From NCBI GenBank assembly GCA_039621445.1, contig CP154954.1:35201703-35265702 (forward strand): a stretch of DNA of 64,000 nt, written 5' to 3'. This document shows positions 1-64,000 of this stretch, piece after piece. The notes under the pieces are model-generated. The model was not told the origin of the DNA. It was given only the letters and a program-made list of their open reading frames with translations, and did no database searches. The translations under genes and the position numbers were made by a program. The DNA is from Euglena gracilis (Eukaryota). Position 1 is the stretch's first letter; the number at the start of each line of letters is the position of its first letter.

Positions 1-3000
1 AGTAACCGAATGGGTGTTCCAGGAGGCCTCCAAAGTCAGGGGACCCGTTGGTTTCATGATTGTCGTGGTTTAATGGTAAGAAAAACATGCAGCCGGAAGG
101 TTGGTTGCAAGAAATGAGCAGATTTAGATGGGTGCATTCGACCATTCCGGGGGACATTTACCAGGTCAGCCCAGGTTACCATGTAAAAATGGACCAAATT
201 GGGCCTTACTCCGAGTAACCGAATGGGTGTTCCAGGAGGCCTCCAAAGTCAGGGGACCCGTTGGTTTCATGATTGTCGTGGTTTAATGGTAAGAAAGACA
301 TGCAGCGGGAATGTTGGTTGCAAGAAATGAGCAGATTTAGATGGGTGCATTCGACCATTCCGGGGGACATTTACCAGGTCAGCCCAGGTTACCATGTAAA
401 AATGGACCAAGTTGGGCCTTACTCCGAGTAACCGAATGGGTGTTCCAGGAGGCCTCCAAAGTCAGGGGACCCGTTGGTTTCATGATTGTCGTGGTTTAAT
501 GGTAAGAAAAACATGCAGCGGGAACGCTGGTTGCAAGAAATGAGCAGATTTAGATGGGTGCATTCGACCATTCCGGGGGACATTTACCAGGTCAGCCCAG
601 GTTACCATGTAAAAATGGACCAAATTGGGCCTTACTCCGAGTAACCGAATGGGTGTTCCAGGAGGCCTCCAAAGTCAGGGGACCCGTTGGTTTCATGATT
701 GTCGTGGTTTAATGGTAAGAAAAACATGCAGCGGGAATGTTGGTTGCAAGAAATGAGCAGATTTAGATGGGTGCATTCGACCATTCCGGGGGACATTTAC
801 CAGGTCAGCCCAGGTTACCATGTAAAAATGGACCAAATTGGGCCTTACTCCGAGTAACCGAATGGGTGTTCCAGGAGGCCTCCAAAGTCAGGGGGCCCCT
901 TGGTTTCATGATTGTCGTGGTTTAATGGTAAGAAAAACATGCAGCCGGAAGGTTGGTTGCAAGAAATGAGCACATTTAGATGGGTGCATTCGACCATTCC
1001 GGGGGACATTTACCAGGTCAGCCCAGGTTACCATGTAAAAATGGACCAAATTGGGCCTTACTCCGAGTAACCGAATGGGTGTTCCAGGAGGCCTCCAAAG
1101 TCAGGGGACCCGTTGGTTTCATGATTGTCGTGGTTTAATGGTAAGAAAAACATGCAGCGGGTGTTGGTTGCAAGAAATGAGCAGATTTAGATGGGTGCAT
1201 TCGACCATTCCGGGGGACATTTACCAGGTCAGCCCAGGTTACCATGTAAAAATGGACCAAATTGGGCCTTACTCCGAGTAACCGAATGGGTGTTCCAGGA
1301 GGCCTCCAAAGTCAGGGGACCCGTTGGTTTCATGATTGTCGTGGTTTAATGGTAAGAAAAACATGCAGCCGGAAGGTTGGTTGCAAGAAATGAGCACATT
1401 TAGATGGGTGCATTCGACCATTCCGGGGGACATTTACCAGGTCAGCCCAGGTTACCATGTAAAAATGGACCAAATTGGGCCTTACTCCGAGTAACCGAAT
1501 GGGTGTTCCAGGAGGCCTCCAAAGTCAGGGGACCCGTTGGTTTCATGATTGTCGTGGTTTAATGGTAATAAAAAACATGCAGCCGGAAGGTTGGTTGCAA
1601 GAAATGAGCACATTTAGATGGGTGCATTCGACCATTCCGGGGGACATTTACCAGGTCAGCCCAGGTTACCATGTAAAAATGGACCAAATTGGGCCGTACT
1701 CCGAGTAACCGAATGGGTGTTCCAGGAGGCCTCCAAAGTCAGGGGACCCGTTGGTTTCATGATTGTCGTGGTTTAATGGTAAAAAAAAACATGCAGCGTG
1801 TGTTGGTTGCAAGAAATGAGCAGATTTAGATGGGTGCATTCGACCATTCCGGGGGACATTTACCAGGTCAGCCCAGGTTACCATGTAAAAATGGACCAAA
1901 TTGGGCCTTACTCCGAGTAACCGAATGGGTGTTCCAGGAGGCCTCCAAAGTCAGGGGACCCGTTGGTTTCATGATTGTCGTGGTTTAATGGTAAGAAAAA
2001 CATGCAGCGGGGCATGTTGGTTGCAAGAAATGAGCACATTTAGATGGGTGCATTCGACCATTCCGGGGGACATTTACCAGGTCAGCCCAGGTTACCATGT
2101 AAAAATGGACCAAATTGGGCCGTACTCCGAGTAACCGAATGGGTGTTCCAGGAGGCCTCCAAAGTCAGGGGACCCGTTGGTTTCATGATTGTCGTGGTTT
2201 AATGGTAAGAAAAACATGCAGCTGGAAGGTTGGTTGCAAGAAATGAGCACATTTAGATGGGTGCATTCGACCATTCCGGGGGACATTTACCAGGTCAGCC
2301 CAGGTTACCATGTAAAAATGGACCAAATTGGGCCGTACTCCGAGTAACCGAATGGGTGTTCCAGGAGGCCTCCAAAGTCAGGGGACCCGTTGGTTTCATG
2401 ATTGTCGTGGTTTAATGGTAAGAAAAACATGCAGCGGGGCATGTTGGTTGCAAGAAATGAGCACATTTAGATGGGTGCATTCGACCATTCCGGGGGACAT
2501 TTACCAGGTCAGCCCAGGTTACCATGTAAAAATGGACCAAATTGGGCCTTACTCCGAGTAACCGAATGGGTGTTCCAGGAGGCCTCCAAAGTCAGGGGAC
2601 CCGTTGGTTTCACGATTTTCGTGGTTTAATGGTAAGAAAAACATGCAGCGGAAATGTTGGTTGCAAGAAATGAGCAGATTTAGATGGGTGCATTCGACCA
2701 TTCCGGGGGACATTTACCAGGTCAGCCCAGGTTACCATGTAAAAATGGACCAAATTGGGCCGTACTCCGAGTAACCGAATGGGTGTTCCAGGAGGCCTCC
2801 AAAGTCAGGGGACCCGTTGGTTTCATGATTGTCGTGGTTTAATGGTAAGAAAAACATGCAGCCGGAATGTTGGTTGCAAGAAATGAGCATATTTAGATGG
2901 GTGCATTCGACCATTCCGGGGGACATTTACCAGGTCAGCCCAGGTTACCATGTAAAAATGGACCAAATTGGGCCGTACTCCGAGTAACCGAATGGGTGTT

Positions 3001-6000
3001 CCAGGAGGCCTCCAAAGTCAGGGGACCCGTTGGTTTCACGATTGTCGTGGTTTAATGGTAAAAAAAAACATGCAGCGTGTGTTGGTTGCAAGAAATGAGC
3101 AGATTTAGATGGGTGCATTCGACCATTCCGGGGGACATTTACCAGGTCAGCCCAGGTTACCATGTAAAAATGGACCAAATTGGGCCGTACTCCGAGTAAC
3201 CGAATGGGTGTTCCAGGAGGCCTCCAAAGTCAGGGGACCCGTTGGTTTCATGATTGTCGTGGTTTAATGGTAAGAAAAACATGCAGCGGAAATGTTGGTT
3301 GCAAGAAATGAGCAGATTTAGATGGGTGCATTCGACCATTCCGGGGGACATTTACCAGGTCAGCCCAGGTTACCATGTAAAAATGGACCAAATTGGGCCT
3401 TACTCCGAGTAACCGAATGGGTGTTCCAGGAGGCCTCCAAAGTCAGGGGACCCGTTGGTTTCATGATTGTCGTGGTTTAATGGTAAGAAAAACATGCAGC
3501 CGGAATGTTGGTTGCAAGAAATGAGCATATTTAGATGGGTGCATTCGACCATTCCGGGGGACATTTACCAGGTCAGCCCAGGTTACCATGTAAAAATGGA
3601 CCAAATTGGGCCTTACTCCGAGTAACCGAATGGGTGTTCCAGGAGGCCTCCAAAGTCAGGGGACCCGTTGGTTTCATGATTGTCGTGGTTTAATGGTAAA
3701 AAAAAACATGCAGCGTGTGTTGGTTGCAAGAAATGAGCAGATTTAGATGGGTGCATTCGACCATTCCGGGGGACATTTACCAGGTCAGCCCAGGTTACCA
3801 TGTAAAAATGGACCAAATTGGGCCTTTCTCCGAGTAACCGAATGGGTGTTCCAGGAGGCCTCCAAAGTCAGGGGACCCGTTGGTTTCATGATTGTCGTGG
3901 TTTAATGGTAAGAAAAACATGCAGCCGGAAGGTTGGTTGCAAGAAATGAGCAGATTTAGATGGGTGCATTCGACCATTCCGGGGGACATTTACCAGGTCA
4001 GCCCAGGTTACCATGTAAAAATGGACCAAATTGGGCCTTACTCCGAGTAACCGAATGGGTGTTCCAGGAGGCCTCCAAAGTCAGGGGACCCGTTGGTTTC
4101 ATGATTGTCGTGGTTTAATGGTAAGAAAAACATGCAGCCGGAAGGTTGGTTGCAAGAAATGAGCACATTTAGATGGGTGCATTCGACCATTCCGGGGGAC
4201 ATTTACCAGGTCAGCCCAGGTTACCATGTAAAAATGGACCAAATTGGGCCTTACTCCGAGTAACCGAATGGGTGTTCCAGGAGGCCTCCAAAGTCAGGGG
4301 ACCCGTTGGTTTCATGATTGTCGTGGTTTAATGGTAAAAAAAAAACATGCAGCCGGAAGGTTGGTTGCAAGAAATGAGCACATTTAGATGGGTGCATTCG
4401 ACCATTCCGGGGGACATTTACCAGGTCAGCCCAGGTTACCATGTAAAAATGGACCAAATTGGGCCTTACTCCGAGTAACCGAATGGGTGTTCCAGGAGGC
4501 CTCCAAAGTCAGGGGACCCCTTGGTTTCATGATTGTCGTGGTTTAATGGTAAGAAAAACATGCAGCCGGAAGGTTGGTTGCAAGAAATGAGCACATTTAG
4601 ATGGGTGCATTCGACCATTCCGGGGGACATTTACCAGGTCAGCCCAGGTTACCATGTAAAAATGGACCAAATTGGGCCTTACTCCGAGTAACCGAATGGG
4701 TGTTCCAGGAGGCCTCCAAAGTCAGGGGACCCGTTGGTTTCATGATTGTCGTGGTTTAATGGTAAGAAAAACATGCAGCGGAAATGTTGGTTGCAAGAAA
4801 TGAGCAGATTTAGATGGGTGCATTCGACCATTCCGGGGGACATTTACCAGGTCAGCCCAGGTTACCATGTAAAAATGGACCAAATTGGGCCTTACTCCGA
4901 GTAACCGAATGGGTGTTCCAGGAGGCCTCCAAAGTCAGGGGACCCGTTGGTTTCATGATTGTCGTGGTTTAATGGTAAAAAAAAACATGCAGCGTGTGTT
5001 GGTTGCAAGAAATGAGCAAGTTTAGATGGGTGCATTCGACCATTCCGGGGGACATTTACCAGGACAGCCCAGGTTACCATGTAAAAATGGACCAAATTGG
5101 GCCTTTCTCTGAGTAACCGAATGAGGGTTCCAGGAGGCCTCCAAAGTCAGGGGACCCGTTGGCTTCATGATTGTCGTGGTTTAAGGGTAAAAAAAACATG
5201 CAGCAGGAAGGTTGGTTGCAAGAAATGAGCAGATTTAGATGGGTGCATTCGACCATTCCGGGGGACATTTACCAGGTCAGCCCAGGTTACCATGTAAAAA
5301 TGGACCAAATTGGGCCTTACTCCGAGTAACCGAATGGGTGTTCCAGGAGGCCTCCAAAGTCAGGGGACCCGTTGGTGTCATGATTGTCGTGGTTTAATGG
5401 TAGGAAAAAACATGCAGCGGGAACGCTGGTTGCAAGAAATGAGCACATTTAGATGGGTGCATTCGACCATTCCGGGGGACATTTACCAGGTCAGCCCAGG
5501 TTACCATGTAAAAATGGACCAAATTGGGCCGTACTCCGAGTAACCGAATGGGTGTTCCAGGAGGCCTCCAAAGTCAGGGGACCCGTTGGTTTCATGATTG
5601 TCGCCGTTTAAGGGTTAAAAAAAACATGCAGCAGGAAGGTTGGTTGCAAGAAATGAGCAGATTTAGATGGGTGCATTCGACCATTCCGGGGGACATTTAC
5701 CAGGTCAGCCCAGATTACCATGTAAAAATGGACCAAATTGGGCCTTACTCCGAGTAACCGAATGGGTGTTCCAGGAGGCCTCCAAAGTCAGGGGGCCCCT
5801 TGGTTTCATGATTGTCGTGGTTTAATGGTAAGAAAAACATGCAGCCGGAAGGTTGGTTGCAAGAAATGTGCACATTTAGATGGGTGCATTCGACCATTCC
5901 GGGGGACATTTACCAGGTCAGCCCAGGTTACCACGTAAAAATGGACCAAATGGGGCCGTACTCTGAGTAACCGAATGGGTGTTCCAGGAGGCCTCCAAAG

Positions 6001-9000
6001 TCAGGGGACCCGTTGGTTTCATGAGTGTCGTGGTTTAATGGTAGAAAAAACATGCAGCCAGAAGGTTGGTTGCAAGAAATGAGCACATTTAGATGGGTGC
6101 ATTTGACCATTCCGGGGGACATTTACCAGGTCAGCCCAGATTACCATGTAAAAATGGACCAAATTGGGCCTTACTCCGAGTAACCGAATGGGTGTTCCAG
6201 GAGGCCTCCAAAGTCAGGGGGCCTCTTGGTTTCATGATTGTCGTGGTTTAATGGTAAGAAAAACATGCAGCCGGAAGGTTGGTTGCAAGAAATGAGCACA
6301 TTTAGATGGGTGCATTCGACCATTCCGGGGGACATTTACCAGGTCAGCCCAGGTTACCATGTAAAAATGGACCAAATGGGACCTTATTCCGAGTAACCGA
6401 ATGGGTGTTCCAGGAGGCCTCCAAAGTCAAGGGACCCGTTGGTTTCACGATTGTCGTGGTTTAATGGAAAGAAAAACATGCAGTGGGTGTTGGTTGCAAG
6501 AAATGAGCAGATTTAGATGGGTGCATTCGACCATTCCGGGGGACATTTACCAGGACAGCCCAGGTTACCATGTAAAAATGGACCAAATTGGGCCTTACTC
6601 CGAGTAACCGAATGGGTGTTCCAGGAGGCCTCCAAAGTCAAGGGACCCGTTGGTTTAATGATTGTCGTGGTTTAATGGTAAGAAAAACACGCAGCCGGAA
6701 GGTTGGTTGCAAGAAATGAGCACATATAGATGGGTGCATTCGACCATTCCGGGGGACATTTACCAGGTCAGCCCAGGTTACCATGTAAAAATGGACCAAA
6801 TTGGACCGTACTCCGAGTTACCGAATGGGTGTTCCAGGAGGCCTCCAAAGTCAGGGGACCCGTTGGTTTCATGATTGTCGTGGTTTAATGGTAAAGAAAA
6901 CATGCAGCCGGAAGGTTGGTTGCAAGAAATGAGCAGATTTAGATGGGTGCATTCGACCATTCCGGGGGACATTTACCAGGTCAGCCCAGGTTACCATGTA
7001 AAAATGGACCAAATTGGGCCGTACTCCGAGTTACCGAATGGGTGTTCCAGGAGGCCTCCAAAGTCAGGGGGCCCCTTGGTTTCACGATTTTCGTGGTTTA
7101 ATGGTAAGAAAAACATGCAGCGGGAATGTTGGTTGCAAGAAATGAGCAGATTTAGATGGGTGCATTTGACCATTCCGGGGGACATTTACCAGGTCAGCCC
7201 AGATTACCATGTAAAAATGGACCAAATTGGACCTTACTCCGAGTAACCGAATGGGTGTTCCAGGAGGCCTCCAAAGTCAGGGGGCCCCTTGGTTTCATGA
7301 TTGTCGTGGTTTAATGGTAAGAAAAACATGCAGCCGGAAGGTTGGTTGCAAGAAATGTGCACATTTAGATGGGTGCATTCGACCATTCCGGGGGACATTT
7401 ACCAGGTCAGCCCAGGTTACCATGTAAAAATGGACCAAATGGGGCCGTACTCTGAGTAACCAAATGGGTGTTCCAGGAGGCCTCCAAAGTCAGGGGACCC
7501 GTTGGTTTCATGAGTGTCGTGGTTTAATGGTAGAAAAAACATGCAGCCAGAAGGTTGGTTGCAAGAAATGAGCACATTTAGATGGGTGCATTTGACCATT
7601 CCGGGGGACATTTACCAGGTCAGCCCAGATTACCATGTAAAAATGGACCAAATTGGGCCTTACTCCGAGTAACCGAATGGGTGTTCCAGGAGGCCTCCAA
7701 AGTCAGAGGGCCCCTTGGTTTCATGATTGTCGTGGTTTAATGGTAAGAAAAACATGCAGCCGGAAGGTTGGTTGCAAGAAATGTGCACATTTAGATGGGT
7801 GCATTCGACCATTCCGGGGGACATTTACCAGGTCAGCCCAGGTTACCATGTAAAAATGGACCAAATTGGGCCTTACTCCGAGTAACCGAATGGGTGTTCC
7901 AGGAGGCCTCCAAAGTCAAGGGACCCGTTGGTTTCACGATTTTCGTGGTTTAATGGTAAGAAAAACATGCAGCGGGAATGTTGGTTGCAAGAAATGAGCA
8001 GATTTAGATGGGTGCATTTGACCATTCCGGGGGACATTTACCAGGTCAGCCCAGGTTACCATGTAAAAATGGACCAAATTGGGCCGTACTCCGAGTAACC
8101 GAATGGGTGTTCCAGGAGGCCTCCAAAGTCAGGGGACCCGTTGGTTTCACGATTGTCGTGGTTTAATGGAAAGAAAAACATGCAGCGGGTGTTGGTTGCA
8201 AGAAATGAGCAGATTTAGATGGGTGCATTCGACCATTCCGGGGGACATTTACCAGGTCAGCCCAGGTTACCATGTAAAAATGGACCAAATTGGGCCTTAC
8301 TCCGAGTAACCGAATGGGTGTTCCAGGAGGCCTCCAAAGTCAAGGGACCCGTTGGTTTAATGATTGTCGTGGTTTAATGGTAAGAAAAACATGCAGCCGG
8401 AAGGTTGGTTGCAAGAAATGAGCACATTTAGATGGGTGCATTCGACCATTCCGGGGGACATTTACCAGGTCAGCCCAGGTTACCATGTAAAAATGGACCA
8501 AATTGGGCCGTACTCCGAGTAACCGAATGGGTGTTCCAGGAGGCCTCCAAAGTCAGGGGACCCGTTGGTTTCATGATTGTCGTGGTTTAATGGTAAGAAA
8601 AACATGCAGCCGGAAGGTTGGTTGCAAGAAATGAGCAGATTTAGATGGGTGCATTCGACCATTCCGGGGGACATTTACCAGGTCAGCCCAGGTTACCATG
8701 TAAAAATGGACCAAATTGGGCCTTACTCCGAGTAACCGAATGGGTGTTCCAGGAGGCCTCCAAAGTCAGGGGGCCCGTTGGTTTCACGATTTTCGTGGTT
8801 TAATGGTAAGAAAAACATGCAGCGGGAATGTTGGTTGCAAGAAATGAGCAGATTTAGATGGGTGCATTCGACCATTCCGGGGGACATTTACCAGGTCAGC
8901 CCAGTTTACCATGTAAAAATGGACCAAATTGGGCCTTACTCCGAGTAACCGAATGGGTGTTCCAGGAGGCCTCCAAAGTCAGGGGACCCGTTGGTTTCAT

Positions 9001-12000
9001 GATTGTCGTGGTTTAATGGTAAGAAAAACATGCAGCCGGAAGGTTGGTTGCAAGAAATGAGCACATTTAGATGGGTGCATTCGACCATTCCGGGGGACAT
9101 TTACCAGGTCAGCCCAGGTTACCATGTAAAAATGGACCAAATGGGGCCTTACTCCGAGTAACCGAATGGGTGTTCCAGGAGGCCTCCAAAGTCAAGGGAC
9201 CCGTTGGTTTCACGATTTTCGTGGTTTAATGGTAAGAAAAACATGCAGCGGGAATGTTGGTTGCAAGAAATGAGCAGATTTAGATGGGTGCATTCGACCA
9301 TTCCGGGGGACATTTACCAGGTCAGCCCAGGTTACCATGTAAAAATGGACCAAATTGGGCCTTACTCCGAGTAACCGAATGGGTGTTCCAGGAGGCCTCC
9401 AAAGTCAGGGGACCCGTTGGTTTCATGATTGTCGTGGTTTAATGGTAAGAAAAACACGCAGCCGGAAGGTTAGTTGCAAGAAATGAGCACATTTAGATGG
9501 GTGCATTCGACCATTCCGGGGGACATTTACCAGGTCAGCCCAGGTTACCATGTAAAAATGGACCAAATTGGGCCTTACTCCGAGTAACCGAATGGGTGTT
9601 CCAGGAGGCCTCCAAAGTCAGGGGACCCGTTGGTTTCATGATTGTCGTGGTTTAATGGTAAGAAAAACATGCAGCGGGAATGTTGGTTGCAAGAAATGAG
9701 CAGATTTAGATGGGTGCATTCGACCATTCCGGGGGACATTTACCAGGTCAGCCCAGGTTACCATGTAAAAATGGACCAAATGGGGCCGTACTCCGAGTAA
9801 CCGAATGGGTGTTCCAGGAGGCCTCCAAAGTCAGGGGACCCGTTGGTTTCATGATTGTCGTGGTTTAATGGTAAGAAAAACATGCAGCCGGAAGGTTGGT
9901 TGCAAGAAATGAGCAGATTTAGATGGGTGCATTCGACCATTCCGGGGGACATTTACCAGGTCAGCCCAGGTTACCATGTAAAAATGGACCAAATTGGGCC
10001 GTACTCCGAGTAACCGAATGGGTGTTCCAGGAGGCCTCCAAAGTCAGGGGGCCCCTTGGTTTCACTATTTTCGTGGTTTAATGGTAAGAAAAACATGCAG
10101 CGGGAATGTTGGTTGCAAGAAATGAGCAGATTTAGATGGGTGCATTTGACCATTCCGGGGGACATTTACCAGGTCAGCCCAGGTTACCATGTAAAAATGG
10201 ACCAAATGGGGCCGTACTCCGAGTAACCGAATGGGTGTTCCAGGAGGCCTCCAAAGTCAGGGGACCCGTTGGTTTCATGATTGTCGTGGTTTGATGGTAG
10301 GAAAAAACATGCAGCGGGAACGCTGGTTGCAAGAAATGAGCACATTTAGATGGGTGCATTCGACCATTCCGGGGGACATTTACCAGGTCAGCCCAGGTTA
10401 CCATGTAAAAATGGACCAAATTGGGCCTTACTCCGAGTAACCGAATGGGTGTTCCAGGAGGCCCCCAAAGTCAGGGGACCCGTTGGTTTCATGATTGTCG
10501 CTGTTTAAGGGTAAAAAAAACATGCAGCAGGAAGGTTGGTTGCAAGAAATGAGCAGATTTAGATGGGTGCATTCGACCATTCCGGGGGACATTTACCAGG
10601 TCAGCCCAGGTTACCATGTAAAAATGGACCAAATTGGGCCGTACTCCGAGTTACCGAATGGGTGTTCCAGGAGGCCTCCAAAGTCAGGGGGCCCCTTGGT
10701 TTCACTATTTTCGTGGTTTAATGGTAAGAAAAACATGCAGCGGGAATGTTGGTTGCAAGAAATGAGCAGATTTAGATGGGTGCATTCGACCATTCCGGGG
10801 GACATTTACCAGGTCAGCCCAGGTTACCATGTAAAAATGGACCAAATTGGGCCTTACTCCGAGTAACCGAATGGGTGTTCCAGGAGGCCTCCAAAGTCAG
10901 GGGACCCGTTGGTTTCATGATTGTCGTGGTTTAATGGTAAGAAAAACATGCAGCGGGTGTTGGTTGCAAGAAATGAGCAGATTTAGATGGGTGCATTCGC
11001 CCATTCCGGGGGACATTTACCAGGTCAGCCCAGGTTACCATGTAAAAATGGACCAAATGGGGCCGTACTCCGAGTAACCGAATGGGTGTTCCAGGAGGCC
11101 TCCAAAGTCAGGGGACTCGTTGGTGTCATGATTGTCGTGGTTTAATGGTAAGAAAAACATGCAGCCGAAAGGTTGGTTGCAAGAAATGAGCAGATTTAGA
11201 TGGGTGCATTCGATCATTCCGGGGGACATTTACCAGGTCAGCCCAGGTTACTATGCAAAAATGGACCAAATTGGGCCTTACTCCGAGTAACCGAATGGGT
11301 GTTCCAGGAGGCCTCCAAAGTCAGGGGACCCGTTGGTTTCATGATTGTCGTGGTTTAATGGTAAGAAAAACGTGCAACCGGAAGGTTGGTTGCAAGAAAT
11401 GAGCAGATTTAGATGGGTGCATTCGACCATTCCGGGGGACATTTACCAGGTCAGCCCAGGTTACCATGTAAAAATTGACCAAATTGTGCCTTACTCTGAG
11501 TAACCGAATGGGTGTTCCAGGAGGCCTCCAAAGTCAGGGGACCCGTTGGTTTCATGATTGTCGTGGTTTAATGGTAGGAAAAACATGCAGCCAAAAGGTT
11601 GGTTGCAAGAAATGAGCACATTTAGATGGGTGCATTCGACCATTCCGGGGGACATTTACCAGGTCAGCCCAGGTTACCATGTAAAAATGGACCAAATTGG
11701 GCCTTACTCCGAGTAACCGAATGGGTGTTCCAGGAGGCCTCCAAAGTCAGGGGACCCGTTGGTTTCATGATTGTCGTGGTTTAATGGTAAGAAAAACATG
11801 CAGCGCGAATGTTGGTTGCAAGAAATGAGCAGATTTAGATGGGTGCATTCGACCATTCCGGGGGACATTTACCAGGTCAGCCCAGGTTACCATGTAAAAA
11901 TGGACCAAATTGGGCCTTACTCTGAGTAACCGAATGGGTGTTCCAGGAGGCCTCCAAAGTCAGGGGACCCGTTGGTTTCATGATTGTCGTGGTTTAATGG

Positions 12001-14313
12001 TAAGAAAAACATGCAGCCGGAAAGTTGGTTGCAAGAAATGAGCAGATTTAGATGGGTGCATTCGACCATTCCGGGGGACATTTACCAGGTCAGCCCAGGT
12101 TACCATATAAAAATGGACCAAATTGGGCCTTACTCCGAGTTACCGAATGGGTGTTCCAGGAGGCCTCCAAAGTCAGGGGACCCGTTGGTTTCATGATTGT
12201 CGTGGTTTAATGGTAAGAAAAACATGCAGCCGAAAGGTTGGTTGCAAGAAATGAGCAGATTTAGATAGGTGCATTCGACCATTCCGGGGGACATTTACCA
12301 GGTCAGCCCAGGTTACCATGTAAAAATGGACCAAATTGGGCCTTACTCCGAGTAACCGAATGGGTGTTCCAGGAGGCCTCCAAAGTCAGGGGACCCGTTG
12401 GTTTCATGATTGTCGTGGTTTAATGGTAAGAAAAACATGCAGCCGAAAGGTTGGTTGCAAGAAATGAGCAGATTTAGATGGGTGCATTCGACCATTCCGG
12501 GGGACATTTACCAGGTCAGCCCAGGTTACCATGTAAAAATGGACCAAATTGGGCCTTACTCCGAGTAACCGAATGGGTGTTCCAGGAGGCCTCCAAAGTC
12601 AGGGGACCCGTTGGTTTCATGATTGTCGTGGTTTAATGGTAAAAAAACATGCAGCCGAAAGGTTGGTTGCAAGAAATGAGCAGATTTAGATAGGTGCATT
12701 CGACCATTCCGGGGGACATTTACCAGGTCAGCCCAGGTTACCATGTAAAAATGGACCAAATTGGGCATTACTCCGAGTAACCGAATGGGTGTTCCAGGAG
12801 GCCTCCAAAGTCAGGGGACCCGTTGGTTTCATGATTGTCGTGGTTTAATGGTAGAAAAAACATGCAGCGGGAATGTTGGTTGCAAGAAATGAGCACATTT
12901 AGATGGGTGCATTCGACCATTCCGGGGGACATTTACCAGGTCAGCCCCGGTTCCCATGTAAAAATGGACCAAATTGGGCCTTACTCCGAGTAACCGAATG
13001 GGTGTTCCAGGAGGCCTCCAAAGTCAGGGGACCCGTTGGTTTCATGATTGTCGTGGTGTAATGGTAGAAACAACATGCAGCGGGAATGTTGGTTGCAAGA
13101 AATGAGCACATTTAGATGGGTGCATTCGACCATTCCGGGGGACATTTACCAGGTCAGCCCAGGTTACCATGTAAAAATGGACCAAATTGGGCCTTACTCC
13201 GAGTAACCGAATGGGTGTTCCAGGAGGCCTCCAAAGTCAGGGGACCCGTTGGTTTCATGATTGTCGTGGTTTAATGGTAAGAAAAACATGCAGCGGGAAT
13301 GTTGGTTGCAAGAAATGAGCACATTTAGATGGGTGCATTCGACCATTCCGGGGGACATTTACCAGGTCAGCCCAGGTTACCATGTAAAAATGGACCAAAT
13401 TGGGCCTTACTCCGAGTAACCGAATGGGTGTTCCAGGAGGCCTCCAAAGTCAGGGGACCCGTTGGTTTCATGATTGTCGTGGTTTAATGGTAAGAAAAAC
13501 ATGCAGCCGAAAGGTTGGTTGCAAGAAATGAGCAGATTTAGATAGGTGCATTCGACCATTCCGGGAGACATTTACCAGGTCAGCCCAGGTTCCCATGTAA
13601 AAATGGACCAAATTGGGCCTTACTCCGAGTAACCGAATGGGTGTTCCAGGAGGCCTCCAAAGTCAGGGGACCCGTTGGTTTCATGATTGTCGTGGTTTAA
13701 TGGTAAGAAAAATATGCAGCCGAAAGGTTGGTTGCAAGAAATGAGCAGATTTAGATAGGTGCATTCGACCATTCCGGGAGACATTTACCAGGTCAGCCCA
13801 GGTTACCATGTAAAAATGGACCAAATTGGGCCTTACTCCGAGTAACCGAATGGGTGTTCCAGGAGGCCTCCAAAGTCAGGGGACCCGTTGGTTTCATGAT
13901 TGTCGTGGTTTAATGGTAAGAAAAATATGCAGCCGAAAGGTTGGTTGCAAGAAATGAGCAGATTTAGATAGGTGCATTCGACCATTCCGGGAGACATTTA
14001 CCAGGTCAGCTCAGGTTACCATGTAAAAATAAACCACATTGGGCCGTACTCCGAGTAACCGAATGGGTGTTCCAGGAGGCCTCCAAAGTCAGGGGACACG
14101 TTGGTTTCATGATTGTCGTGGTTTAATGGTAGAAAAAACATGCAGCGGGAATGTTGGTTGGAAGAAATGAGCAGATTTAGATGGGTGCATTCGACCATTC
14201 CGGGGGACATTTACCAGGTCAGCCCAGATTACCACGTAAAAATGGACCAAATTGGGCCGTACTCCGAGTAACCGAATGGGTGTTCCAGGAGGCCTCCAAA
14301 GTCAGGGGACCCG
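1..14313 (+). repeat. 213-bp tandem satellite array, block A (~67 monomers)
   Basis: Unit AGTAACCGAATGGGTGTTCCAGGAGGCCTCC...GGGCCTTACTCCG recurs every ~213 bp with scattered SNPs and 1-2 bp indels; GGGGACATTT variant. Confidence 0.98.
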
Positions 14314-14746
14314 AGTGTACGTCCCACCCCGGCTTTTCTACTTACGCTTTCCTCCTGAAAAGCCCGCGGGGGGAGTAACAATAAAATTTGCTTCCCTTTT
14401 CCCCTTTTGAATGCAAAGCACACAAGCAGAAGAATTGGTGGGACCGCAGTCCCTTATATGATTGTGACTTTTGCTAATTCGAGCTTTGTAAAAGAAAGAA
14501 AGAAAACTTCTATTCAAATGGGACTTCGCCCTCAGAATTCTAAAACAGAATTGCAAAGCACCAAACCCTGTAACCTTGAATTAGGAACCAGTTACTTTCG
14601 CTAAGCTTTCGCTAGCTCTGAGATTCTCTCTTTGTCTTATGGTTTTAACCATGCCACTGTGTACGGCCCGGCCGTAGCCAGGTTGTAGGCCGTAGCCCCT
14701 TGTATCTGGTACACAGTGCCATGGCAGAATGGCTGCCTGGTACACA
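14314..14746 (-). repeat. 3' LTR (433 bp including terminal dinucleotides)
   Basis: Direct repeat of 26572-27004 with 8 substitutions by my count; minus strand reads TG-TGTAC...GTACA-CT. Confidence 0.96.
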
Positions 14747-14756
14747 TCCCCCTCCC
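14747..14756 (-). promoter_or_regulatory. Polypurine tract (plus-strand primer)
   Basis: Minus strand GGGAGGGGGA directly abuts the start of the 3' LTR. Confidence 0.85.
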
Positions 14757-15129
14757 AGGGCTCTGCCCGATTTCCCTTCTGGACCAGGCCAGTCGGGATG
14801 CCAGGCACAGTCCCAGGTTCAGGGAGACAGTACCAGGATACCATGGTCTGGTTCCCAATTACGGTTACCTTGTTTGGAGCACAAAGCGCAAAAGAATTCT
14901 GACGCGCATGCTGTGCTTTGTGCGTCTTCTTACTTGACACCGTAGTGTCCTTGTGGTCTTGAATCTTCGCGATCAACATGTTATCCACCGAACTTAAGGC
15001 GATTCCGCCATTGTGTCTTGGGACGGCGTTGAAGGCGATGATGAAATGCGTATACACGCTCGAGACTTCGCTCATTGTTTGGGACTACGCCCATTTCAGC
15101 CGAAGCTGATTGTACGAGACAGGAAACCC

Positions 15130-18100
15130 TCAACGTTTGTGGGTTTCCTTGAAGTACTCACCCATGTGTGGGTCTTGTACCAAGGTCATTTCGGTTGGAC
15201 GTAGGTCCAGGGTATCCTTGTCAGGATTATCCATGTCAATCCTGGGGATAACCCAACTTTTGACTTCTTGTATCTCCTTGGGAAGTTCTGTTCTGAGCGT
15301 TTCAGCTCGCTTGTGGAGGTAAATTTGCAAGTTTTCCCAGAAAACTCTCGGAAAAGTTGCAGGCCAAATGTAGTAGTTCCATCTTGGATGATTTGCTGGT
15401 ACCTGTGGTGGCATGCCAGGCATAGCGTTGAAATCAACGTTATGCACGCGGGATGCACAGGCACAACGGGTTATATGGGGTTTCAGAATGGAGCCAACCC
15501 ATTCTGAATAGTGTTCGTATCCATGTCGTTCTGGTGGGTACTCAGGGAGTAACCAACGTTGTGTGGTTTCAGAAACCGTTGAAGGCTTTGTAAACAGTGG
15601 GTAGATGACGCGTTTCCAGTCGTCATCATTGAACAGCAGGGGCAATCGCCCTTTTGTACATTCCACAGCCAGTCTGATTCCGCCGGAATCAGTTTGGAAG
15701 TCAAAGGCGATTCCGCCGCGCTCAAAAGCATCAGCTTTCTTGAAACTTTTGAATTGGTACATTTGTCGTTTCGATTTGTAGTAGTTCAGGAAATCTTCAA
15801 GAACTTCCTCGTTTCCGGGTACGATCTTGAGATTTCCGCCATCTGCGGGCAACCATATGTCTGCCCGTAGGCAGTTGACACAGAAAACTGGTACGTCACG
15901 GTCTCTGTCCTCTTCCGACCACCGGAAGTTGTTCAGTTTTCTCCAGGCAAGCATACAATCACCACAAATCAGGGCGGCTGTGTTTGGCACGAATTCATTG
16001 TGGTGAAAGTTCTTCCGTTTGTTGTCTGCATAACAGACATGCACAGCGGGCATGCTGTTACGGATGTTGTGACAGACTGTACAGAGCCAGGTTGTTTGGC
16101 CATTCGGCCGATTGTCAAACAGGAATGTCTCCCCAAGGTATTGGGCAAACACTCTTGGTGATCTGGCATTGTAGAATCGCCAAATATGTCGAACATAGTA
16201 ATTGTACCTCTCTTCGTTGAAGAAAAGCGGTTGAATCCACTTGTTCAACGGTTGTCCGCGTTCGCGGGCTAATTGTATGTTGACAATGCGTTCTCCGACG
16301 CTCGGCAGGTTGGAGATAATGTCTTCTTGCCAAAGTGTGGCATTATCATCAACCGGCATGTTGTCATCTTGTGAGGTCTCCGACGTTGTATCTTGTCGCG
16401 TTCTACCTCGAATGGTAGAAGTGACCCGGCTTTTCCCGGCCACTTCGGTATATGTCGGGGCTGGTGTGGTAGCGGCTGAGGTTTTCGCCTTCTTTCCTGA
16501 TTTGCTACCACTCCCAGGCGGTGGTGGTTTTGGCTCGTTGTGTCGCTCAGCCGGTTTGCATGGTTCTGCAAGCTGAGGTTTGGCTTTGGACTTACTGCCT
16601 TTCTCTTTCCGCTGCGGCGGAAGAGGGCGTTCTGCAGGCGATTTTGGAGCAGGTTTGGCTGTTGGTGTGGTAGTAGTAGTGGTATTAGATGGTACGTCAG
16701 CAGCCGTCGGTACCACCTGTTCAGGTGTGTGTACCACTACGGGTGTTGTGTCATGTGCTGGCGTTTGTTCGACCGTAGTCGATTCGGTTGTTGTCACCGC
16801 TTCGGGTGTTTGGACATCAACCGCGTCTGCGGCCAGTGTTGTTGTCGAAGCCGGAGCTTCTTGTGTGGTTGCTTCGCCAAGTCCCGTGTCGCGGGGACTT
16901 CGCGTCGAAGAAGAAGACCTCGATCGCACCATTGCAACCATCGAGGCTACGCCACTTCGGACGCTTCCGAGGACGCGTCCGGCGGCTCGTCCGACTTCGG
17001 GTGGTATAAGTATAAAGTCGTTCGGGTCTGTCCATCTTTGTGCCAGTTCTTCGTCAGTGATTTCTCTTACGACTGGCGCATTTGCCCAGACGGAAGGAAC
17101 CGTGTCTGACGAAGGTACAGGGGCTGTCGTGGTTTCGGAAGGCATTTCGGCCATTGTGGGAGTTGTAGGCCGTCCGGCCGTTGGAGGTTCCGTAGGTGTC
17201 TCCGGTTCTGTTTCTGGTAATGGTGTTTGTGGTCGTTGCTGAACAGGCGTTGTGGGTGGCACTTCGGCCCTTAGAGCCTGTTGTACGCTACCTTCTCCGC
17301 TTTCAGAATCCACAGATGCGGAGGAGACGGAGCGTGTACTGTGTTCATTGTCTGTCCCTTCTTCCATTTCCTCATCGCCGGATGATCCAGAAGAGGAAAC
17401 GGATGAAGAGTCCGAAGAGTGTACGGGTGTATGTTCCACCGGCATTGTAGGAGCAGGTGAAGGTGGAGGTAAACGTTCTTCGGAACGTTTAGTTGCAGGC
17501 TTCGCTGCTGTCTTCGTTGTTGTTGTTGTAGATGATGCAGCCATTATAGGTTGTTCAATTGCAGACTGCGCTGCTTCGGACTCCGCCGGCTGGGGTTCAG
17601 GTTCAGGTTCAGGAAGTCTTATACGTGGTCGCAGACGGAAGTTTTGCCATCCGACAAATCTGTTTCCTCCCAATCCGCGAGGAAGCCAGTCCAGTATCGG
17701 GATGGCCAACCCATCCTTATTTGTACGTTTGCCCTTGAAAAATGGGGCAAAGTCCTCTCTTCGGAGGGTTTCGCCAAACAGGCGTTTGATGTACTTCCGT
17801 TTTCCTTCTTCGTCCCATGCAGGTCGAAGAGGGAGGTATTCCTGTGGAAGTGGTTGTTTTGGGTTGAGTAGGTTGTCTGCGGCGTCTGCGCGCCTTGCGT
17901 ATTCGTCGGCTTCGCGACTTCCGTGAAACGTGGCATCACCCTCGTCAGGGTTACCAGGGTAATGCCAAGGTGCACGAGAGAGTAGGTCTGCGACTTTTTG
18001 AGTATGACCTGGTGTGTAAACTACCACCAGGTTGAACTGACTCAAAAATTCGTGCCAGCGGCATCTTCGGCCAACTGAGGACATGGCTTTGTTTAAGTCC

Positions 18101-19716
18101 TCGGTGTACCAGTGTTGGAGAGACTCGTGGTCTGTCAACACTAGTATTTGTACGAGTGAACTGGCGACCCAACTTCGGAATTTTTGTAGGATAAGGACAA
18201 TGGCATACGTCTCCTTTTCTCGTATGCTCCATTTGACTTGTCCTTTTCCGTCTTCACCTTGTAGCTTTCTGCTGAAGAATGCTACAGGGCGCAGTTCATT
18301 GGACGAATTATGTTGACTCAACACACCGCCGACAGCATAGTCGCTGCTGTCGACCTCCAGTACGTATGGTTTGTACGGGTCGGCAATGTCAAGCACAACA
18401 TTGTCCAACATCAGTTGTTTAATTGTCGTTAGCGATTCTCGCATTGTATCATCCCATTGTATCTTTGTATTGTCAGGAGCGCGATTTTTGAGTTGTCGCG
18501 TCAGTGGTACCGCGATTTTCGCGAAATCCTTCATGTAAATCGCGTAATACTGCGCTAAACCCAAAAATCCTTTTAAATGGGTGATTGTCTTGATGTTTTC
18601 AGGTGTCCACTTCTTTATAGCTTCGAGTTTGCTTGGAGATGCTCTCCTTTGTCCGTTATTAAGAATGTGTCCACAAAATTTTATCGTTTCGCGAAACAAA
18701 TGCATTTTCGCGCCTTTGACGAAAAGCAAGTGTTTTTGAAACGTTGTCAGTACGGATCGTATATCGCGGTAGTGAATATCAAGGATATCACTACCCGAAT
18801 TTGTAAGTGGAGGAGGTGTGCCTATCAGCACATCATCAATGTATACCATTGCGAATGGTAAATCTCGTAAAATCCATTGTATCATTCTTTGGAACATGGC
18901 TGGGCCATTCTTAACACCCATTGGTAACACCGTCCATTGGTAAACTCCATGGGAGGTTACAAATGCGGTGTATGGTTGTGAGTCAGGATGTAAGTGCATC
19001 TGGTGAAAACCATCCTCTAAGTCGAAAATGGACCAGAGGCGGTTTTCCGCTTGTTTTGTAATCAGGTCTTCAATAAGTGGTAACGGAAATGGATCGTCCT
19101 TTGTCTGTGAGTTTAAGTATCGGTAATCCAGTACAAGTCTCCACTTTTTCTGTCTAGAAGCATCGGGAGGCTTGGGTACAACAAAAGCTTGTGAGGTCCA
19201 CTCGCTTTTGGAGGGTATGATCCATTTTCGTTCAATCAGTTTTTCGATCATTGTATTGAGAGTTTCTTCTCTTTCGCCTGAACAGCGAAAGAATTTTCGG
19301 TGCATGGGCTGTGCACCTTCTTTGAGTTCGATTTTACAGACACCAAAAGGTCCGCGAATTGCAGGATCTATGTCATGGGCATAGATAGGATGTTCAAGAA
19401 CATCACTGAATTCGCGATTGATCTTTGTACACAGTTCCTGTGATTTGGGATGTTGACCACCGCTTTCTATCACTGCGGATAGTTGGTATGTTTGGTCTTT
19501 CTGACCTTTTTCCCGTAGGAATTTGTCATTGTGGTCAACGGTTCCGAATGCATCGAAGAAACAAACACGAAAAATGATTTCTTTCAATGGTGGTAACATG
19601 ACACCGCAAAAATCTTCAAACAATGGCGTGTCATTCGGTAAATCCCACCACTGAAAAGTGACATACGTCAATTGTTGGAACCATTCCGCTTCGGGATTTA
19701 TAGGAATGAGCAGCAC
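15130..19716 (-). CDS. pol: Pol polyprotein, main ORF: C-terminal half of adenine MTase, reverse transcriptase, RNase H, P/T/S/E-rich linker, RING-like Cys/His domain, unknown C-terminus
   Basis: RT motifs WRLVLDYRYLN, FDLEDGFHQ, LPMGVKNGP, VYIDDVLI; Ty3-type RNase H motifs EVDSSDYAVGGVL, EKETYA, TDHESL, ADLLSR. The frame is open upstream to ~19794 (LWLHPPLKLIP). Confidence 0.93.
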   Translation of the reverse strand: MLLIPINPEAEWFQQLTYVTFQWWDLPNDTPLFEDFCGVMLPPLKEIIFRVCFFDAFGTVDHNDKFLREKGQKDQTYQLSAVIESGGQHPKSQELCTKINREFSDVLEHPIYAHDIDPAIRGPFGVCKIELKEGAQPMHRKFFRCSGEREETLNTMIEKLIERKWIIPSKSEWTSQAFVVPKPPDASRQKKWRLVLDYRYLNSQTKDDPFPLPLIEDLITKQAENRLWSIFDLEDGFHQMHLHPDSQPYTAFVTSHGVYQWTVLPMGVKNGPAMFQRMIQWILRDLPFAMVYIDDVLIGTPPPLTNSGSDILDIHYRDIRSVLTTFQKHLLFVKGAKMHLFRETIKFCGHILNNGQRRASPSKLEAIKKWTPENIKTITHLKGFLGLAQYYAIYMKDFAKIAVPLTRQLKNRAPDNTKIQWDDTMRESLTTIKQLMLDNVVLDIADPYKPYVLEVDSSDYAVGGVLSQHNSSNELRPVAFFSRKLQGEDGKGQVKWSIREKETYAIVLILQKFRSWVASSLVQILVLTDHESLQHWYTEDLNKAMSSVGRRCRWHEFLSQFNLVVVYTPGHTQKVADLLSRAPWHYPGNPDEGDATFHGSREADEYARRADAADNLLNPKQPLPQEYLPLRPAWDEEGKRKYIKRLFGETLRREDFAPFFKGKRTNKDGLAIPILDWLPRGLGGNRFVGWQNFRLRPRIRLPEPEPEPQPAESEAAQSAIEQPIMAASSTTTTTKTAAKPATKRSEERLPPPSPAPTMPVEHTPVHSSDSSSVSSSGSSGDEEMEEGTDNEHSTRSVSSASVDSESGEGSVQQALRAEVPPTTPVQQRPQTPLPETEPETPTEPPTAGRPTTPTMAEMPSETTTAPVPSSDTVPSVWANAPVVREITDEELAQRWTDPNDFILIPPEVGRAAGRVLGSVRSGVASMVAMVRSRSSSSTRSPRDTGLGEATTQEAPASTTTLAADAVDVQTPEAVTTTESTTVEQTPAHDTTPVVVHTPEQVVPTAADVPSNTTTTTTPTAKPAPKSPAERPLPPQRKEKGSKSKAKPQLAEPCKPAERHNEPKPPPPGSGSKSGKKAKTSAATTPAPTYTEVAGKSRVTSTIRGRTRQDTTSETSQDDNMPVDDNATLWQEDIISNLPSVGERIVNIQLARERGQPLNKWIQPLFFNEERYNYYVRHIWRFYNARSPRVFAQYLGETFLFDNRPNGQTTWLCTVCHNIRNSMPAVHVCYADNKRKNFHHNEFVPNTAALICGDCMLAWRKLNNFRWSEEDRDRDVPVFCVNCLRADIWLPADGGNLKIVPGNEEVLEDFLNYYKSKRQMYQFKSFKKADAFERGGIAFDFQTDSGGIRLAVECTKGRLPLLFNDDDWKRVIYPLFTKPSTVSETTQRWLLPEYPPERHGYEHYSEWVGSILKPHITRCACASRVHNVDFNAMPGMPPQVPANHPRWNYYIWPATFPRVFWENLQIYLHKRAETLRTELPKEIQEVKSWVIPRIDMDNPDKDTLDLRPTEMTLVQDPHMGEYFKETHKR

Positions 19717-19955
19717 ACCGCGTGCTTGATCCCGAAGGATCTTGTCAACAACAAGAGGGATAAGTTTCAGAGGTGGATGTAGCCACAGACCACATCACCC
19801 CAAAACTTATCAAACGCATTTGTATGGCTTGACCAGTAATTGGGTAATCGAGAATGTGCCTTGGACGAAAATGCATCAATCTCCAATTGTAGGTCCATCG
19901 ACTTCGCGATTCGCGCGATTTTGGAAAACCAAATTTCCAAAATGCGGTATTGTCC
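19545..19955 (-). other. DIRS/Dam-like DNA N6-adenine methyltransferase domain, split by a -1 frameshift near 19790
   Basis: Joined translation: YRILEIWF..IDAFSSKAHSRLPNYWS..NAFDKFWGD(V/G)LWLHPPLKLIPLVVDKILRDQARGVLLIPINPEAEWFQQL..WWDLP. This follows the DIRS MT pattern IDLFAS..DAF..W..xxPP..LI..VLxK..LIxPxW..WF. Confidence 0.8.
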
Positions 19956-21482
19956 AAAATTGAACGCATTCCAAATGCGGTTCGCGAAAACTGTCGCGGT
20001 TTCAGTCCTGTGGAGGGCTGAAACGCAGTTTACCGAGCCACATCGGTAATGCGGTGTGTCCGAAGACACTTCACCAGGCATTGTACCAAGTGTATCACAC
20101 GCATCAGGTGTATTGTCGAAAGTGTGATTGTTATTGGCATTCTGCCACTTGTATGCAGGCGTATTGGAGGGATTGGCATTCTGCCATTCGGGGTCATAGA
20201 GATTGGCTTTCTGCCCTTGTAAGTCCTCCAGCGCGGTTCTCGCGATTCCAAACAGGGACGCGATTCCGCGTTTGTCCAATTGTCGATGTACTTCAACACA
20301 CAACGGGTAACAACCCGGTGTGTTGTGTTCTCGTTCAGCGTTCCGGGTAAACTCAGTACCGATTTCGGTACCAAGTGTACTCTGGTTGTTGAGTAAGGCG
20401 ATTAGTTTGGAAGGTTCAACAATACATCCACAGTCAAAATCAGGTTGTGTGGAAATTCTCCGGCATTGTGCGCATTGGAAGGAAGTGTCGGTCTGGTAGT
20501 GCATGTCGGTCATGTGTGGTGTGTGCTTGGGGGTGTTGGAAGTTGTAGCTGCTGGGGGGTGTACAGGGGTGTCCGAAATCGACACACCTGGTGGAAAACG
20601 TAAAAGTTGTGCAGCTGGGCGGCTACTCGACACCGAAATTTCTTCAGGCCTTTGGGCTTTCGCCTTGGAACCCAGTGAAACGTGGGGGGTTAAGCTACTC
20701 GCTTTCCCTACCGCATGGGAAACGTGCGGTAAAAGTGTAGTGGGTAGGGGGGCAGCTTTCTCTTTACCCCTAGGGTAGGAAACGGTGTTTTCGGTTGTAG
20801 AAAACGTTGTGGCAAGGCGGGGGGACATCTGGGTAGATGTCTTGGGGGAGAAATTCGGTGGTGTGGGTTGTGTGCGTGAAGTAGTGCGCAAACCGAGGGA
20901 GGGGCAATCCACAACAAGGCGGTTCTGACGCAAGAACGGAAAACCCAAAATTACGTCAGAGCCGCGAATACCCGATTCGTAACTCCAGGTACCCAGAAAA
21001 TTTTGTATATGGGGGGGTTGTGAGTGGTGCTTGGGGATGATGGGGAGGAGTATGTCCAAAAAGCATCCCAAGTCACCACCGCACATGGGGCTGTTGTCAG
21101 CAGTCATAATTTTGATGGGGTACTTGGCTTTCACCAAGAGGGAGTTGGGAATTAATCCCGTTCGGAAGAGAAGGGGAATTCGACACCCTGTGTCGACCAA
21201 AATTTTGCATTTGGTGGAAAAATTTTGTGTTCGGATTTCCGCTTGGACCAAAAGTTCCATGGGGGGTACGCAAAGTGCAGGATCCGGTGTAAAATTGTTG
21301 TCTCTCCAACTGTTCCAGGATCCCGTTCCTACTTTGCTCAGCATTCCAGGCAGAAATTTGGAGTGGGGGGTGGGGGACCCGAAAATTTTCCGGGTACCGA
21401 CCAAAAAGGCAGATGGGCAGGGAAAGTAAGGTTGATCAAGTCCTACTTCCGGCTGTTCATCAGCCCAGAGGTCCGTGCCCAC
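19767..21482 (-). CDS. pol: Pol N-terminal part: retropepsin-like aspartic protease, linker, N-terminal half of MTase
   Basis: ILVDTGC catalytic motif (~21186-21194) and downstream DVILGFPFL. The frame is open from 21497, directly after the gag UAG. Confidence 0.88.
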   Translation of the reverse strand: MGTDLWADEQPEVGLDQPYFPCPSAFLVGTRKIFGSPTPHSKFLPGMLSKVGTGSWNSWRDNNFTPDPALCVPPMELLVQAEIRTQNFSTKCKILVDTGCRIPLLFRTGLIPNSLLVKAKYPIKIMTADNSPMCGGDLGCFLDILLPIIPKHHSQPPHIQNFLGTWSYESGIRGSDVILGFPFLRQNRLVVDCPSLGLRTTSRTQPTPPNFSPKTSTQMSPRLATTFSTTENTVSYPRGKEKAAPLPTTLLPHVSHAVGKASSLTPHVSLGSKAKAQRPEEISVSSSRPAAQLLRFPPGVSISDTPVHPPAATTSNTPKHTPHMTDMHYQTDTSFQCAQCRRISTQPDFDCGCIVEPSKLIALLNNQSTLGTEIGTEFTRNAEREHNTPGCYPLCVEVHRQLDKRGIASLFGIARTALEDLQGQKANLYDPEWQNANPSNTPAYKWQNANNNHTFDNTPDACDTLGTMPGEVSSDTPHYRCGSVNCVSALHRTETATVFANRIWNAFNFGQYRILEIWFSKIARIAKSMDLQLEIDAFSSKAHSRLPNYWSSHTNAFDKFWGDVVCGYIHL

Positions 21483-21500
21483 AGACCTCGGGCTCCCCTA
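21462..21500 (-). promoter_or_regulatory. Putative gag-pol stop-codon readthrough signal (UAG plus stem-loop)
   Basis: TAG (21500-21498) is in frame with pol, followed by GGG then AGCCC-GAGGTC-TGT-GGGC-ACG-GACCTC-T-GGGCT (about 14-bp stem). Confidence 0.7.
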
Positions 21501-21529
21501 CTCCAGGTCCGATTCAGCACTTCGGCTGT

Positions 21530-22327
21530 TTATCGTTTTCTTGTGTGAGTAGATAGCGCGCAATGCGCGGACCGCATTGCGGTCATCCTCCAACGAGGAT
21601 TCAGAGTTCTCATCCCCCTCCCTGCCCGAAGCCGGGGTTCCCTCCTCCAAAGAGGAGATTTTGAACCCGACCTTGTGTTTGTTGTTGTGTTTTGTATCAT
21701 TGTAGTGACGTTGGTTCGGGCGGGAGAGCGAGAACGGTAACATTTGGACGAATGGTGGTTATGTGATCCACAAAGGGAACACTTTTGTCGGTTTTGTGAT
21801 TTTTGTCGGTTTTGTGATGGGCTTTCACCCCTTGGAGGTCTTGGTGAACGGAATCCCGTTCGACCACGGTTCTTGTTGTAATCCGGTTTCCCGGATGACG
21901 ATCGCGAAGAAGATGATCCACTTCGCGAACGTGATCGCGATGAGTCGCGATTTGTATCACGTTTGTAAGGGGGTCGGGGTGATCGACCACGAGGTGCGAT
22001 TGCGTCCGCGGCCGCGGAAAGGAGGACGGGCCTGTTGTCGATAACCCGAGGATTGTGATGGTCCAGATTTGTGTGAAAACCCAGAGGAGCGGAGCTCCGC
22101 GAGGATTGTGAACCCCTTGGGCTCTGATTCCGCTTTCGCGTATCAGGATGGGGGCAGTCTCGGGACATATGCCCCGATTTGTTGCACAAAAAGCAAGTTT
22201 TGTCCGAAGATTGGTCAGATGAGCGCGGATAGCGCGTTTTTGTATCACCCTTTGGAGAGGTTGTGTGTTTTCCATATCCCCGTGGGGATTTTGGAGAAGA
22301 ATCTTTTGTAGGGCACTTACCGTACCG
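21530..22327 (-). CDS. gag: Gag nucleocapsid segment: two CCHC zinc knuckles flanking an RS-rich region
   Basis: CFLCNKSGHMSRDC and CSLCGSHNHHSSKC both fit CX2CX4HX4C; SRSRSRS tract between them. Confidence 0.85.
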   Translation of the reverse strand, partial: RYGKCPTKDSSPKSPRGYGKHTTSPKGDTKTRYPRSSDQSSDKTCFLCNKSGHMSRDCPHPDTRKRNQSPRGSQSSRSSAPLGFHTNLDHHNPRVIDNRPVLLSAAADAIAPRGRSPRPPYKRDTNRDSSRSRSRSGSSSSRSSSGKPDYNKNRGRTGFRSPRPPRGESPSQNRQKSQNRQKCSLCGSHNHHSSKCYRSRSPARTNVTTMIQNTTTNTRSGSKSPLWRREPRLRAGRGMRTLNPRWRMTAMRSAHCALSTHTRKR

Positions 22328-23244
22328 CTAGGGAGACCAGCGGTAGGGTGGTGGGTATAAGCCGATTGTATCTGTCCCAAAAGTTGTGAGAGTTTCATTT
22401 GTTTGGAAACATAGTTCCACCGTTGTTCAAGTGTGAGTTTGTTGTCCGCGAGTTCCTCGCGGTGAATGTCTTTGATAATTGTAGGAATGAAATGGACGAG
22501 AACCGCATCGAATTGTTCTTTCATTTGGTTCTCTCCCAGTTCATCAACCTCAGAAGCCAATCCCAACCATTTGGAATACCAAAGGTCGATTGACTTCCAT
22601 TTTCTGTCACTGGGCGCGAATTGCCGCCATTTTTTCTCAAGCGTAATTCGCGAAATTAGGCTTGAACAAGTTGACGCATATTGGTCAACCAGTTCATCAA
22701 AAGTTATCCGATTCCGGATCACAAGTTGTCGGGCGCGTTCTTTTTCTTCCTTGGGGAGGCAATCAATGAATTCCATCTTGATTACCTCAGGGTTCCCGTC
22801 TTGGGTTGGACCCTTCAAGTCCCAGTAGTATGTCCAATCGCGCCAAAATTGTTTCCAGGTTGTGGGATCTCCGTCCCATTGTGGCTTTACCTTGTTGGCA
22901 ATTGTAATTGTACCTTTGAAATCGCGTTGTGGACCACGATTTCCATCGTAATTGTTGGAGTAAGGTTGTTGTGGTGGCATGCGCGAATGCGCATCCAGGA
23001 TGGTACTCATGGTACCATAGGTACCATGGGGGTTAGGTACATCGCGGTTCCGCGAATTGTATGGATGTGTGTCGCGATTCCGCGATTCGGATTGTAGGGG
23101 GTCGCGATTCCGCGATTCGGGGTGTGGTAACATACCAGGGGGGTAGGAATCCCGTTGTTCACCCGGGAATCGGGGAACCGCGGTAAATTCCGTGTTTCGC
23201 ATTCGCGATTCATGGCCAATACCCGGGGTAGGGGTATGGCTCAT
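21697..23244 (-). CDS. gag: Gag capsid-like segment (true frame probably ends near 22305)
   Basis: PQWDGDPTTWKQFWRDW...FIDCLP...ITFDELVDQY resembles retrotransposon Gag capsid (PxFxG..W..F); located just upstream of the knuckles. Confidence 0.7.
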   Translation of the reverse strand: MSHTPTPGIGHESRMRNTEFTAVPRFPGEQRDSYPPGMLPHPESRNRDPLQSESRNRDTHPYNSRNRDVPNPHGTYGTMSTILDAHSRMPPQQPYSNNYDGNRGPQRDFKGTITIANKVKPQWDGDPTTWKQFWRDWTYYWDLKGPTQDGNPEVIKMEFIDCLPKEEKERARQLVIRNRITFDELVDQYASTCSSLISRITLEKKWRQFAPSDRKWKSIDLWYSKWLGLASEVDELGENQMKEQFDAVLVHFIPTIIKDIHREELADNKLTLEQRWNYVSKQMKLSQLLGQIQSAYTHHPTAGLPSGTVSALQKILLQNPHGDMENTQPLQRVIQKRAIRAHLTNLRTKLAFCATNRGICPETAPILIRESGIRAQGVHNPRGAPLLWVFTQIWTITILGLSTTGPSSFPRPRTQSHLVVDHPDPLTNVIQIATHRDHVREVDHLLRDRHPGNRITTRTVVERDSVHQDLQGVKAHHKTDKNHKTDKSVPFVDHITTIRPNVTVLALPPEPTSLQ

Positions 23245-23252
23245 ACCGCGAA

Positions 23253-24650
23253 TCAGTCCCGATTCGCGAATTTTTCTTGTTGTAAAACAAGAGGATTGGC
23301 GGTTTTTGCGGGGAAAACCGGTTCCTCATCCGAAGATTCACCCTTGTGCGGGGGAATCTTGATTTGTGGTATAAACGGGCGATTGTAATCGTGATTGTAG
23401 GCATGTGCATGATCATGTGCATCCGTGGATGCTTGTAGGGCATGCGCATCCGAAGATGCTTGTATGGGTGCGCATACTGCGCTTTTGGAAGTATTGGCAT
23501 CCAACACATCGCGAATTTGATGCACAAAGTCGCGAGTTGGATGTCGGGCATCCGAAGATGCTTCGGTTGGTGCGCGAAAAGCGCGTTGTGAGCTGGAAGT
23601 TGCAATTTGACCACCGAAAACGGTGTTTTCATGGCCAAAGTGCGGGGGGTTGCGGGATTTTGCATGAATCTCATCCAAACTCAATGCAAAATCTTGTATG
23701 CTTTGTTCCAATGAACCAACCACTTGGAAAAGGTCCGAAATTCGTTCAACATCACCCTGCAAACGCTTAATACGTTTGCGGTATGAGGGTAGTTCATCCA
23801 AAAGTGGTAATTTGTCAGCAATGGATTCAAAATTCGCGGAAAGTTTTGGAAAAGTGGTGTCCAAAAATTGGACCCGCTTAACCAAAGTTTCCATTGCGGT
23901 TGTAAGTGCGTTTAACCGATTCTCGGTTTGTGGGGTTTGTGGGGTTGTGGTACCCAACGTGGGTTGGGGTACCCTTACCGCATTTTCAGCGGTTTTATCA
24001 ACCATCATTGTAGAAAGTCGGTTCTCCAACACCGAAACTTGTTGTTTTAGTGTGAGAACTTGTTGAGTGACCGAATTTTCGGTCCTCATCAAGGTTTCAC
24101 AAAATTCTTGTACACTATCTTGATTTTTCGCAAGCATTTGGTCATAAAATGTGCGAAAATCAAGGGGTAGTTCGACTTCGCGAACCGTTTGTCCATCCGA
24201 GGATGGTTGGAGTCCGGAGACCCTTGTAGAAAGTGTTTGTACGCGTTTTTGTAAATGGGAAGTGGTGGATTGTAAGGTTTTGTGTTGGGTATTCAAATCC
24301 GCAAGCGCGGTTTCGATGCCGGTGATATCCGGAATTGATGTTTGAATACCGTTGCACCGTTTGTGCAAATCCGCAAATGCAGATTCGATTTTGTTCACAT
24401 CAGATTGTAATTGATTGTGCAAATCGGTGATAGTGGTTCGTAGTGCTCCCATACTGGGATTTTTTGTGGAAGTTTCCGCAAAGCGGCGTTGTAAGTCCCC
24501 AATTGCAGTTTGTAGTCCCGAAACATCCGCAAAAGCGGTTTTCAGGTCTGCAAACGCAATTTGGAGGTCCGCATTCGCGGTTTGGATGGTAGTTATGACC
24601 GTTTCTCGGTCTTGGAGTTCCGCATTCGCGGTTTGTAAGCTAAGAATCAC
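23253..24650 (-). CDS. Long coiled-coil segment of ORF1/Gag
   Basis: 465-aa ORF with heptad-like repeats (LQTANAELQ, IQTANADLQ, FADLKTAFAD); frame stays open upstream to ~24790. Confidence 0.7.
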   Translation of the reverse strand: MILSLQTANAELQDRETVITTIQTANADLQIAFADLKTAFADVSGLQTAIGDLQRRFAETSTKNPSMGALRTTITDLHNQLQSDVNKIESAFADLHKRCNGIQTSIPDITGIETALADLNTQHKTLQSTTSHLQKRVQTLSTRVSGLQPSSDGQTVREVELPLDFRTFYDQMLAKNQDSVQEFCETLMRTENSVTQQVLTLKQQVSVLENRLSTMMVDKTAENAVRVPQPTLGTTTPQTPQTENRLNALTTAMETLVKRVQFLDTTFPKLSANFESIADKLPLLDELPSYRKRIKRLQGDVERISDLFQVVGSLEQSIQDFALSLDEIHAKSRNPPHFGHENTVFGGQIATSSSQRAFRAPTEASSDARHPTRDFVHQIRDVLDANTSKSAVCAPIQASSDAHALQASTDAHDHAHAYNHDYNRPFIPQIKIPPHKGESSDEEPVFPAKTANPLVLQQEKFANRD

Positions 24651-25131
24651 CGCATCGCGGGATTGGAGTTCCGCCGTAGCGGTTTGTAGCGCATTGGACG
24701 CAGTTTCAAATTTTTGTATGTCGTTTTGCCACTTTTCATGGAGGAAATCTTGCCGATGCGCGATTTCCTGCCACTTGAGTGTGCAATGTGGTCAAATTGT
24801 GGGAAACTTCACCGCATTTGCAGGAAGTTTGTTCCAAACGAGCAATCCGCTCTTCCAGTTGTTGAGCAAAAGCTCTTTGTACATAGTTTTCGCGTATTTG
24901 TGTAAAATTTTGATGAAAACTTGCGTTTTCATCACCCAAACGCAAAATGCGTTCCTGGGATTGTTGTACAACATTGGATAGGGTTGAGAAGTGCTCATAT
25001 GAGACATATGAGCCAAGTTCCGCACCCGTAGGCGCTTTATCCCGTTGTTGTAGGCGGGACTGCATTTCTTGCATTGTATAAGAGAATTTTTTGAGCTGAG
25101 TGGACAATTGTTGTAAACTTTGTTGTAAATG

Positions 25132-26085
25132 TCACAATTTTGCGCTATTTCTCGATTCCGCGGTTTGGAGGGTCTCTTGTACCTGTTGGAAGTTTTGTAC
25201 CAAGGTGTTGCGCAAAAATGCGTCAAAACCTTGGTGGAGGTTCTGAAGGTCCATTGTAGTGGAGTTAAAATTCTTTTGGCAAAATTGTCCAAATTCTTGG
25301 ATATATTGCCAAAGGAAGTCCAGCTTGCCGAAAACGGCCTTGTGACTGTCTTCATCAAATTGTAGGACTTGGTTCAGTGTTTTAGCGCAATTTTGGACAC
25401 ATGCTTCGATGTGTCGAAATTGCTGTTGTAGTGGGTGGTTCTCCGGTAAATTTGCGACTACGCGCTCAACGGTATTACTGGAGAACGAATCCCGGTCTTC
25501 CTCGGGGTCATTGTCCATGGGAACAATGACACCGGCAGTGTCCGGGACCACCAACCGCATTTCAGCGGACCAAGGTAGTTCTGGGATTTCTCCCAATTGT
25601 GGAGGGGGGGGCAAGTCCCTAATGGGGCTTACCGGTGGTAGGGCAGGGGGGGGGTTGGAAAAAACAAGGTGTTTCCAACCCGTCCTCGTAAGAGGGGGCT
25701 CTGTTGGCAATTGGGTGCCAAAAGGCACTAATTGCCAACCCCGTTCGGGCATACTGCCCTCTTGTGAGTCATACTCCGCAGAAGCGGAGGGGGTCCGTAG
25801 ACCCATTGTAGGATGGTGTTTTACCGCAAATGCGGTTGTTGTAAAGTTTGGTCCGCAAATGCGGGTTGGGTCCGTAGACCCTTGGAGGGGGGGGGTACCG
25901 CCGTAGCGGCTTGGGTCCGTAGGCCCTTGGAGGGGGGGGGGTACCGCCGTAGCGGCTTGGGTCCGTAGACCCTTGGAGGGGGGGGGGACCGCCGTAGCGG
26001 CTTGGGGCCGTAGACCCTTGGAGGGAGGGATACCGCCGTAGCGGCTTGTAGGGGGGGCACCGCCAACGCGGTCCGGGTTCGACAA
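25132..26085 (-). CDS. Pro-rich and helical N-terminal segment of ORF1
   Basis: 317-aa ORF; continues in frame past its TGA into ORF 24736-25107 (AKL*HLQQSLQQLSTQ). Confidence 0.55.
   Translation of the reverse strand: MSNPDRVGGAPPTSRYGGIPPSKGLRPQAATAVPPPSKGLRTQAATAVPPPLQGPTDPSRYGGTPPLQGSTDPTRICGPNFTTTAFAVKHHPTMGLRTPSASAEYDSQEGSMPERGWQLVPFGTQLPTEPPLTRTGWKHLVFSNPPPALPPVSPIRDLPPPPQLGEIPELPWSAEMRLVVPDTAGVIVPMDNDPEEDRDSFSSNTVERVVANLPENHPLQQQFRHIEACVQNCAKTLNQVLQFDEDSHKAVFGKLDFLWQYIQEFGQFCQKNFNSTTMDLQNLHQGFDAFLRNTLVQNFQQVQETLQTAESRNSAKL
25868..26048. repeat. ~45-bp minisatellite (4 copies) inside ORF1 with variable G-runs
   Basis: GGGTCCGTAGACCCTTGGAG(n)TACCGCCGTAGCGGCTT repeated; encodes QAATAVPPPSKGLRT on the minus strand. 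Confidence 0.9.
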
Positions 26086-26107
26086 CCCTGTTGGTGGGGG
26101 GGTGCCA

Positions 26108-26255
26108 CCGAAGCGGCTTGGGCATCCGCCCCTTGTATAGAAAAATTTTCCACCGCAGAAGCGGCGTGGGCATTCGCCCCTTGTGAAGGAAAATTTTCTG
26201 CCGCAAAAGCGGTTTGGGCCTCCGCCCCTTGTGAAGAAAAATTTTCTGTCGCCGT
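26108..26255. repeat. ~48-bp imperfect tandem repeat (3 copies) inside ORF1
   Basis: CGCCCCTTGT..AAAATTTTC..CCG recurs; encodes ENFxxQGAxAxxAxAx three times. Confidence 0.85.
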
Positions 26256-26561
26256 AGCGACTTCGTCTGCATTCTGCAGTCCACGAAGAGAACCTATTAA
26301 CAAAGCATAGTTAATAGGTGCGTTTCCAGTGTGTGCATGTGCACTTTGCATTTCTGATGAAAAATTGGGAAAATTTTTGTGAAAATAGTAAAAATTGTAA
26401 AATTTGTAAAAATTTGTGTGAAAAGACCCAAAAATATAAGCAAAGGTGGGGGCTCAGAGGCTTTGTGATGCAGCCGTAGCCACTTGTGCCCCTGAGACAC
26501 CTCGCCCGTGCTTAGGCGCCTTTTCTGAGTTTTTGTGTGGTCGTACGACCGTTAAACCTAA

Positions 26562-26571
26562 TCTGCTACCA
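26562..26571 (-). promoter_or_regulatory. Primer-binding site, tRNA-iMet type
   Basis: Minus strand TGGTAGCAGA immediately after the 5' LTR; complementary to the ..UCUGCUACCA 3' end of many eukaryotic initiator tRNAs. Confidence 0.85.
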
Positions 26572-27004
26572 AGTGTACGTCCCACCCCGGCTTTTCTACT
26601 TAAGGTTTTCCCCTGAAAAGCCCGTGGGGGGAGTAACAATAAAATTTGCTTCCCTTTTCCCCTTTTGAATGCAAAGCACACAAGCAGAAGAATTGGTGGG
26701 ACCGCAGTCCCTTATATGATTGTGACTTTTGCTCTTTCGAGCTTTGTAAAAGAAAGAAAGAAAACTTCTATTCAAATGGGACTTCGCCCTCAGAATTCTA
26801 AAATAGAATTGCAAAGCACCAAACCCTGTAACCTTGAATTAGGAACCAGTTACTTTCGCTAAGCTTTCGCTAGCTCTGAGATTCTCTCTTTGTCTTATGG
26901 TTTTAACCATGCCACTGTGTACGGCCCGGCCGTAGCCAGGTTGTAGGCCGTAGCCCCTTGTATCTGGTACACAGTGCCATGGCAGAATGGCTGCCTGGTA
27001 CACA
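26572..27004 (-). repeat. 5' LTR (433 bp including terminal dinucleotides)
   Basis: Direct repeat of 14314-14746, followed on the minus strand by the PBS. Confidence 0.96.
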
Positions 27005-30000
27005 CTTACTCCGAGTAACTGAACGGGTGTTCCAGGAGGCCTCCAAATTCACGGGACCCGTTGGTTTTATGACTGTCGTGGTTTAATGGTAAGAGCAACA
27101 TGCAGCGGGCATGTTGGTTGCAAGAAATGAGCACATTTAGATGTGTGCATTCGACCATTCCGGGGAACGATTACCAGGTCAGCCCAGGTTACCATGTAAA
27201 AATGGACCAAATTGGGCCTTACTCCGAGTAACCGAATGGGTGTTCCAGGAGGCCACCAAAGTCAGGGGACCCGTTGGTTTCATGATTGTCGTGGTTTAAT
27301 GGTAAGAAAAACGTGCAGCGGGAATGTTGGTTGCAAGAAATGAGCACATTTAGATGGGTGCATTCGACCATTCCAGGGGACGTTTACCAGGTCAGCCCAG
27401 TTTACCGTGTAAAAATGGACCAAATTGGGCCTTACTCCGAGTAACTGAAGGGTGTTCCAGGAGGCCTCCAAAGTCAGGGGACCCGTTGGTTTCATGATTG
27501 TCGTGGTTTAATGGTAAGGAAAACGTGCAGCGGGAATGTTGGTTGCAAGAAATGAGCACATTTAGATGGGTGCCTTCGACCATTCCGGGGGACGTTTACC
27601 AGGTCAGCCCAGGTTACCGTGTAAAAATGGACCAAATTGGGCCTTACTCCGAGTAACTGAATGGGTGTTCCAGGAGGCCTCCAAAGCCGGGGGCCCGTTG
27701 GTTTCGTGATTGTCGTGGTTTAATGGTAAGAAAAACATGCAGCGGGAATGTTGGTTGCAAGAAATGAGCACACTTAGATGGGTGCATTCGACCATTGCGG
27801 GGGACGTTTACCAGGTCAGCCCAGGATACCGTGTAAAAATGGACCAAATTGGGCCTTACTCCGAGTAACCGAATGTGTTCCAGGAGGCCTCCAAAGTCAG
27901 GGGACCCTTTGGTTTCATGATTGTCGTGGTTTAATGGTAAGAAAAACATGCAGCGGGAATGTTGGTTGCAAGAAATGAGCACATTCAGATGGGTGCATTC
28001 GACCATTCCCGGGGACGTTTACCAGGTCAGCCCAGGTTACCGTGTAAAAATGGACCAAATTGGGACTTACTCCGAGTAACTGAATGAGGCCTCCAAAGTC
28101 AGGGGACCCGTTGGTTTCATGATTGTCGTGGTTTAATGGTAAGAAAACATGCAGCGGGAATGTTGGTTGCAAGAAATGAGCACATTTAGATGGGTGCATT
28201 CGACCATTCCGGGGGACGTTTACCAGGTCAGCCCAGGTTACCCTGTAAAATGGTCCAAATTGGGCCTTACTCCGAGTAACCGAATGGGTGTTCCAGGAGG
28301 CCTCCAAAGTCAGGGGACCCGTTGGTTTCACGATTGTCGTGGTTTAATGGTAAGAAAAACGTGCAGCGGGAATGTTGGTTGCAAGATATAAGCACATTTA
28401 GACGGGTGCATTCGACCATTTCGGGGGACGTTTACCAGGTCAGCCCAGGTTACCGTGTAAAAATGGACCAAATTGGGCCTTACTCCGAGTAACGGAATGG
28501 GTGTTCCAGGAGGCCTCCAAAGTCAGGGGACCCTTTGGTTCCATGATTGTCGTGGTTTAATGGTAGGGAAAACATTCAGCGGGAATGTTGGTTGCAAGAA
28601 ATGAGCACATTTAGATGGGTGCATTCGACCATTCCGGGGGACGTTTACCAGGTCAGCCCAGGTTACCGTGTAAAAATGGACCAAATTGGGACTTACTTCG
28701 AGTAACCGAATGGGTGTTCCAGGAGGCCTCCAAAGTCAGGGGGCCCGTTGGTTTCGTGATTGTCGTGGTTCAATGGTAAGAAAAGCATGCAGCGGGAATG
28801 TTGGTTGCAAGAAATGAGCACACTTAGATGGGTGCATTCGACCATTCCAGGAGACGTTTACCAGGTCAGCCCAGGTTACCGTATAAAAAGGGACCAAATT
28901 GGGCCTTACTCCGAGTAACCGAATGGGTGTTCCAGGAGGCCTCCAAAGTCAGGGGACCCTTTGGTTTCATGATTGTCGTGGTTTAATGGTAAGAAAAACA
29001 TGCAGCGGGAATGTTGGTTGCAAGAAATGAGCACATTTAGATGGGTGCATTCGACCATTCCGGGGGACGTTTACCAGGTCAGCCCAGGTTACCGTGTAAA
29101 AATGGACCAAATTGGGACTTACTCCGAGTAACTGAATGAGGCCTCCAAAGTCAGGGGACCCGTTGGTTTCATGATTGTCGTGGTTTAATGGTAAGAAAAA
29201 CATGCAGCGGGAATGTTGGTTGCAAGAAATGAGCACATTTAGATGGGTGCATTCGACCATTCCGGGGGACGTTTACCAGGTCAGCCCAGGTTACCCTGTA
29301 AAAATGGACCAAATTGGGGCTTACTCCGAGTAACCGAATGGGTGTTCCAGGAGGCCTCCAAAGTCAGGGGACCCGTTGGTTTCATGATTGTCGTGGTAGA
29401 ATGGTAAGAAAAACATGCAGCGGGAATGTTGGTTGCAAGAAATGAGCACATTTAGATGGGTGCCTTCGACCATTCCGGGGGACGTTTACCAGGTCAGCCC
29501 AGGTTACCATGTAAAAATGGACCAAATTGGGCCTTACTCCGAGTAACCGAATGGGTGTTCCAGGAGGCCTCCAAAGTCAGGGGGCCCGTTGGTTTCGTGA
29601 TTGTCGTGGTTCAATGGTAAGAAAAACATGCAGCGGGAATGTTGGTTGCAAGAAATGAGCACATTTAGATGGGTGCATTCGACCATTCCGGGGGACGTTT
29701 ACCAGGTCAGCCCAGGTTACCGTGTAAAAATGGACCAAATTGGGCCTTACTCCGAGTAACCGAACGGGTGTTCCAGGAGGCCTCCAAAGTCAGGGGACCC
29801 TTTGGTTTCATGATTGTCGTGGTTTAATGGTAAGAAAAACATGCAGCGGGAATGTTGGTTGCAAGAAATGAGCACATTTAGATGGGTGCATTCGACCATT
29901 CCGGGGGACGTTTACCAGGTCAGCCCAGGTTACCATGTAAAAATGGACCAAATTGGGACTTACTCCGAGTAACTGAATGAGGCCTCCAAAGTCAGGGGAC

Positions 30001-31924
30001 CCGTTGGTTTCATGATTGTCGTGGTTTAATGGTAAGAAAAACATGCAGCGGGAATGTTGGTTGCAAGAAATGAGCACATTTAGATGGGTGCATTCGACCA
30101 TTCCGGGGGACGTTTACCAGGTCAGCCCAGGTTACCCTGTAAAAATGGACCAAATTGGGCCTTACTCCGAGTAACCGAATGGGTGTTCCAGGAGGCCTCC
30201 AAAGTCAGGGGACCCGTTGGTTTCATGATTGTCGTGGTTTAATGGTAAGAAAAACATGCTGCGGGAATGTTGGTTGCAAGAAATGAGCACATTTAGATGG
30301 GTGCATTCGCCCATTCCGGGGGACGTTTACCAGGTCAGCCCAGGATACCCTGTAAAAATGGACCAAATTAGGCCTTACTCCGAGTAACGGAACGGGTGTT
30401 CCAGGAGGCCTCCAAAGTCAGGGTACCCTTTGGTTTCATGATTGTCGTGGTTTAATTGTAAGAAAAACATGCAGCGGGAATGTTGGTTGCAAGAAATGAG
30501 CGCATTTAGATGGGTGCCTTCGACCATTCCGGGGGACGTTTACCAGGTCAGCCCAGGTTACCATGTAAAAATGGACCAAATTGGGCCTTACTCCGAGTAA
30601 CCGAATGGGTGTTCCAGGAGGCCTCCAAAGTCAGGGGACCCGTTGGTTTCATGATTGTCGTGGTTTAATGGTAAGAAAAACATGCAGCGGGAATGTTGGT
30701 TGCAAGAAATGAGCACATTTAGATGGGTGCATTCGACCATTTCGGGGGACGTTAACCAGGTCAGCCCAGGTTACCCTGTAAAAATGGACCAAATTGGGCC
30801 TTACTGCGAGTAACCGAATGGGTGTTCCAGGAGGCCTCCAAAGTCAGGGGACCCGTTGGTTTCATGATTGTCGTGGTAGAATGGTAAGAAAAACATGCTG
30901 CGGGAATGTTGGTTGCAAGAAATGAGCACATTTAGATGGGTGCATTCGCCCATTCCGGGGGACGTTTACCAGGTCAGCCCAGGATACCCTGTAAAAATGG
31001 ACCAAATTAGGCCTTACTCCGAGTAACCGAATGGGTGTTCCAGGAGGCCTCCAAAGTCAGGGGACCCGTTGGTTTCATGATTGTCGTGGTTTAATGGTAA
31101 GAAAAACATGCAGCGGGAATGTTGGTTGCAAGAAATGAGCGCATTTAGATGGGTGCCTTCGACCATTCCGGGGGACGTTTACCAGGTCAGCCCAGGTTAC
31201 CATGTAAAAATGGACCAAATTGGGACTTACTCCGAGTAACTGAATGAGGCCTCCAAAGTCAGGGGACCCGTTGGTTTCATGATTGTCGTGGTTTAATGGT
31301 AAGAAAAACATGCAGCGGGAATGTTGGTTGCAAGAAATGAGCACATTTAGATGGGTGCATTCGACCATTCCGGGGGACGTTTACCAGGTCAGCCCAGGTT
31401 ACCCTGTAAAAATGGACCAAACTGGGGCTTACTCCGAGTAACCGAATGGGTGTTCCAGGAGGCCTCCAAAGTCAGGGGACCCGTTGGTTTCACAATTGTC
31501 GTGGTTTAATGGTAAGAAAAACATGCAGCGGGAATGTTGGTTGCAAGAAATGAGCACATTTAGATGGGTGCATTCGACCATTTCGGGGGACGTTTACCAG
31601 GTCAGCCCAGGTTACCCTGTAAAAATGGACCAAATTGGGCCTTACTGCGAGTAACCGAATGGGTGTTCCATGAGGCCTCCAAAGTCAGGGGACCCTTTGG
31701 TTTCATGATTGTCGTGGTTTAATTGTAAGAAAAACATGCAGCGGGAATGTTGGTTGCAAGAAATGAGCGCATTTAGATGGGTGCCTTCGACCATTCCGGG
31801 GGACGTTTACCAGGTCAGCCCAGGTTACCATGTAAAAATGGACCAAATTGGGCCTTACTCCGAGTAACCGAATGGGTGTTCCAGGAGGCCTCCAAAGTCA
31901 GGGGACCCGTTGGTTTCACAATTG
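27005..31924 (+). repeat. 213-bp satellite, block B (~23 monomers, GGGGACGTTT subfamily)
   Basis: Same monomer with diagnostic GACGTTT, frequent TACCGTG/TACCCTG variants and recurrent 11-bp-deleted units. Confidence 0.97.
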
Positions 31925-31928
31925 AAAT

Positions 31929-34900
31929 ATGAAACCAACGGGTCCCCTGGCTTTGGAGGCCTCCTGGAACACCCATTCAGTTACTCGGAGTAATTCTTAA
32001 TTTGGTCCATTTTTACATGGTAACCTGGGCTGACCTGGTAAATGCCCCCGAAATGGTCGAATGCACCCATCTAAATGTGCTCATTTCTTGCCACCAACAT
32101 TCCCGCTGCAAGTCTTTCTTACCATTAAACCGCGACAACCATGAAACCAATGGGTCCCTTGACTTTGGAGGCCTCCTGGAACACCCATTCAGTTACTCGG
32201 AGTAAGGCCCAATTTGGTCCATTTTTACATGGTAACCTGGGCTGACCTGGTAAATGTCCCCCGAAAGGTCGAATGCACCCAACTAAATGTGCTCATTTCT
32301 TGCAACCAACATTCCCGCTGCATGTCTTTCTTACCATTAAACCACGACAATCATGAAACCAACGGGTCCCCTGACTTTGGAGGCCTCCTGGAACACCCAT
32401 TCAGTTACTCGGAGTAAGGCCCAATTTGGTCCATTTTTACATGGTAACCTGGGCTGACCTGGTAAACGTCCCCCGTAATGGTCGAATGCACCCATCTAAA
32501 TGTGCTCATTTCTTGCAACCAACATTCCCGCTGAATGTTTTTCTTACCATTAATCCACGACAATCATGAAACCAACGGGTCCCCTGACTTTGGAGGCCTC
32601 CTGGAACACCCATTCGGTTACTCGGAGTAAGGCCCAATTTGGTCCATTTTTACACGGTAACCTGGGCTGACCTGGTAAACGTCCCCCGAAATGGTCGAAG
32701 GCACCCATCTAAATGTGCTCATTTCTTGCAACCAACATTCCCGCTGCATGCTTTTCTTACCAATCAACCACCGCAATCATGAAACCAACGGGTCCCCTGA
32801 CTTTGGAGGCCTCCTGGAACACCCATTCAGTTACTCGGAGTAAGGCCCAATTTGGTCCATTTTTACACGGTAACCTGGGCTGACCTGGTAAATGTCCCCC
32901 GAAATGGTCGAATGCACCCATCTAAATGTGCTCATTTCTTGCAACCAACATTCACGCTGCATGTTTTTCTTACCATTAAACCACGAAAATCATGAAACCA
33001 ACGGGTTCCCTGACTTTGGAGGCCTCCTGGAACACCCATTCAGTTACTCGGAGTAAGGCCCAATTTGGTCCATTTTTACAGGGTAACCTGGGCTGACCTG
33101 GTAAACGTCCCCCGAAATGGTCGAAGGCACCCATCTAAATGTGCTCATTTCTTGCAACCAACATTCCCGCTGCATGCTTTTCTTACCATTAAACCACCGC
33201 AATCATGAAACCAACGGGTCCCCTGACTTTGGAGGCCTCCTGGAACACCCATTCAGTTACTCGGAGTAAGGCCCAGTTTGGTCCATTTTTACATGGTAAC
33301 CTGGGCTGACCTGGTAAATGTCCCCCGAAATGGTCGAATGCACCCATCTAAATGTGCTCATTTCTTGCAACCAACATTCCCGCTGCATGTTTTTCTTACC
33401 TTTAAACCACCGCAATCATGAAACCAACGGGTCCCCTGACTTTGGAGGCCTCCTGGAACACCCATTCAGTTACTCGGAGTAAATCTTAATTTGGTCCATT
33501 TTTACATGGTAACCTGGGCTGACCTGGTAAATGTCCCCCGAAATGGTCGAATGCACCCTTCTAAATGTGCTCATTTCTTGCAACCAACATTCCCGCTGCA
33601 TGTTTTTCTTACCATTAAACCACCGCAATCATGAAACCAACGGGTCCCCTGACTTTGGAGGCCTCCTGGAACACCCATTCAGTTACTCGGAGTAAGGTCC
33701 AGTTTGGTCCATTTTTACATAGTAACCCGGGCTGACCTGGTAAACGTCCCCCGGAATGGTCGAGTGCACCCATCTAAATGTGCTCATTTCTTGCAACCAA
33801 CATTCCCGCTGCATGCTTTTCTTACCATTAAACCACCGCAATCATGAAACCAACGGGTCCCCTGACTTTGGAGGCCTCCTGGAACACCCATTCAGTTACT
33901 CGGAGTAAGGCCCAGTTTGGTCCATTTTTACATAGTAACCCGGGCTGACCTGGTAAACGTCCCCCGGAATGGTCGAGTGCACCCATCTAAATGTGCTCAT
34001 TTCTTGCAACCAACATTCCCGCTGCATGCTTTTCTTACCATTAAACCACCGCAATCATGAAACCAACGGGTCCCCTGACTTTGGAGGCCTCCTGGAACAC
34101 CCATTCAGTTACTCGGAGTAAGTCCCAATTTGGTCCATTTTTACACGGTAACCTGGGCTGACCTGGTAAACGTCCCCCGGAATGGTCGAATGCACCCATC
34201 TGAATGTGCTCATTTCTTGCAACCAACATTCCCGCTGCATGTTTTTCTTACCATTAAACCACGACAATCATGAAACCAAAGGGTCCCCTGACTTTGGAGG
34301 CCTCCTGGAACACCCGTTCGGTTACTCGGAGTAAGGCCCAATTTGGTCCATTTTTACACGGTATCCTGGGCTGACCTGGTAAACGTCCCCCGCAATGGTC
34401 GAATGCACCCATCTAAATGTGCTCATTTCTTGCAACCAACATTCCCGCTGCATGTTTTTCTTACCATTAAACCACGACAATCATGAAACCAACGGGTCCC
34501 CTGACTTTGGAGGCCTCCTGGAACACCCATTCAGTTACTCGGAGTAAGGCCCAATTTGGTCCATTTTTACACGGTAACCTGGGCTGACCTGGTAAATGTC
34601 CCCCGAAATGGTCGAATGCACCCATCTAAATGTGCTCATTTCTTGCAACCAACATTCCTGCTGCATGTTTTTCTTACCATTAAACCACGACAATCATGAA
34701 ACCAACGGGTCCCCTGAGTTTGGAGGCCTCCTGGAACACCCATTCGGTTACTCGGAGTAAGGCCCAATTTGGTCCATTTTTACAGGGTAACCTGGGCTGA
34801 CCTGGTAAACGTCCCCCGAAATGGTCGAAGGCACCCATCTGAATGTGCTCATTTCTTGCAACCAACATTCCCGCTGCATGCCTTTCTTACCATTAAACCA

Positions 34901-35759
34901 CCGCAATCATGAAACCAACGGGTCCCCTGACTTTGGAGGCCTCCTGGAACACCAATTCAGTTTCTCGGAGTAAGGCCCAATTTGGTCCATTTTTACATGG
35001 TAACCTGGGCTGACCTGGTAAACGTCCCCCGGAATGGTCGAATGCACCCATCTGAATGTGCTCATTTCTTGCAACCAACATTCCCGCTGCCTGTCTTTCT
35101 TACCATTAAACCACGACAATCATGAAACCAACGGGTCCCCTGACTTTGGAGGCCTCCTGGAACACCCATTCGGTTACTCGGAGTAAGGCCCAATTTGGTC
35201 CATTTTTACAGGGTAACCTGGGCTGACCTGGTAAACGTCCCACGAAATGGTCGAATGCACCCATCTAAATGTGCTCATTTCTTGCAACCAACATTCCCGC
35301 TGCATGTTTCTCTTACCATTAAACCACGACAATCACGAAACCAACGTGTCCCCTGACTTTGGAGGCCTCCTGGAACACCCATTCAGTTACTCGGAGTAAG
35401 TCCCAATTTGGTCCATTTTTACACGGTAACCTGGGCTGACCTGGTAAACGTCCCCCGGAATGGTCGAAGGCACCCATCTGAATGTGCTCATTTCTTGCAA
35501 CCAACATTCCCGCTGCATGTTTTTCTTACCATTAAACCACGACAATCATGAAACCAACGGGTCCCCTGACTTTGGAGGCCTCCTGGAATACCCATTCGGT
35601 TACTCGCAGCAAGTCCCAATTTGGACCATTTTTACAGGGTAACCTGGGCTGACCTGGTAAACGTCCCCCGAATTGGTCGAATGCACCCATCTAAATGTGC
35701 TCAATTTTTGCAACCAACATTCCCGCTGCATGTTTTTCTTACCATTAAACCACGACAAT
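31929..35759 (-). repeat. 213-bp satellite, block C, inverted (18 monomers)
   Basis: Reverse-complement monomers (GAAACCAACGGGTCCCCTGACTTTGG); many share block B variants. Confidence 0.97.
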
Positions 35760-35916
35760 TTGCCAGATCCACTCGGGTACCGGTGGCGATAATAAGGCGT
35801 GCCGCCTGCAGGGCCTTCTCCGGTCTCGACCCTGGGCTGTCGCCCGATTACCGCCAGGTGGTCCGCCCGCGTTCGCTTGGGGTAGTTGCCCAGCCTCGAA
35901 TCGGCCACATGGTGGT
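35760..35916. other. 157-bp non-satellite GC-rich filler at an inversion junction
   Basis: TTGCCAGATCC...CACATGGTGGT; no match seen to the monomer or to the retroelement in this window. Confidence 0.9.
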
Positions 35917-38900
35917 ATGATTGTCGTGGTTTAATGGTAAGAAAAACATGCAGCGGGAATGTTGGTTGCAAGAAATGAGCACATTTAGATGGTTGAATTC
36001 GACCATTCCGGGGGACATTTACCAGGTCAGCCCAGTTTACCATGTAAAAATGGACCAAATTGGGCCTTACTCCGAGTAACCGAATGGGTGTTCCAGGAGG
36101 CCTCCAAAGTCAGGGGACCCGTTGGTTTCATGATTGTCGTGGTTTAATGGTAAGAAAAACATGCAGCGGGAATGTTGGTTGCAAGAAATGAGCAGATTTA
36201 GATGGGTGCATTCGACCATTCCGGGGGACATTTACCAGGTCAGCCCAGGTTACCATGTAAAAATGGACCAAATTGGGCCTTACTCCGAGTAACCGAATGG
36301 GTGTTCCAGGAGGCCTCCAAAGTCAGGGGACCCGTTGGTTTCATGATTGTCGTGGTTTAATGGTAAGAAAAACATGCAGCGGGAATGTTGGTTGCAAGAA
36401 ATGAGCACATTTAGATGGGTGCATTCGACCATTCCGGGGGACATTTACCAGGTCAGCCCAGGTTACCATGTAAAAATGGACCAAATTGGGCCTTACTCCG
36501 AGTAACCGAATGGGTGTTCCAGGAGGCCTCCAAAGTCAGGGGACCCGTTGGTTTCATGATTGTCGTGGTTTAATGGTAAGAAAAACATGCAGCGGGAATG
36601 TTGGTTGCAAGAAATGAGCACATTTAGATGGGTGCATTCGACCATTCCGGGGGACATTTACCAGGTCAGCCCAGGTTACCATGTAAAAATGGACCAAATT
36701 GGGCCTTACTCCGAGTAACCGAATGGGTGTTCCAGGAGGCCTCCAAAGTCAGGGGACCCGTTGGTTTCATGATTGTCGTGGTTTAATGGTAAGAAAAACA
36801 TGCAGCGGGAATGTTGGTTGCAAGAAATGAGCACATTTAGATGGGTGCATTCGACCATTCCGGGGGACATTTACCAGGTCAGCCCAGGTTACCATGTAAA
36901 AATGGACCAAATTGGGCCTTACTCCGAGTTACCGAATGGGTGTTCCAGGAGGCCTCCAAAGTCAGGGGACCCGTTGGTTTCATGATTGTCGTGGTTTAAT
37001 GGTAAGAAAAACATGCAGCCGGAAGGTTGGTTGCAAGAAATGAGCACATTTAGATGGGTGCATTCGACCATTCCGGGGGACATTTACCAGGTCAGCCCAG
37101 GTTACCATGTAAAAATGGACCAAATTGGGCCTTACTCCGAGTAACCGAATGGGTGTTCCAGGAGGCCTCCAAAGTCAGGGGACCCGTTGGTTTCATGATT
37201 GTCGTGGTTTAATGGTAAGAAAAAACATGCAGCGGGAATGTTGGTTGCAAGAAATGAGCAGATTTAGATGGGTGCATTCGACCATTCCGGGGGACATTTA
37301 CCAGGTCAGCCCAGGTTACCATGTAAAAATGGACCAAATTGGGCCTTACTCCGAGTAACCGAATGGGTGTTCCAGGAGGCCTCCAAAGTCAGGGGACCCG
37401 TTGGTTTCATGATTGTCGTGGTTTAATGGTAAGAAAAACATGCAGCGGGAATGTTGGTTGCAAGAAATGAGCAGATTTAGATGGGTGCATTCGACCATTC
37501 CGGGGGACATTTACCAGGTCCGCCCAGGTTACCATGTAAAAATGGACCAAATTGGGCCTTACTCCGAGTAACCGAATGGGTGTTCCAGGAGGCCTCCAAA
37601 GTCAGGGGACCCGTTGGTTTCATGATTGTCGTGGTTAAATGGTAAGAAAAACATGCAGCGGGAATGTTGGTTGCAAGAAATGAGCACATTTAGATGGGTG
37701 CATTCGACCATTCCGGGGGACATTTACCAGGTCAGCCCAGGTTACCATGTAAAAATGGACCAAATTGGGCCTTACTCCGAGTAACCGAATGGGTGTTCCA
37801 GGAGGCCTCCAAAGTCAGGTGACCCGTTGTTTTCATGATTATCGTGGTTTAATGGTAAGAAAAACATGCAGCGGGACTGTTGGTTGCAAGACATGAACAG
37901 ATTTAGATGGGTGCATTCGACCATTCCGGGGGACATTTACCAGGTCAGCCCAGGTTACCATGTAAAAATGGACCAAATTGGGCCTTACTCCGAGTAACCG
38001 AATGGGTGTTCCAGGAGGCCTCCAAAGTCAGGGGACCCGTTGGTTTCATGATTGTCGTGGTTAATGGTAAGAAAAACATGCAGCGGGAATGTTGGTTGCA
38101 AGAAATGAGCAGATTTAGATGGGTGCATTCGACCATTCCGGGGGACATTTACCAGGTCAGCCCAGGTTACCATGTAAAAATGGACCAAATTGGGCCTTAC
38201 TCCGAGTAACCGAATGGGTGTTCCAGGAGGCCTCCAAAGTCAGGGGACCCGTTGGTTTCATGATTGTCGTGGTTTAATGGTAAGAAAAACATGCAGCGGG
38301 AATGTTGGTTGCAAGAAATGAGCAGATTTAGATGGGTGCATTCGACCATTCCGGGGGACATTTACCAGGTCAGCCCAGGTTACCATGTAAAAATGGACCA
38401 AATTGGGCCTTACTCCGAGTTACCGAATGGGTGTTCCAGGAGGCCTCCAAAGTCAGGGGACCCGTTGGTTTCATGATTGTCGTGGTTTAATGGTAAGAAA
38501 AACATGCAGCGGGAATGTTGGTTGCAAGAAATGAGCACATTTAGATGGGTGCATTCGACCATTCCGGGGACATTTACCAGGTCAGCCCAGGTTACCATGT
38601 AAAAATGGACCAAATTGGGCCTTACTCCGAGTAACCGAATGGGTGTTCCAGGAGGCCTCCAAAGTCAGGGGACCCGTTGGTTTCATGATTGTCGTGGTTA
38701 AATGGTAAGAAAAACATGCAGCGGGAATGTTGGTTGCAAGAAATGAGCAGATTTAGATGGGTGCATTCGACCATTCCGGGGGACATTTACCAGGTCAGCC
38801 CAGGTTACCATGTAAAAATGGACCAAATTGGGCCTTACTCCGAGTAACCGAATGGGTGTTCCAGGAGGCCTCCAAAGTCAGGGGACCCGTTGGTTTCATG

Positions 38901-41900
38901 ATTGTCGTGGTTTAATGGTAAGAAAAACATGCAGCGGGAATGTTGGTTGCAAGAAATGAGCACATTTAGATGGGTGCATTCGACCATTCCGGGGGACATT
39001 TACCAGGTCAGCCCAGGTTACCATGTAAAAATGGACCAAATTGGGCCTTACTCCGAGTAACCGAATGGGTGTTCCAGGAGGCCTCCAAAGTCAGGGGACC
39101 CGTTGGTTTCATGATTGTCGTGGTTTAATGGTAAGATAAACATGCAGCGGGAATGTTGGTTGCAAGAAATGAGCAGATTTAGATGGGTGCATTCGACCAT
39201 TCCGGGGGACATTTACCAGGTCAGCCCAGGTTACCATGTAAAAATGGACCAAATTGGGCCTTACTCCGAGTAACCGAATGGGTGTTCCAGGAGGCCTCCA
39301 AAGTCAGGGGACCCGTTGGTTTCATGATTGTCGTGGTTTAATGGTAAAAAAGACATGCAGCGGGAGTGTTGGTTGCAAGAAATGAGCAGATTTAGATGGG
39401 TGCATTCGACCATTCCGGGGGACATTTACCAGGTCAGCCCAGGTTACCATGTAAAAATGGACCAAATTGGGCCTTACTCCGAGTTACCGAATGGGTGTTC
39501 CAGGAGGCCTCCAAAGTCAGGGGACCCGTTGGTTTCATGATTGTCGGTAAGATAAACGTGCAGCGGGAATGTTGGTTGCAAGAAATGAGCACATTTAGAT
39601 GGGTGCATTCGACCATTCCGGGGGACATTTACCAGGTCAGCCCAGGTTACCATGTAAAAATGGACCAAATTGGGCCTTACTCCGAGTAACCGAATGGGTG
39701 TTCCAGGAGGCCTCCAAAGTCAGGGGACCCGTTGGTTTCATGATTGTCGTGGTTAAATGGTAAGAAAAACATGCAGCGGGAATGTTGGTTGCAAGAAATG
39801 AGCAGATTTAGATGGGTGCATTCGACCATTCCGGGGGACATTTACCAGGTCAGCCCAGGTTACCATGTAAAAATGGACCAAATTGGGCCTTACTCCGAGT
39901 AACCGAATGGGTGTTCCAGGAGGCCTCCAAAGTCAGGGGACCCGTTGGTTTCATGATTGTCGTGGTTTAATGGTAAGAAAAACATGCAGCGGGAAGGTTG
40001 GTTGCAAGAAATGAGCACATTTAGATGGGTGCATTCGACCATTCCGGGGGACATTTACCAGGTCAGCCCAGGTTACCATGTAAAAATGGACCAAATTGGG
40101 CCTTACTCCGAGTACCGAATGGGTGTTCCAGGAGGCCTCCAAAGTCAGGGGACCCGTTGGTTTCATGATTGTCGTGGTTTAATGGTAAGAAAAACATGCA
40201 GCGGGAATGTTGGTTGCAAGAAATGAGCAGATTTAGATGGGTGCATTCGACCATTCCGGGGGACATTTACCAGGTCCGCCCAGGTTACCATGTAAAAATG
40301 GACCAAATTGGGCCTTACTCCGAGTAACCGAATGGGTGTTCCAGGAGGCCTCCAAAGTCAGGGGACCCGTTGGTTTCATGATTGTCGTGGTTAAATGGTA
40401 AGAAAAACATGCAGCGGGAATGTTGGTTGCAAGAAATGAGCAGATTTAGATGGGTGCATTCGACCATTCCGGGGGACATTTACCAGGTCAGCCCAGGTTA
40501 CCATGTAAAAATGGACCAAATTGGGCCTTACTCCGAGTAACCGAATGGGTGTTCCAGGAGGCCTCCAAAGTCAGGGGACCCGTTGGTTTCATGATTGTCG
40601 TGGTTTAATGGTAAGAAAAACATGCAGCGGGAATGTTGGTTGCAAGAAATGAGCAGATTTAGATGGGTGCATTCGACCATTCCGGGGGGACATTTACCAG
40701 GTCAGCCCAGGTTACCATGTAAAAATGGACCAAATTGGGCCTTACCCGAGTTACCGAATGGGTGTTCCAGGAGGCCTCCAAAGTCAGGGGACCCGTTGGT
40801 TTCATGATTCTCGTGGTTAAATGGTAAGAAAAACATGCAGCGGGAATGTTGGTTGCAAGAAATGAGCAGATTTAGATGGGTGCATTCGACCATTCCGGGG
40901 GACATTTACCAGGTCAGCCCAGGTTACCATGTAAAAATGGACCAAATTGGGCCTTACTCCGAGTAACCGAATGGGTGTTCCAGGAGGCCTCCAAAGTCAG
41001 GGGACCCGTTGGTTTCATGATTGTCGTGGTTAAATGGTAAGAAAAACATGCAGCGGGAATGTTGGTTGCAAGAAATGAGCAGATTTAGATGGGTGCATTC
41101 GACCATTCCGGGGGACATTTACCAGGTCCGCCCAGGTTACCATGTAAAAATGGACCAAATTGGGCCTTACTCCGAGTAACCGAATGGGTGTTCCAGGAGG
41201 CCTCCAAAGTCAGGGGACCCGTTGGTTTCATGATTGTCGTGGTTAAATGGTAAGAAAAACATGCAGCGGGAATGTTGGTTGCAAGAAATGAGCGGTTTTA
41301 GATGGGTGCATTCGACCATTCCGGGGGACATTTACCAGGTCCGCCCAGGTTACCATGTAAAAATGGACCAAATTGGGCCTTACTCCGAGTAACCGAATGG
41401 GTGTTCCAGGAGGCCTCCAAAGTCAGGGGACCCGTTGGTTTCATGATTGTCGTGGTTAAATGGTAAGAAAAACATGCAGCGGGAATGTTGGTTGCAAGAA
41501 ATGAGCAGATTTAGATGGGTGCATTCGACCATTCCGGGGGACATTTACCAGGTCAGCCCAGGTTACCATGTAAAAATGGACCAAATTGGGCCTTACTCCG
41601 AGTAACCGAATGGGTGTTCCAGGAGGCCTCCAAAGTCAGGGGACCCGTTGGTTTCATGATTGTCGTGGTTTAATGGTAAGAAAAACATGCAGCGGGAATG
41701 TTGGTTGCAAGAAATGAGCAGATTTAGATGGGTGCATTCGACCATTCCGGGGGACATTTACCAGGTCAGCCCAGGTTACCATGTAAAAATGGACCAAATT
41801 GGGCCTTACTCCGAGTAACCGAATGGGTGTTCCAGGAGGCCTCCAAAGTCAGGGGACCCGTTGGTTTCATGATTGTCGTGGTTAATGGTAAGAAAAACAT

Positions 41901-44900
41901 GCAGCGGGAATGTTGGTTGCAAGAAATGAGCGGATTTAGATGGGTGCATTCGACCATTCCGGGGGACATTTACCAGGTCAGCCCAGGTTACCATGTAAAA
42001 ATGGACCAAATTGGGCCTTACTCCGAGTTACCGAATGGGTGTTCCAGGAGGCCTCCAAAGTCAGGGGACCCGTTGGTTTCATGATTGTCGTGGTTAATGG
42101 TAAGAAAAACATGCAGCGGGAATGTTGGTTGCAAGAAATGAGCAGATTTAGATGGGTGCATTCGACCATTCCGGGGGACATTTACCAGGTCAGCCCAGGT
42201 TACCATGTAAAAATGGACCAAATTGGGCCTTACTCGAATGGGTGTTCCAGGAGGCCTCCAAAGTCAGGGGACCCGTTGGTTTCATGATTGTCGTGGTTAA
42301 TGGTAAGAAAAACATGCAGCGGGAATGTTGGTTGCAAGAAATGAGCACATTTAGATGGGTGCATTCGACCATTCCGGGGGACATTTACCAGGTCAGCCCA
42401 GGTTACCATGTAAAAATGGACCAAATTGGGCCTTACTCCGAGTAACCGAATGGGTGTTCCAGGAGGCCTCCAAAGTCAGGGGACCCGTTGGTTTCATGAT
42501 TGTCGTGGTTAAATGGTAAGAAAAACATGCAGCGGGAATGTTGGTTGCAAGAAATGAGCAGATTTAGATGGGTGCATTCGACCATTCCGGGGGACATTTA
42601 CCAGGTCAGCCCAGGTTACCATGTAAAAATGGACCAAATTGGGCCTTACTCCGAGTAACCGAATGGGTGTTCCAGGAGGCCTCCAAAGTCAGGGGACCCG
42701 TTGGTTTCATGATTGTCGTGGTTAAATGGTAAGAAAAACATGCAGCGGGAATGTTGGTTGCAAGAAATGAGCGGTTTTAGATGGGTGCATTCGACCATTC
42801 CGGGGGACATTTACCAGGTCAGCCCAGGTTACCATGTAAAAATGGACCAAATTGGGCCTTACTCCGAGTTACCAAATGGGTGTTCCAGGAGGCCTCCAAA
42901 GTCAGGGGACCCGTTGGTTTCATGATTGTCGTGGTTAAATGGTAAGAAAAACATGCAGCGGGAATGTTGGTTGCAAGAAATGAGCAGATTTAGATGGGTG
43001 CATTCGACCATTCCGGGGGACATTTACCAGGTCAGCCCAGGTTACCATGTAAAAATGGACCAAATTGGGCCTTACTCCGAGTAACCGAATGGGTGTTCCA
43101 GGAGGCCTCCAAAGTCAGGGGACCCGTTGGTTTCATGATTGTCGTGGTTAAATGGTAAGAAAAAGTTGCAGCGGGAATGTTGATTGCAAGAAATGAGCAG
43201 ATTTAGATGGGTGCATTCGACCATTCCGGGGGACATTTACCAGGTCAGCCCAGGTTACCATGTAAAAATGGACCAAATTGGGCCTTACTCCGAGTAACCG
43301 AATGGGTGTTCCAGGAGGCCTCCAAAGTCAGGGGACCCGTTGGTTTCATGATTGTCGTGGTTAAATGGTAAGAAAAAACATGCAGCGGGAATGTTGGTTG
43401 CAAGAAATGAGCAGATTTAGATGGGTGCATTCGACCATTCCGGGGGACATTTACCAGGTCAGCCCAGGTTACCATGTAAAAATGGACCAAATTGGGCCTT
43501 ACTCCGAGTAACCAAATGGGTGTTCCAGGAGGCCTCCAAAGTCAGGGGACCCGTTGGTTTCATGATTGTCGTGGTTAAATGGTAAGAAAAACATGCAGCG
43601 GGAATGTTGGTTGCAAGAAATGAGCAGATTTAGATGGGTGCATTCGACCATTCCGGGGGACATTTACCAGGTCAGCCCAGGTTACCATGTAAAAATGGAC
43701 CAAATTGGGCCTTACTCCGAGTTACCAAATGGGTGTTCCAGGAGGCCTCCAAAGTCAGGGGACTCGTTGGTTTCATGATTGTCGTGGTTTAATGGTAAGA
43801 AAAACATGCAGCCGGAAGGTTGGTTGCAAGAAATGAGCAGATTTAGATGGGTGCATTCGACCATTCCGGGGGACATTTACCAGGTCAGCCCAGGTTACCA
43901 TGTAAAAATGGACCAAATTGGGCCTTACTCCGAGTAACCGAATGGGTGTTCCAGGAGGCCTCCAAAGTCAGGGGACCGTTGGTTTCATGATTGTCGTGGT
44001 TTAATGGTAAGAAAAACATGCAGCGGGAATGTTGGTTGCAAGAAATGAGCAGATTTAGATGGGTGCATTCGACCATTCCGGGGGACATTTACCAGGTCAG
44101 CCCAGGTTACCATGTAAAAATGGACCAAATTGGGCCTTACTCCGAGTAACCGAATGGGTGTTCCAGGAGGCCTCCAAAGTCAGGGGACCCGTTGGTTTCA
44201 TGATTGTCGTGGTTTAAATGGTAAGAAAAACATGCAGCGGGAATGTTGGTTGCAAGAAATGAGCAGATTTAGATGGGTGCATTCGACCATTCCGGGGGAC
44301 ATTTACCAGGTCAGCCCAGGTTACCATGTAAAAATGGACCAAATTGGGCCTTACTCCGAGTTACCGAATGGGTGTTCCAGGAGGCCTCCAAAGTCAGGGG
44401 ACCCGTTGGTTTCATGATTGTCGTGGTTAAATGGTAAGAAAAACATGCAGCGGGAATGTTGGTTGCAAGAAATGAGCAGATTTAGATGGGTGCATTCGAC
44501 CATTCCGGGGGACATTTACCAGGTCAGCCCAGGTTACCATGTAAAAATGGACCAAATTGGGCCTTACTCCGAGTAACCGAATGGGTGTTCCAGGAGGCCT
44601 CCAAAGTCAGGGGACCCGTTGGTTTCATGATTGTCGTGGTTAATGGTAAGAAAAACATGCAGCGGGAATGTTGGTTGCAAGAAATGAGCAGATTTAGATG
44701 GGTGCATTCGACCATTCCGGGGGACATTTACCAGGTCAGCCCAGGTTACCATGTAAAAATGGACCAAATTGGGCCTTACTCCGAGTAACCGAATGGGTGT
44801 TCCAGGAGGCCTCCAAAGTCAGGGGACCCGTTGGTTTCATGATTGTCGTGGTTAAATGGTAAGAAAAACATGCAGCGGGAATGTTGGTTGCAAGAAATGA

Positions 44901-47900
44901 GCAGATTTAGATGGGTGCATTCGACCATTCCGGGGGACATTTACCAGGTCAGCCCAGGTTACCATGTAAAAATGGACCAAATTGGGCCTTACTCCGAGTT
45001 ACCAAATGGGTGTTCCAGGAGGCCTCCAAAGTCAGGGGACCCGTTGGTTTCATGATTGTCGTGGTTTAATGGTAAGAAAAACATGCAGCCGGAAGGTTGG
45101 TTGCAAGAAATGAGCAGACTTAGATGGGTGCATTCGACCATTCCGGGGGACATTTACCAGGTCAGCCCAGGTTACCATGTAAAAATGGACCAAATTGGGC
45201 CTTACTCCGAGTAACCGAATGGGTGTTCCAGGAGGCCTCCAAAGTCAGGGGACCCGTTGGTTTCATGATTGTCGTGGTTTAATGGTAAGAAAAACATGCA
45301 ACCGGAAGGTTGGTTGCAAGAAATGAGCACATTTAGATGGGTGCATTCGACCATTCCGGGGGACATTTACCTGGTCAGCCCAGGTTACCATGTAAAAATG
45401 GACCAAATTGGGCCTTACTCCGAGTAACCGAATGGGTGTTCCAGGAGGCCTCCAAAGTCAGGGGACCCGTTGGTTTCATGATTGTCGTGGTTAAATGGTA
45501 AGAAAAACATGCAGCGGGAATGTTGGTTGCAAGAAATGAGCACATTTAGATGGGTGCATTCGACCATTCCGGGGGACATTTACCAGGTCAGCCCAGGTTA
45601 CCATGTAACAATGGACCAAATTGGGCCTTACTCCGAGTAACCGAATGGGTGTTCCAGGAGGCCTCCAAAGTCAGGGGACCCGTTGGTTTCATGATTGTCG
45701 TGGTTTAATGGTAAGAAAAACATGCAACCGGAAGGTTGGTTGCAAGAAATGAGCAGATTTAGATGGGTGCATTCGACCATTCCGGGGGACATTTACCAGG
45801 TCAGCCCAGGTTACCATGTAAAAACGGACCAAATTGGGCCTTACTCCGAGTTACCAAATGGGTGTTCCAGGAGGCCTCCAAAGTCAGGGGACCCGTTGAT
45901 TTCATGATTGTCGTGGTTTAATGGTAAGATAGACATGCAGCGGGAATGTTGGTTGCAAGAAATGAGCACATTTAGATGGGTGCATTCGACCATTCCGGGG
46001 GACATTTACCAGGTCAGCCCAGGTTACCATGTAAAAATGGACCAAATTGGGCCTTACTCCGAGTTACCGAATGGGTGTTCCAGGAGGCCTCCAAAGTCAG
46101 GGGACCCGTTGGTTTCATGATTGTCGTGGTTTAATGGTAAGATAAACATGCAGCGGGAATGTTGGTTGCAAGAAATGAGCACATTTAGATGGGTGCATTC
46201 GACCATTCCGGGGGACATTTACCAGGTCAGCCCAGGTTACCATGTAAAAATGGACCAAATTGGGCCTTACTCCGAGTAACCGAATGGGTGTTCCAGGAGG
46301 CCTCCAAAGTCAGGGGACCCGTTGGTTTCATGATTGTCGTGGTTTAATGGTAAGAAAAACATGCAGCGGGAATGTTGGTTGCAAGAAATTAGCAGATTTA
46401 GATGGGTGCATTCGACCATTCCGGGGGACATTTACCAGGTCAGCCCAGGTTACCATGAAAAATGGACCAAATTGGGCCTTACTCCGAGTAACCGAATGGG
46501 TGTTCCAGGAGGCCTCCAAAGTCAGGGGACCCGTTGGTTTCATGATTGTCGTGGTTTAATGGTAAGAAAAACATGCAACCGGAAGGTTGGTTGCAAGAAA
46601 TGAGCACATTTAGATGGGTGCATTCGACCATTCCGGGGGACATTTACCAGGTCAGCCCAGGTTACCATGTAAAAATGGACCAAATTGGGCCTTACTCCGA
46701 GTAACCGAATGGGTGTTCCAGGAGGCCTCCAAAGTCAGGGGACCCGTTGGTTTCATGATTGTCGTGGTTTAATGGTAAGAAAAACATGCAGCCGGAAGGT
46801 TGGTTGCAAGAAATGAGCAGATTTAGATGGGTGCATTCGACCATTCCGGGGGACATTTACCAGGTCCGCCCAGGTTACCATGTAAAAATGGACCAAATTG
46901 TGCCTTACTCCGAGTAACCGAATGGGTGTTCCAGGAGGCCTCCAAAGTCAGGGGACCCGTTGGTTTCATGATTGTCGTGGTTAAATGGTAAGAAAAACAT
47001 GCAGCGGGAATGTTGGTTGCAAGAAATGAGCAGATTTAGATGGGTGCATTCGACCATTCCGGGGGACATTTACCAGGTCAGCCCAGGTTACCATGTAAAA
47101 ATGGACCAAATTGGGCCTTACTCCGAGTAACCGAATGGGTGTTCCAGGAGGCCTCCAAAGTCAGGGGACCCGTTGGTTTCATGATTGTCGTGGTTAAATG
47201 GTAAGAAAAACATGCAGCGGGAATGTTGGTTGCAAGAAATGAGCAGATTTTGATGGGTGCATTCGACCTTTCTGGGGGACATTTACCAGGTCAGCCCAGG
47301 TTACCATGTAAAAATGGACCAAATTGGGCCTTACTCCGAGTTACCGAATGGGTGTTCCAGGAGGCCTCCAAAGTCAGGGGACTCGTTGGTTTCATGATTG
47401 TCGTGGTTTAATGGTAAGAAAAACATGCAGCCGGAAGGTTGGTTGCAAGAAATGAGCAGACTTAGATGGGTGCATTCGACCATTCCGGGGGACATTTACC
47501 AGGTCAGCCCAGGTTACCATGTAAAAATGGACCAAATTGGGCCTTACTCCGAGTAACCGAATGGGTGTTCCAGGAGGCCTCCAAAGTCAGGGGACCCGTT
47601 GGTTTCATGATTGTCGTGGTTTAATGGTAAGAAAAACATGCAGCCGGAAGGTTGGTTGCAAGAAATGCGCACATTTAGATGGGTGCATTCGACCATTCCG
47701 GGGGAAATTTACCTGGTCAGCCCAGGTTACCATGTAAAAATGGACCAAATTGGGCCTTACTCCGAGTAACCAAATGGGTGTTCCAGGAGGCCTCCAAAGT
47801 CAGGGGACCCGTTGGTTTCATGATTGTCGTGGTTAAATGGTAAGAAAAACATGCAGCCGGAAGGTTGGTTGCAAGAAATGAGCAGATTTAGATGGGTGCA

Positions 47901-50900
47901 TTCGACCATTCCGGGGGACATTTACCAGGTCAGCCCAGGTTACCATGTAAAAATGGACCAAATTGGGCCTTACTCCGAGTAACCGAATGGGTGTTCCAGG
48001 AGGCCTCCAAAGTCAGGGGACCCGTTGGTTTCATGATTGTCGTGGTTTAATGGTAAGAAAAACATGCAGCCGGAAGGTTGGTTGCAAGAAATGAGCAGAT
48101 TTAGATGGGTGCATTCGACCATTCCGGGGGACATTTACCAGGTCAGCCCAGGTTACCATGTAAAAACGGACCAAATTGGGCCTTACTCCGAGTTACCAAA
48201 TGGGTGTTCCAGGAGGCCTCCAAAGTCAGGGGACCCGTTGGTTTCATGATTGTCGTGGTTTAATGGTAAGATAAACATGCAGCGGGAATGTTGGTTGCAA
48301 GAAATGAGCACATTTAGATGGGTGCATTCGACCATTCCGGGGGACATTTACCAGGTCAGCCCAGGTTACCATGTAAAAATGGACCAAATTGGGCCTTACT
48401 CCGAGTAACCGAATGGGTGTTCCAGGAGGCCTCCAAAGTCAGGGGACCCGTTGGTTTCATGATTGTCGTGGTTTAATGGTAAGAAAAACATGCAGCGGGA
48501 AGGTTGGTTGCAAGAAATGAGCAGATTTAGATGGGTGCATTCGACCATTCCGGGGGACATTTACCAGGTCAGCCCAGGTTACCATGTAAAAATGGACCAA
48601 ATTGGGCCTTACTCCGAGTAACCGAATGGGTGTTCCAGGAGGCCTCCAAAGTCAGGGGACCCGTTGGTTTCATGATTGTCGTGGTTTAATGGTAAGATAA
48701 ACATGCAGCGGGAATGTTGGTTGCAAGAAATGAGCACATTTAGATGGGTGCATTCGACCATTCCGGGGGACATTTACCAGGTCAGCCCAGGTTACCATGT
48801 AAAAATGGACCAAATTGGGCCGTACTCCGAGTTACCGAATGGGTGTTCCAGGAGGCCTCCAAAGTCAGGGGACCCGTTGGTTTCATGATTGTCGTGGTTT
48901 AATGGTAAGAAAACATGCAGCGGGAATGTTGGTTGCAAGAAATGAGCACATTTAGATGGGTGCATTCGACCATTCCGGGGGACATTTACCAGGTCAGCCC
49001 AGGTTACCATGTAAAAATGGACCAAATTGGGCCTTACTCCGAGTAACCGAATGGGTGTTCCAGGAGGCCTCCAAAGTCAGGGGACCCGTTGGTTTCATGA
49101 TTGTCGTGGTTTAATGGTAAGAAAAACATGCAACCGGAAGGTTGGTTGCAAGAAATGAGCAGATTTAGATGGGTGCATTCGACCATTCCGGGGGACATTT
49201 ACCAGGTCAGCCCAGGTTACCATGTAAAAATGGACCAAATTGGGCCTTACTCCGAGTTACCGAATGGGTGTTCCAGGAGGCCTCCAAAGTCAGGGGACCC
49301 GTTGGTTTCATGATTGTCGTGGTTTAATGGTAGGAAAAACATGCAGCGGGAATGTTGGTTGCAAGAAATGAGCAGATTTAGATGGGTGCATTCGACCATT
49401 CCGGGGGACATTTACCAGGTCAGCCCAGGTTACCATGAAAAAATGGACCAAATTCGGCCCTACTCCGAGTAACCGAATGGGTGTTCCAGGAGGCCTCCAA
49501 AGTCAGGGGACCCGTTGGTTTCATGGTTGTCGTGGTTTAATGGTAGGAAAAACATGCAGCGGGAATGTTGGTTGCAAGAAATGAGCAGATTTAGATGGGT
49601 GCATTCGACCATTCCGGGGGACATTTACCAGGTCAGCCCAGGTTACCATGAAAAAATGGACCAAATTGGGCCTTACTCCGAGTAACCGAATGGGTGTTCC
49701 AGGAGGCCTCCAAAGTCAGGGGACCCGTTGGTTTCATGATTGTCGTGGTTTAATGGTAAGAAAAACATGCAGAGGGAATGTTGGTTGCAAGAAATGAGCA
49801 GATTTAGATGGGTGCATTCGACCATTCCGGGGGACATTTACCAGGTCAGCCCAGGTTACCATGTAAAAATGGACCAAATTGGGCCTTACTCCGAGTAACC
49901 GAATGGGTGTTCCAGGAGGCCTCCAAAGTCAGGGGACCCGTTGGTTTCATGATTGTCATGTTTAATGGTAAGAAAAACATGCAACCGGAAGGTTGGTTGC
50001 AAGAAATGAGCACATTTAGATGGGTGCATTCGACCATTCTGGGGGACATTTACCTGGTCAGCCCAGGTTACCATGTAAAAATGGACCAAATTGGGCCTTA
50101 CTCCTAGTAACCAAATGGGTGTTCCAGGAGGCCTCCAAAGTCAGGGGACCCGTTGGTTTCATGATTGTCGTGGTTTAATGGTAAGAAAAACATGCAGCGG
50201 GCAGGTTGGTTGCAAGAAATGAGCAGATTTAGATGGGTGCATTCGACCATTCCGGGGGACATTTACCAGGTCAGCCCAGGTTACCATGTAAAAATGGACC
50301 AAATTGGGCCTTACTCCGAGTTACCGAATGGGTGTTCCAGGAGGCCTCCAAAGTCAGGGGACCCGTTGGTTTCATGATTGTCGTGGTTTAATGGTAAGAA
50401 AAACATGCAGCCGGAAGGTTGGTTGCAAGAAATGAGCAGATTTAGATGGGTGCATTCGACCATTCCGGGGGACATTTACCAGGTCAGCCCAGGTTACCAT
50501 GTAAAAATGGACCAAATTGGGCCTTACTCCGAGTTACCGAATGGGTGTTCCAGGAGGCCTCCAAAGTCAGGGGACCCGTTGGTTTCATGATTGTCGTGGT
50601 TTTAATGGTAAAAAAAACATGCAGCGGGAAGGTTGGTTGCAAGAAATGAGCAGATTTAGATGGGTGCATTCGACCATTCCGGGGGACATTTACCAGGTCA
50701 GCCCAGGTTACCATGTAAAAATGGACCAAATTGGGCCTTACTCCGAGTAACCGAATGGGTGTTCCAGGAGGCCTCCAAAGTCAGGGGACCCGTTGGTTTC
50801 ATGATTTTCGTGGTTTAATGGTAAGAAAAACATGCAGCCGGAAGGTTGGTTGCAAGACATGAGCAGATTTAGATGGGTGCATTCGACCATTCCGGGGGAC

Positions 50901-53900
50901 ATTTACCAGGTCAGCCCAGGTTACCATGTAAAAATGGACCAAATTGGGCCTTACTCCGAGTAACCGAATGGGTGTTCCAGGAGGCCTCCAAAGTCAGGGG
51001 ACCCGTTGGTTTCATGATTGTCGTGGTTTAATGGTAAGAAAAACATGCAGCCGGAAGGTTGGTTGCAGGAAATGAGCAGATTTAGATGGGTGCATTCGAC
51101 CATTCCGGGGGACATTTACCAGGTCAGCCCAGGTTACCATGTAAAAATGGACCAAATTGGGCCTTACTCCGAGTAACCGAATGGGTGTTCCAGGAGGCCT
51201 CCAAAGTCAGGGGACCCGTTGGTTTCATGATTGTCGTGGTTTAATGGTAAGAAAAACATGCAGCGGGAATGTTGGTTGCAGAAAATGAGCACATTTAGAC
51301 GGGTGCATTCGACCATTCCGGGGGACATTTACCAGGTCAGCCCAGGTTACCATGTAAAAATGGACCAAATTGGGCCTTACTCCGAGTAACCAAATTGGTG
51401 TTCCAGGAGGCCTCCAAAGTCAGGGGACCCGTTGGTTTCATGATTGTCGTGGTTTAATGGTAAGAAAAACATGCAGCCGGAAGGTTGGTTGCAAGAAATG
51501 AGCTGATTTAGATGGGTGCATTCGACCATTCCGGGGGACATTTACCAGGTCAGCCCAGGTTACCATGTAAAAATGGACCAAATTGGGCCTTACTCCGAGT
51601 AACCGAATGGGTGTTCCAGGAGGCCTCCAAAGTCAGGGGACCCGTTGGTTTCATGATTGTCGTGGTTTAATGGTAAGAAAAACATGCAGCGGGAATGTTG
51701 GTTGCTAGAAATGAGCACATTTAGATGGGTGCAGTCGACCATTCTGGGGGACATTTACCAGATCAGCCCAGGTTACCATGTAAAAATGGACCAAATTGGG
51801 CCTTACTCCGAGTAACCGAATGGGTGTTCCAGGAGGCCTCCAAAGTCAGGGGACCCGTTGGTTTCATGATTGTCGTGGTTTAATGGTAAGATAATCATGC
51901 AGCGGGAATGTTGGTTGCAAGAAATGAGCACATTTAGATGGGTGCATTCGACCATTCCGGGGGACATTTACCAGGTCAGCCCAGGTTACCATGTAAAAAT
52001 GGACCAAATTGGGCCTTACTGCGAGTAACCGAATGGGTATTCCAGGAGGCCTCCAAAGTCAGGGGACCCGTTGGTTTCATGATTGTCGTGGTTTAATGGT
52101 AAGAAAAACATGCAGCGGGAAGGTTGGTTGCAAGAAATGAGCAGATTTAGATGGGTGCATTCGACCATTCCGGGGGACATTTACCAGGTCAGCCCAGGTT
52201 ACCATGTAAAAATGGACCAAATTGGGCCTTACTCCGAGTAACCAAATGGGTGTTCCAGGAGGCCTCCAAAGTCAGGGGACCCGTTGGTTTCATGATTGTC
52301 GTGGTTTAATGGTAAGAAAAACATGCAGCGGGAATGTTGGTTGCAAGAAATGAGCAGATTTAGATGGGTGCATTCGACCATTCCGGGGGACATTTACCAG
52401 GTCAGCCCAGGTTACCATGTAAAAATGGACCAAATTGGGCCTTATTCCGAGTTACCGAATGGGTGTTCCAGGAGGCCTCCAAAGTCAGGGGACCCGTTGG
52501 TTTCATGATTGTTGTGGTTTAATGGTAAGAAAAACATGCAGCGTGAATGTTGGTTGCAAGAAATGAGCAGATTTAGATGGGTGCATTCGACCATTCCGGG
52601 GGACATTTACCAGGTCAGCCCAGGTTACCATGTAAAAATGGACCAAATTGGGCCTTACTCCGAGTAACCGAATGGGTGTTCCAGGAGGCCTCCAAAGTCA
52701 GGGACCCGTTGGTTTCATGATTGTCGTGGTTTAATTGTAAGACAAACATGCAACCGGAAGGTTGGTTGCAAGAAATGAGCACATTTAGATGGGTGCATTC
52801 GACCATTCCGGGGGACATTTACCTGGTCAGCCCAGGTTACCATGTAAAAATGGACCAGATTGGGCCTTACTCCGAGTAACCAAATGGGTGTTCCAGGAGG
52901 CCTCCAAAGTCAGGGGACCCGTTGGTTTCATGGTTGTCGTGGTTTAATGGTAGGACAAACATGCAGCGGGAACGTTGGTTGCAAGAAATGAGCAGATTTA
53001 GATGGGTGCATTCGACCATTCCGGGGGACATTTACCAGGTCAGCCCAGGTTACCATGTAAAAATGGACCAAATTGGGCCTTACTCCGAGTAACCGAATGG
53101 GTGTTCCAGGAGGCCTCCAAAGTCAGGGGACCCGTTGGTTTCATGATTGTCGTGGTTTAATGGTAAGAAAAACATGCAACCGGAAGGTTTGTTGCAAGAA
53201 ATGAGCACATATAGATGGGTGCATTCGACCATTCCGGGGGACATTTACCTGGTCAGCCCAGGTTACCATGTAAAAATGGACCAAACTGGGCCTTACTCCG
53301 AGTAACCGAATGGCTGTTCCAGGAGGCCTCCAAAATCAGGGGACCCGTTGGTTTCATGATTGTCGTGGTTTAATGGTAAGATAAACATGCAGCGGGAATG
53401 TTGGTTGCAAGAAATGAGCACATTTAGATGGGTGCATTCGACCATTCCGGGGGACATTTACCAGGTCAGCCCAGGTTACCATGTAAAAATGGACCAAATT
53501 GGGCCTTACTCCGAGTAACCGAATGGGTGTTCCAGGAGGCCTCCAAAGTCAGGGGACCCGTTGGTTTCATGATTGTCGTGGTTTAATGGTAAGAAAAACA
53601 TGCAGCCGGAAGGTTGGTTGCAAGAAATGAGCAGATTTAGATGGGTGCATTCGACCATTCCGGGGGACATTTACCAGGTCAGCCCAGGTTACCATGTAAA
53701 AATGGACCAAATAGGGCCTTACTCCGAGTAACCGAATGGGTGTTCCAGGAGGCCTCCAAAGTCAGGGGACCCGTTGGTTTCATGATTGTCGTGGTTTAAT
53801 GGTAAGAAAAACATGCAGCGGGAATGTTGGTTGCTAGAAATGAGCACATTTAGACGGGTGCATTCGACCATTCCGGGGGACATTTACCAGGTCAGCCCAG

Positions 53901-56900
53901 GTTACCATGTAAAAATGGACCAAATTGGGCCTTACTCCGAGTAACCAAATTGGTGTTCCAGGAGGCCTCCAAAGTCAGGGGACCCGTTGGTTTCATGATT
54001 GTCGTGGTTTAATGGTAAGAAAAACATGCAGCCGGAAGGTTGGTTGCAAGAAATGAGCTGATTTAGATGGGTGCATTCGACCATTCCGGGGGACATTTAC
54101 CAGGTCAGCCCAGGTTACCATGTAAAAATGGACCAAATTGGGCCTTACTCCGAGTAACCGAATGGGTGTTCCAGGAGGCCTCCAAAGTCAGGGGACCCGT
54201 TGGTTTCATGATTGTCGTGGTTTAATGGTAAGAAAAACATGCAGCGGGAATGTTGGTTGCTAGAAATGAGCACATTTAGATGGGTGCAGTCGACCATTCT
54301 GGGGGACATTTACCAGGTCAGCCCAGGTTACCATGTAAAAATGGACCAAATTGGGCCTTACTCCGAGTAACCGAATGGGTGTTCCAGGAGGCCTCCAAAG
54401 TCAGGGGACCCGTTGGTTTCATGATTGTCGTGGTTTAATGGTAAGAAAAACATGCAGCGGGAATGTTGGTTGCAAGAAATGAGCACATTTGGATGGGTGC
54501 ATTCGACCATTCCGGGGGACATTTACCAGGTCAGCCCAGGTTACCATGTAAAAATGGACCAAATTGGGCCTTACTGCGAGTAACCGAATGGGTGTTCCAG
54601 GAGGCCTCCAAAGTCAGGGGACCCGTTGGTTTCATGATTGTCGTGGTTTAATGGTAAGAAAAACATGCAGCGGGAAGGTTGGTTGCAAGAAATGAGCAGA
54701 TTTAGATGGGTGCATTCGACCATTCCGGGGGACATTTACCAGGTCAGCCCAGGTTACCATGTAAAAATGGACCAAATTGGGCCTTACTCCGAGTTACCGA
54801 ATGGGTGTTCCAGGAGGCCTCCAGAGTCAGGGGACCCGTTGGTTTCATGATTGTCGTGGTTTAATGGTAAGAAAAACATGCAGCGGGAATGTTGGTTGCA
54901 AGAAATGAGCAGATTTAGATGGGTGCATTCGACCATTCCGGGGGACATTTACCAGGTCAGCCCAGGTTACCATGTAAAAATGGACCAAATTGGGCCTTAC
55001 TCCGAGTAACCGAATGGGTGTTCCAGGAGGCCTCCAAAGTCAGGGGACCCGTTGGTTTCATGATTGTCGTGGTTTAATGGTAAGAAAAACATGCAGCGGG
55101 AATGTTGGTTGCAAGAAATGAGCCCATTTAGATGGGTGCATTCGACCATTCCGGGGGACATTTACCATGTCAGCCCAGGTTACCATGTAAAAATGGACCA
55201 AATTGGGCCTTACTCCGAGTAACCGAATGGGTGTTCCAGGAGGCCTCCAAAGTCACGGGACCCGTTGGTTTCATGATTGTCGTGGTTTAATTGTAAGACA
55301 AACATGCAACCGGTTGCAAGAAATGAGCACATTTAGATGGGTGCATTCGACCATTCCGGGGGACATTTACCAGGTCAGCCCAGGTTACCATGTAAAAATG
55401 GACCAAATTGGGCCTTACTCCGAGTAACCGAATGGGTGTTCCAGGAGGCCTCCAAAGTCAGGGGACCGTTGGTTTCATGATTGTCGTGGTTTAATGGTAA
55501 GAAAAACATGCAACCGGAAGGTTTGTTGCAAGAAATGAGCACATATAGATGGGTGCATTCGACCATTCCGGGGGACATTTACCTGGTCAGCCCAGGTTAC
55601 CATGTAAAAATGGACCAAACTGGGCCTTACTCCGAGTAACCGAATGGGTGTTCCAGGAGGCCTCCAAAGTCAGGGGACCCGTTGGTTTCATGATTGTCGT
55701 GGTTTAATGGTAAGAAAAACATGCAGCGGGAATGTTGGTTGCAAGAAATGAGCACATTTAGATGGGTGCATTCGACCATTCCGGGGGACATTTACCAGGT
55801 CAGCCCAGGTTACCATGTAAAAAAAAATGGACCAAATTGGGCCTTACTCCGAGTAACCGAATGGGTGTTCCAGGAGGCCTCCAAAGTCAGGGGAGCCGTT
55901 GGTTTCATGATTGTCGTGGTTTAATGGTAAGAAAAACATGCGGCGGGAATGTTGGTTGCAAGAAATGAGCAGATTTAGATGGGTGCATTCGACCATTCCG
56001 GGGGACATTTACCAGGTCAGCCCAGGTTACCATGTAAAAATGGACCAAATTGGGCCTTACTCCGAGTAACCGAATGGGTGTTCCAGGAGGCCTCCAAAGT
56101 CAGGGGACCCGTTGGTTTCATGATTGTCGTGGTTTAATTGTAAAAAAAAACATGCAACCGGAAGGTTGGTTGCAAGAAATGAGCACATTTAGATGGGTGC
56201 ATTCGACCATTCCGGGGGACATTTACCTGGTCAGCCCAGGTTACCATGTAAAAATGGACCAAATTGGGCCTTACTCCGAGTAACCAAATGGGTGTTCCAG
56301 GAGGCCTCCAAAGTCAGGGGACCCGTTGGTTTCATGGTTGTCGTGGTTTAATGGTAAGAAAAACATGCAGCGGGAACGTTGGTTGCAAGAAATGAGCAGA
56401 TTTAGATCGGTGCATTCGACCATTCCGGGGGACATTTACCAGGTCAGCCCAGGTTACCATGTAAAAATGGACCAAATTGGGCCTTACTCCGAGTAACCGA
56501 ATGGGTGTTCCAGGAGGCCTCCAAAGTCAGGGGACCCGTTGGTTTCATGATTGTCGTGGTTTAATGGTAGGAAAAACATGCAGCGGGAAGGTTGGTTGCA
56601 AGAAATGAGCACATTTAGATGGGTGCATTCGACCATTCCGGGGGACATTTACCAGGTCAGCCCAGGTTACCATGTAAAAATGGACCAAATTGGGCCTTAC
56701 TCCGAGTTACGAAATGGGTGTTCCAGGAGGCCTCCAAAGTCAGGGGACCCGTTGGTTTCATGATTGTCGTGGTTTAATGGTAAGAAAAACATGCAGCGGG
56801 AATGTTGGTTGCAAGAAATGAGCACATTTAGATGGGTGCATTCGACCATTCCGGGGGACATTTACCAGGTCAGCCCAGGTTACCATGTAAAAATGGACCA

Positions 56901-59900
56901 AATTGGGCCTTACTCCGAGTAACCAAATGGGTGTTCCAGGAGGCCTCCAAAGTCAGGGGACCCGTTGGTTTCATGATTGTCGTGGTTTAATGGTAAGATA
57001 AACATGCAGCGGGAATGTTGGTTGCAAGAAATGAGCACATTTAGATGGGTGCATTCGACCATTCCGGGGGACATTTACCAGGTCAGCCCAGGTTACCATG
57101 TAAAAAAAAATGGACCAAATTGGGCCTTACTCCGAGTAACCGAATGCGTGTTCCAGGAGGCCTCCAAAGTCAGGGGACCCGTTGGTTTCATGATTGTCGT
57201 GGTTTAATGGTAAGAAAAACATGCAGCGGGAAGGTTGGTTGCAAGAAATGAGCACATTTAGATGGGTGCATTCGACCATTCCGGGGGACATTTACCTGGT
57301 CAGCCCAGGTTACCATGTAAAAATGGACCAAATTGGGCCTTACTCCGAGTTACGGAATGGGTGTTCCAGGAGGCCTCCAAAGTCAGGGGACCCGTTGGTT
57401 TCATGATTGTCGTGGTTTAATGGTAAGACAAACATGCAGCGGGAATGTTGGTTGCAGGAAAATGAGCACATTTAGATGGATGCATTCGACCATTCCGGGG
57501 GACATTTACCAGGTCAGCCCAGGTTACCATGTAAAAATGGACCAAATTGGACCTTACTCCGAGTAACCGAATGGGTGTTCCAGGAGGCCTCCAAAGTCAG
57601 GGGACCCGTTGGTTTCATGATTGTCGTGGTTTAATTGTAAGAAAAACATGCAGCGGGAACGTTGGTTGCAAGAAATGAGCAGATTTAGACGGGTGCATTC
57701 GACCATTCCGGGGGCCATTTACCAGGTCAGCCCAGGTTACCATGTAAAAATGGACCAAATTGGGCCTTACTCCGAGTAACCGAATGGGTGTTCCAGGAGG
57801 CCTCCAAAGTCAGGGGACCCGTTGGTTTCATGATTGTCGTGGTTTAATGGTAAGAAAAACATGCAGCGGGAAGGTTGGTTGCAAGAAATGAGCACATTTA
57901 GATGGGTGCATTCGACCATTCCGGGGGACATTTACCAGGTCAGCCCAGGTTACCATGTAAAAATGGACCAAATTGGGCCTTACTCCGAGTTACAGAATGG
58001 GTGTTCCAGGAGGCCTCCAAAGTCAGGGGACCCGTTGGTTTCATGATTGTCGTGGTTTAATGGTAAGATAAACATGCAGCGGGAATGTTGGTTGCAAGAA
58101 ATGAGCAGATTTAGATGGGTGCATTCGACCATTCCGGGGGACATTTACCAGGTCAGCCCAGGTTACCATGTAAAAATGGACCAAATTGGGCCTTACTCCG
58201 AGTAACCGAATGGGTGTTCCAGGAGGCCTCCAAAGTCAGGGGACCCGTTGGTTTCATGATTGTCGTGGTTTAATTGTAAGAAAAACATGCAGCGGGAATG
58301 TTGGTTGCAAGAAATGAGCAGATTTAGATGGGTGCATTCGACCATTCCGGGTGACATTTACCAGGTCAGCCCAGGTTACCATGTAAAAATGGACCAAATT
58401 GGGCCTTACTCCGAGTAACCGAATGCGTGTTCCAGGAGGCCTCCAAAGTCAGGGGACCCGTTGGTTTCATGATTGTCGTGGTTTAATTGTAAGAAAAACA
58501 TGCAACCGGAAGGTTGGTTGCAAGAAATGAGCACATTTAGATGGGTGCATTCGACCATTCCGGGGGACAGTTACCAGGTCAGCCCAGGTTACCATGTAAA
58601 AATGGACCAAATTGGGCCTTACTCCGAGTAACCGAATGGGTGTTCCAGGAGGCCTCCAAAGTCAGGGGACCCGTTGGTTTCATGATTGTCGTGGTTTAAT
58701 TGTAAGAAAAACATGCAGCGGGAATGTTGGTTGCAAGAAATGAGCAGATTTAGATGGGTGCATTCGACCATTCCGGGGGACATTTACCAGGTCAGCCCAG
58801 GTTACCATGCAAAAATGGACCAAATTGGGCCTTACTCCGAGTAACCGAATGGGTGTTCCAGGAGGCCTCCAAAGTCAGGGGACCCGTTGGTTTCATGATT
58901 GTCGTGGTTTAATGGTAAGAAAAACATGCAGCGGGAATGTTGGTTGCAAGAAATGAGCACATTTAGATGGGTGCATTCGACCATTCCGGGGGACATTTAC
59001 CAGGTCAGCCCAGGTTACCATGTAAAAATGGACCAAATTGGGCCTTACTCCGAGTTACAGAATGGGTGTTCCAGGAGGCCTCCAAAGTCAGGGGACCCGT
59101 TGGTTTCATGATTGTCGTGGTTTAATGGTAAGATAAACATGCAGCGGGAATGTTGGTTGCAAGAAATGAGCACATTTAGATGGGTGCATTCGACCATTCC
59201 GGGGGACATTTACCAGGTCAGCCCAGGTTACCATGTAAAAATGGACCAAATTGGGCCTTACTCCGAGTAACCGAATGGGTGTTCCAGGAGGCCTCCAAAG
59301 TCAGGGGACCCGTTGGTTTCATGATTGTCGTGGTTTAATGGTAAGAAAAACATGCAGCCGGAAGGTTGGTTGCAAGAAATGAGCACATTTAGATGGGTGC
59401 ATTCGACCATTCCGGGGGACATTTACCAGGTCAGCCCAGGTTACCATGTAAAAATGGACCAAATTGGGCCTTACTCCGAGTTACAGAATGGGTGTTCCAG
59501 GAGGCCTCCAAAGTCAGGGGACCCGTTGGTTTCATGATTGTCGTGGTTTAATGGTAAGATAAACATGCAGCGGGAATGTTGGTTGCAAGAAATGAGCACA
59601 TTTAGATGGGTGCATTCGACCATTCCGGGGGACATTTACCAGGTCAGCCCAGGTTACCATGTAAAAATGGACCAAATTGGGCCTTACTCCGAGTAACCGA
59701 ATGGGTGTTCCAGGAGGCCTCCAAAGTCAGGGGACCCGTTGGTTTCATGGTTGTCGTGGTTTAATGGTAGGAAAAACATGCAGCGGGAATGTTGGTTGCA
59801 AGAAATGAGCAGATTTAGATGGGTGCATTCGACCATTCCGGGGGACATTTACCTGGTCAGCCCAGGTTACCATGTAAAAATGGACCAAATTGGGCCTTAC

Positions 59901-61168
59901 TCCGAGTAACCAAATGGGTGTTCCAGGAGGCCTCCAAAGTCAGGGGACCCGGTGGTTTCATGATTGTCGTGGTTTAATGGTAAGAAAAACATGCAGCGGG
60001 AATGTTGGTTGCAAGAAATGAGCACATTTAGATGGGTGCATTCGACCATTCCGGGGGACATTTACCAGGTCAGCCCAGGTTACCATGTAAAAATGGACCA
60101 AATTGGGCCTTACTCCGAGTAACCGAATGGGTGTTCCAGGAGGCCTCCAAAGTCAGGGGACCCGTTGGTTTCATGGTTGTCGTGGTTTAATGGTAGGAAA
60201 AACATGCAGCGGGAATGTTGGTTGCAAGAAATGAGCAGATTTAGATGGGTGCATTCGACCATTCCGGGGGACATTTACCAGGTCAGCCCAGGTTACCATG
60301 TAAAAATGGACCAAATTGGGCCTTACTCCGAGTAACCGAATGGGTGTTCCAGGAGGCCTCCAAAGTCAGGGGACCCGTTGGTTTCATGATTGTCGTGGTT
60401 TAATAGTAAGAAAAACATGCAGCGGGAAGGTTGGTTGCAAGAAATGAGCACATTTAGATGGGTGCATTCGACCATTCCGGGGGACATTTACCAGGTCAGC
60501 CCAGGTTACCATGTAAAAATGGACCAAATTGGGCCTTACTCCGAGTTACAGAATGGGTGTTCCAGGAGGCCTCCAAAGTCAGGGGACCCGTTGGTTTCAT
60601 GATTGTCGTGGTTTAATGGTAAGATAAACATGCAGCGGGAATGTTGGTTGCAAGAAATGAGCACATTTAGATGGGTGCATTCGACCATTCCGGGGGACAT
60701 TTACCAGGTCAGCCCAGGTTACCATGTAAAAATGGACCAAATTGGGCCTTACTCCGAGTAACCGAATGGGTGTTCCAGGAGGCCTCCAAAGTCAGGGGAC
60801 CCGTTGGTTTCATGGTTGTCGTGGTTTAATGGTAGGAAAACATGCAGCGGGAATGTTGGTTGCAAGAAATGAGCAGATTTAGATGGGTGCATTCGACCAT
60901 TCCGGGGGACATTTACCTGGTCAGCCCAGGTTACCATGTGAAAATGGACCAAATTGGGCCTTACTCCGAGTAACCAAATGGGTGTTCCAGGAGGCCTCCA
61001 AAGTCAGGGGACCCGGTGGTTTCATGATTGTCGTGGTTTAATGGTAAGAAAAACATGCAGCGGGAATGTTGGTTGCAAGAAATGAGCACATTTAGATGGG
61101 TGCATTCGACCATTCCGGGGGACATTTACCAGGTCAGCCCAGGTTACCATGTAAAAATGGACCAAATT
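35917..61168 (+). repeat. 213-bp satellite, block D (~118 monomers, GGGGACATTT type)
   Basis: Highly homogeneous tandem monomers with local variant clusters. Confidence 0.98.
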
Positions 61169-61182
61169 AGGACCAACCTACA

Positions 61183-64000
61183 TTGCAACCAACCTACCGG
61201 CTGCATGTTTTTCTTACCAATAAACCACGACAATCAGGAAACCAACGGGTCCCCTGACTTTGGAGGCCTCCTGGAACACCCATTCGGTTACTCGGAGTAA
61301 GGCCCAATTTGGTCCAGTTTTACATGGTACCCTGGGCTGACCAGGTAAATGTCAACCGGAATGGTCGAATGAACCCATCTAAATCTGCTCATTTCTTGCA
61401 ACCAACATTCCCGCTGCATGTTTTTCTTACCATTAAACCACGACAATCATGAAACCAACGGGTCCCCTGACTTTGGAGGCCTCCTGGAACACCCATTCGG
61501 TTACTCGGAGTAAGGCCCAATTTGTCCAGTTTTACATGGTACCCTGGGCTGACCAGGTAAATGTCGCCCGGAATGGTCGAATGCACCCATCTAAATCTGC
61601 TCATTTCTTGCAACCAACCTTCCGGCTGCATGTTTTTCTTACCATTAAACCACGACAATCATGAAACCAACGGGTCCCCTGACTTTGGAGGCCTCCTGGA
61701 ACACCCATTCGGTTACTCGGAGTAAGGCCCAATTTGGTCCATTTTTACATGGTAACCTGGGCTGACCAGGTAAATGTCCACCGGAATGGTCGAATGCACC
61801 CATCTAAATCTGCTCATTTCTTGCAACCAACATTCCCGCTGCATGTTTTTCTTACCATTAAACCACGACAATCATGAAACCAACGGGTCCCCTGACTTTG
61901 GAGGCCTCCTGGAACACCCATTCCGTAACTCGGAGTAAGGCCCAATTTGGTCCATTTTTACATGGTAACCTGGGCTGACCTGGTAAATGTCCCCCGGAAT
62001 GGTCGAATGCACCCATCTAAATCTGCTCATTTCTTGCAACCAACATTCCCGCTGCATGTTTTTCTTACCATTAAACCACGACAATCATGAAACCAACGGG
62101 TCCCCTGACTTTGGAGGCCTCCTGGAACACCCATTCGGTTACTCGGAGTAAGGCCCAATTTGGTCCATTTTTACATGGTAACCTGGGCTGACCAGGTAAA
62201 TGTCCACCGGAATGGTCGAATGCACCCATCTAAATCTGCTCATTTCTTGCAACCAACATTCCCGCTGCATGTTTTTCTTACCATTAAACCACGACAATCA
62301 TGAAACCAACGGGTCCCCTGACTTTGGAGGCCTCCTGGAACACCCATTCCGTAACTCGGAGTAAGGCCCAATTTGGTCCATTTTTACATGGTAACCTGGG
62401 CTGACCTGGTAAATGTCCCCCGGAATGGTCGAATGCACCCATCTAAATCTGCTCATTTCTTGCAACCAACATTCCCGCTGCATGTTGTTCTTACCATTAA
62501 ACCACGACAATCATGAAACCAACGGGTCCCCTGACTTTGGAGGCCTCCTGGAACACCCATTCGGTTACTCGGAGTAAGGCCCAATTTGGTCCATTTTTAC
62601 ATGGTAACCTGGGCTGACCTGGTAAATGTCTCCCGGAATGGTCGAATGCACCCATCTAAATCTGCTCATTTCAAGCAACCAACCTTCCGGTTGCATGTTT
62701 TTCTTACCATTAAACCACGACAATCATGAAACCAACGGGTCCCCTGACTTTGGAGGCCTCCTGGAACACCCGTTCCGTAAACTCGGAGTAAGGCCCAATT
62801 TGCTCCATTTTTACATGGTAACCTGGGCTGACCTGGTAAATGTCCCCCGGAATGGTCGAATGCACCCATCTAAATCTGCTCATTTCTTGCAACCAACATT
62901 CCCGCTGCATGTTTTTCTTACCATTAAACCACGACAATCATGAAACCAACGGGTCCCCTGGCTTTGGAGGCCTCCTGGAACACCCATTCGGTTACTCGGA
63001 GTAAGGCCCAATTTGGTCCAGTTTTACATGGTAACCTGGGCTGACCTGGTAAATGTCCGCCGGAATGGTCGAATGCACCCATCTAAATCTGCTCATTTCT
63101 TGCAACCAACATGCCCGCTGCATGTTTTTCTTACCATTAAACCACGACAATCATGAAACCAACGGGTCCCCTGACTTTGGAGGCCTCCTCGAACACCCAT
63201 TCGGTTACTCGGAGTTTGGTCCATTTTTACATGGTAACCGGGGCTGACCTGGTAAATGTCCCCCGGAATGGTCGAATGCACCCATCTAAATCTGCTCATT
63301 TCTTGCAACCAACATTCCCGCTGCATGTTTTTCTTACCATTAAACCACGACAATCATGAAACCAACGGGTCCCCTGACTATGGAGGCCTCCTGGAACACC
63401 CATTCGGTTACTCGGAGTAAGGCCCAATTTGGTCCATTTTTACATGGTAACCTGGGCTGACCAGGTAAATGTCCGCCGGAATGGTCGAATGCACCCATCT
63501 TAATCAGCTCATTTCTTGCAACCAACATTCCCGCTGCATGTTTTTCTTACCATTAAACCACGACAATCATGAAACCAACGGGTCCCCTGACCTTGGAGGC
63601 CTCCTCGAACACCCATTCGGTTACTCGGAGTTTGGTCCATTTTTACATGGTAACCGGGGCTGACCTGGTAAATGTCCCCGGGAATGGTCGAATGCACCCA
63701 TCTAAATCTGCTCATTTCTTGCAACCAACCTTCCGGTTGCATGTTTTTCTTGCCATTAAACCACGACAATCATGAAACCAACGGGTCCCCTGACTTTGGA
63801 GGCCTCCTGGAACACCCATTCGGCTACTCGGAGTAAGGCCCAATTTGGTCCATTTTTACATGTTAATTTGGGCTGACCTGGTAAATGTCCCCCGGAATGG
63901 TCGAATGCACCCATCTAAATCTGCTCATTTCCTGCAACCAACCTACCGGCTGCATGTTTTTCTTACCATTAAACCACGACAATCATGAAACCAACGGGTC
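61183..64000 (-). repeat. 213-bp satellite, block E, inverted (~13 monomers, runs off the window)
   Basis: Reverse-complement monomers starting TTGCAACCAACCTACCGGCTGCATG. Confidence 0.97.

Follow-up and report, generated by a model that had tools for sequence, protein, structure and literature searches.

Our analysis of a 64-kb window, the whole stretch of Euglena gracilis DNA under study, revealed an LTR retroelement of 12.7 kb at 14314-27004, on the minus strand, inside a satellite array. The features of the element and of the satellite on either side of it are given below.

14258-14313, plus strand: final, incomplete monomer of the left-hand satellite, with ...GACCCG at its end; over its 56 nt it equals a common variant (12 monomers)
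14314-14746, minus strand: 3′ LTR, a direct repeat of 433 bp, with a TGTAC...GTACA core at 14316-14744, outer CT (AG on the plus strand) at 14314-14315 and inner TG at 14745-14746, adjoining the PPT
14747-14756, minus strand: PPT GGGAGGGGGA, a purine tract directly before the TG of the 3′ LTR
15130-19794, minus strand: pol ORF of 1554 open codons, with the tail of a DAM-like domain, RT (about 18661-19179) and RNase H (about 18034-18456)
15133-16380, minus strand: Cys/His-rich C-terminal domain, in the place expected for integrase and chromodomain
17863, minus strand: end of homology to integrase-bearing relatives (tblastn, six of seven relatives; the seventh trails weakly to 17653)
19767-21497, minus strand: protease (DTG motif, seen in the sequence only) and first half of the DAM-like domain
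21530-23325, minus strand: gag-like region, spread over two frames (21697-23325; 21530-22327) and including a CCHC zinc knuckle
23253-24791, minus strand: extra upstream ORF, coiled-coil
25132-26310, minus strand: extra upstream ORF without a family match, with 45/48-bp tandem repeats at 25861-26252
26562-26571, minus strand: PBS-like site TGGTAGCAGA, directly 3′ of the CT of the 5′ LTR, without a spacer
26572-27004, minus strand: 5′ LTR, a direct repeat of 433 bp, with its core at 26574-27002, outer TG (CA on the plus strand) at 27003-27004 and inner CT at 26572-26573, adjoining the PBS
27005-27217, plus strand: initial monomer of the right-hand satellite, with CTTACT at its start, the most diverged of those near the element

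LTRs and element ends

The two LTRs lie in direct orientation, with the PBS after the 5′ LTR and the PPT before the 3′ LTR, as in an LTR retrotransposon, and comparison of the pair found 8 substitutions and 0 indels over 433 nt each (98.2 % identity). The PBS is one that we take to fit the 3′ end of initiator tRNA-Met. Both LTRs read AG-TGTAC...GTACA-CA on the plus strand and TG-TGTAC...GTACA-CT on the minus strand of the element, and the 7-bp terminal inverted repeat is mismatched at its outermost base only. An earlier, sequence-only reading of this DNA had described these termini as carrying two extra nucleotides at each end, which is borne out in both 433-bp repeats. A full-length cDNA is predicted to run from the base after the PPT (U3) to the base before the PBS (U5), and this is what was found at both ends of the element. 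Each end is therefore 2 bases longer than a TGTAC...GTACA LTR clipped after CA. Retroviral and Ty3 integrases remove the terminal dinucleotide after CA and make a short target site duplication (TSD). In a retrovirus or Ty3 element with two-base clipping, the inverted repeat likewise lies two bases in from each terminus, as the perfect TGTAC/GTACA does here.

Junctions with the satellite array

Within the window, the satellite word GGACCCG is followed by TT in 207 of 212 occurrences and by AG only once, at the left junction, while CTTACTCCGAG is preceded by GC in 186 of its 198 listed occurrences and by CA only once, at the right junction. These counts indicate that the 2+2 bases beyond TGTAC/GTACA are of element rather than satellite origin; the chance that two arbitrary dinucleotides would equal the internal ones is 1/256. 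Both ends are bluntly joined to the satellite without microhomology, and a comparison by eye of the flanks at both ends with the PBS and PPT found a likeness at isolated bases only. No 4-6 bp duplication was found at the flanks (...GACCCG and CTTACT...), whether the dinucleotides were counted as element or as flank. The right flank begins 56 nt upstream of the end of the left flank in satellite phase. Our results thus agree with the sequence-only reading on CT (AG) at 14314-14315 in place of satellite TT and on TG (CA) at 27003-27004 matching the TG after the PPT, by the satellite-word counts; on the absence of a TSD, in either register; and on the resumption of the satellite 56 bp out of phase, by phase alignment of the flanks.

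The 56-nt overlaps of the two flanks (14258-14313 and 27005-27060) differ by 5 mismatches, where a divergence like that of the LTRs (8/433) would predict about 1; the flanks thus come from separate monomers rather than from a long duplication. This is the pattern as after a deletion or the joining of two ends. Monomer 27005-27217 has 14 differences from the consensus and a best identity to any other monomer of 0.939. Monomers to the right of the element are 91-96 % identical (median) to those on the left, compared to 94-98 % within the left array, and 200-202 bp monomers are confined to the right side, figures that lend only mild support to the earlier description of the right flank as a different subfamily. 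The element sits between two somewhat different array types, which a recombination of two copies would also give.

Copies and sequencing-run contigs

No second copy of the element or solo LTR was found within the window. The summed word depth in three sequencing runs was 0.5-1.6 million for the LTR family, compared to 5-14 million for the satellite, and 15 of the 24 runs listed held at least half of the words sampled from 14000-15000. One contig of run X18, 446 nt long, spans exactly 14314-14760 and begins at AG, not at 14316. This is a weak hint, as contig ends depend on the assembler, that AG is common in the LTR family, with contexts diverging upstream of AG in many copies. Seventeen contigs of run X1 match from 14314, and the consensus of their loose ends finishes in the same 10 letters as TGGTAGCAGA. 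Among the contigs listed for four runs, none bridges the left junction (14313|14314).

Coding content and relatives

A scan of all 35 stop-to-stop ORFs of at least 100 aa at Pfam cut-offs returned only RVT_1 (1.3e-26), RT_RNaseH (2.4e-23), RT_RNaseH_2 and zf-CCHC, and protease, RT and RNase H stand in that order, with an RT_RNaseH of Gypsy type. The rve integrase and Chromo domains were found in 0 of these 35 ORFs, which makes this copy a derivative and not an autonomous Ty3/gypsy member. The integrase parts of 7 relatives gave no tblastn match to 14000-27300, and pol from 17862 down to 15133 encodes 910 aa unrelated to the integrase of those relatives. A DIRS/Ngaro-type element, which is TSD-free by design, was ruled out by the plain direct LTRs and by the lack of a tyrosine recombinase domain in the same 35 ORFs. 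A frameshift near 19788, judged against the continuous ORF of one relative (P0007), parts the protease/DAM-like frame from the pol ORF. No Pfam match to a Dam-like methyltransferase domain was found in the ORFs of the window, where this frameshift splits the domain; an aligned Dam-like motif is present in the element, and the relatives carry PF05869.

Identity of pol to these relatives ranges from 98 to 64 %. The relative with a 98 % identical RT-RNase H has an Integrase_H2C2 zinc domain after RNase H, and on this evidence probably carries an integrase, and a relative at 91 % RT identity has rve and a chromodomain. With such siblings, the same genome or a close one probably has a helper integrase to offer. 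Reliance on a helper is normal for non-autonomous LTR elements, and supply in trans is thus possible; the absence of the gene here does not by itself imply insertion without integrase. The integrase reported missing by the sequence-only reading is indeed absent from this copy, by both the ORF scan and tblastn, but the proposed fit between this absence and an integrase-free insertion is a weak link, as a sibling at 91 %, and probably one at 98 %, carries integrase.

Among known systems, the element is close to the DAM-LTR retrotransposons, which include a Euglena DAM-LTR group (bioRxiv 10.64898/2026.05.21.726589, in the text of which 'target site' has 0 occurrences). Relatives of the pol described here carry the Dam-like adenine methyltransferase domain (PF05869) upstream of RT, together with integrase and a chromodomain; unlike in these, 910 aa of other sequence replace the integrase and chromodomain in this copy.

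Discussion

Integrase-independent insertion of LTR-element cDNA has been well shown in the laboratory, for Tf1 and HIV-1. How far it has shaped natural genomes is, to our knowledge, hardly known, as fixed copies in nature that preserve both termini are seldom recognized. Our study suggests, at what we judge to be about an even chance, that this copy descends, with loss of integrase, from a chromovirus-like Ty3/gypsy DAM-LTR element and entered as blunt, unprocessed cDNA without the enzyme. A complete, blunt, unprocessed linear cDNA would have entered a break in the satellite, and end joining by the host's double-strand-break repair, not an integrase, would have sealed it in; this supposes that the integrase of the element's family normally clips two bases. 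Either the break would have cost the array 157 bp, to which any number of complete monomers may be added, or two non-adjacent array ends would have been joined, and the joining may have been classical end joining, since neither junction has microhomology. This explanation, whose insertion route the sequence-only reading had also proposed, is favoured by the unclipped ends, the lack of a TSD and the precedent of HIV-1, but the integrase of the siblings and the existence of a known TG...CT class count against it. The conclusion is drawn from a single copy.

As described in the available part of Koyama et al. 2013 (PMC3605128), HIV-1 DNA inserted at I-SceI breaks retained the terminal dinucleotides on both sides, whether the integrase was wild-type or D64A. 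The two cases share unclipped ends on both sides, and in HIV-1 insertion was at a break and independent of integrase catalysis; however, that system was experimental, with a known break site, whereas ours is one fixed natural copy of a Ty3/gypsy-type element without an integrase gene, at a break that we infer. Integrase-defective Tf1 and HIV-1 still insert without a TSD, and some junctions have 1-4 virus-derived bases beyond the LTR, according to the available sections of Li et al. 2022 (PMC11042837). The integrase-independent Tf1 pathway of that study resembles the present insertion in involving a chromovirus-type element, in the lack of a TSD and in the element bases sometimes kept beyond the LTR. 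The Tf1 events depend on Rad52 single-strand annealing, have flanks homologous to the PBS or PPT and mostly land in existing copies as tandems, whereas here the junctions are blunt, without PBS/PPT homology and without a neighbouring copy. The lack of such homology counts against the proposed insertion.

A different explanation would be that the TG...CT 433-bp ends are the normal ends of the family, of the TGCT class and inserted by the helper integrase of a sibling, and that this TSD-less, out-of-phase copy is a recombinant; we hold this to be possible, but unlikely. By this route, two copies inserted at separate points of the satellite would have undergone unequal homologous exchange, giving a product with its 5′ flank from one and its 3′ flank from the other. 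Recombinant LTR elements in plants do have an intact LTR pair, no matching TSD and flanks from two places, but recombination alone adds no element bases beyond the canonical ends. LTRs that run TG...CT, with the inversion failing at the outermost base only, are an established non-canonical class and integrate with TSDs, TGCT being the commonest non-canonical class in lotus (Copia) and reported in three soybean Gypsy families too (available text of PMC9804982 and work cited there). The LTR described here begins TG and ends CT, with the outermost base alone breaking the inverted repeat, and if the family belongs to the TGCT class, there is nothing unusual in its 433-bp ends and just the missing TSD is left to explain, for example by recombination. 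Such an origin would also suit the integrase-bearing siblings (rve and chromodomain at 91 % RT identity, Integrase_H2C2 at 98 %), the highly repeated LTR family in three runs, the division of two array variants by the element, with an unusually diverged monomer at its right edge, and the X18 LTR contig that begins exactly at AG. However, it needs two uncommon things together, non-canonical ends in a Gypsy-type element and a recombination of two copies, and the 64-kb window holds no second copy or solo LTR. Furthermore, TGCT elements are defined from many copies with TSDs, whereas the single copy described here has no TSD, and its perfect TGTAC/GTACA two bases inside each end matches the layout of a clipped retrovirus or Ty3 element.

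It is very unlikely that assembly or polishing produced these ends, whether through reads of other copies, from their 5′ LTR-PBS and PPT-3′ LTR contexts, pulling the two outer bases at each end towards the internal sequence or through a contig chimeric at the LTRs. Both the LTR and the satellite are very high-copy and hard to assemble, and the left junction is not bridged by the listed contigs of four runs. Nevertheless, restoring the satellite bases at both places still gives no TSD and the same 56-bp offset, the LTRs have 8 private differences and were thus not collapsed onto each other, and 15 of the 24 listed runs hold at least half of the words sampled from 14000-15000. Hardly credible, in our view, is a target duplication of 56 bp, made at a staggered break and diverged since, or a joining of one end by integrase and of the other by host repair. 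The right flank does repeat, in phase, the 56 nt with which the left flank ends, but 5 of 56 positions are mismatched where about 1 would be expected, 4 of these being private to the right copy while the left is the common variant, and the extra bases are kept at both ends, not at one.

Should the family simply have TG...CT ends, the finding is an ordinary one. If this copy did enter as unprocessed cDNA, it provides a clean natural case, full-length, with both ends unclipped and neither TSD nor integrase, in a satellite array, and it makes the question countable, as every copy of the family can be scored for end type and TSD. It is improbable, yet conceivable, that this copy represents a lineage of Euglena-type DAM-LTR retrotransposons which has exchanged integrase and chromodomain for a conserved Cys/His-rich domain and routinely spreads as unprocessed linear cDNA into satellite breaks by host repair. 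We would give as little credence to the pattern that would go with this, in which all copies of the lineage have 433-bp ends and no TSD and the integrase-bearing siblings have clipped ends and TSDs. Were the integrase-less form to spread routinely in this manner, this would be a novel lifestyle among LTR retrotransposons, and one that breaks and rearranges satellite arrays. The Cys/His-rich domain itself has no match in Pfam and only weak, RING-like leads in Atlas, and its 9 relatives among 1.84 billion representatives are short, the best two being Euglena gracilis transcripts.

Ends of the element and its junctions

A 213-bp satellite makes up nearly the whole window, and its sole notable break is an LTR retroelement of 12 691 bp on the minus strand (14314-27004), further fragments of which were found nowhere else in the 64-kb window. 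The element is bounded by two direct repeats:

14314-14746, minus strand, 3' LTR, 433 nt
26572-27004, minus strand, 5' LTR, 433 nt

The LTRs differ by 8 substitutions and no indels. On the element strand each reads TG-TGTAC...GTACA-CT, as a sequence-only reading of this DNA had described, with the perfect 5-bp inverted repeat TGTAC/GTACA and its canonical TG...CA lying two bases inside each LTR end. The 5' LTR is directly followed by TGGTAGCAGA, a word resembling a primer-binding site (PBS), and the polypurine tract (PPT) GGGAGGGGGA stands immediately before the 3' LTR; U3 begins at the first base past the PPT and U5 reaches the last base ahead of the PBS. As the LTR adjoins both sites without a gap, the repeat is the exact product expected of reverse transcription. 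In sequencing run X1, 17 contigs begin matching at 14314, and their consensus terminates in the same ten letters as TGGTAGCAGA. Summed contig depth over 14720-14780 (LTR start and PPT) lay above that of the LTR body, at ~15-20x in run X18 and ~2x in runs X1-X3; this stretch may be common to other, more abundant element families.

The same reading had held that the outer TG and CT are not satellite and that no 4-6 bp target-site duplication (TSD) is present, and both points were borne out. At the left junction AG follows GGACCCG in 1 of the 212 occurrences in the window, namely at the element, and TT follows in 207; at the right, CA precedes CTTACTCCGAG once, again at the element, among the 198 matches listed (GC in 186). 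These counts rule out a satellite origin of the dinucleotides, and neither register, with the dinucleotides taken as element or as flank, yields a 4-6 bp duplication.

The proposed 56-bp shift of the satellite was also recovered, the right flank starting 56 nt too early in phase relative to the left. Between the two overlaps, each of 56 nt, there are 5 mismatches, where the LTR divergence (8/433) predicts about 1. The left version is a common monomer variant (12 monomers); the right one occurs only here and has four private changes. The flanks thus derive from two distinct monomers rather than from a diverged long duplication, and a 56-bp TSD was dropped as an explanation. Since satellite exchange or conversion cannot alter the phase at the border of an insert, the offset stems from the insertion or from recombination between two inserts. 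All the sequence details given in the sequence-only reading were thus borne out.

Coding content and loss of integrase

Coding features of the element
25132-26310, minus strand, ORF without family match, nearest the 5' LTR
23253-24791, minus strand, coiled-coil ORF
21530-23325, minus strand, gag-like region with CCHC knuckle
19767-21497, minus strand, protease (DTG motif) and start of a Dam-like domain
15130-19794, minus strand, pol frame of 1554 open codons with RT and RNase H
15133-16380, minus strand, Cys/His-rich domain within a 910-codon replacement region

One relative in the protein collection shares 98 % identity across pol residues 3-644, after which an Integrase_H2C2 domain follows. 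Both rve and a chromodomain are present in another, at 91 %, and in several at about 70 %, and many relatives have PF05869 (Dam). A consensus of ten relatives runs through protease, Dam-like domain, RT, RNase H, integrase and chromodomain, an order that agrees with the recently described 'DAM-LTR' retrotransposons, a Euglena group among them (bioRxiv 10.64898/2026.05.21.726589).

The integrase, reported as missing, was indeed not found: none of the 35 ORFs of at least 100 aa matches an integrase or tyrosine recombinase, and the integrase parts of relatives match no frame of 14000-27300. A DIRS-like tyrosine-recombinase element was rejected, as no recombinase was found and the LTRs are plain. 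Homology ends at 17863 for six of the seven relatives tested, and 15133-17862 (minus strand) holds 910 open codons, in part Ser/Thr/Pro-rich, where relatives have integrase and chromodomain. This region had no Pfam match, and pol residues 645-1554 had no BLASTP match among 120 relatives. Conserved motifs of its Cys/His-rich domain are common to only 9 short proteins among 1.84 billion representatives, the top two being Euglena gracilis transcripts (43-47 % identity). An Atlas search with the replacement domain gave weak RING-like leads only (scores ≤0.81), and its AlphaFold model was unusable (mean pLDDT 36.8).

This copy is now defective. Compared with P0007, a relative with 98 % identical RT-RNase H and a continuous polyprotein, the element has a frameshift near 19788 that breaks its protease/Dam-like/RT polyprotein in two. 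The frameshift halves the Dam-like domain, and a Pfam match to Dam is absent from the window ORFs. Two additional ORFs lie 5' of gag, one of 512 codons (coiled-coil) and one of 392 codons without family match, the latter containing 45/48-bp tandem repeats at 25861-26252; both are unusual cargo for a chromovirus-type element.

Search for other copies

An exact 22-mer from the LTR end had no matches in metagenome or viral contigs, and an exact 24-mer spanning the LTR/PPT boundary had none in genome or viral contigs. An RT-alignment search of metagenome contigs gave 269 relative-encoding loci, but among the best 80 the top segment was ≤38 % identical, which makes these loci uninformative for the family. 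P0007 found nothing in viral contigs, the RT gave five pattern matches and no relatives in genome contigs, and protein searches for the flanks of other copies, with two small ORFs reading across the U5 and U3 ends, gave no candidates.

Contig loose ends were listed as the best 6 per run, with 789 more, and LTR-end contexts are thus not countable; that none of the listed ends falls at 14316 carries no weight. In X18 the LTR contig extends precisely from 14314 to 14760, with AG as its first bases in place of a start at 14316, and reads through the other LTR boundary. The organism's repeats are apparently at trace depth in this run, and given this depth only family-wide sequence seems to assemble. 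The start of the contig is a weak hint, contig ends being assembler-dependent, of contexts that diverge before AG in many copies.

Mode of insertion

Retroviral and Ty3 integrases trim the dinucleotide that lies 3' of the conserved CA, and they create a 4-6 bp duplication. Here both dinucleotides are kept, a duplication is absent and two non-contiguous target points are joined. On this basis capture of unprocessed linear cDNA, without integrase, appears the most likely route for the one copy seen, and we give it about an even chance. The cDNA would have been ligated into a break, joining two non-contiguous points of the satellite. When HIV-1 DNA inserts at I-SceI breaks, both LTR ends likewise retain their terminal dinucleotides, whether the integrase is wild-type or catalytically dead (PMC3605128). 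Integrase-defective Tf1 and HIV-1 still insert, without TSDs, and Tf1 does so by a Rad52 annealing route (PMC11042837). In contrast to Tf1, the junctions of the element are blunt, and by eye the flanks show neither microhomology nor similarity to the PBS or PPT; classical end joining therefore fits better.

The sequence-only reading had proposed just such a capture of blunt cDNA by host end-joining in an element lacking integrase. The ends, the missing TSD and the phase agree with it; the integrase-free route, however, is not forced, because siblings could supply the enzyme: by their domain content it is available at 91 % RT identity and probably at 98 %. These siblings also suit a different account, in which TG...CT ends are ordinary for the family and this copy is a recombinant between two others. 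The LTR fits the TG...CT class, starting with TG, ending in CT and mismatching at the outermost base alone. No other non-canonical class is reported to be as common in lotus, and soybean has Gypsy LTRs of the type (PMC9804982). If the family belongs to it, the ends are ordinary and the absent TSD then requires recombination between two copies, which would also explain the position between two slightly different array types, beside an unusually diverged edge monomer. The X18 contig start at AG points the same way, weakly and subject to the assembler. We regard this account as possible, though less probable than cDNA capture. An artefact behind the junctions is improbable, although no contig listed from the four runs spans 14313|14314. 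A diverged 56-bp duplication or a one-ended integration is slightly less probable still, given, for the duplication, the excess of mismatches between the overlaps and the changes private to the right copy and, for the one-ended event, the extra bases kept at both ends.

Our estimate for cDNA capture is kept from being higher by the single copy, the TG...CT class, the sibling integrase, the X18 hint and the want of a listed contig across 14313|14314. The observation is sound and specific and the mechanism plausible, resting on one copy and facing a documented mundane alternative. The mechanism is already known experimentally; a fixed natural full-length case in an integrase-less element would add a new example. 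It seems unlikely that cDNA capture is the usual way in which the integrase-less form, conserved replacement domain included, spreads.

The satellite arrays

Satellite arrays in the window
1-14313, plus strand
27005-31918, plus strand
31929-35759, inverted
35917-61168, plus strand
61183-64000, inverted

The spacer at 35760-35916, between inverted and direct arrays, is 157 bp of GC-rich, non-satellite sequence, which both arrays reach at mirror-image phase in a fold-back-like junction. Its length coincides with 213 minus 56, but no link to the element was found. The satellite also switches strand at 31918-31929 and 61168-61183, with ~10-15 bases between the arms. Array 27005-31918 most resembles the inverted array 31929-35759. 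Shortened monomers of 200-202 bp recur every 4-6 units only in 27005-31918, and are absent from 1-14313, in a pattern that looks like a local higher-order repeat.

Follow-up and report, generated by a model that had tools for sequence, protein, structure and literature searches.

A Ty3/gypsy-type LTR retrotransposon of Euglena gracilis with an in-frame foreign segment where integrase is expected

A 12.7-kb Ty3/gypsy-type LTR retrotransposon lies on the minus strand at positions 14314-27004 of the 64,000-nucleotide stretch of Euglena gracilis contig CP154954.1 that we analysed (the window). As supported by comparison of its sequence with those of its relatives, the 3' end of pol, comprising the linker, the H2C2 zinc finger, the DDE integrase core, the SH3 domain and the chromodomain, appears to have been replaced by a foreign segment of 910 codons (residues 645-1554, 15133-17862; breakpoint 17862/17863), which we call the tail. 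Probably the element derives from a DAM-chromovirus of the euglenid type, has had its integrase swapped in frame for cargo, and, being non-autonomous, is mobilised in trans.

Layout of the element

The domain order is gag-CCHC, protease, a putative DIRS-type DNA adenine methyltransferase-like (DAM) domain, reverse transcriptase (RT), RNase H and then the tail. In element orientation the features are as follows.

26572-27004, minus strand: 5' LTR, 433 bp, forming a direct repeat pair with 14314-14746
26560-26571, minus strand: primer-binding site TGGTAGCAGATT, adjoining the 5' LTR (sequence reading)
22202-26310, minus strand: upstream ORFs in several frames, one of them gag-like and another a coiled-coil ORF of 512 aa (23256-24791), together with 45-51-bp tandem repeats (sub-threshold coiled-coil Pfam matches only)
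21740-22201, minus strand: nucleocapsid part of gag with two CCHC zinc knuckles (Pfam zf-CCHC, E 3.5e-6; second knuckle from the translation)
20931-21203, minus strand: aspartic protease motifs ILVDTGC ... ILGFPFL (read from the translation; no Pfam match)
19636-19964, minus strand: putative DIRS-type DAM domain (alignment with relatives), split by a frame break near 19788
18661-19179, minus strand: RT, residues 206-378 (Pfam RVT_1, E 1.3e-26), with YIDD at 18832-18843
18034-18456, minus strand: RNase H, residues 447-587 (Pfam RT_RNaseH, E 2.4e-23; RT_RNaseH_2, E 3e-23)
17863-17991, minus strand: ADLLSR (residues 602-607, 17974-17991) and the conserved post-RNase H stretch (residues 602-644), the last part common to integrase-bearing relatives
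17575-17862, minus strand: first 96 residues of the tail (645-740), of ordinary composition (no detectable relative by phmmer or linker profile)
16348-17574, minus strand: P/T/S/E/A-rich low-complexity part of the tail (residues 741-1149; 40-aa composition windows)
15133-16347, minus strand: globular part of the tail (residues 1150-1554), 405 aa, Cys/Trp-rich and otherwise of ordinary composition, belonging to an orphan family
14757-15132, minus strand: untranslated spacer after the tail, with the stop codon at 15130-15132 (sequence reading)
14747-14756, minus strand: polypurine tract GGGAGGGGGA, adjoining the 3' LTR on its upstream side (sequence reading)
14314-14746, minus strand: 3' LTR, 433 bp, an ungapped match to 26572-27004, beginning TGTGTAC and ending GTACACT

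The two LTRs are plain direct repeats with ends of the TG..CA type (TGTGTAC...GTACA(CT) in element orientation) and differ at 8 of 433 positions without gaps; at 98.2% identity, this copy is young. The spacer at 14757-15132 holds no visible poly(A) remnant, and a 167-aa ORF at 14584-15084 has no Pfam match. Across the whole window there were no tRNA genes in a tRNA scan and no Rfam matches. A 4-6-bp target-site duplication is absent in this copy, the flanks (..GGGGACCCG and CTTACTCC..) having no repeat in common. Both flanks are satellite with a 213-bp unit, and their register is off by 57 or 156 bp. Together, the missing duplication and the out-of-register satellite are unlike the product of a clean integrase-made insertion.

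The DAM domain deserves separate comment. It aligns clearly with its relatives, but its motif IV reads HPPL as against NPPF/NPPY, and its two pieces in the window gave no Pfam match at E<=0.1 because the frame break splits the domain. Among the relatives, the Pfam Dam model (PF05869) matches P0020 at E 4e-8 (33.5 bits, over the 28.1 cut-off), P0019 at E 7e-6, and residues 312-383 of P0011 at E 7.8e-4 (19.6 bits, under the cut-off); P0011 reads uninterrupted over the break in a tblastn alignment. The break is common to most of the depth in DNA run X1, and the RT-RNase H-tail frame may therefore go untranslated in many copies. Several frame breaks lie upstream in this copy.

The open frame and the position of integrase

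A single minus-strand ORF of 1554 aa (15133-19794; stop-to-stop 15130-19794) spans RT, RNase H and the tail. The first-pass annotation had described about 950 in-frame, non-integrase codons after ADLLSR, and 947 residues do follow in the same frame; residues 608-644 still lie within the conserved stretch shared with integrase-bearing relatives, so that the foreign part begins at 645. From base composition, the chance of 910 stop-free codons is P ~6e-18, none of 500 shuffles remained open, and the other five frames contain 15-45 stops over the same stretch.

The position of the breakpoint follows from the relatives. In BLASTP alignments, P0011 matches the window at 628 of 642 residues (98%) and P0012 at 469 of 519 (90%), and both matches end at residue 644. 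Beyond it, P0011 has Integrase_H2C2 at 1074-1134, and P0012 has H2C2 at 626-686, rve at 707-804, SH3_Tf2-1 at 923-974 and Chromo at 1005-1040; both are proteins from metagenome contigs that carry no LTRs. That similarity to these two proteins stops at 644, where they go on into integrase domains, indicates that residues 645-1554 replace integrase, as the first-pass annotation had proposed. Its premise that Ty3/gypsy elements encode integrase at this very position also holds for the closest RT relatives (P0011-P0020), since Integrase_H2C2 and/or rve is found in nine of the ten (all except P0019). In eight (P0011-P0018), the alignment places the zinc finger and integrase core directly after the post-RNase H stretch. 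Some of the closest relatives carry PF05869 Dam or PF00145 DNMT, and some carry rve with a chromodomain. The tail is present in none of the 120 RT relatives listed, and a metagenome scan with the junction as query returned only two distant loci (L001 and L002, 39% identity), both without the tail.

Matches in tblastn end at 17863 for five relatives (P0011, P0012, P0014, P0015 and P0016) and at 17653-17833 for the other five. A linker profile built from integrase-bearing relatives scores the window's continuation at -2.6 bits, below shuffled controls, and detects no similarity to the relatives' linkers beyond residue 649; phmmer finds no similarity either. A weak likeness of residues 650-700 to the linker of the sister elements did not rise above shuffles and was discarded. 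We extracted stop-to-stop ORFs of at least 45 aa from both strands of 14200-27100 and ran 150 of the 154 against Pfam at E<=0.01, the remaining 4 lying at or beyond the element's outer edges. This six-frame HMM scan, a check proposed in the first-pass annotation, gave no match to rve, Integrase_H2C2, Phage_integrase, GIY-YIG, or any other endonuclease or recombinase family. The chromodomain (PF00385) likewise had no Pfam match in the ORFs scanned, and tblastn gave no match to the chromodomain ends of P0012 and P0013. With P0011-P0020 as queries, tblastn over all 64 kb of the window gave no match resembling an integrase or a chromodomain. The absence of an integrase zinc finger, an integrase core, a chromodomain and a tyrosine recombinase, asserted at first from the letters, is thus borne out by the Pfam scan, and that of integrase and chromodomain by tblastn as well.

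Two other ways of reading the tail were set aside. It is not an out-of-frame reading of old integrase DNA, as tblastn finds integrase in no frame, and a tyrosine-recombinase reading of 'HITR...NHPRWNYY' fails because the homologues do not conserve HITR. Neither a poly(A) tail remnant nor spliced-leader sequence was seen at the junctions.

The tail and its copies

The tail has the composition first ascribed to it, some 430 aa rich in P/T/S/E followed by some 390 aa of globular sequence, with boundaries now at residues ~741-1149 and 1150-1554. Over the former, the P/T/S/E/A share is 0.47-0.75 per 40-aa window, with an island of ordinary composition at 903-950. The globular part contains a putative zinc module (CxxC, HxC, CxxC, CxxC at 15871-16083) and a C-terminal block, PGMPPQ..NHP..N..IWP, at 15352-15420. 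An exhaustive protein search identified 9 homologues (E 1.5e-46 to 2.2e-4, 27-47% identity), 2 of which are Euglena gracilis transcripts, and the eight candidate zinc-ligand columns are conserved among them in the alignment. In three homologues (P0002, P0004 and P0008) the globular part is likewise preceded by low-complexity sequence, and the pairs P0004/P0006 and P0005/P0010 resemble multi-copy variants of each other. The tail and P0006 end together in the alignment, suggesting that the C-terminus is native. The replacement segment is, then, real coding sequence with relatives.

Its family is an orphan one. None of the 10 family members has a Pfam match in the globular part, whose best matches in the PDB are at E 0.1 (phmmer) and 0.44 (profile), and the same Pfam and PDB searches gave no sequence signal for a hidden DDE core or recombinase fold. 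AlphaFold2 returned unusable models for both the 404-aa domain (pLDDT 40.0, 10 sequences) and the last 206 aa (pLDDT 39.4, 5 sequences). We considered a RING-type zinc finger, with its C3HC4 cross-brace spacing, and rejected it: the spacing is CxxC-x12-HxC-x22-CxxC-x24-CxxC, with a gap of 22 between ligands 4 and 5 where a RING has 2-3, and none of the 10 members has a RING Pfam match. Atlas searches gave only RING-type leads with P0004 (0.80-0.82, under the 0.9 bar) and no usable match with the window's tail.

A word-indexed protein search at near and shorter lengths gave no match, although the exhaustive search had given 9; a metagenome locus scan with a narrower family alignment gave 184 pattern matches, 0 of them confirmed; neither the tail nor P0012 as query found a match among viral contigs, and tblastn against a phage collection gave none. 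There is no tail-like sequence elsewhere in the window, and no long protein in the collections searched joins RT to the globular domain.

In DNA run X1 the tail is abundant. The run covers 30 of 30 bins, tail included, and tail positions 17379-17842 are each found in 30-50 distinct contigs, contig depth not being the same as copy number. Variants at 17806, 17819 and 17842, 20-56 bp from the junction, each occur in 42-50 contigs of ~200 bases, and no majority length difference is seen within the tail. The tail taken alone is therefore multi-copy in the X1 contigs. The first-pass annotation had allowed that it might be a one-off insertion in this copy only, against which the nine homologues and the 30-50 contigs both speak. 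For the RT-tail fusion, multi-copy status is likely and not proven, given that none of the contigs listed for X1 bridges 17862 and that depth does not equate to copy number. Among the listed variants, 3 of 8 in the tail are synonymous, all in the disordered part, versus 13 of 19 in RT-RNase H. The long open frame had been taken as a sign of recent origin or selection; recent origin fits the LTR identity, and selection finds no support in the variants listed. Neither gaps in cover at bins 16720-17507 in the RNA-labelled run X15 nor the small word shares of runs X18-X20 count as evidence.

Origin, mobilisation and known systems

In the sequence of events that we favour, the swap took place in frame, past residue 644 in the frame of RT and RNase H, and brought in 96 unremarkable residues, a disordered P/T/S/E-rich linker of ~410 residues, and a 405-aa orphan domain with its own C-terminus and stop codon. 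Most likely the segment was captured while a co-packaged RNA was being reverse-transcribed, through template switching or recombination; the donor may have been a host gene or a piece of some other mobile element. As the element makes no integrase, it is non-autonomous for integration; having kept its LTRs, primer-binding site and polypurine tract, its cDNA would most likely be inserted by integrase acting in trans, probably that of sister elements 90-98% identical in RT-RNase H. A defective retrovirus with cargo relies on its helper in the same manner.

How the copies enter the genome is the point on which a different account, integrase-independent insertion by host recombination (through single-strand annealing, say, or homologous recombination with copies or repeats already present), has something to offer. 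It would explain the missing target-site duplication and the flanks that are 57 or 156 bp out of register with the 213-bp satellite, and such a pathway is documented for Tf1 and HIV-1 without integrase (PMC11042837). Later unequal exchange in the satellite array can, however, erase a duplication, neither the primer-binding site nor the polypurine tract has, by eye, a clear counterpart in the flanks, and the very high abundance in X1 would be hard to reach by an inefficient pathway. A single copy cannot decide the matter, and we regard this route as unlikely. It is less probable still that RT and the tail were joined by a single rearrangement or by an error of assembly, the multi-copy signal of the tail then coming from a separate donor repeat family. 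The window is almost all satellite and hard to assemble, no listed X1 contig is shown over 17862, and the fusion is found in no public protein in the sets searched. Yet frame and orientation are kept through the junction, 910 open codons follow, and the three variants within 20-56 bp of it recur in dozens of short contigs. Moreover, the tail's place is precisely between RNase H on one side and the polypurine tract with the 3' LTR on the other, and neither side holds an integrase remnant, an arrangement that a replacement carried through reverse transcription fits better than a nested insertion.

The tail might instead be a working replacement for integrase and chromodomain, a lineage-specific zinc-binding module on a long flexible linker that provides a new insertion or tethering route in an autonomous element whose architecture is kept by selection. 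Such a role would suit a family that holds eight putative zinc ligands and a Trp/Pro-rich block fixed at 27-47% identity, includes three members with the same low-complexity lead-in and two pairs that look like multi-copy variants, and is here joined in frame to RNase H through 910 open codons abundant in X1. The searches of Pfam (10 of 10 members) and the PDB point to no nuclease, recombinase or DNA-binding family, however, and Atlas to none beyond a RING-type lead that is weak (0.82); in the collections searched, RT and the orphan domain are joined in no long protein; and the tail variants are less often synonymous than those of RT-RNase H. Sisters only 2-10% diverged in RT keep a normal integrase, so that the swap looks recent and not like a long-held architecture. 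We consider a working replacement improbable. The specific proposal that the orphan module, made up of the disordered linker, the putative eight-ligand zinc domain and the Trp/Pro-rich C-terminal block, is a euglenid retroelement-borne unit doing the integrase/chromodomain job, whether by anchoring the pre-integration complex on chromatin or satellite DNA or by recruiting a host insertion pathway, seems to us similarly doubtful; if true, it would mean that an LTR retrotransposon lineage persists without a DDE integrase of its own. Were the tail functional in transposition, LTR elements would have a novel means of insertion or of target choice.

The trans-mobilised derivative that we prefer would be a clean natural case of integrase lost by an in-frame swap for a foreign ORF in an LTR retrotransposon that is apparently still abundant. 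If this is confirmed genome-wide, the DAM-LTR elements lately described from euglenids would include a parasite and its helper, the capture of coding sequence by a protist retroelement would gain a dated example, and an orphan, putatively zinc-binding family known otherwise from fragments only would have its first genomic context.

Among known systems, LARD, TRIM, BARE-2 and Dasheng/RIRE2 are LTR retrotransposons that need an autonomous partner. The present element resembles them in keeping its cis signals and in missing an essential pol function; it also has near-identical, integrase-bearing relatives that may be autonomous, and its copy number, going by contig depth, may likewise be high. 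Whereas their insides are mostly non-coding or decayed, it retains RT-RNase H and a long intact foreign ORF in frame. Cargo-carrying defective retroviruses and gene-transducing LTR elements, such as the acutely transforming retroviruses and maize Bs1, offer a second parallel, and gene capture is also known for endogenous retroviruses. As in the transforming retroviruses and Bs1, a foreign coding segment stands in place of part of the element's own genes, probably through template switching, and spread would need a helper; unlike theirs, the cargo here belongs to no known family and has no known link to a host phenotype, and the host is a euglenid protist. With the DIRS-like tyrosine-recombinase retroelements it shares a gypsy-related RT-RNase H and a putative Dam-like domain, yet it has no Phage_integrase match, 0 inverted repeat pairs and no split repeats, and carries plain direct LTRs, a protease and a CCHC gag.

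For Tf1, insertion has been shown to remain possible when integrase activity is missing (PMC11042837). Our element is likewise without integrase and this copy without a target-site duplication; its flanks, however, show no homology to either the primer-binding site or the polypurine tract. Ty3/gypsy elements that combine DAM with a chromodomain have been described for Euglena gracilis itself (10.64898/2026.05.21.726589). Compared with these DAM-LTR retrotransposons, which are Ty3/gypsy or chromovirus-like and whose adenine methyltransferase domain is derived from DIRS, the present element has an unrelated 910-codon segment instead of integrase and chromodomain, and HPPL instead of NPPF/NPPY in motif IV; it has in common with them the LTRs, gag-CCHC, protease, a putative Dam-like domain beside RT, and a gypsy-type RT-RNase H.

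The element and its long frame

A 213-bp satellite makes up nearly the entire 64-kb window, and its array is interrupted at 14314-27004 by a 12.7-kb insert that is an LTR retrotransposon. Its genes lie on the minus strand throughout, and in the orientation of the element its terminal repeats begin with TGTGTAC and end with GTACA(CT). The following features, all on the minus strand, were located:

14314-14746 and 26572-27004: direct repeats (LTRs) of 433 bp, 8 mismatches, ungapped, 98.2% identity
Directly after the upstream repeat: primer-binding site TGGTAGCAGATT, read from the sequence
Directly before the downstream repeat: polypurine tract GGGAGGGGGA, read from the sequence
21183-21203: protease motif VDTG, read from the translation
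15133-19794: longest frame (P0001), a stop-to-stop ORF of 1554 aa
P0001 residues 206-378: RVT_1 (Pfam)
P0001 residues 447-587: RNase H, two models (Pfam)
P0001 residues 602-607: ADLLSR, followed by 947 in-frame residues
After ADLLSR to about residue 740: tail of ordinary composition
Residues 741-1149: P/T/S/E/A-rich tail, with an ordinary island at 903-950
Residues 1150-1554: tail of ordinary composition, rich in Cys and Trp (globular domain)
23256-24791: coiled-coil ORF of 512 aa, no Pfam family
25861-26252: 392-aa ORF full of 45-48-bp tandem repeats, no Pfam family

The last two features, together with further 21-51-bp repeats, make the 5' third of the element (22900-26560) unusual for a gypsy element; its abundance in the DNA run X1 is the same as that of the rest. 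The surrounding satellite units are 93-97% identical across 1-14313 and 27005-64000, intervals that yielded no Rfam family match and no tRNA, and their orientation flips at three places: near 31919/31929, within 35760-35917, and near 61168/61183.

The count of 947 residues bears out the roughly 950 in-frame amino acids reported after ADLLSR by the first-pass annotation, and the composition of P0001 matches the low-complexity and globular make-up it gave for them. The tail frame is not open by chance: 910 stop-free codons have P of about 6e-18 given the base composition, none of 500 shuffles was open, and the remaining five frames of the same DNA contain 15-45 stops. The ADLLSR form itself is private to this copy at residue 604 (window 17984); all nine relatives showing the motif (P0011-P0019) and 24 X1 contigs have Pro at its third position (ADPLSR).

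The stretch between the protease motifs and RT aligns with Pfam Dam (PF05869) of relatives, which score 33.5 bits (P0020) and 19.6 bits (P0011, under the cut-off). Precisely such an architecture is described for 'DAM-LTR' Ty3/gypsy elements, and the E. gracilis group of these carries chromodomains, some with an added cytosine methyltransferase (preprint 10.64898/2026.05.21.726589). Taken with the Euglena homologues of the tail, this kinship suggests that the host is probably a euglenid. Motif IV of the Dam-like domain (19636-19964) reads HPPL, HPPA, HPPS, NPSL, NPPI or NPPL in the window's clade, and NPPF or NPPY is kept in most of the more distant domain-carrying relatives (P0011-P0033 compared); to judge from sequence, this clade may have an inactive methyltransferase. 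P0011 is 97.8% identical to the window over the C-terminal part of DAM, RT and RNase H and 90.5% identical over protease-DAM (its residues 1-344 vs window 19788-20828), a difference suggestive of recombination between subfamilies or of mosaic ancestry.

The segment in place of integrase

Over 14200-27100 the six frames together hold 154 stop-to-stop ORFs that reach 45 aa. Of these, 150 were scanned with Pfam, the other four lying at or outside the outer edges of the element, and none of the 150 matched rve, Integrase_H2C2, Phage_integrase or endonuclease families. Matches in the element were RVT_1, RNase H models and one CCHC knuckle, plus only sub-threshold coiled-coil or chance matches.

When P0001 residues 1-720 were used as query, 284 proteins were retrieved at E<=1e-10. 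The two top matches, both from metagenome contigs, are P0011 (1208 aa; 628/642 residues identical) and P0012 (1066 aa; 469/519), and both alignments end at residue 644 ('...ADAADNLL', window 17863). Past this point P0011 continues into Integrase_H2C2 (1074-1134) and then stops with its contig, and P0012 shows the normal succession of H2C2, rve, SH3_Tf2-1 and Chromo, an architecture shared by P0013-P0018 at 64-73% identity. H2C2 and/or rve are present in nine of the ten closest RT relatives; the exception, P0019, ends in apparent wrong-frame sequence. No match past RNase H was found when the ten were compared with the entire window in all frames by tblastn, and a linker profile built from eight sisters scored -2.6 bits on residues 650-759, below shuffled versions. 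Because the integrase region of the relatives is unmatched in the window, residues 645-1554 (15133-17862) occupy the place of linker, integrase and chromodomain; the foreign segment is a replacement. No remnant of these three lies on either side of it, a pattern that fits a replacement better than a nested insertion. The earlier observation that no integrase or recombinase follows RNase H is confirmed, and the reading that cargo has taken its place is supported.

An exhaustive protein search with the last 404 residues of P0001 returned nine homologues of the globular domain (E 1.5e-46 to 2.2e-4, 27-47% identity), all fragments of 123-380 aa; two are Euglena gracilis transcripts (EukProt) and the others environmental. 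The family shares eight zinc-ligand positions (CxxC, HxC, CxxC, CxxC; window 15871-16083) and the block PGMPPQ..NHP..N..IWP, and in three homologues a low-complexity stretch precedes the domain. Since the window's stop codon coincides with the end of the homologue P0006, the segment seems to have brought its native C-terminus with it. No Pfam match was obtained for any of the ten family members and no PDB match by sequence or profile (best E 0.1 and 0.44). An Atlas search gave only a sub-threshold RING-type lead (0.82), an identity rejected for the Cys/His module on its ligand spacing, which is unlike that of a RING. The domain occurs in none of the 120 RT relatives listed. Other modules do occur among RT relatives: cytosine DNA methyltransferase PF00145 (P0055, P0056, P0081, P0093, P0103), dUTPase PF00692 (P0035, P0045, P0071, P0085) and macro domain PF01661 (P0129). 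In this group, pol seems readily to gain extra modules at its 3' end.

Copies and their variation

Upstream of RT, across gag, protease and DAM, the frames of this copy have several breaks, and P0011 is continuous across the one near 19788. We compared X1 and three RNA-labelled runs (X15, X16 and X17; two of the labels are guesses, and these runs do not demonstrate transcription) over 14750-26560. Copies vary in length by 1-2 bases at about 19787, 21721, 22301, 23271 and 24769; the tail contains no majority length difference. This copy has the majority state at 19787 and the minority state at the other four places, so that it is partly decayed despite its young LTRs.

From X1, 46,461 contigs aligned and 30/30 bins were covered. 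At each of the tail positions 17379-17842 the depth is 30-50 different contigs, a figure that does not equal copy number; the tail is therefore present beyond this copy, with no listed contig shown to bridge the RT-tail junction. Tail pieces 99% identical in a leaf-litter metatranscriptome hint that the tail may be transcribed. Near-identical pieces of the element also occur in runs X15-X18, labelled with three other organisms, and in that metatranscriptome, which places the host, or close relatives with this element family, in several sample kinds.

Among the 27 best-supported substitutions within P0001, from a set with 711 further differences, 13/19 are synonymous in DAM/RT/RNase H vs 3/8 in the tail. 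All eight tail variants are confined to residues 651-906, inside the opening 262 residues of the foreign segment. The 13/19 proportion indicates that RT is under purifying selection among copies, on a set of 27 with none in the globular domain.

Routes of spread

The element keeps all cis features needed by integrase without encoding one, and integrase-encoding sisters are 2-10% diverged in RT-RNase H. The most economical reading is a helper-dependent derivative, whose cDNA, made from element RNA, would be inserted by the integrase of these sisters; we infer that the swap itself probably arose by template switching onto co-packaged RNA. Against a clean integrase event, this copy has no target-site duplication at its flanks (14284-14313 vs 27005-27034), and between the left flank, ending ...GGGGACCCG, and the right, beginning CTTACTCC..., the register of the satellite unit is shifted by 57 or 156 bp. 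The absent duplication could reflect later array exchange, recombination of two copies or insertion without integrase. The DAM-domain break, common among copies, also counts against a clean integrase event or activity of the subfamily's own proteins. An integrase-independent route, as documented for Tf1 (PMC11042837), is a live rival. The tail itself acting in targeting or insertion is another, bolder one; a hidden integrase-like fold in the globular domain, on which two AlphaFold2 runs gave pLDDT of 40.0 and 39.4, is formally conceivable.

Defective LTR elements and retroviruses with captured sequence are well known. No description of an RT-RNase H/orphan-domain fusion of this kind was found in the literature searched, a scope that excludes the supplement of 10.64898/2026.05.21.726589. 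An orphan domain with predicted zinc binding, fused in frame to RT-RNase H in a DAM-chromovirus of a probable euglenid, is a new form.
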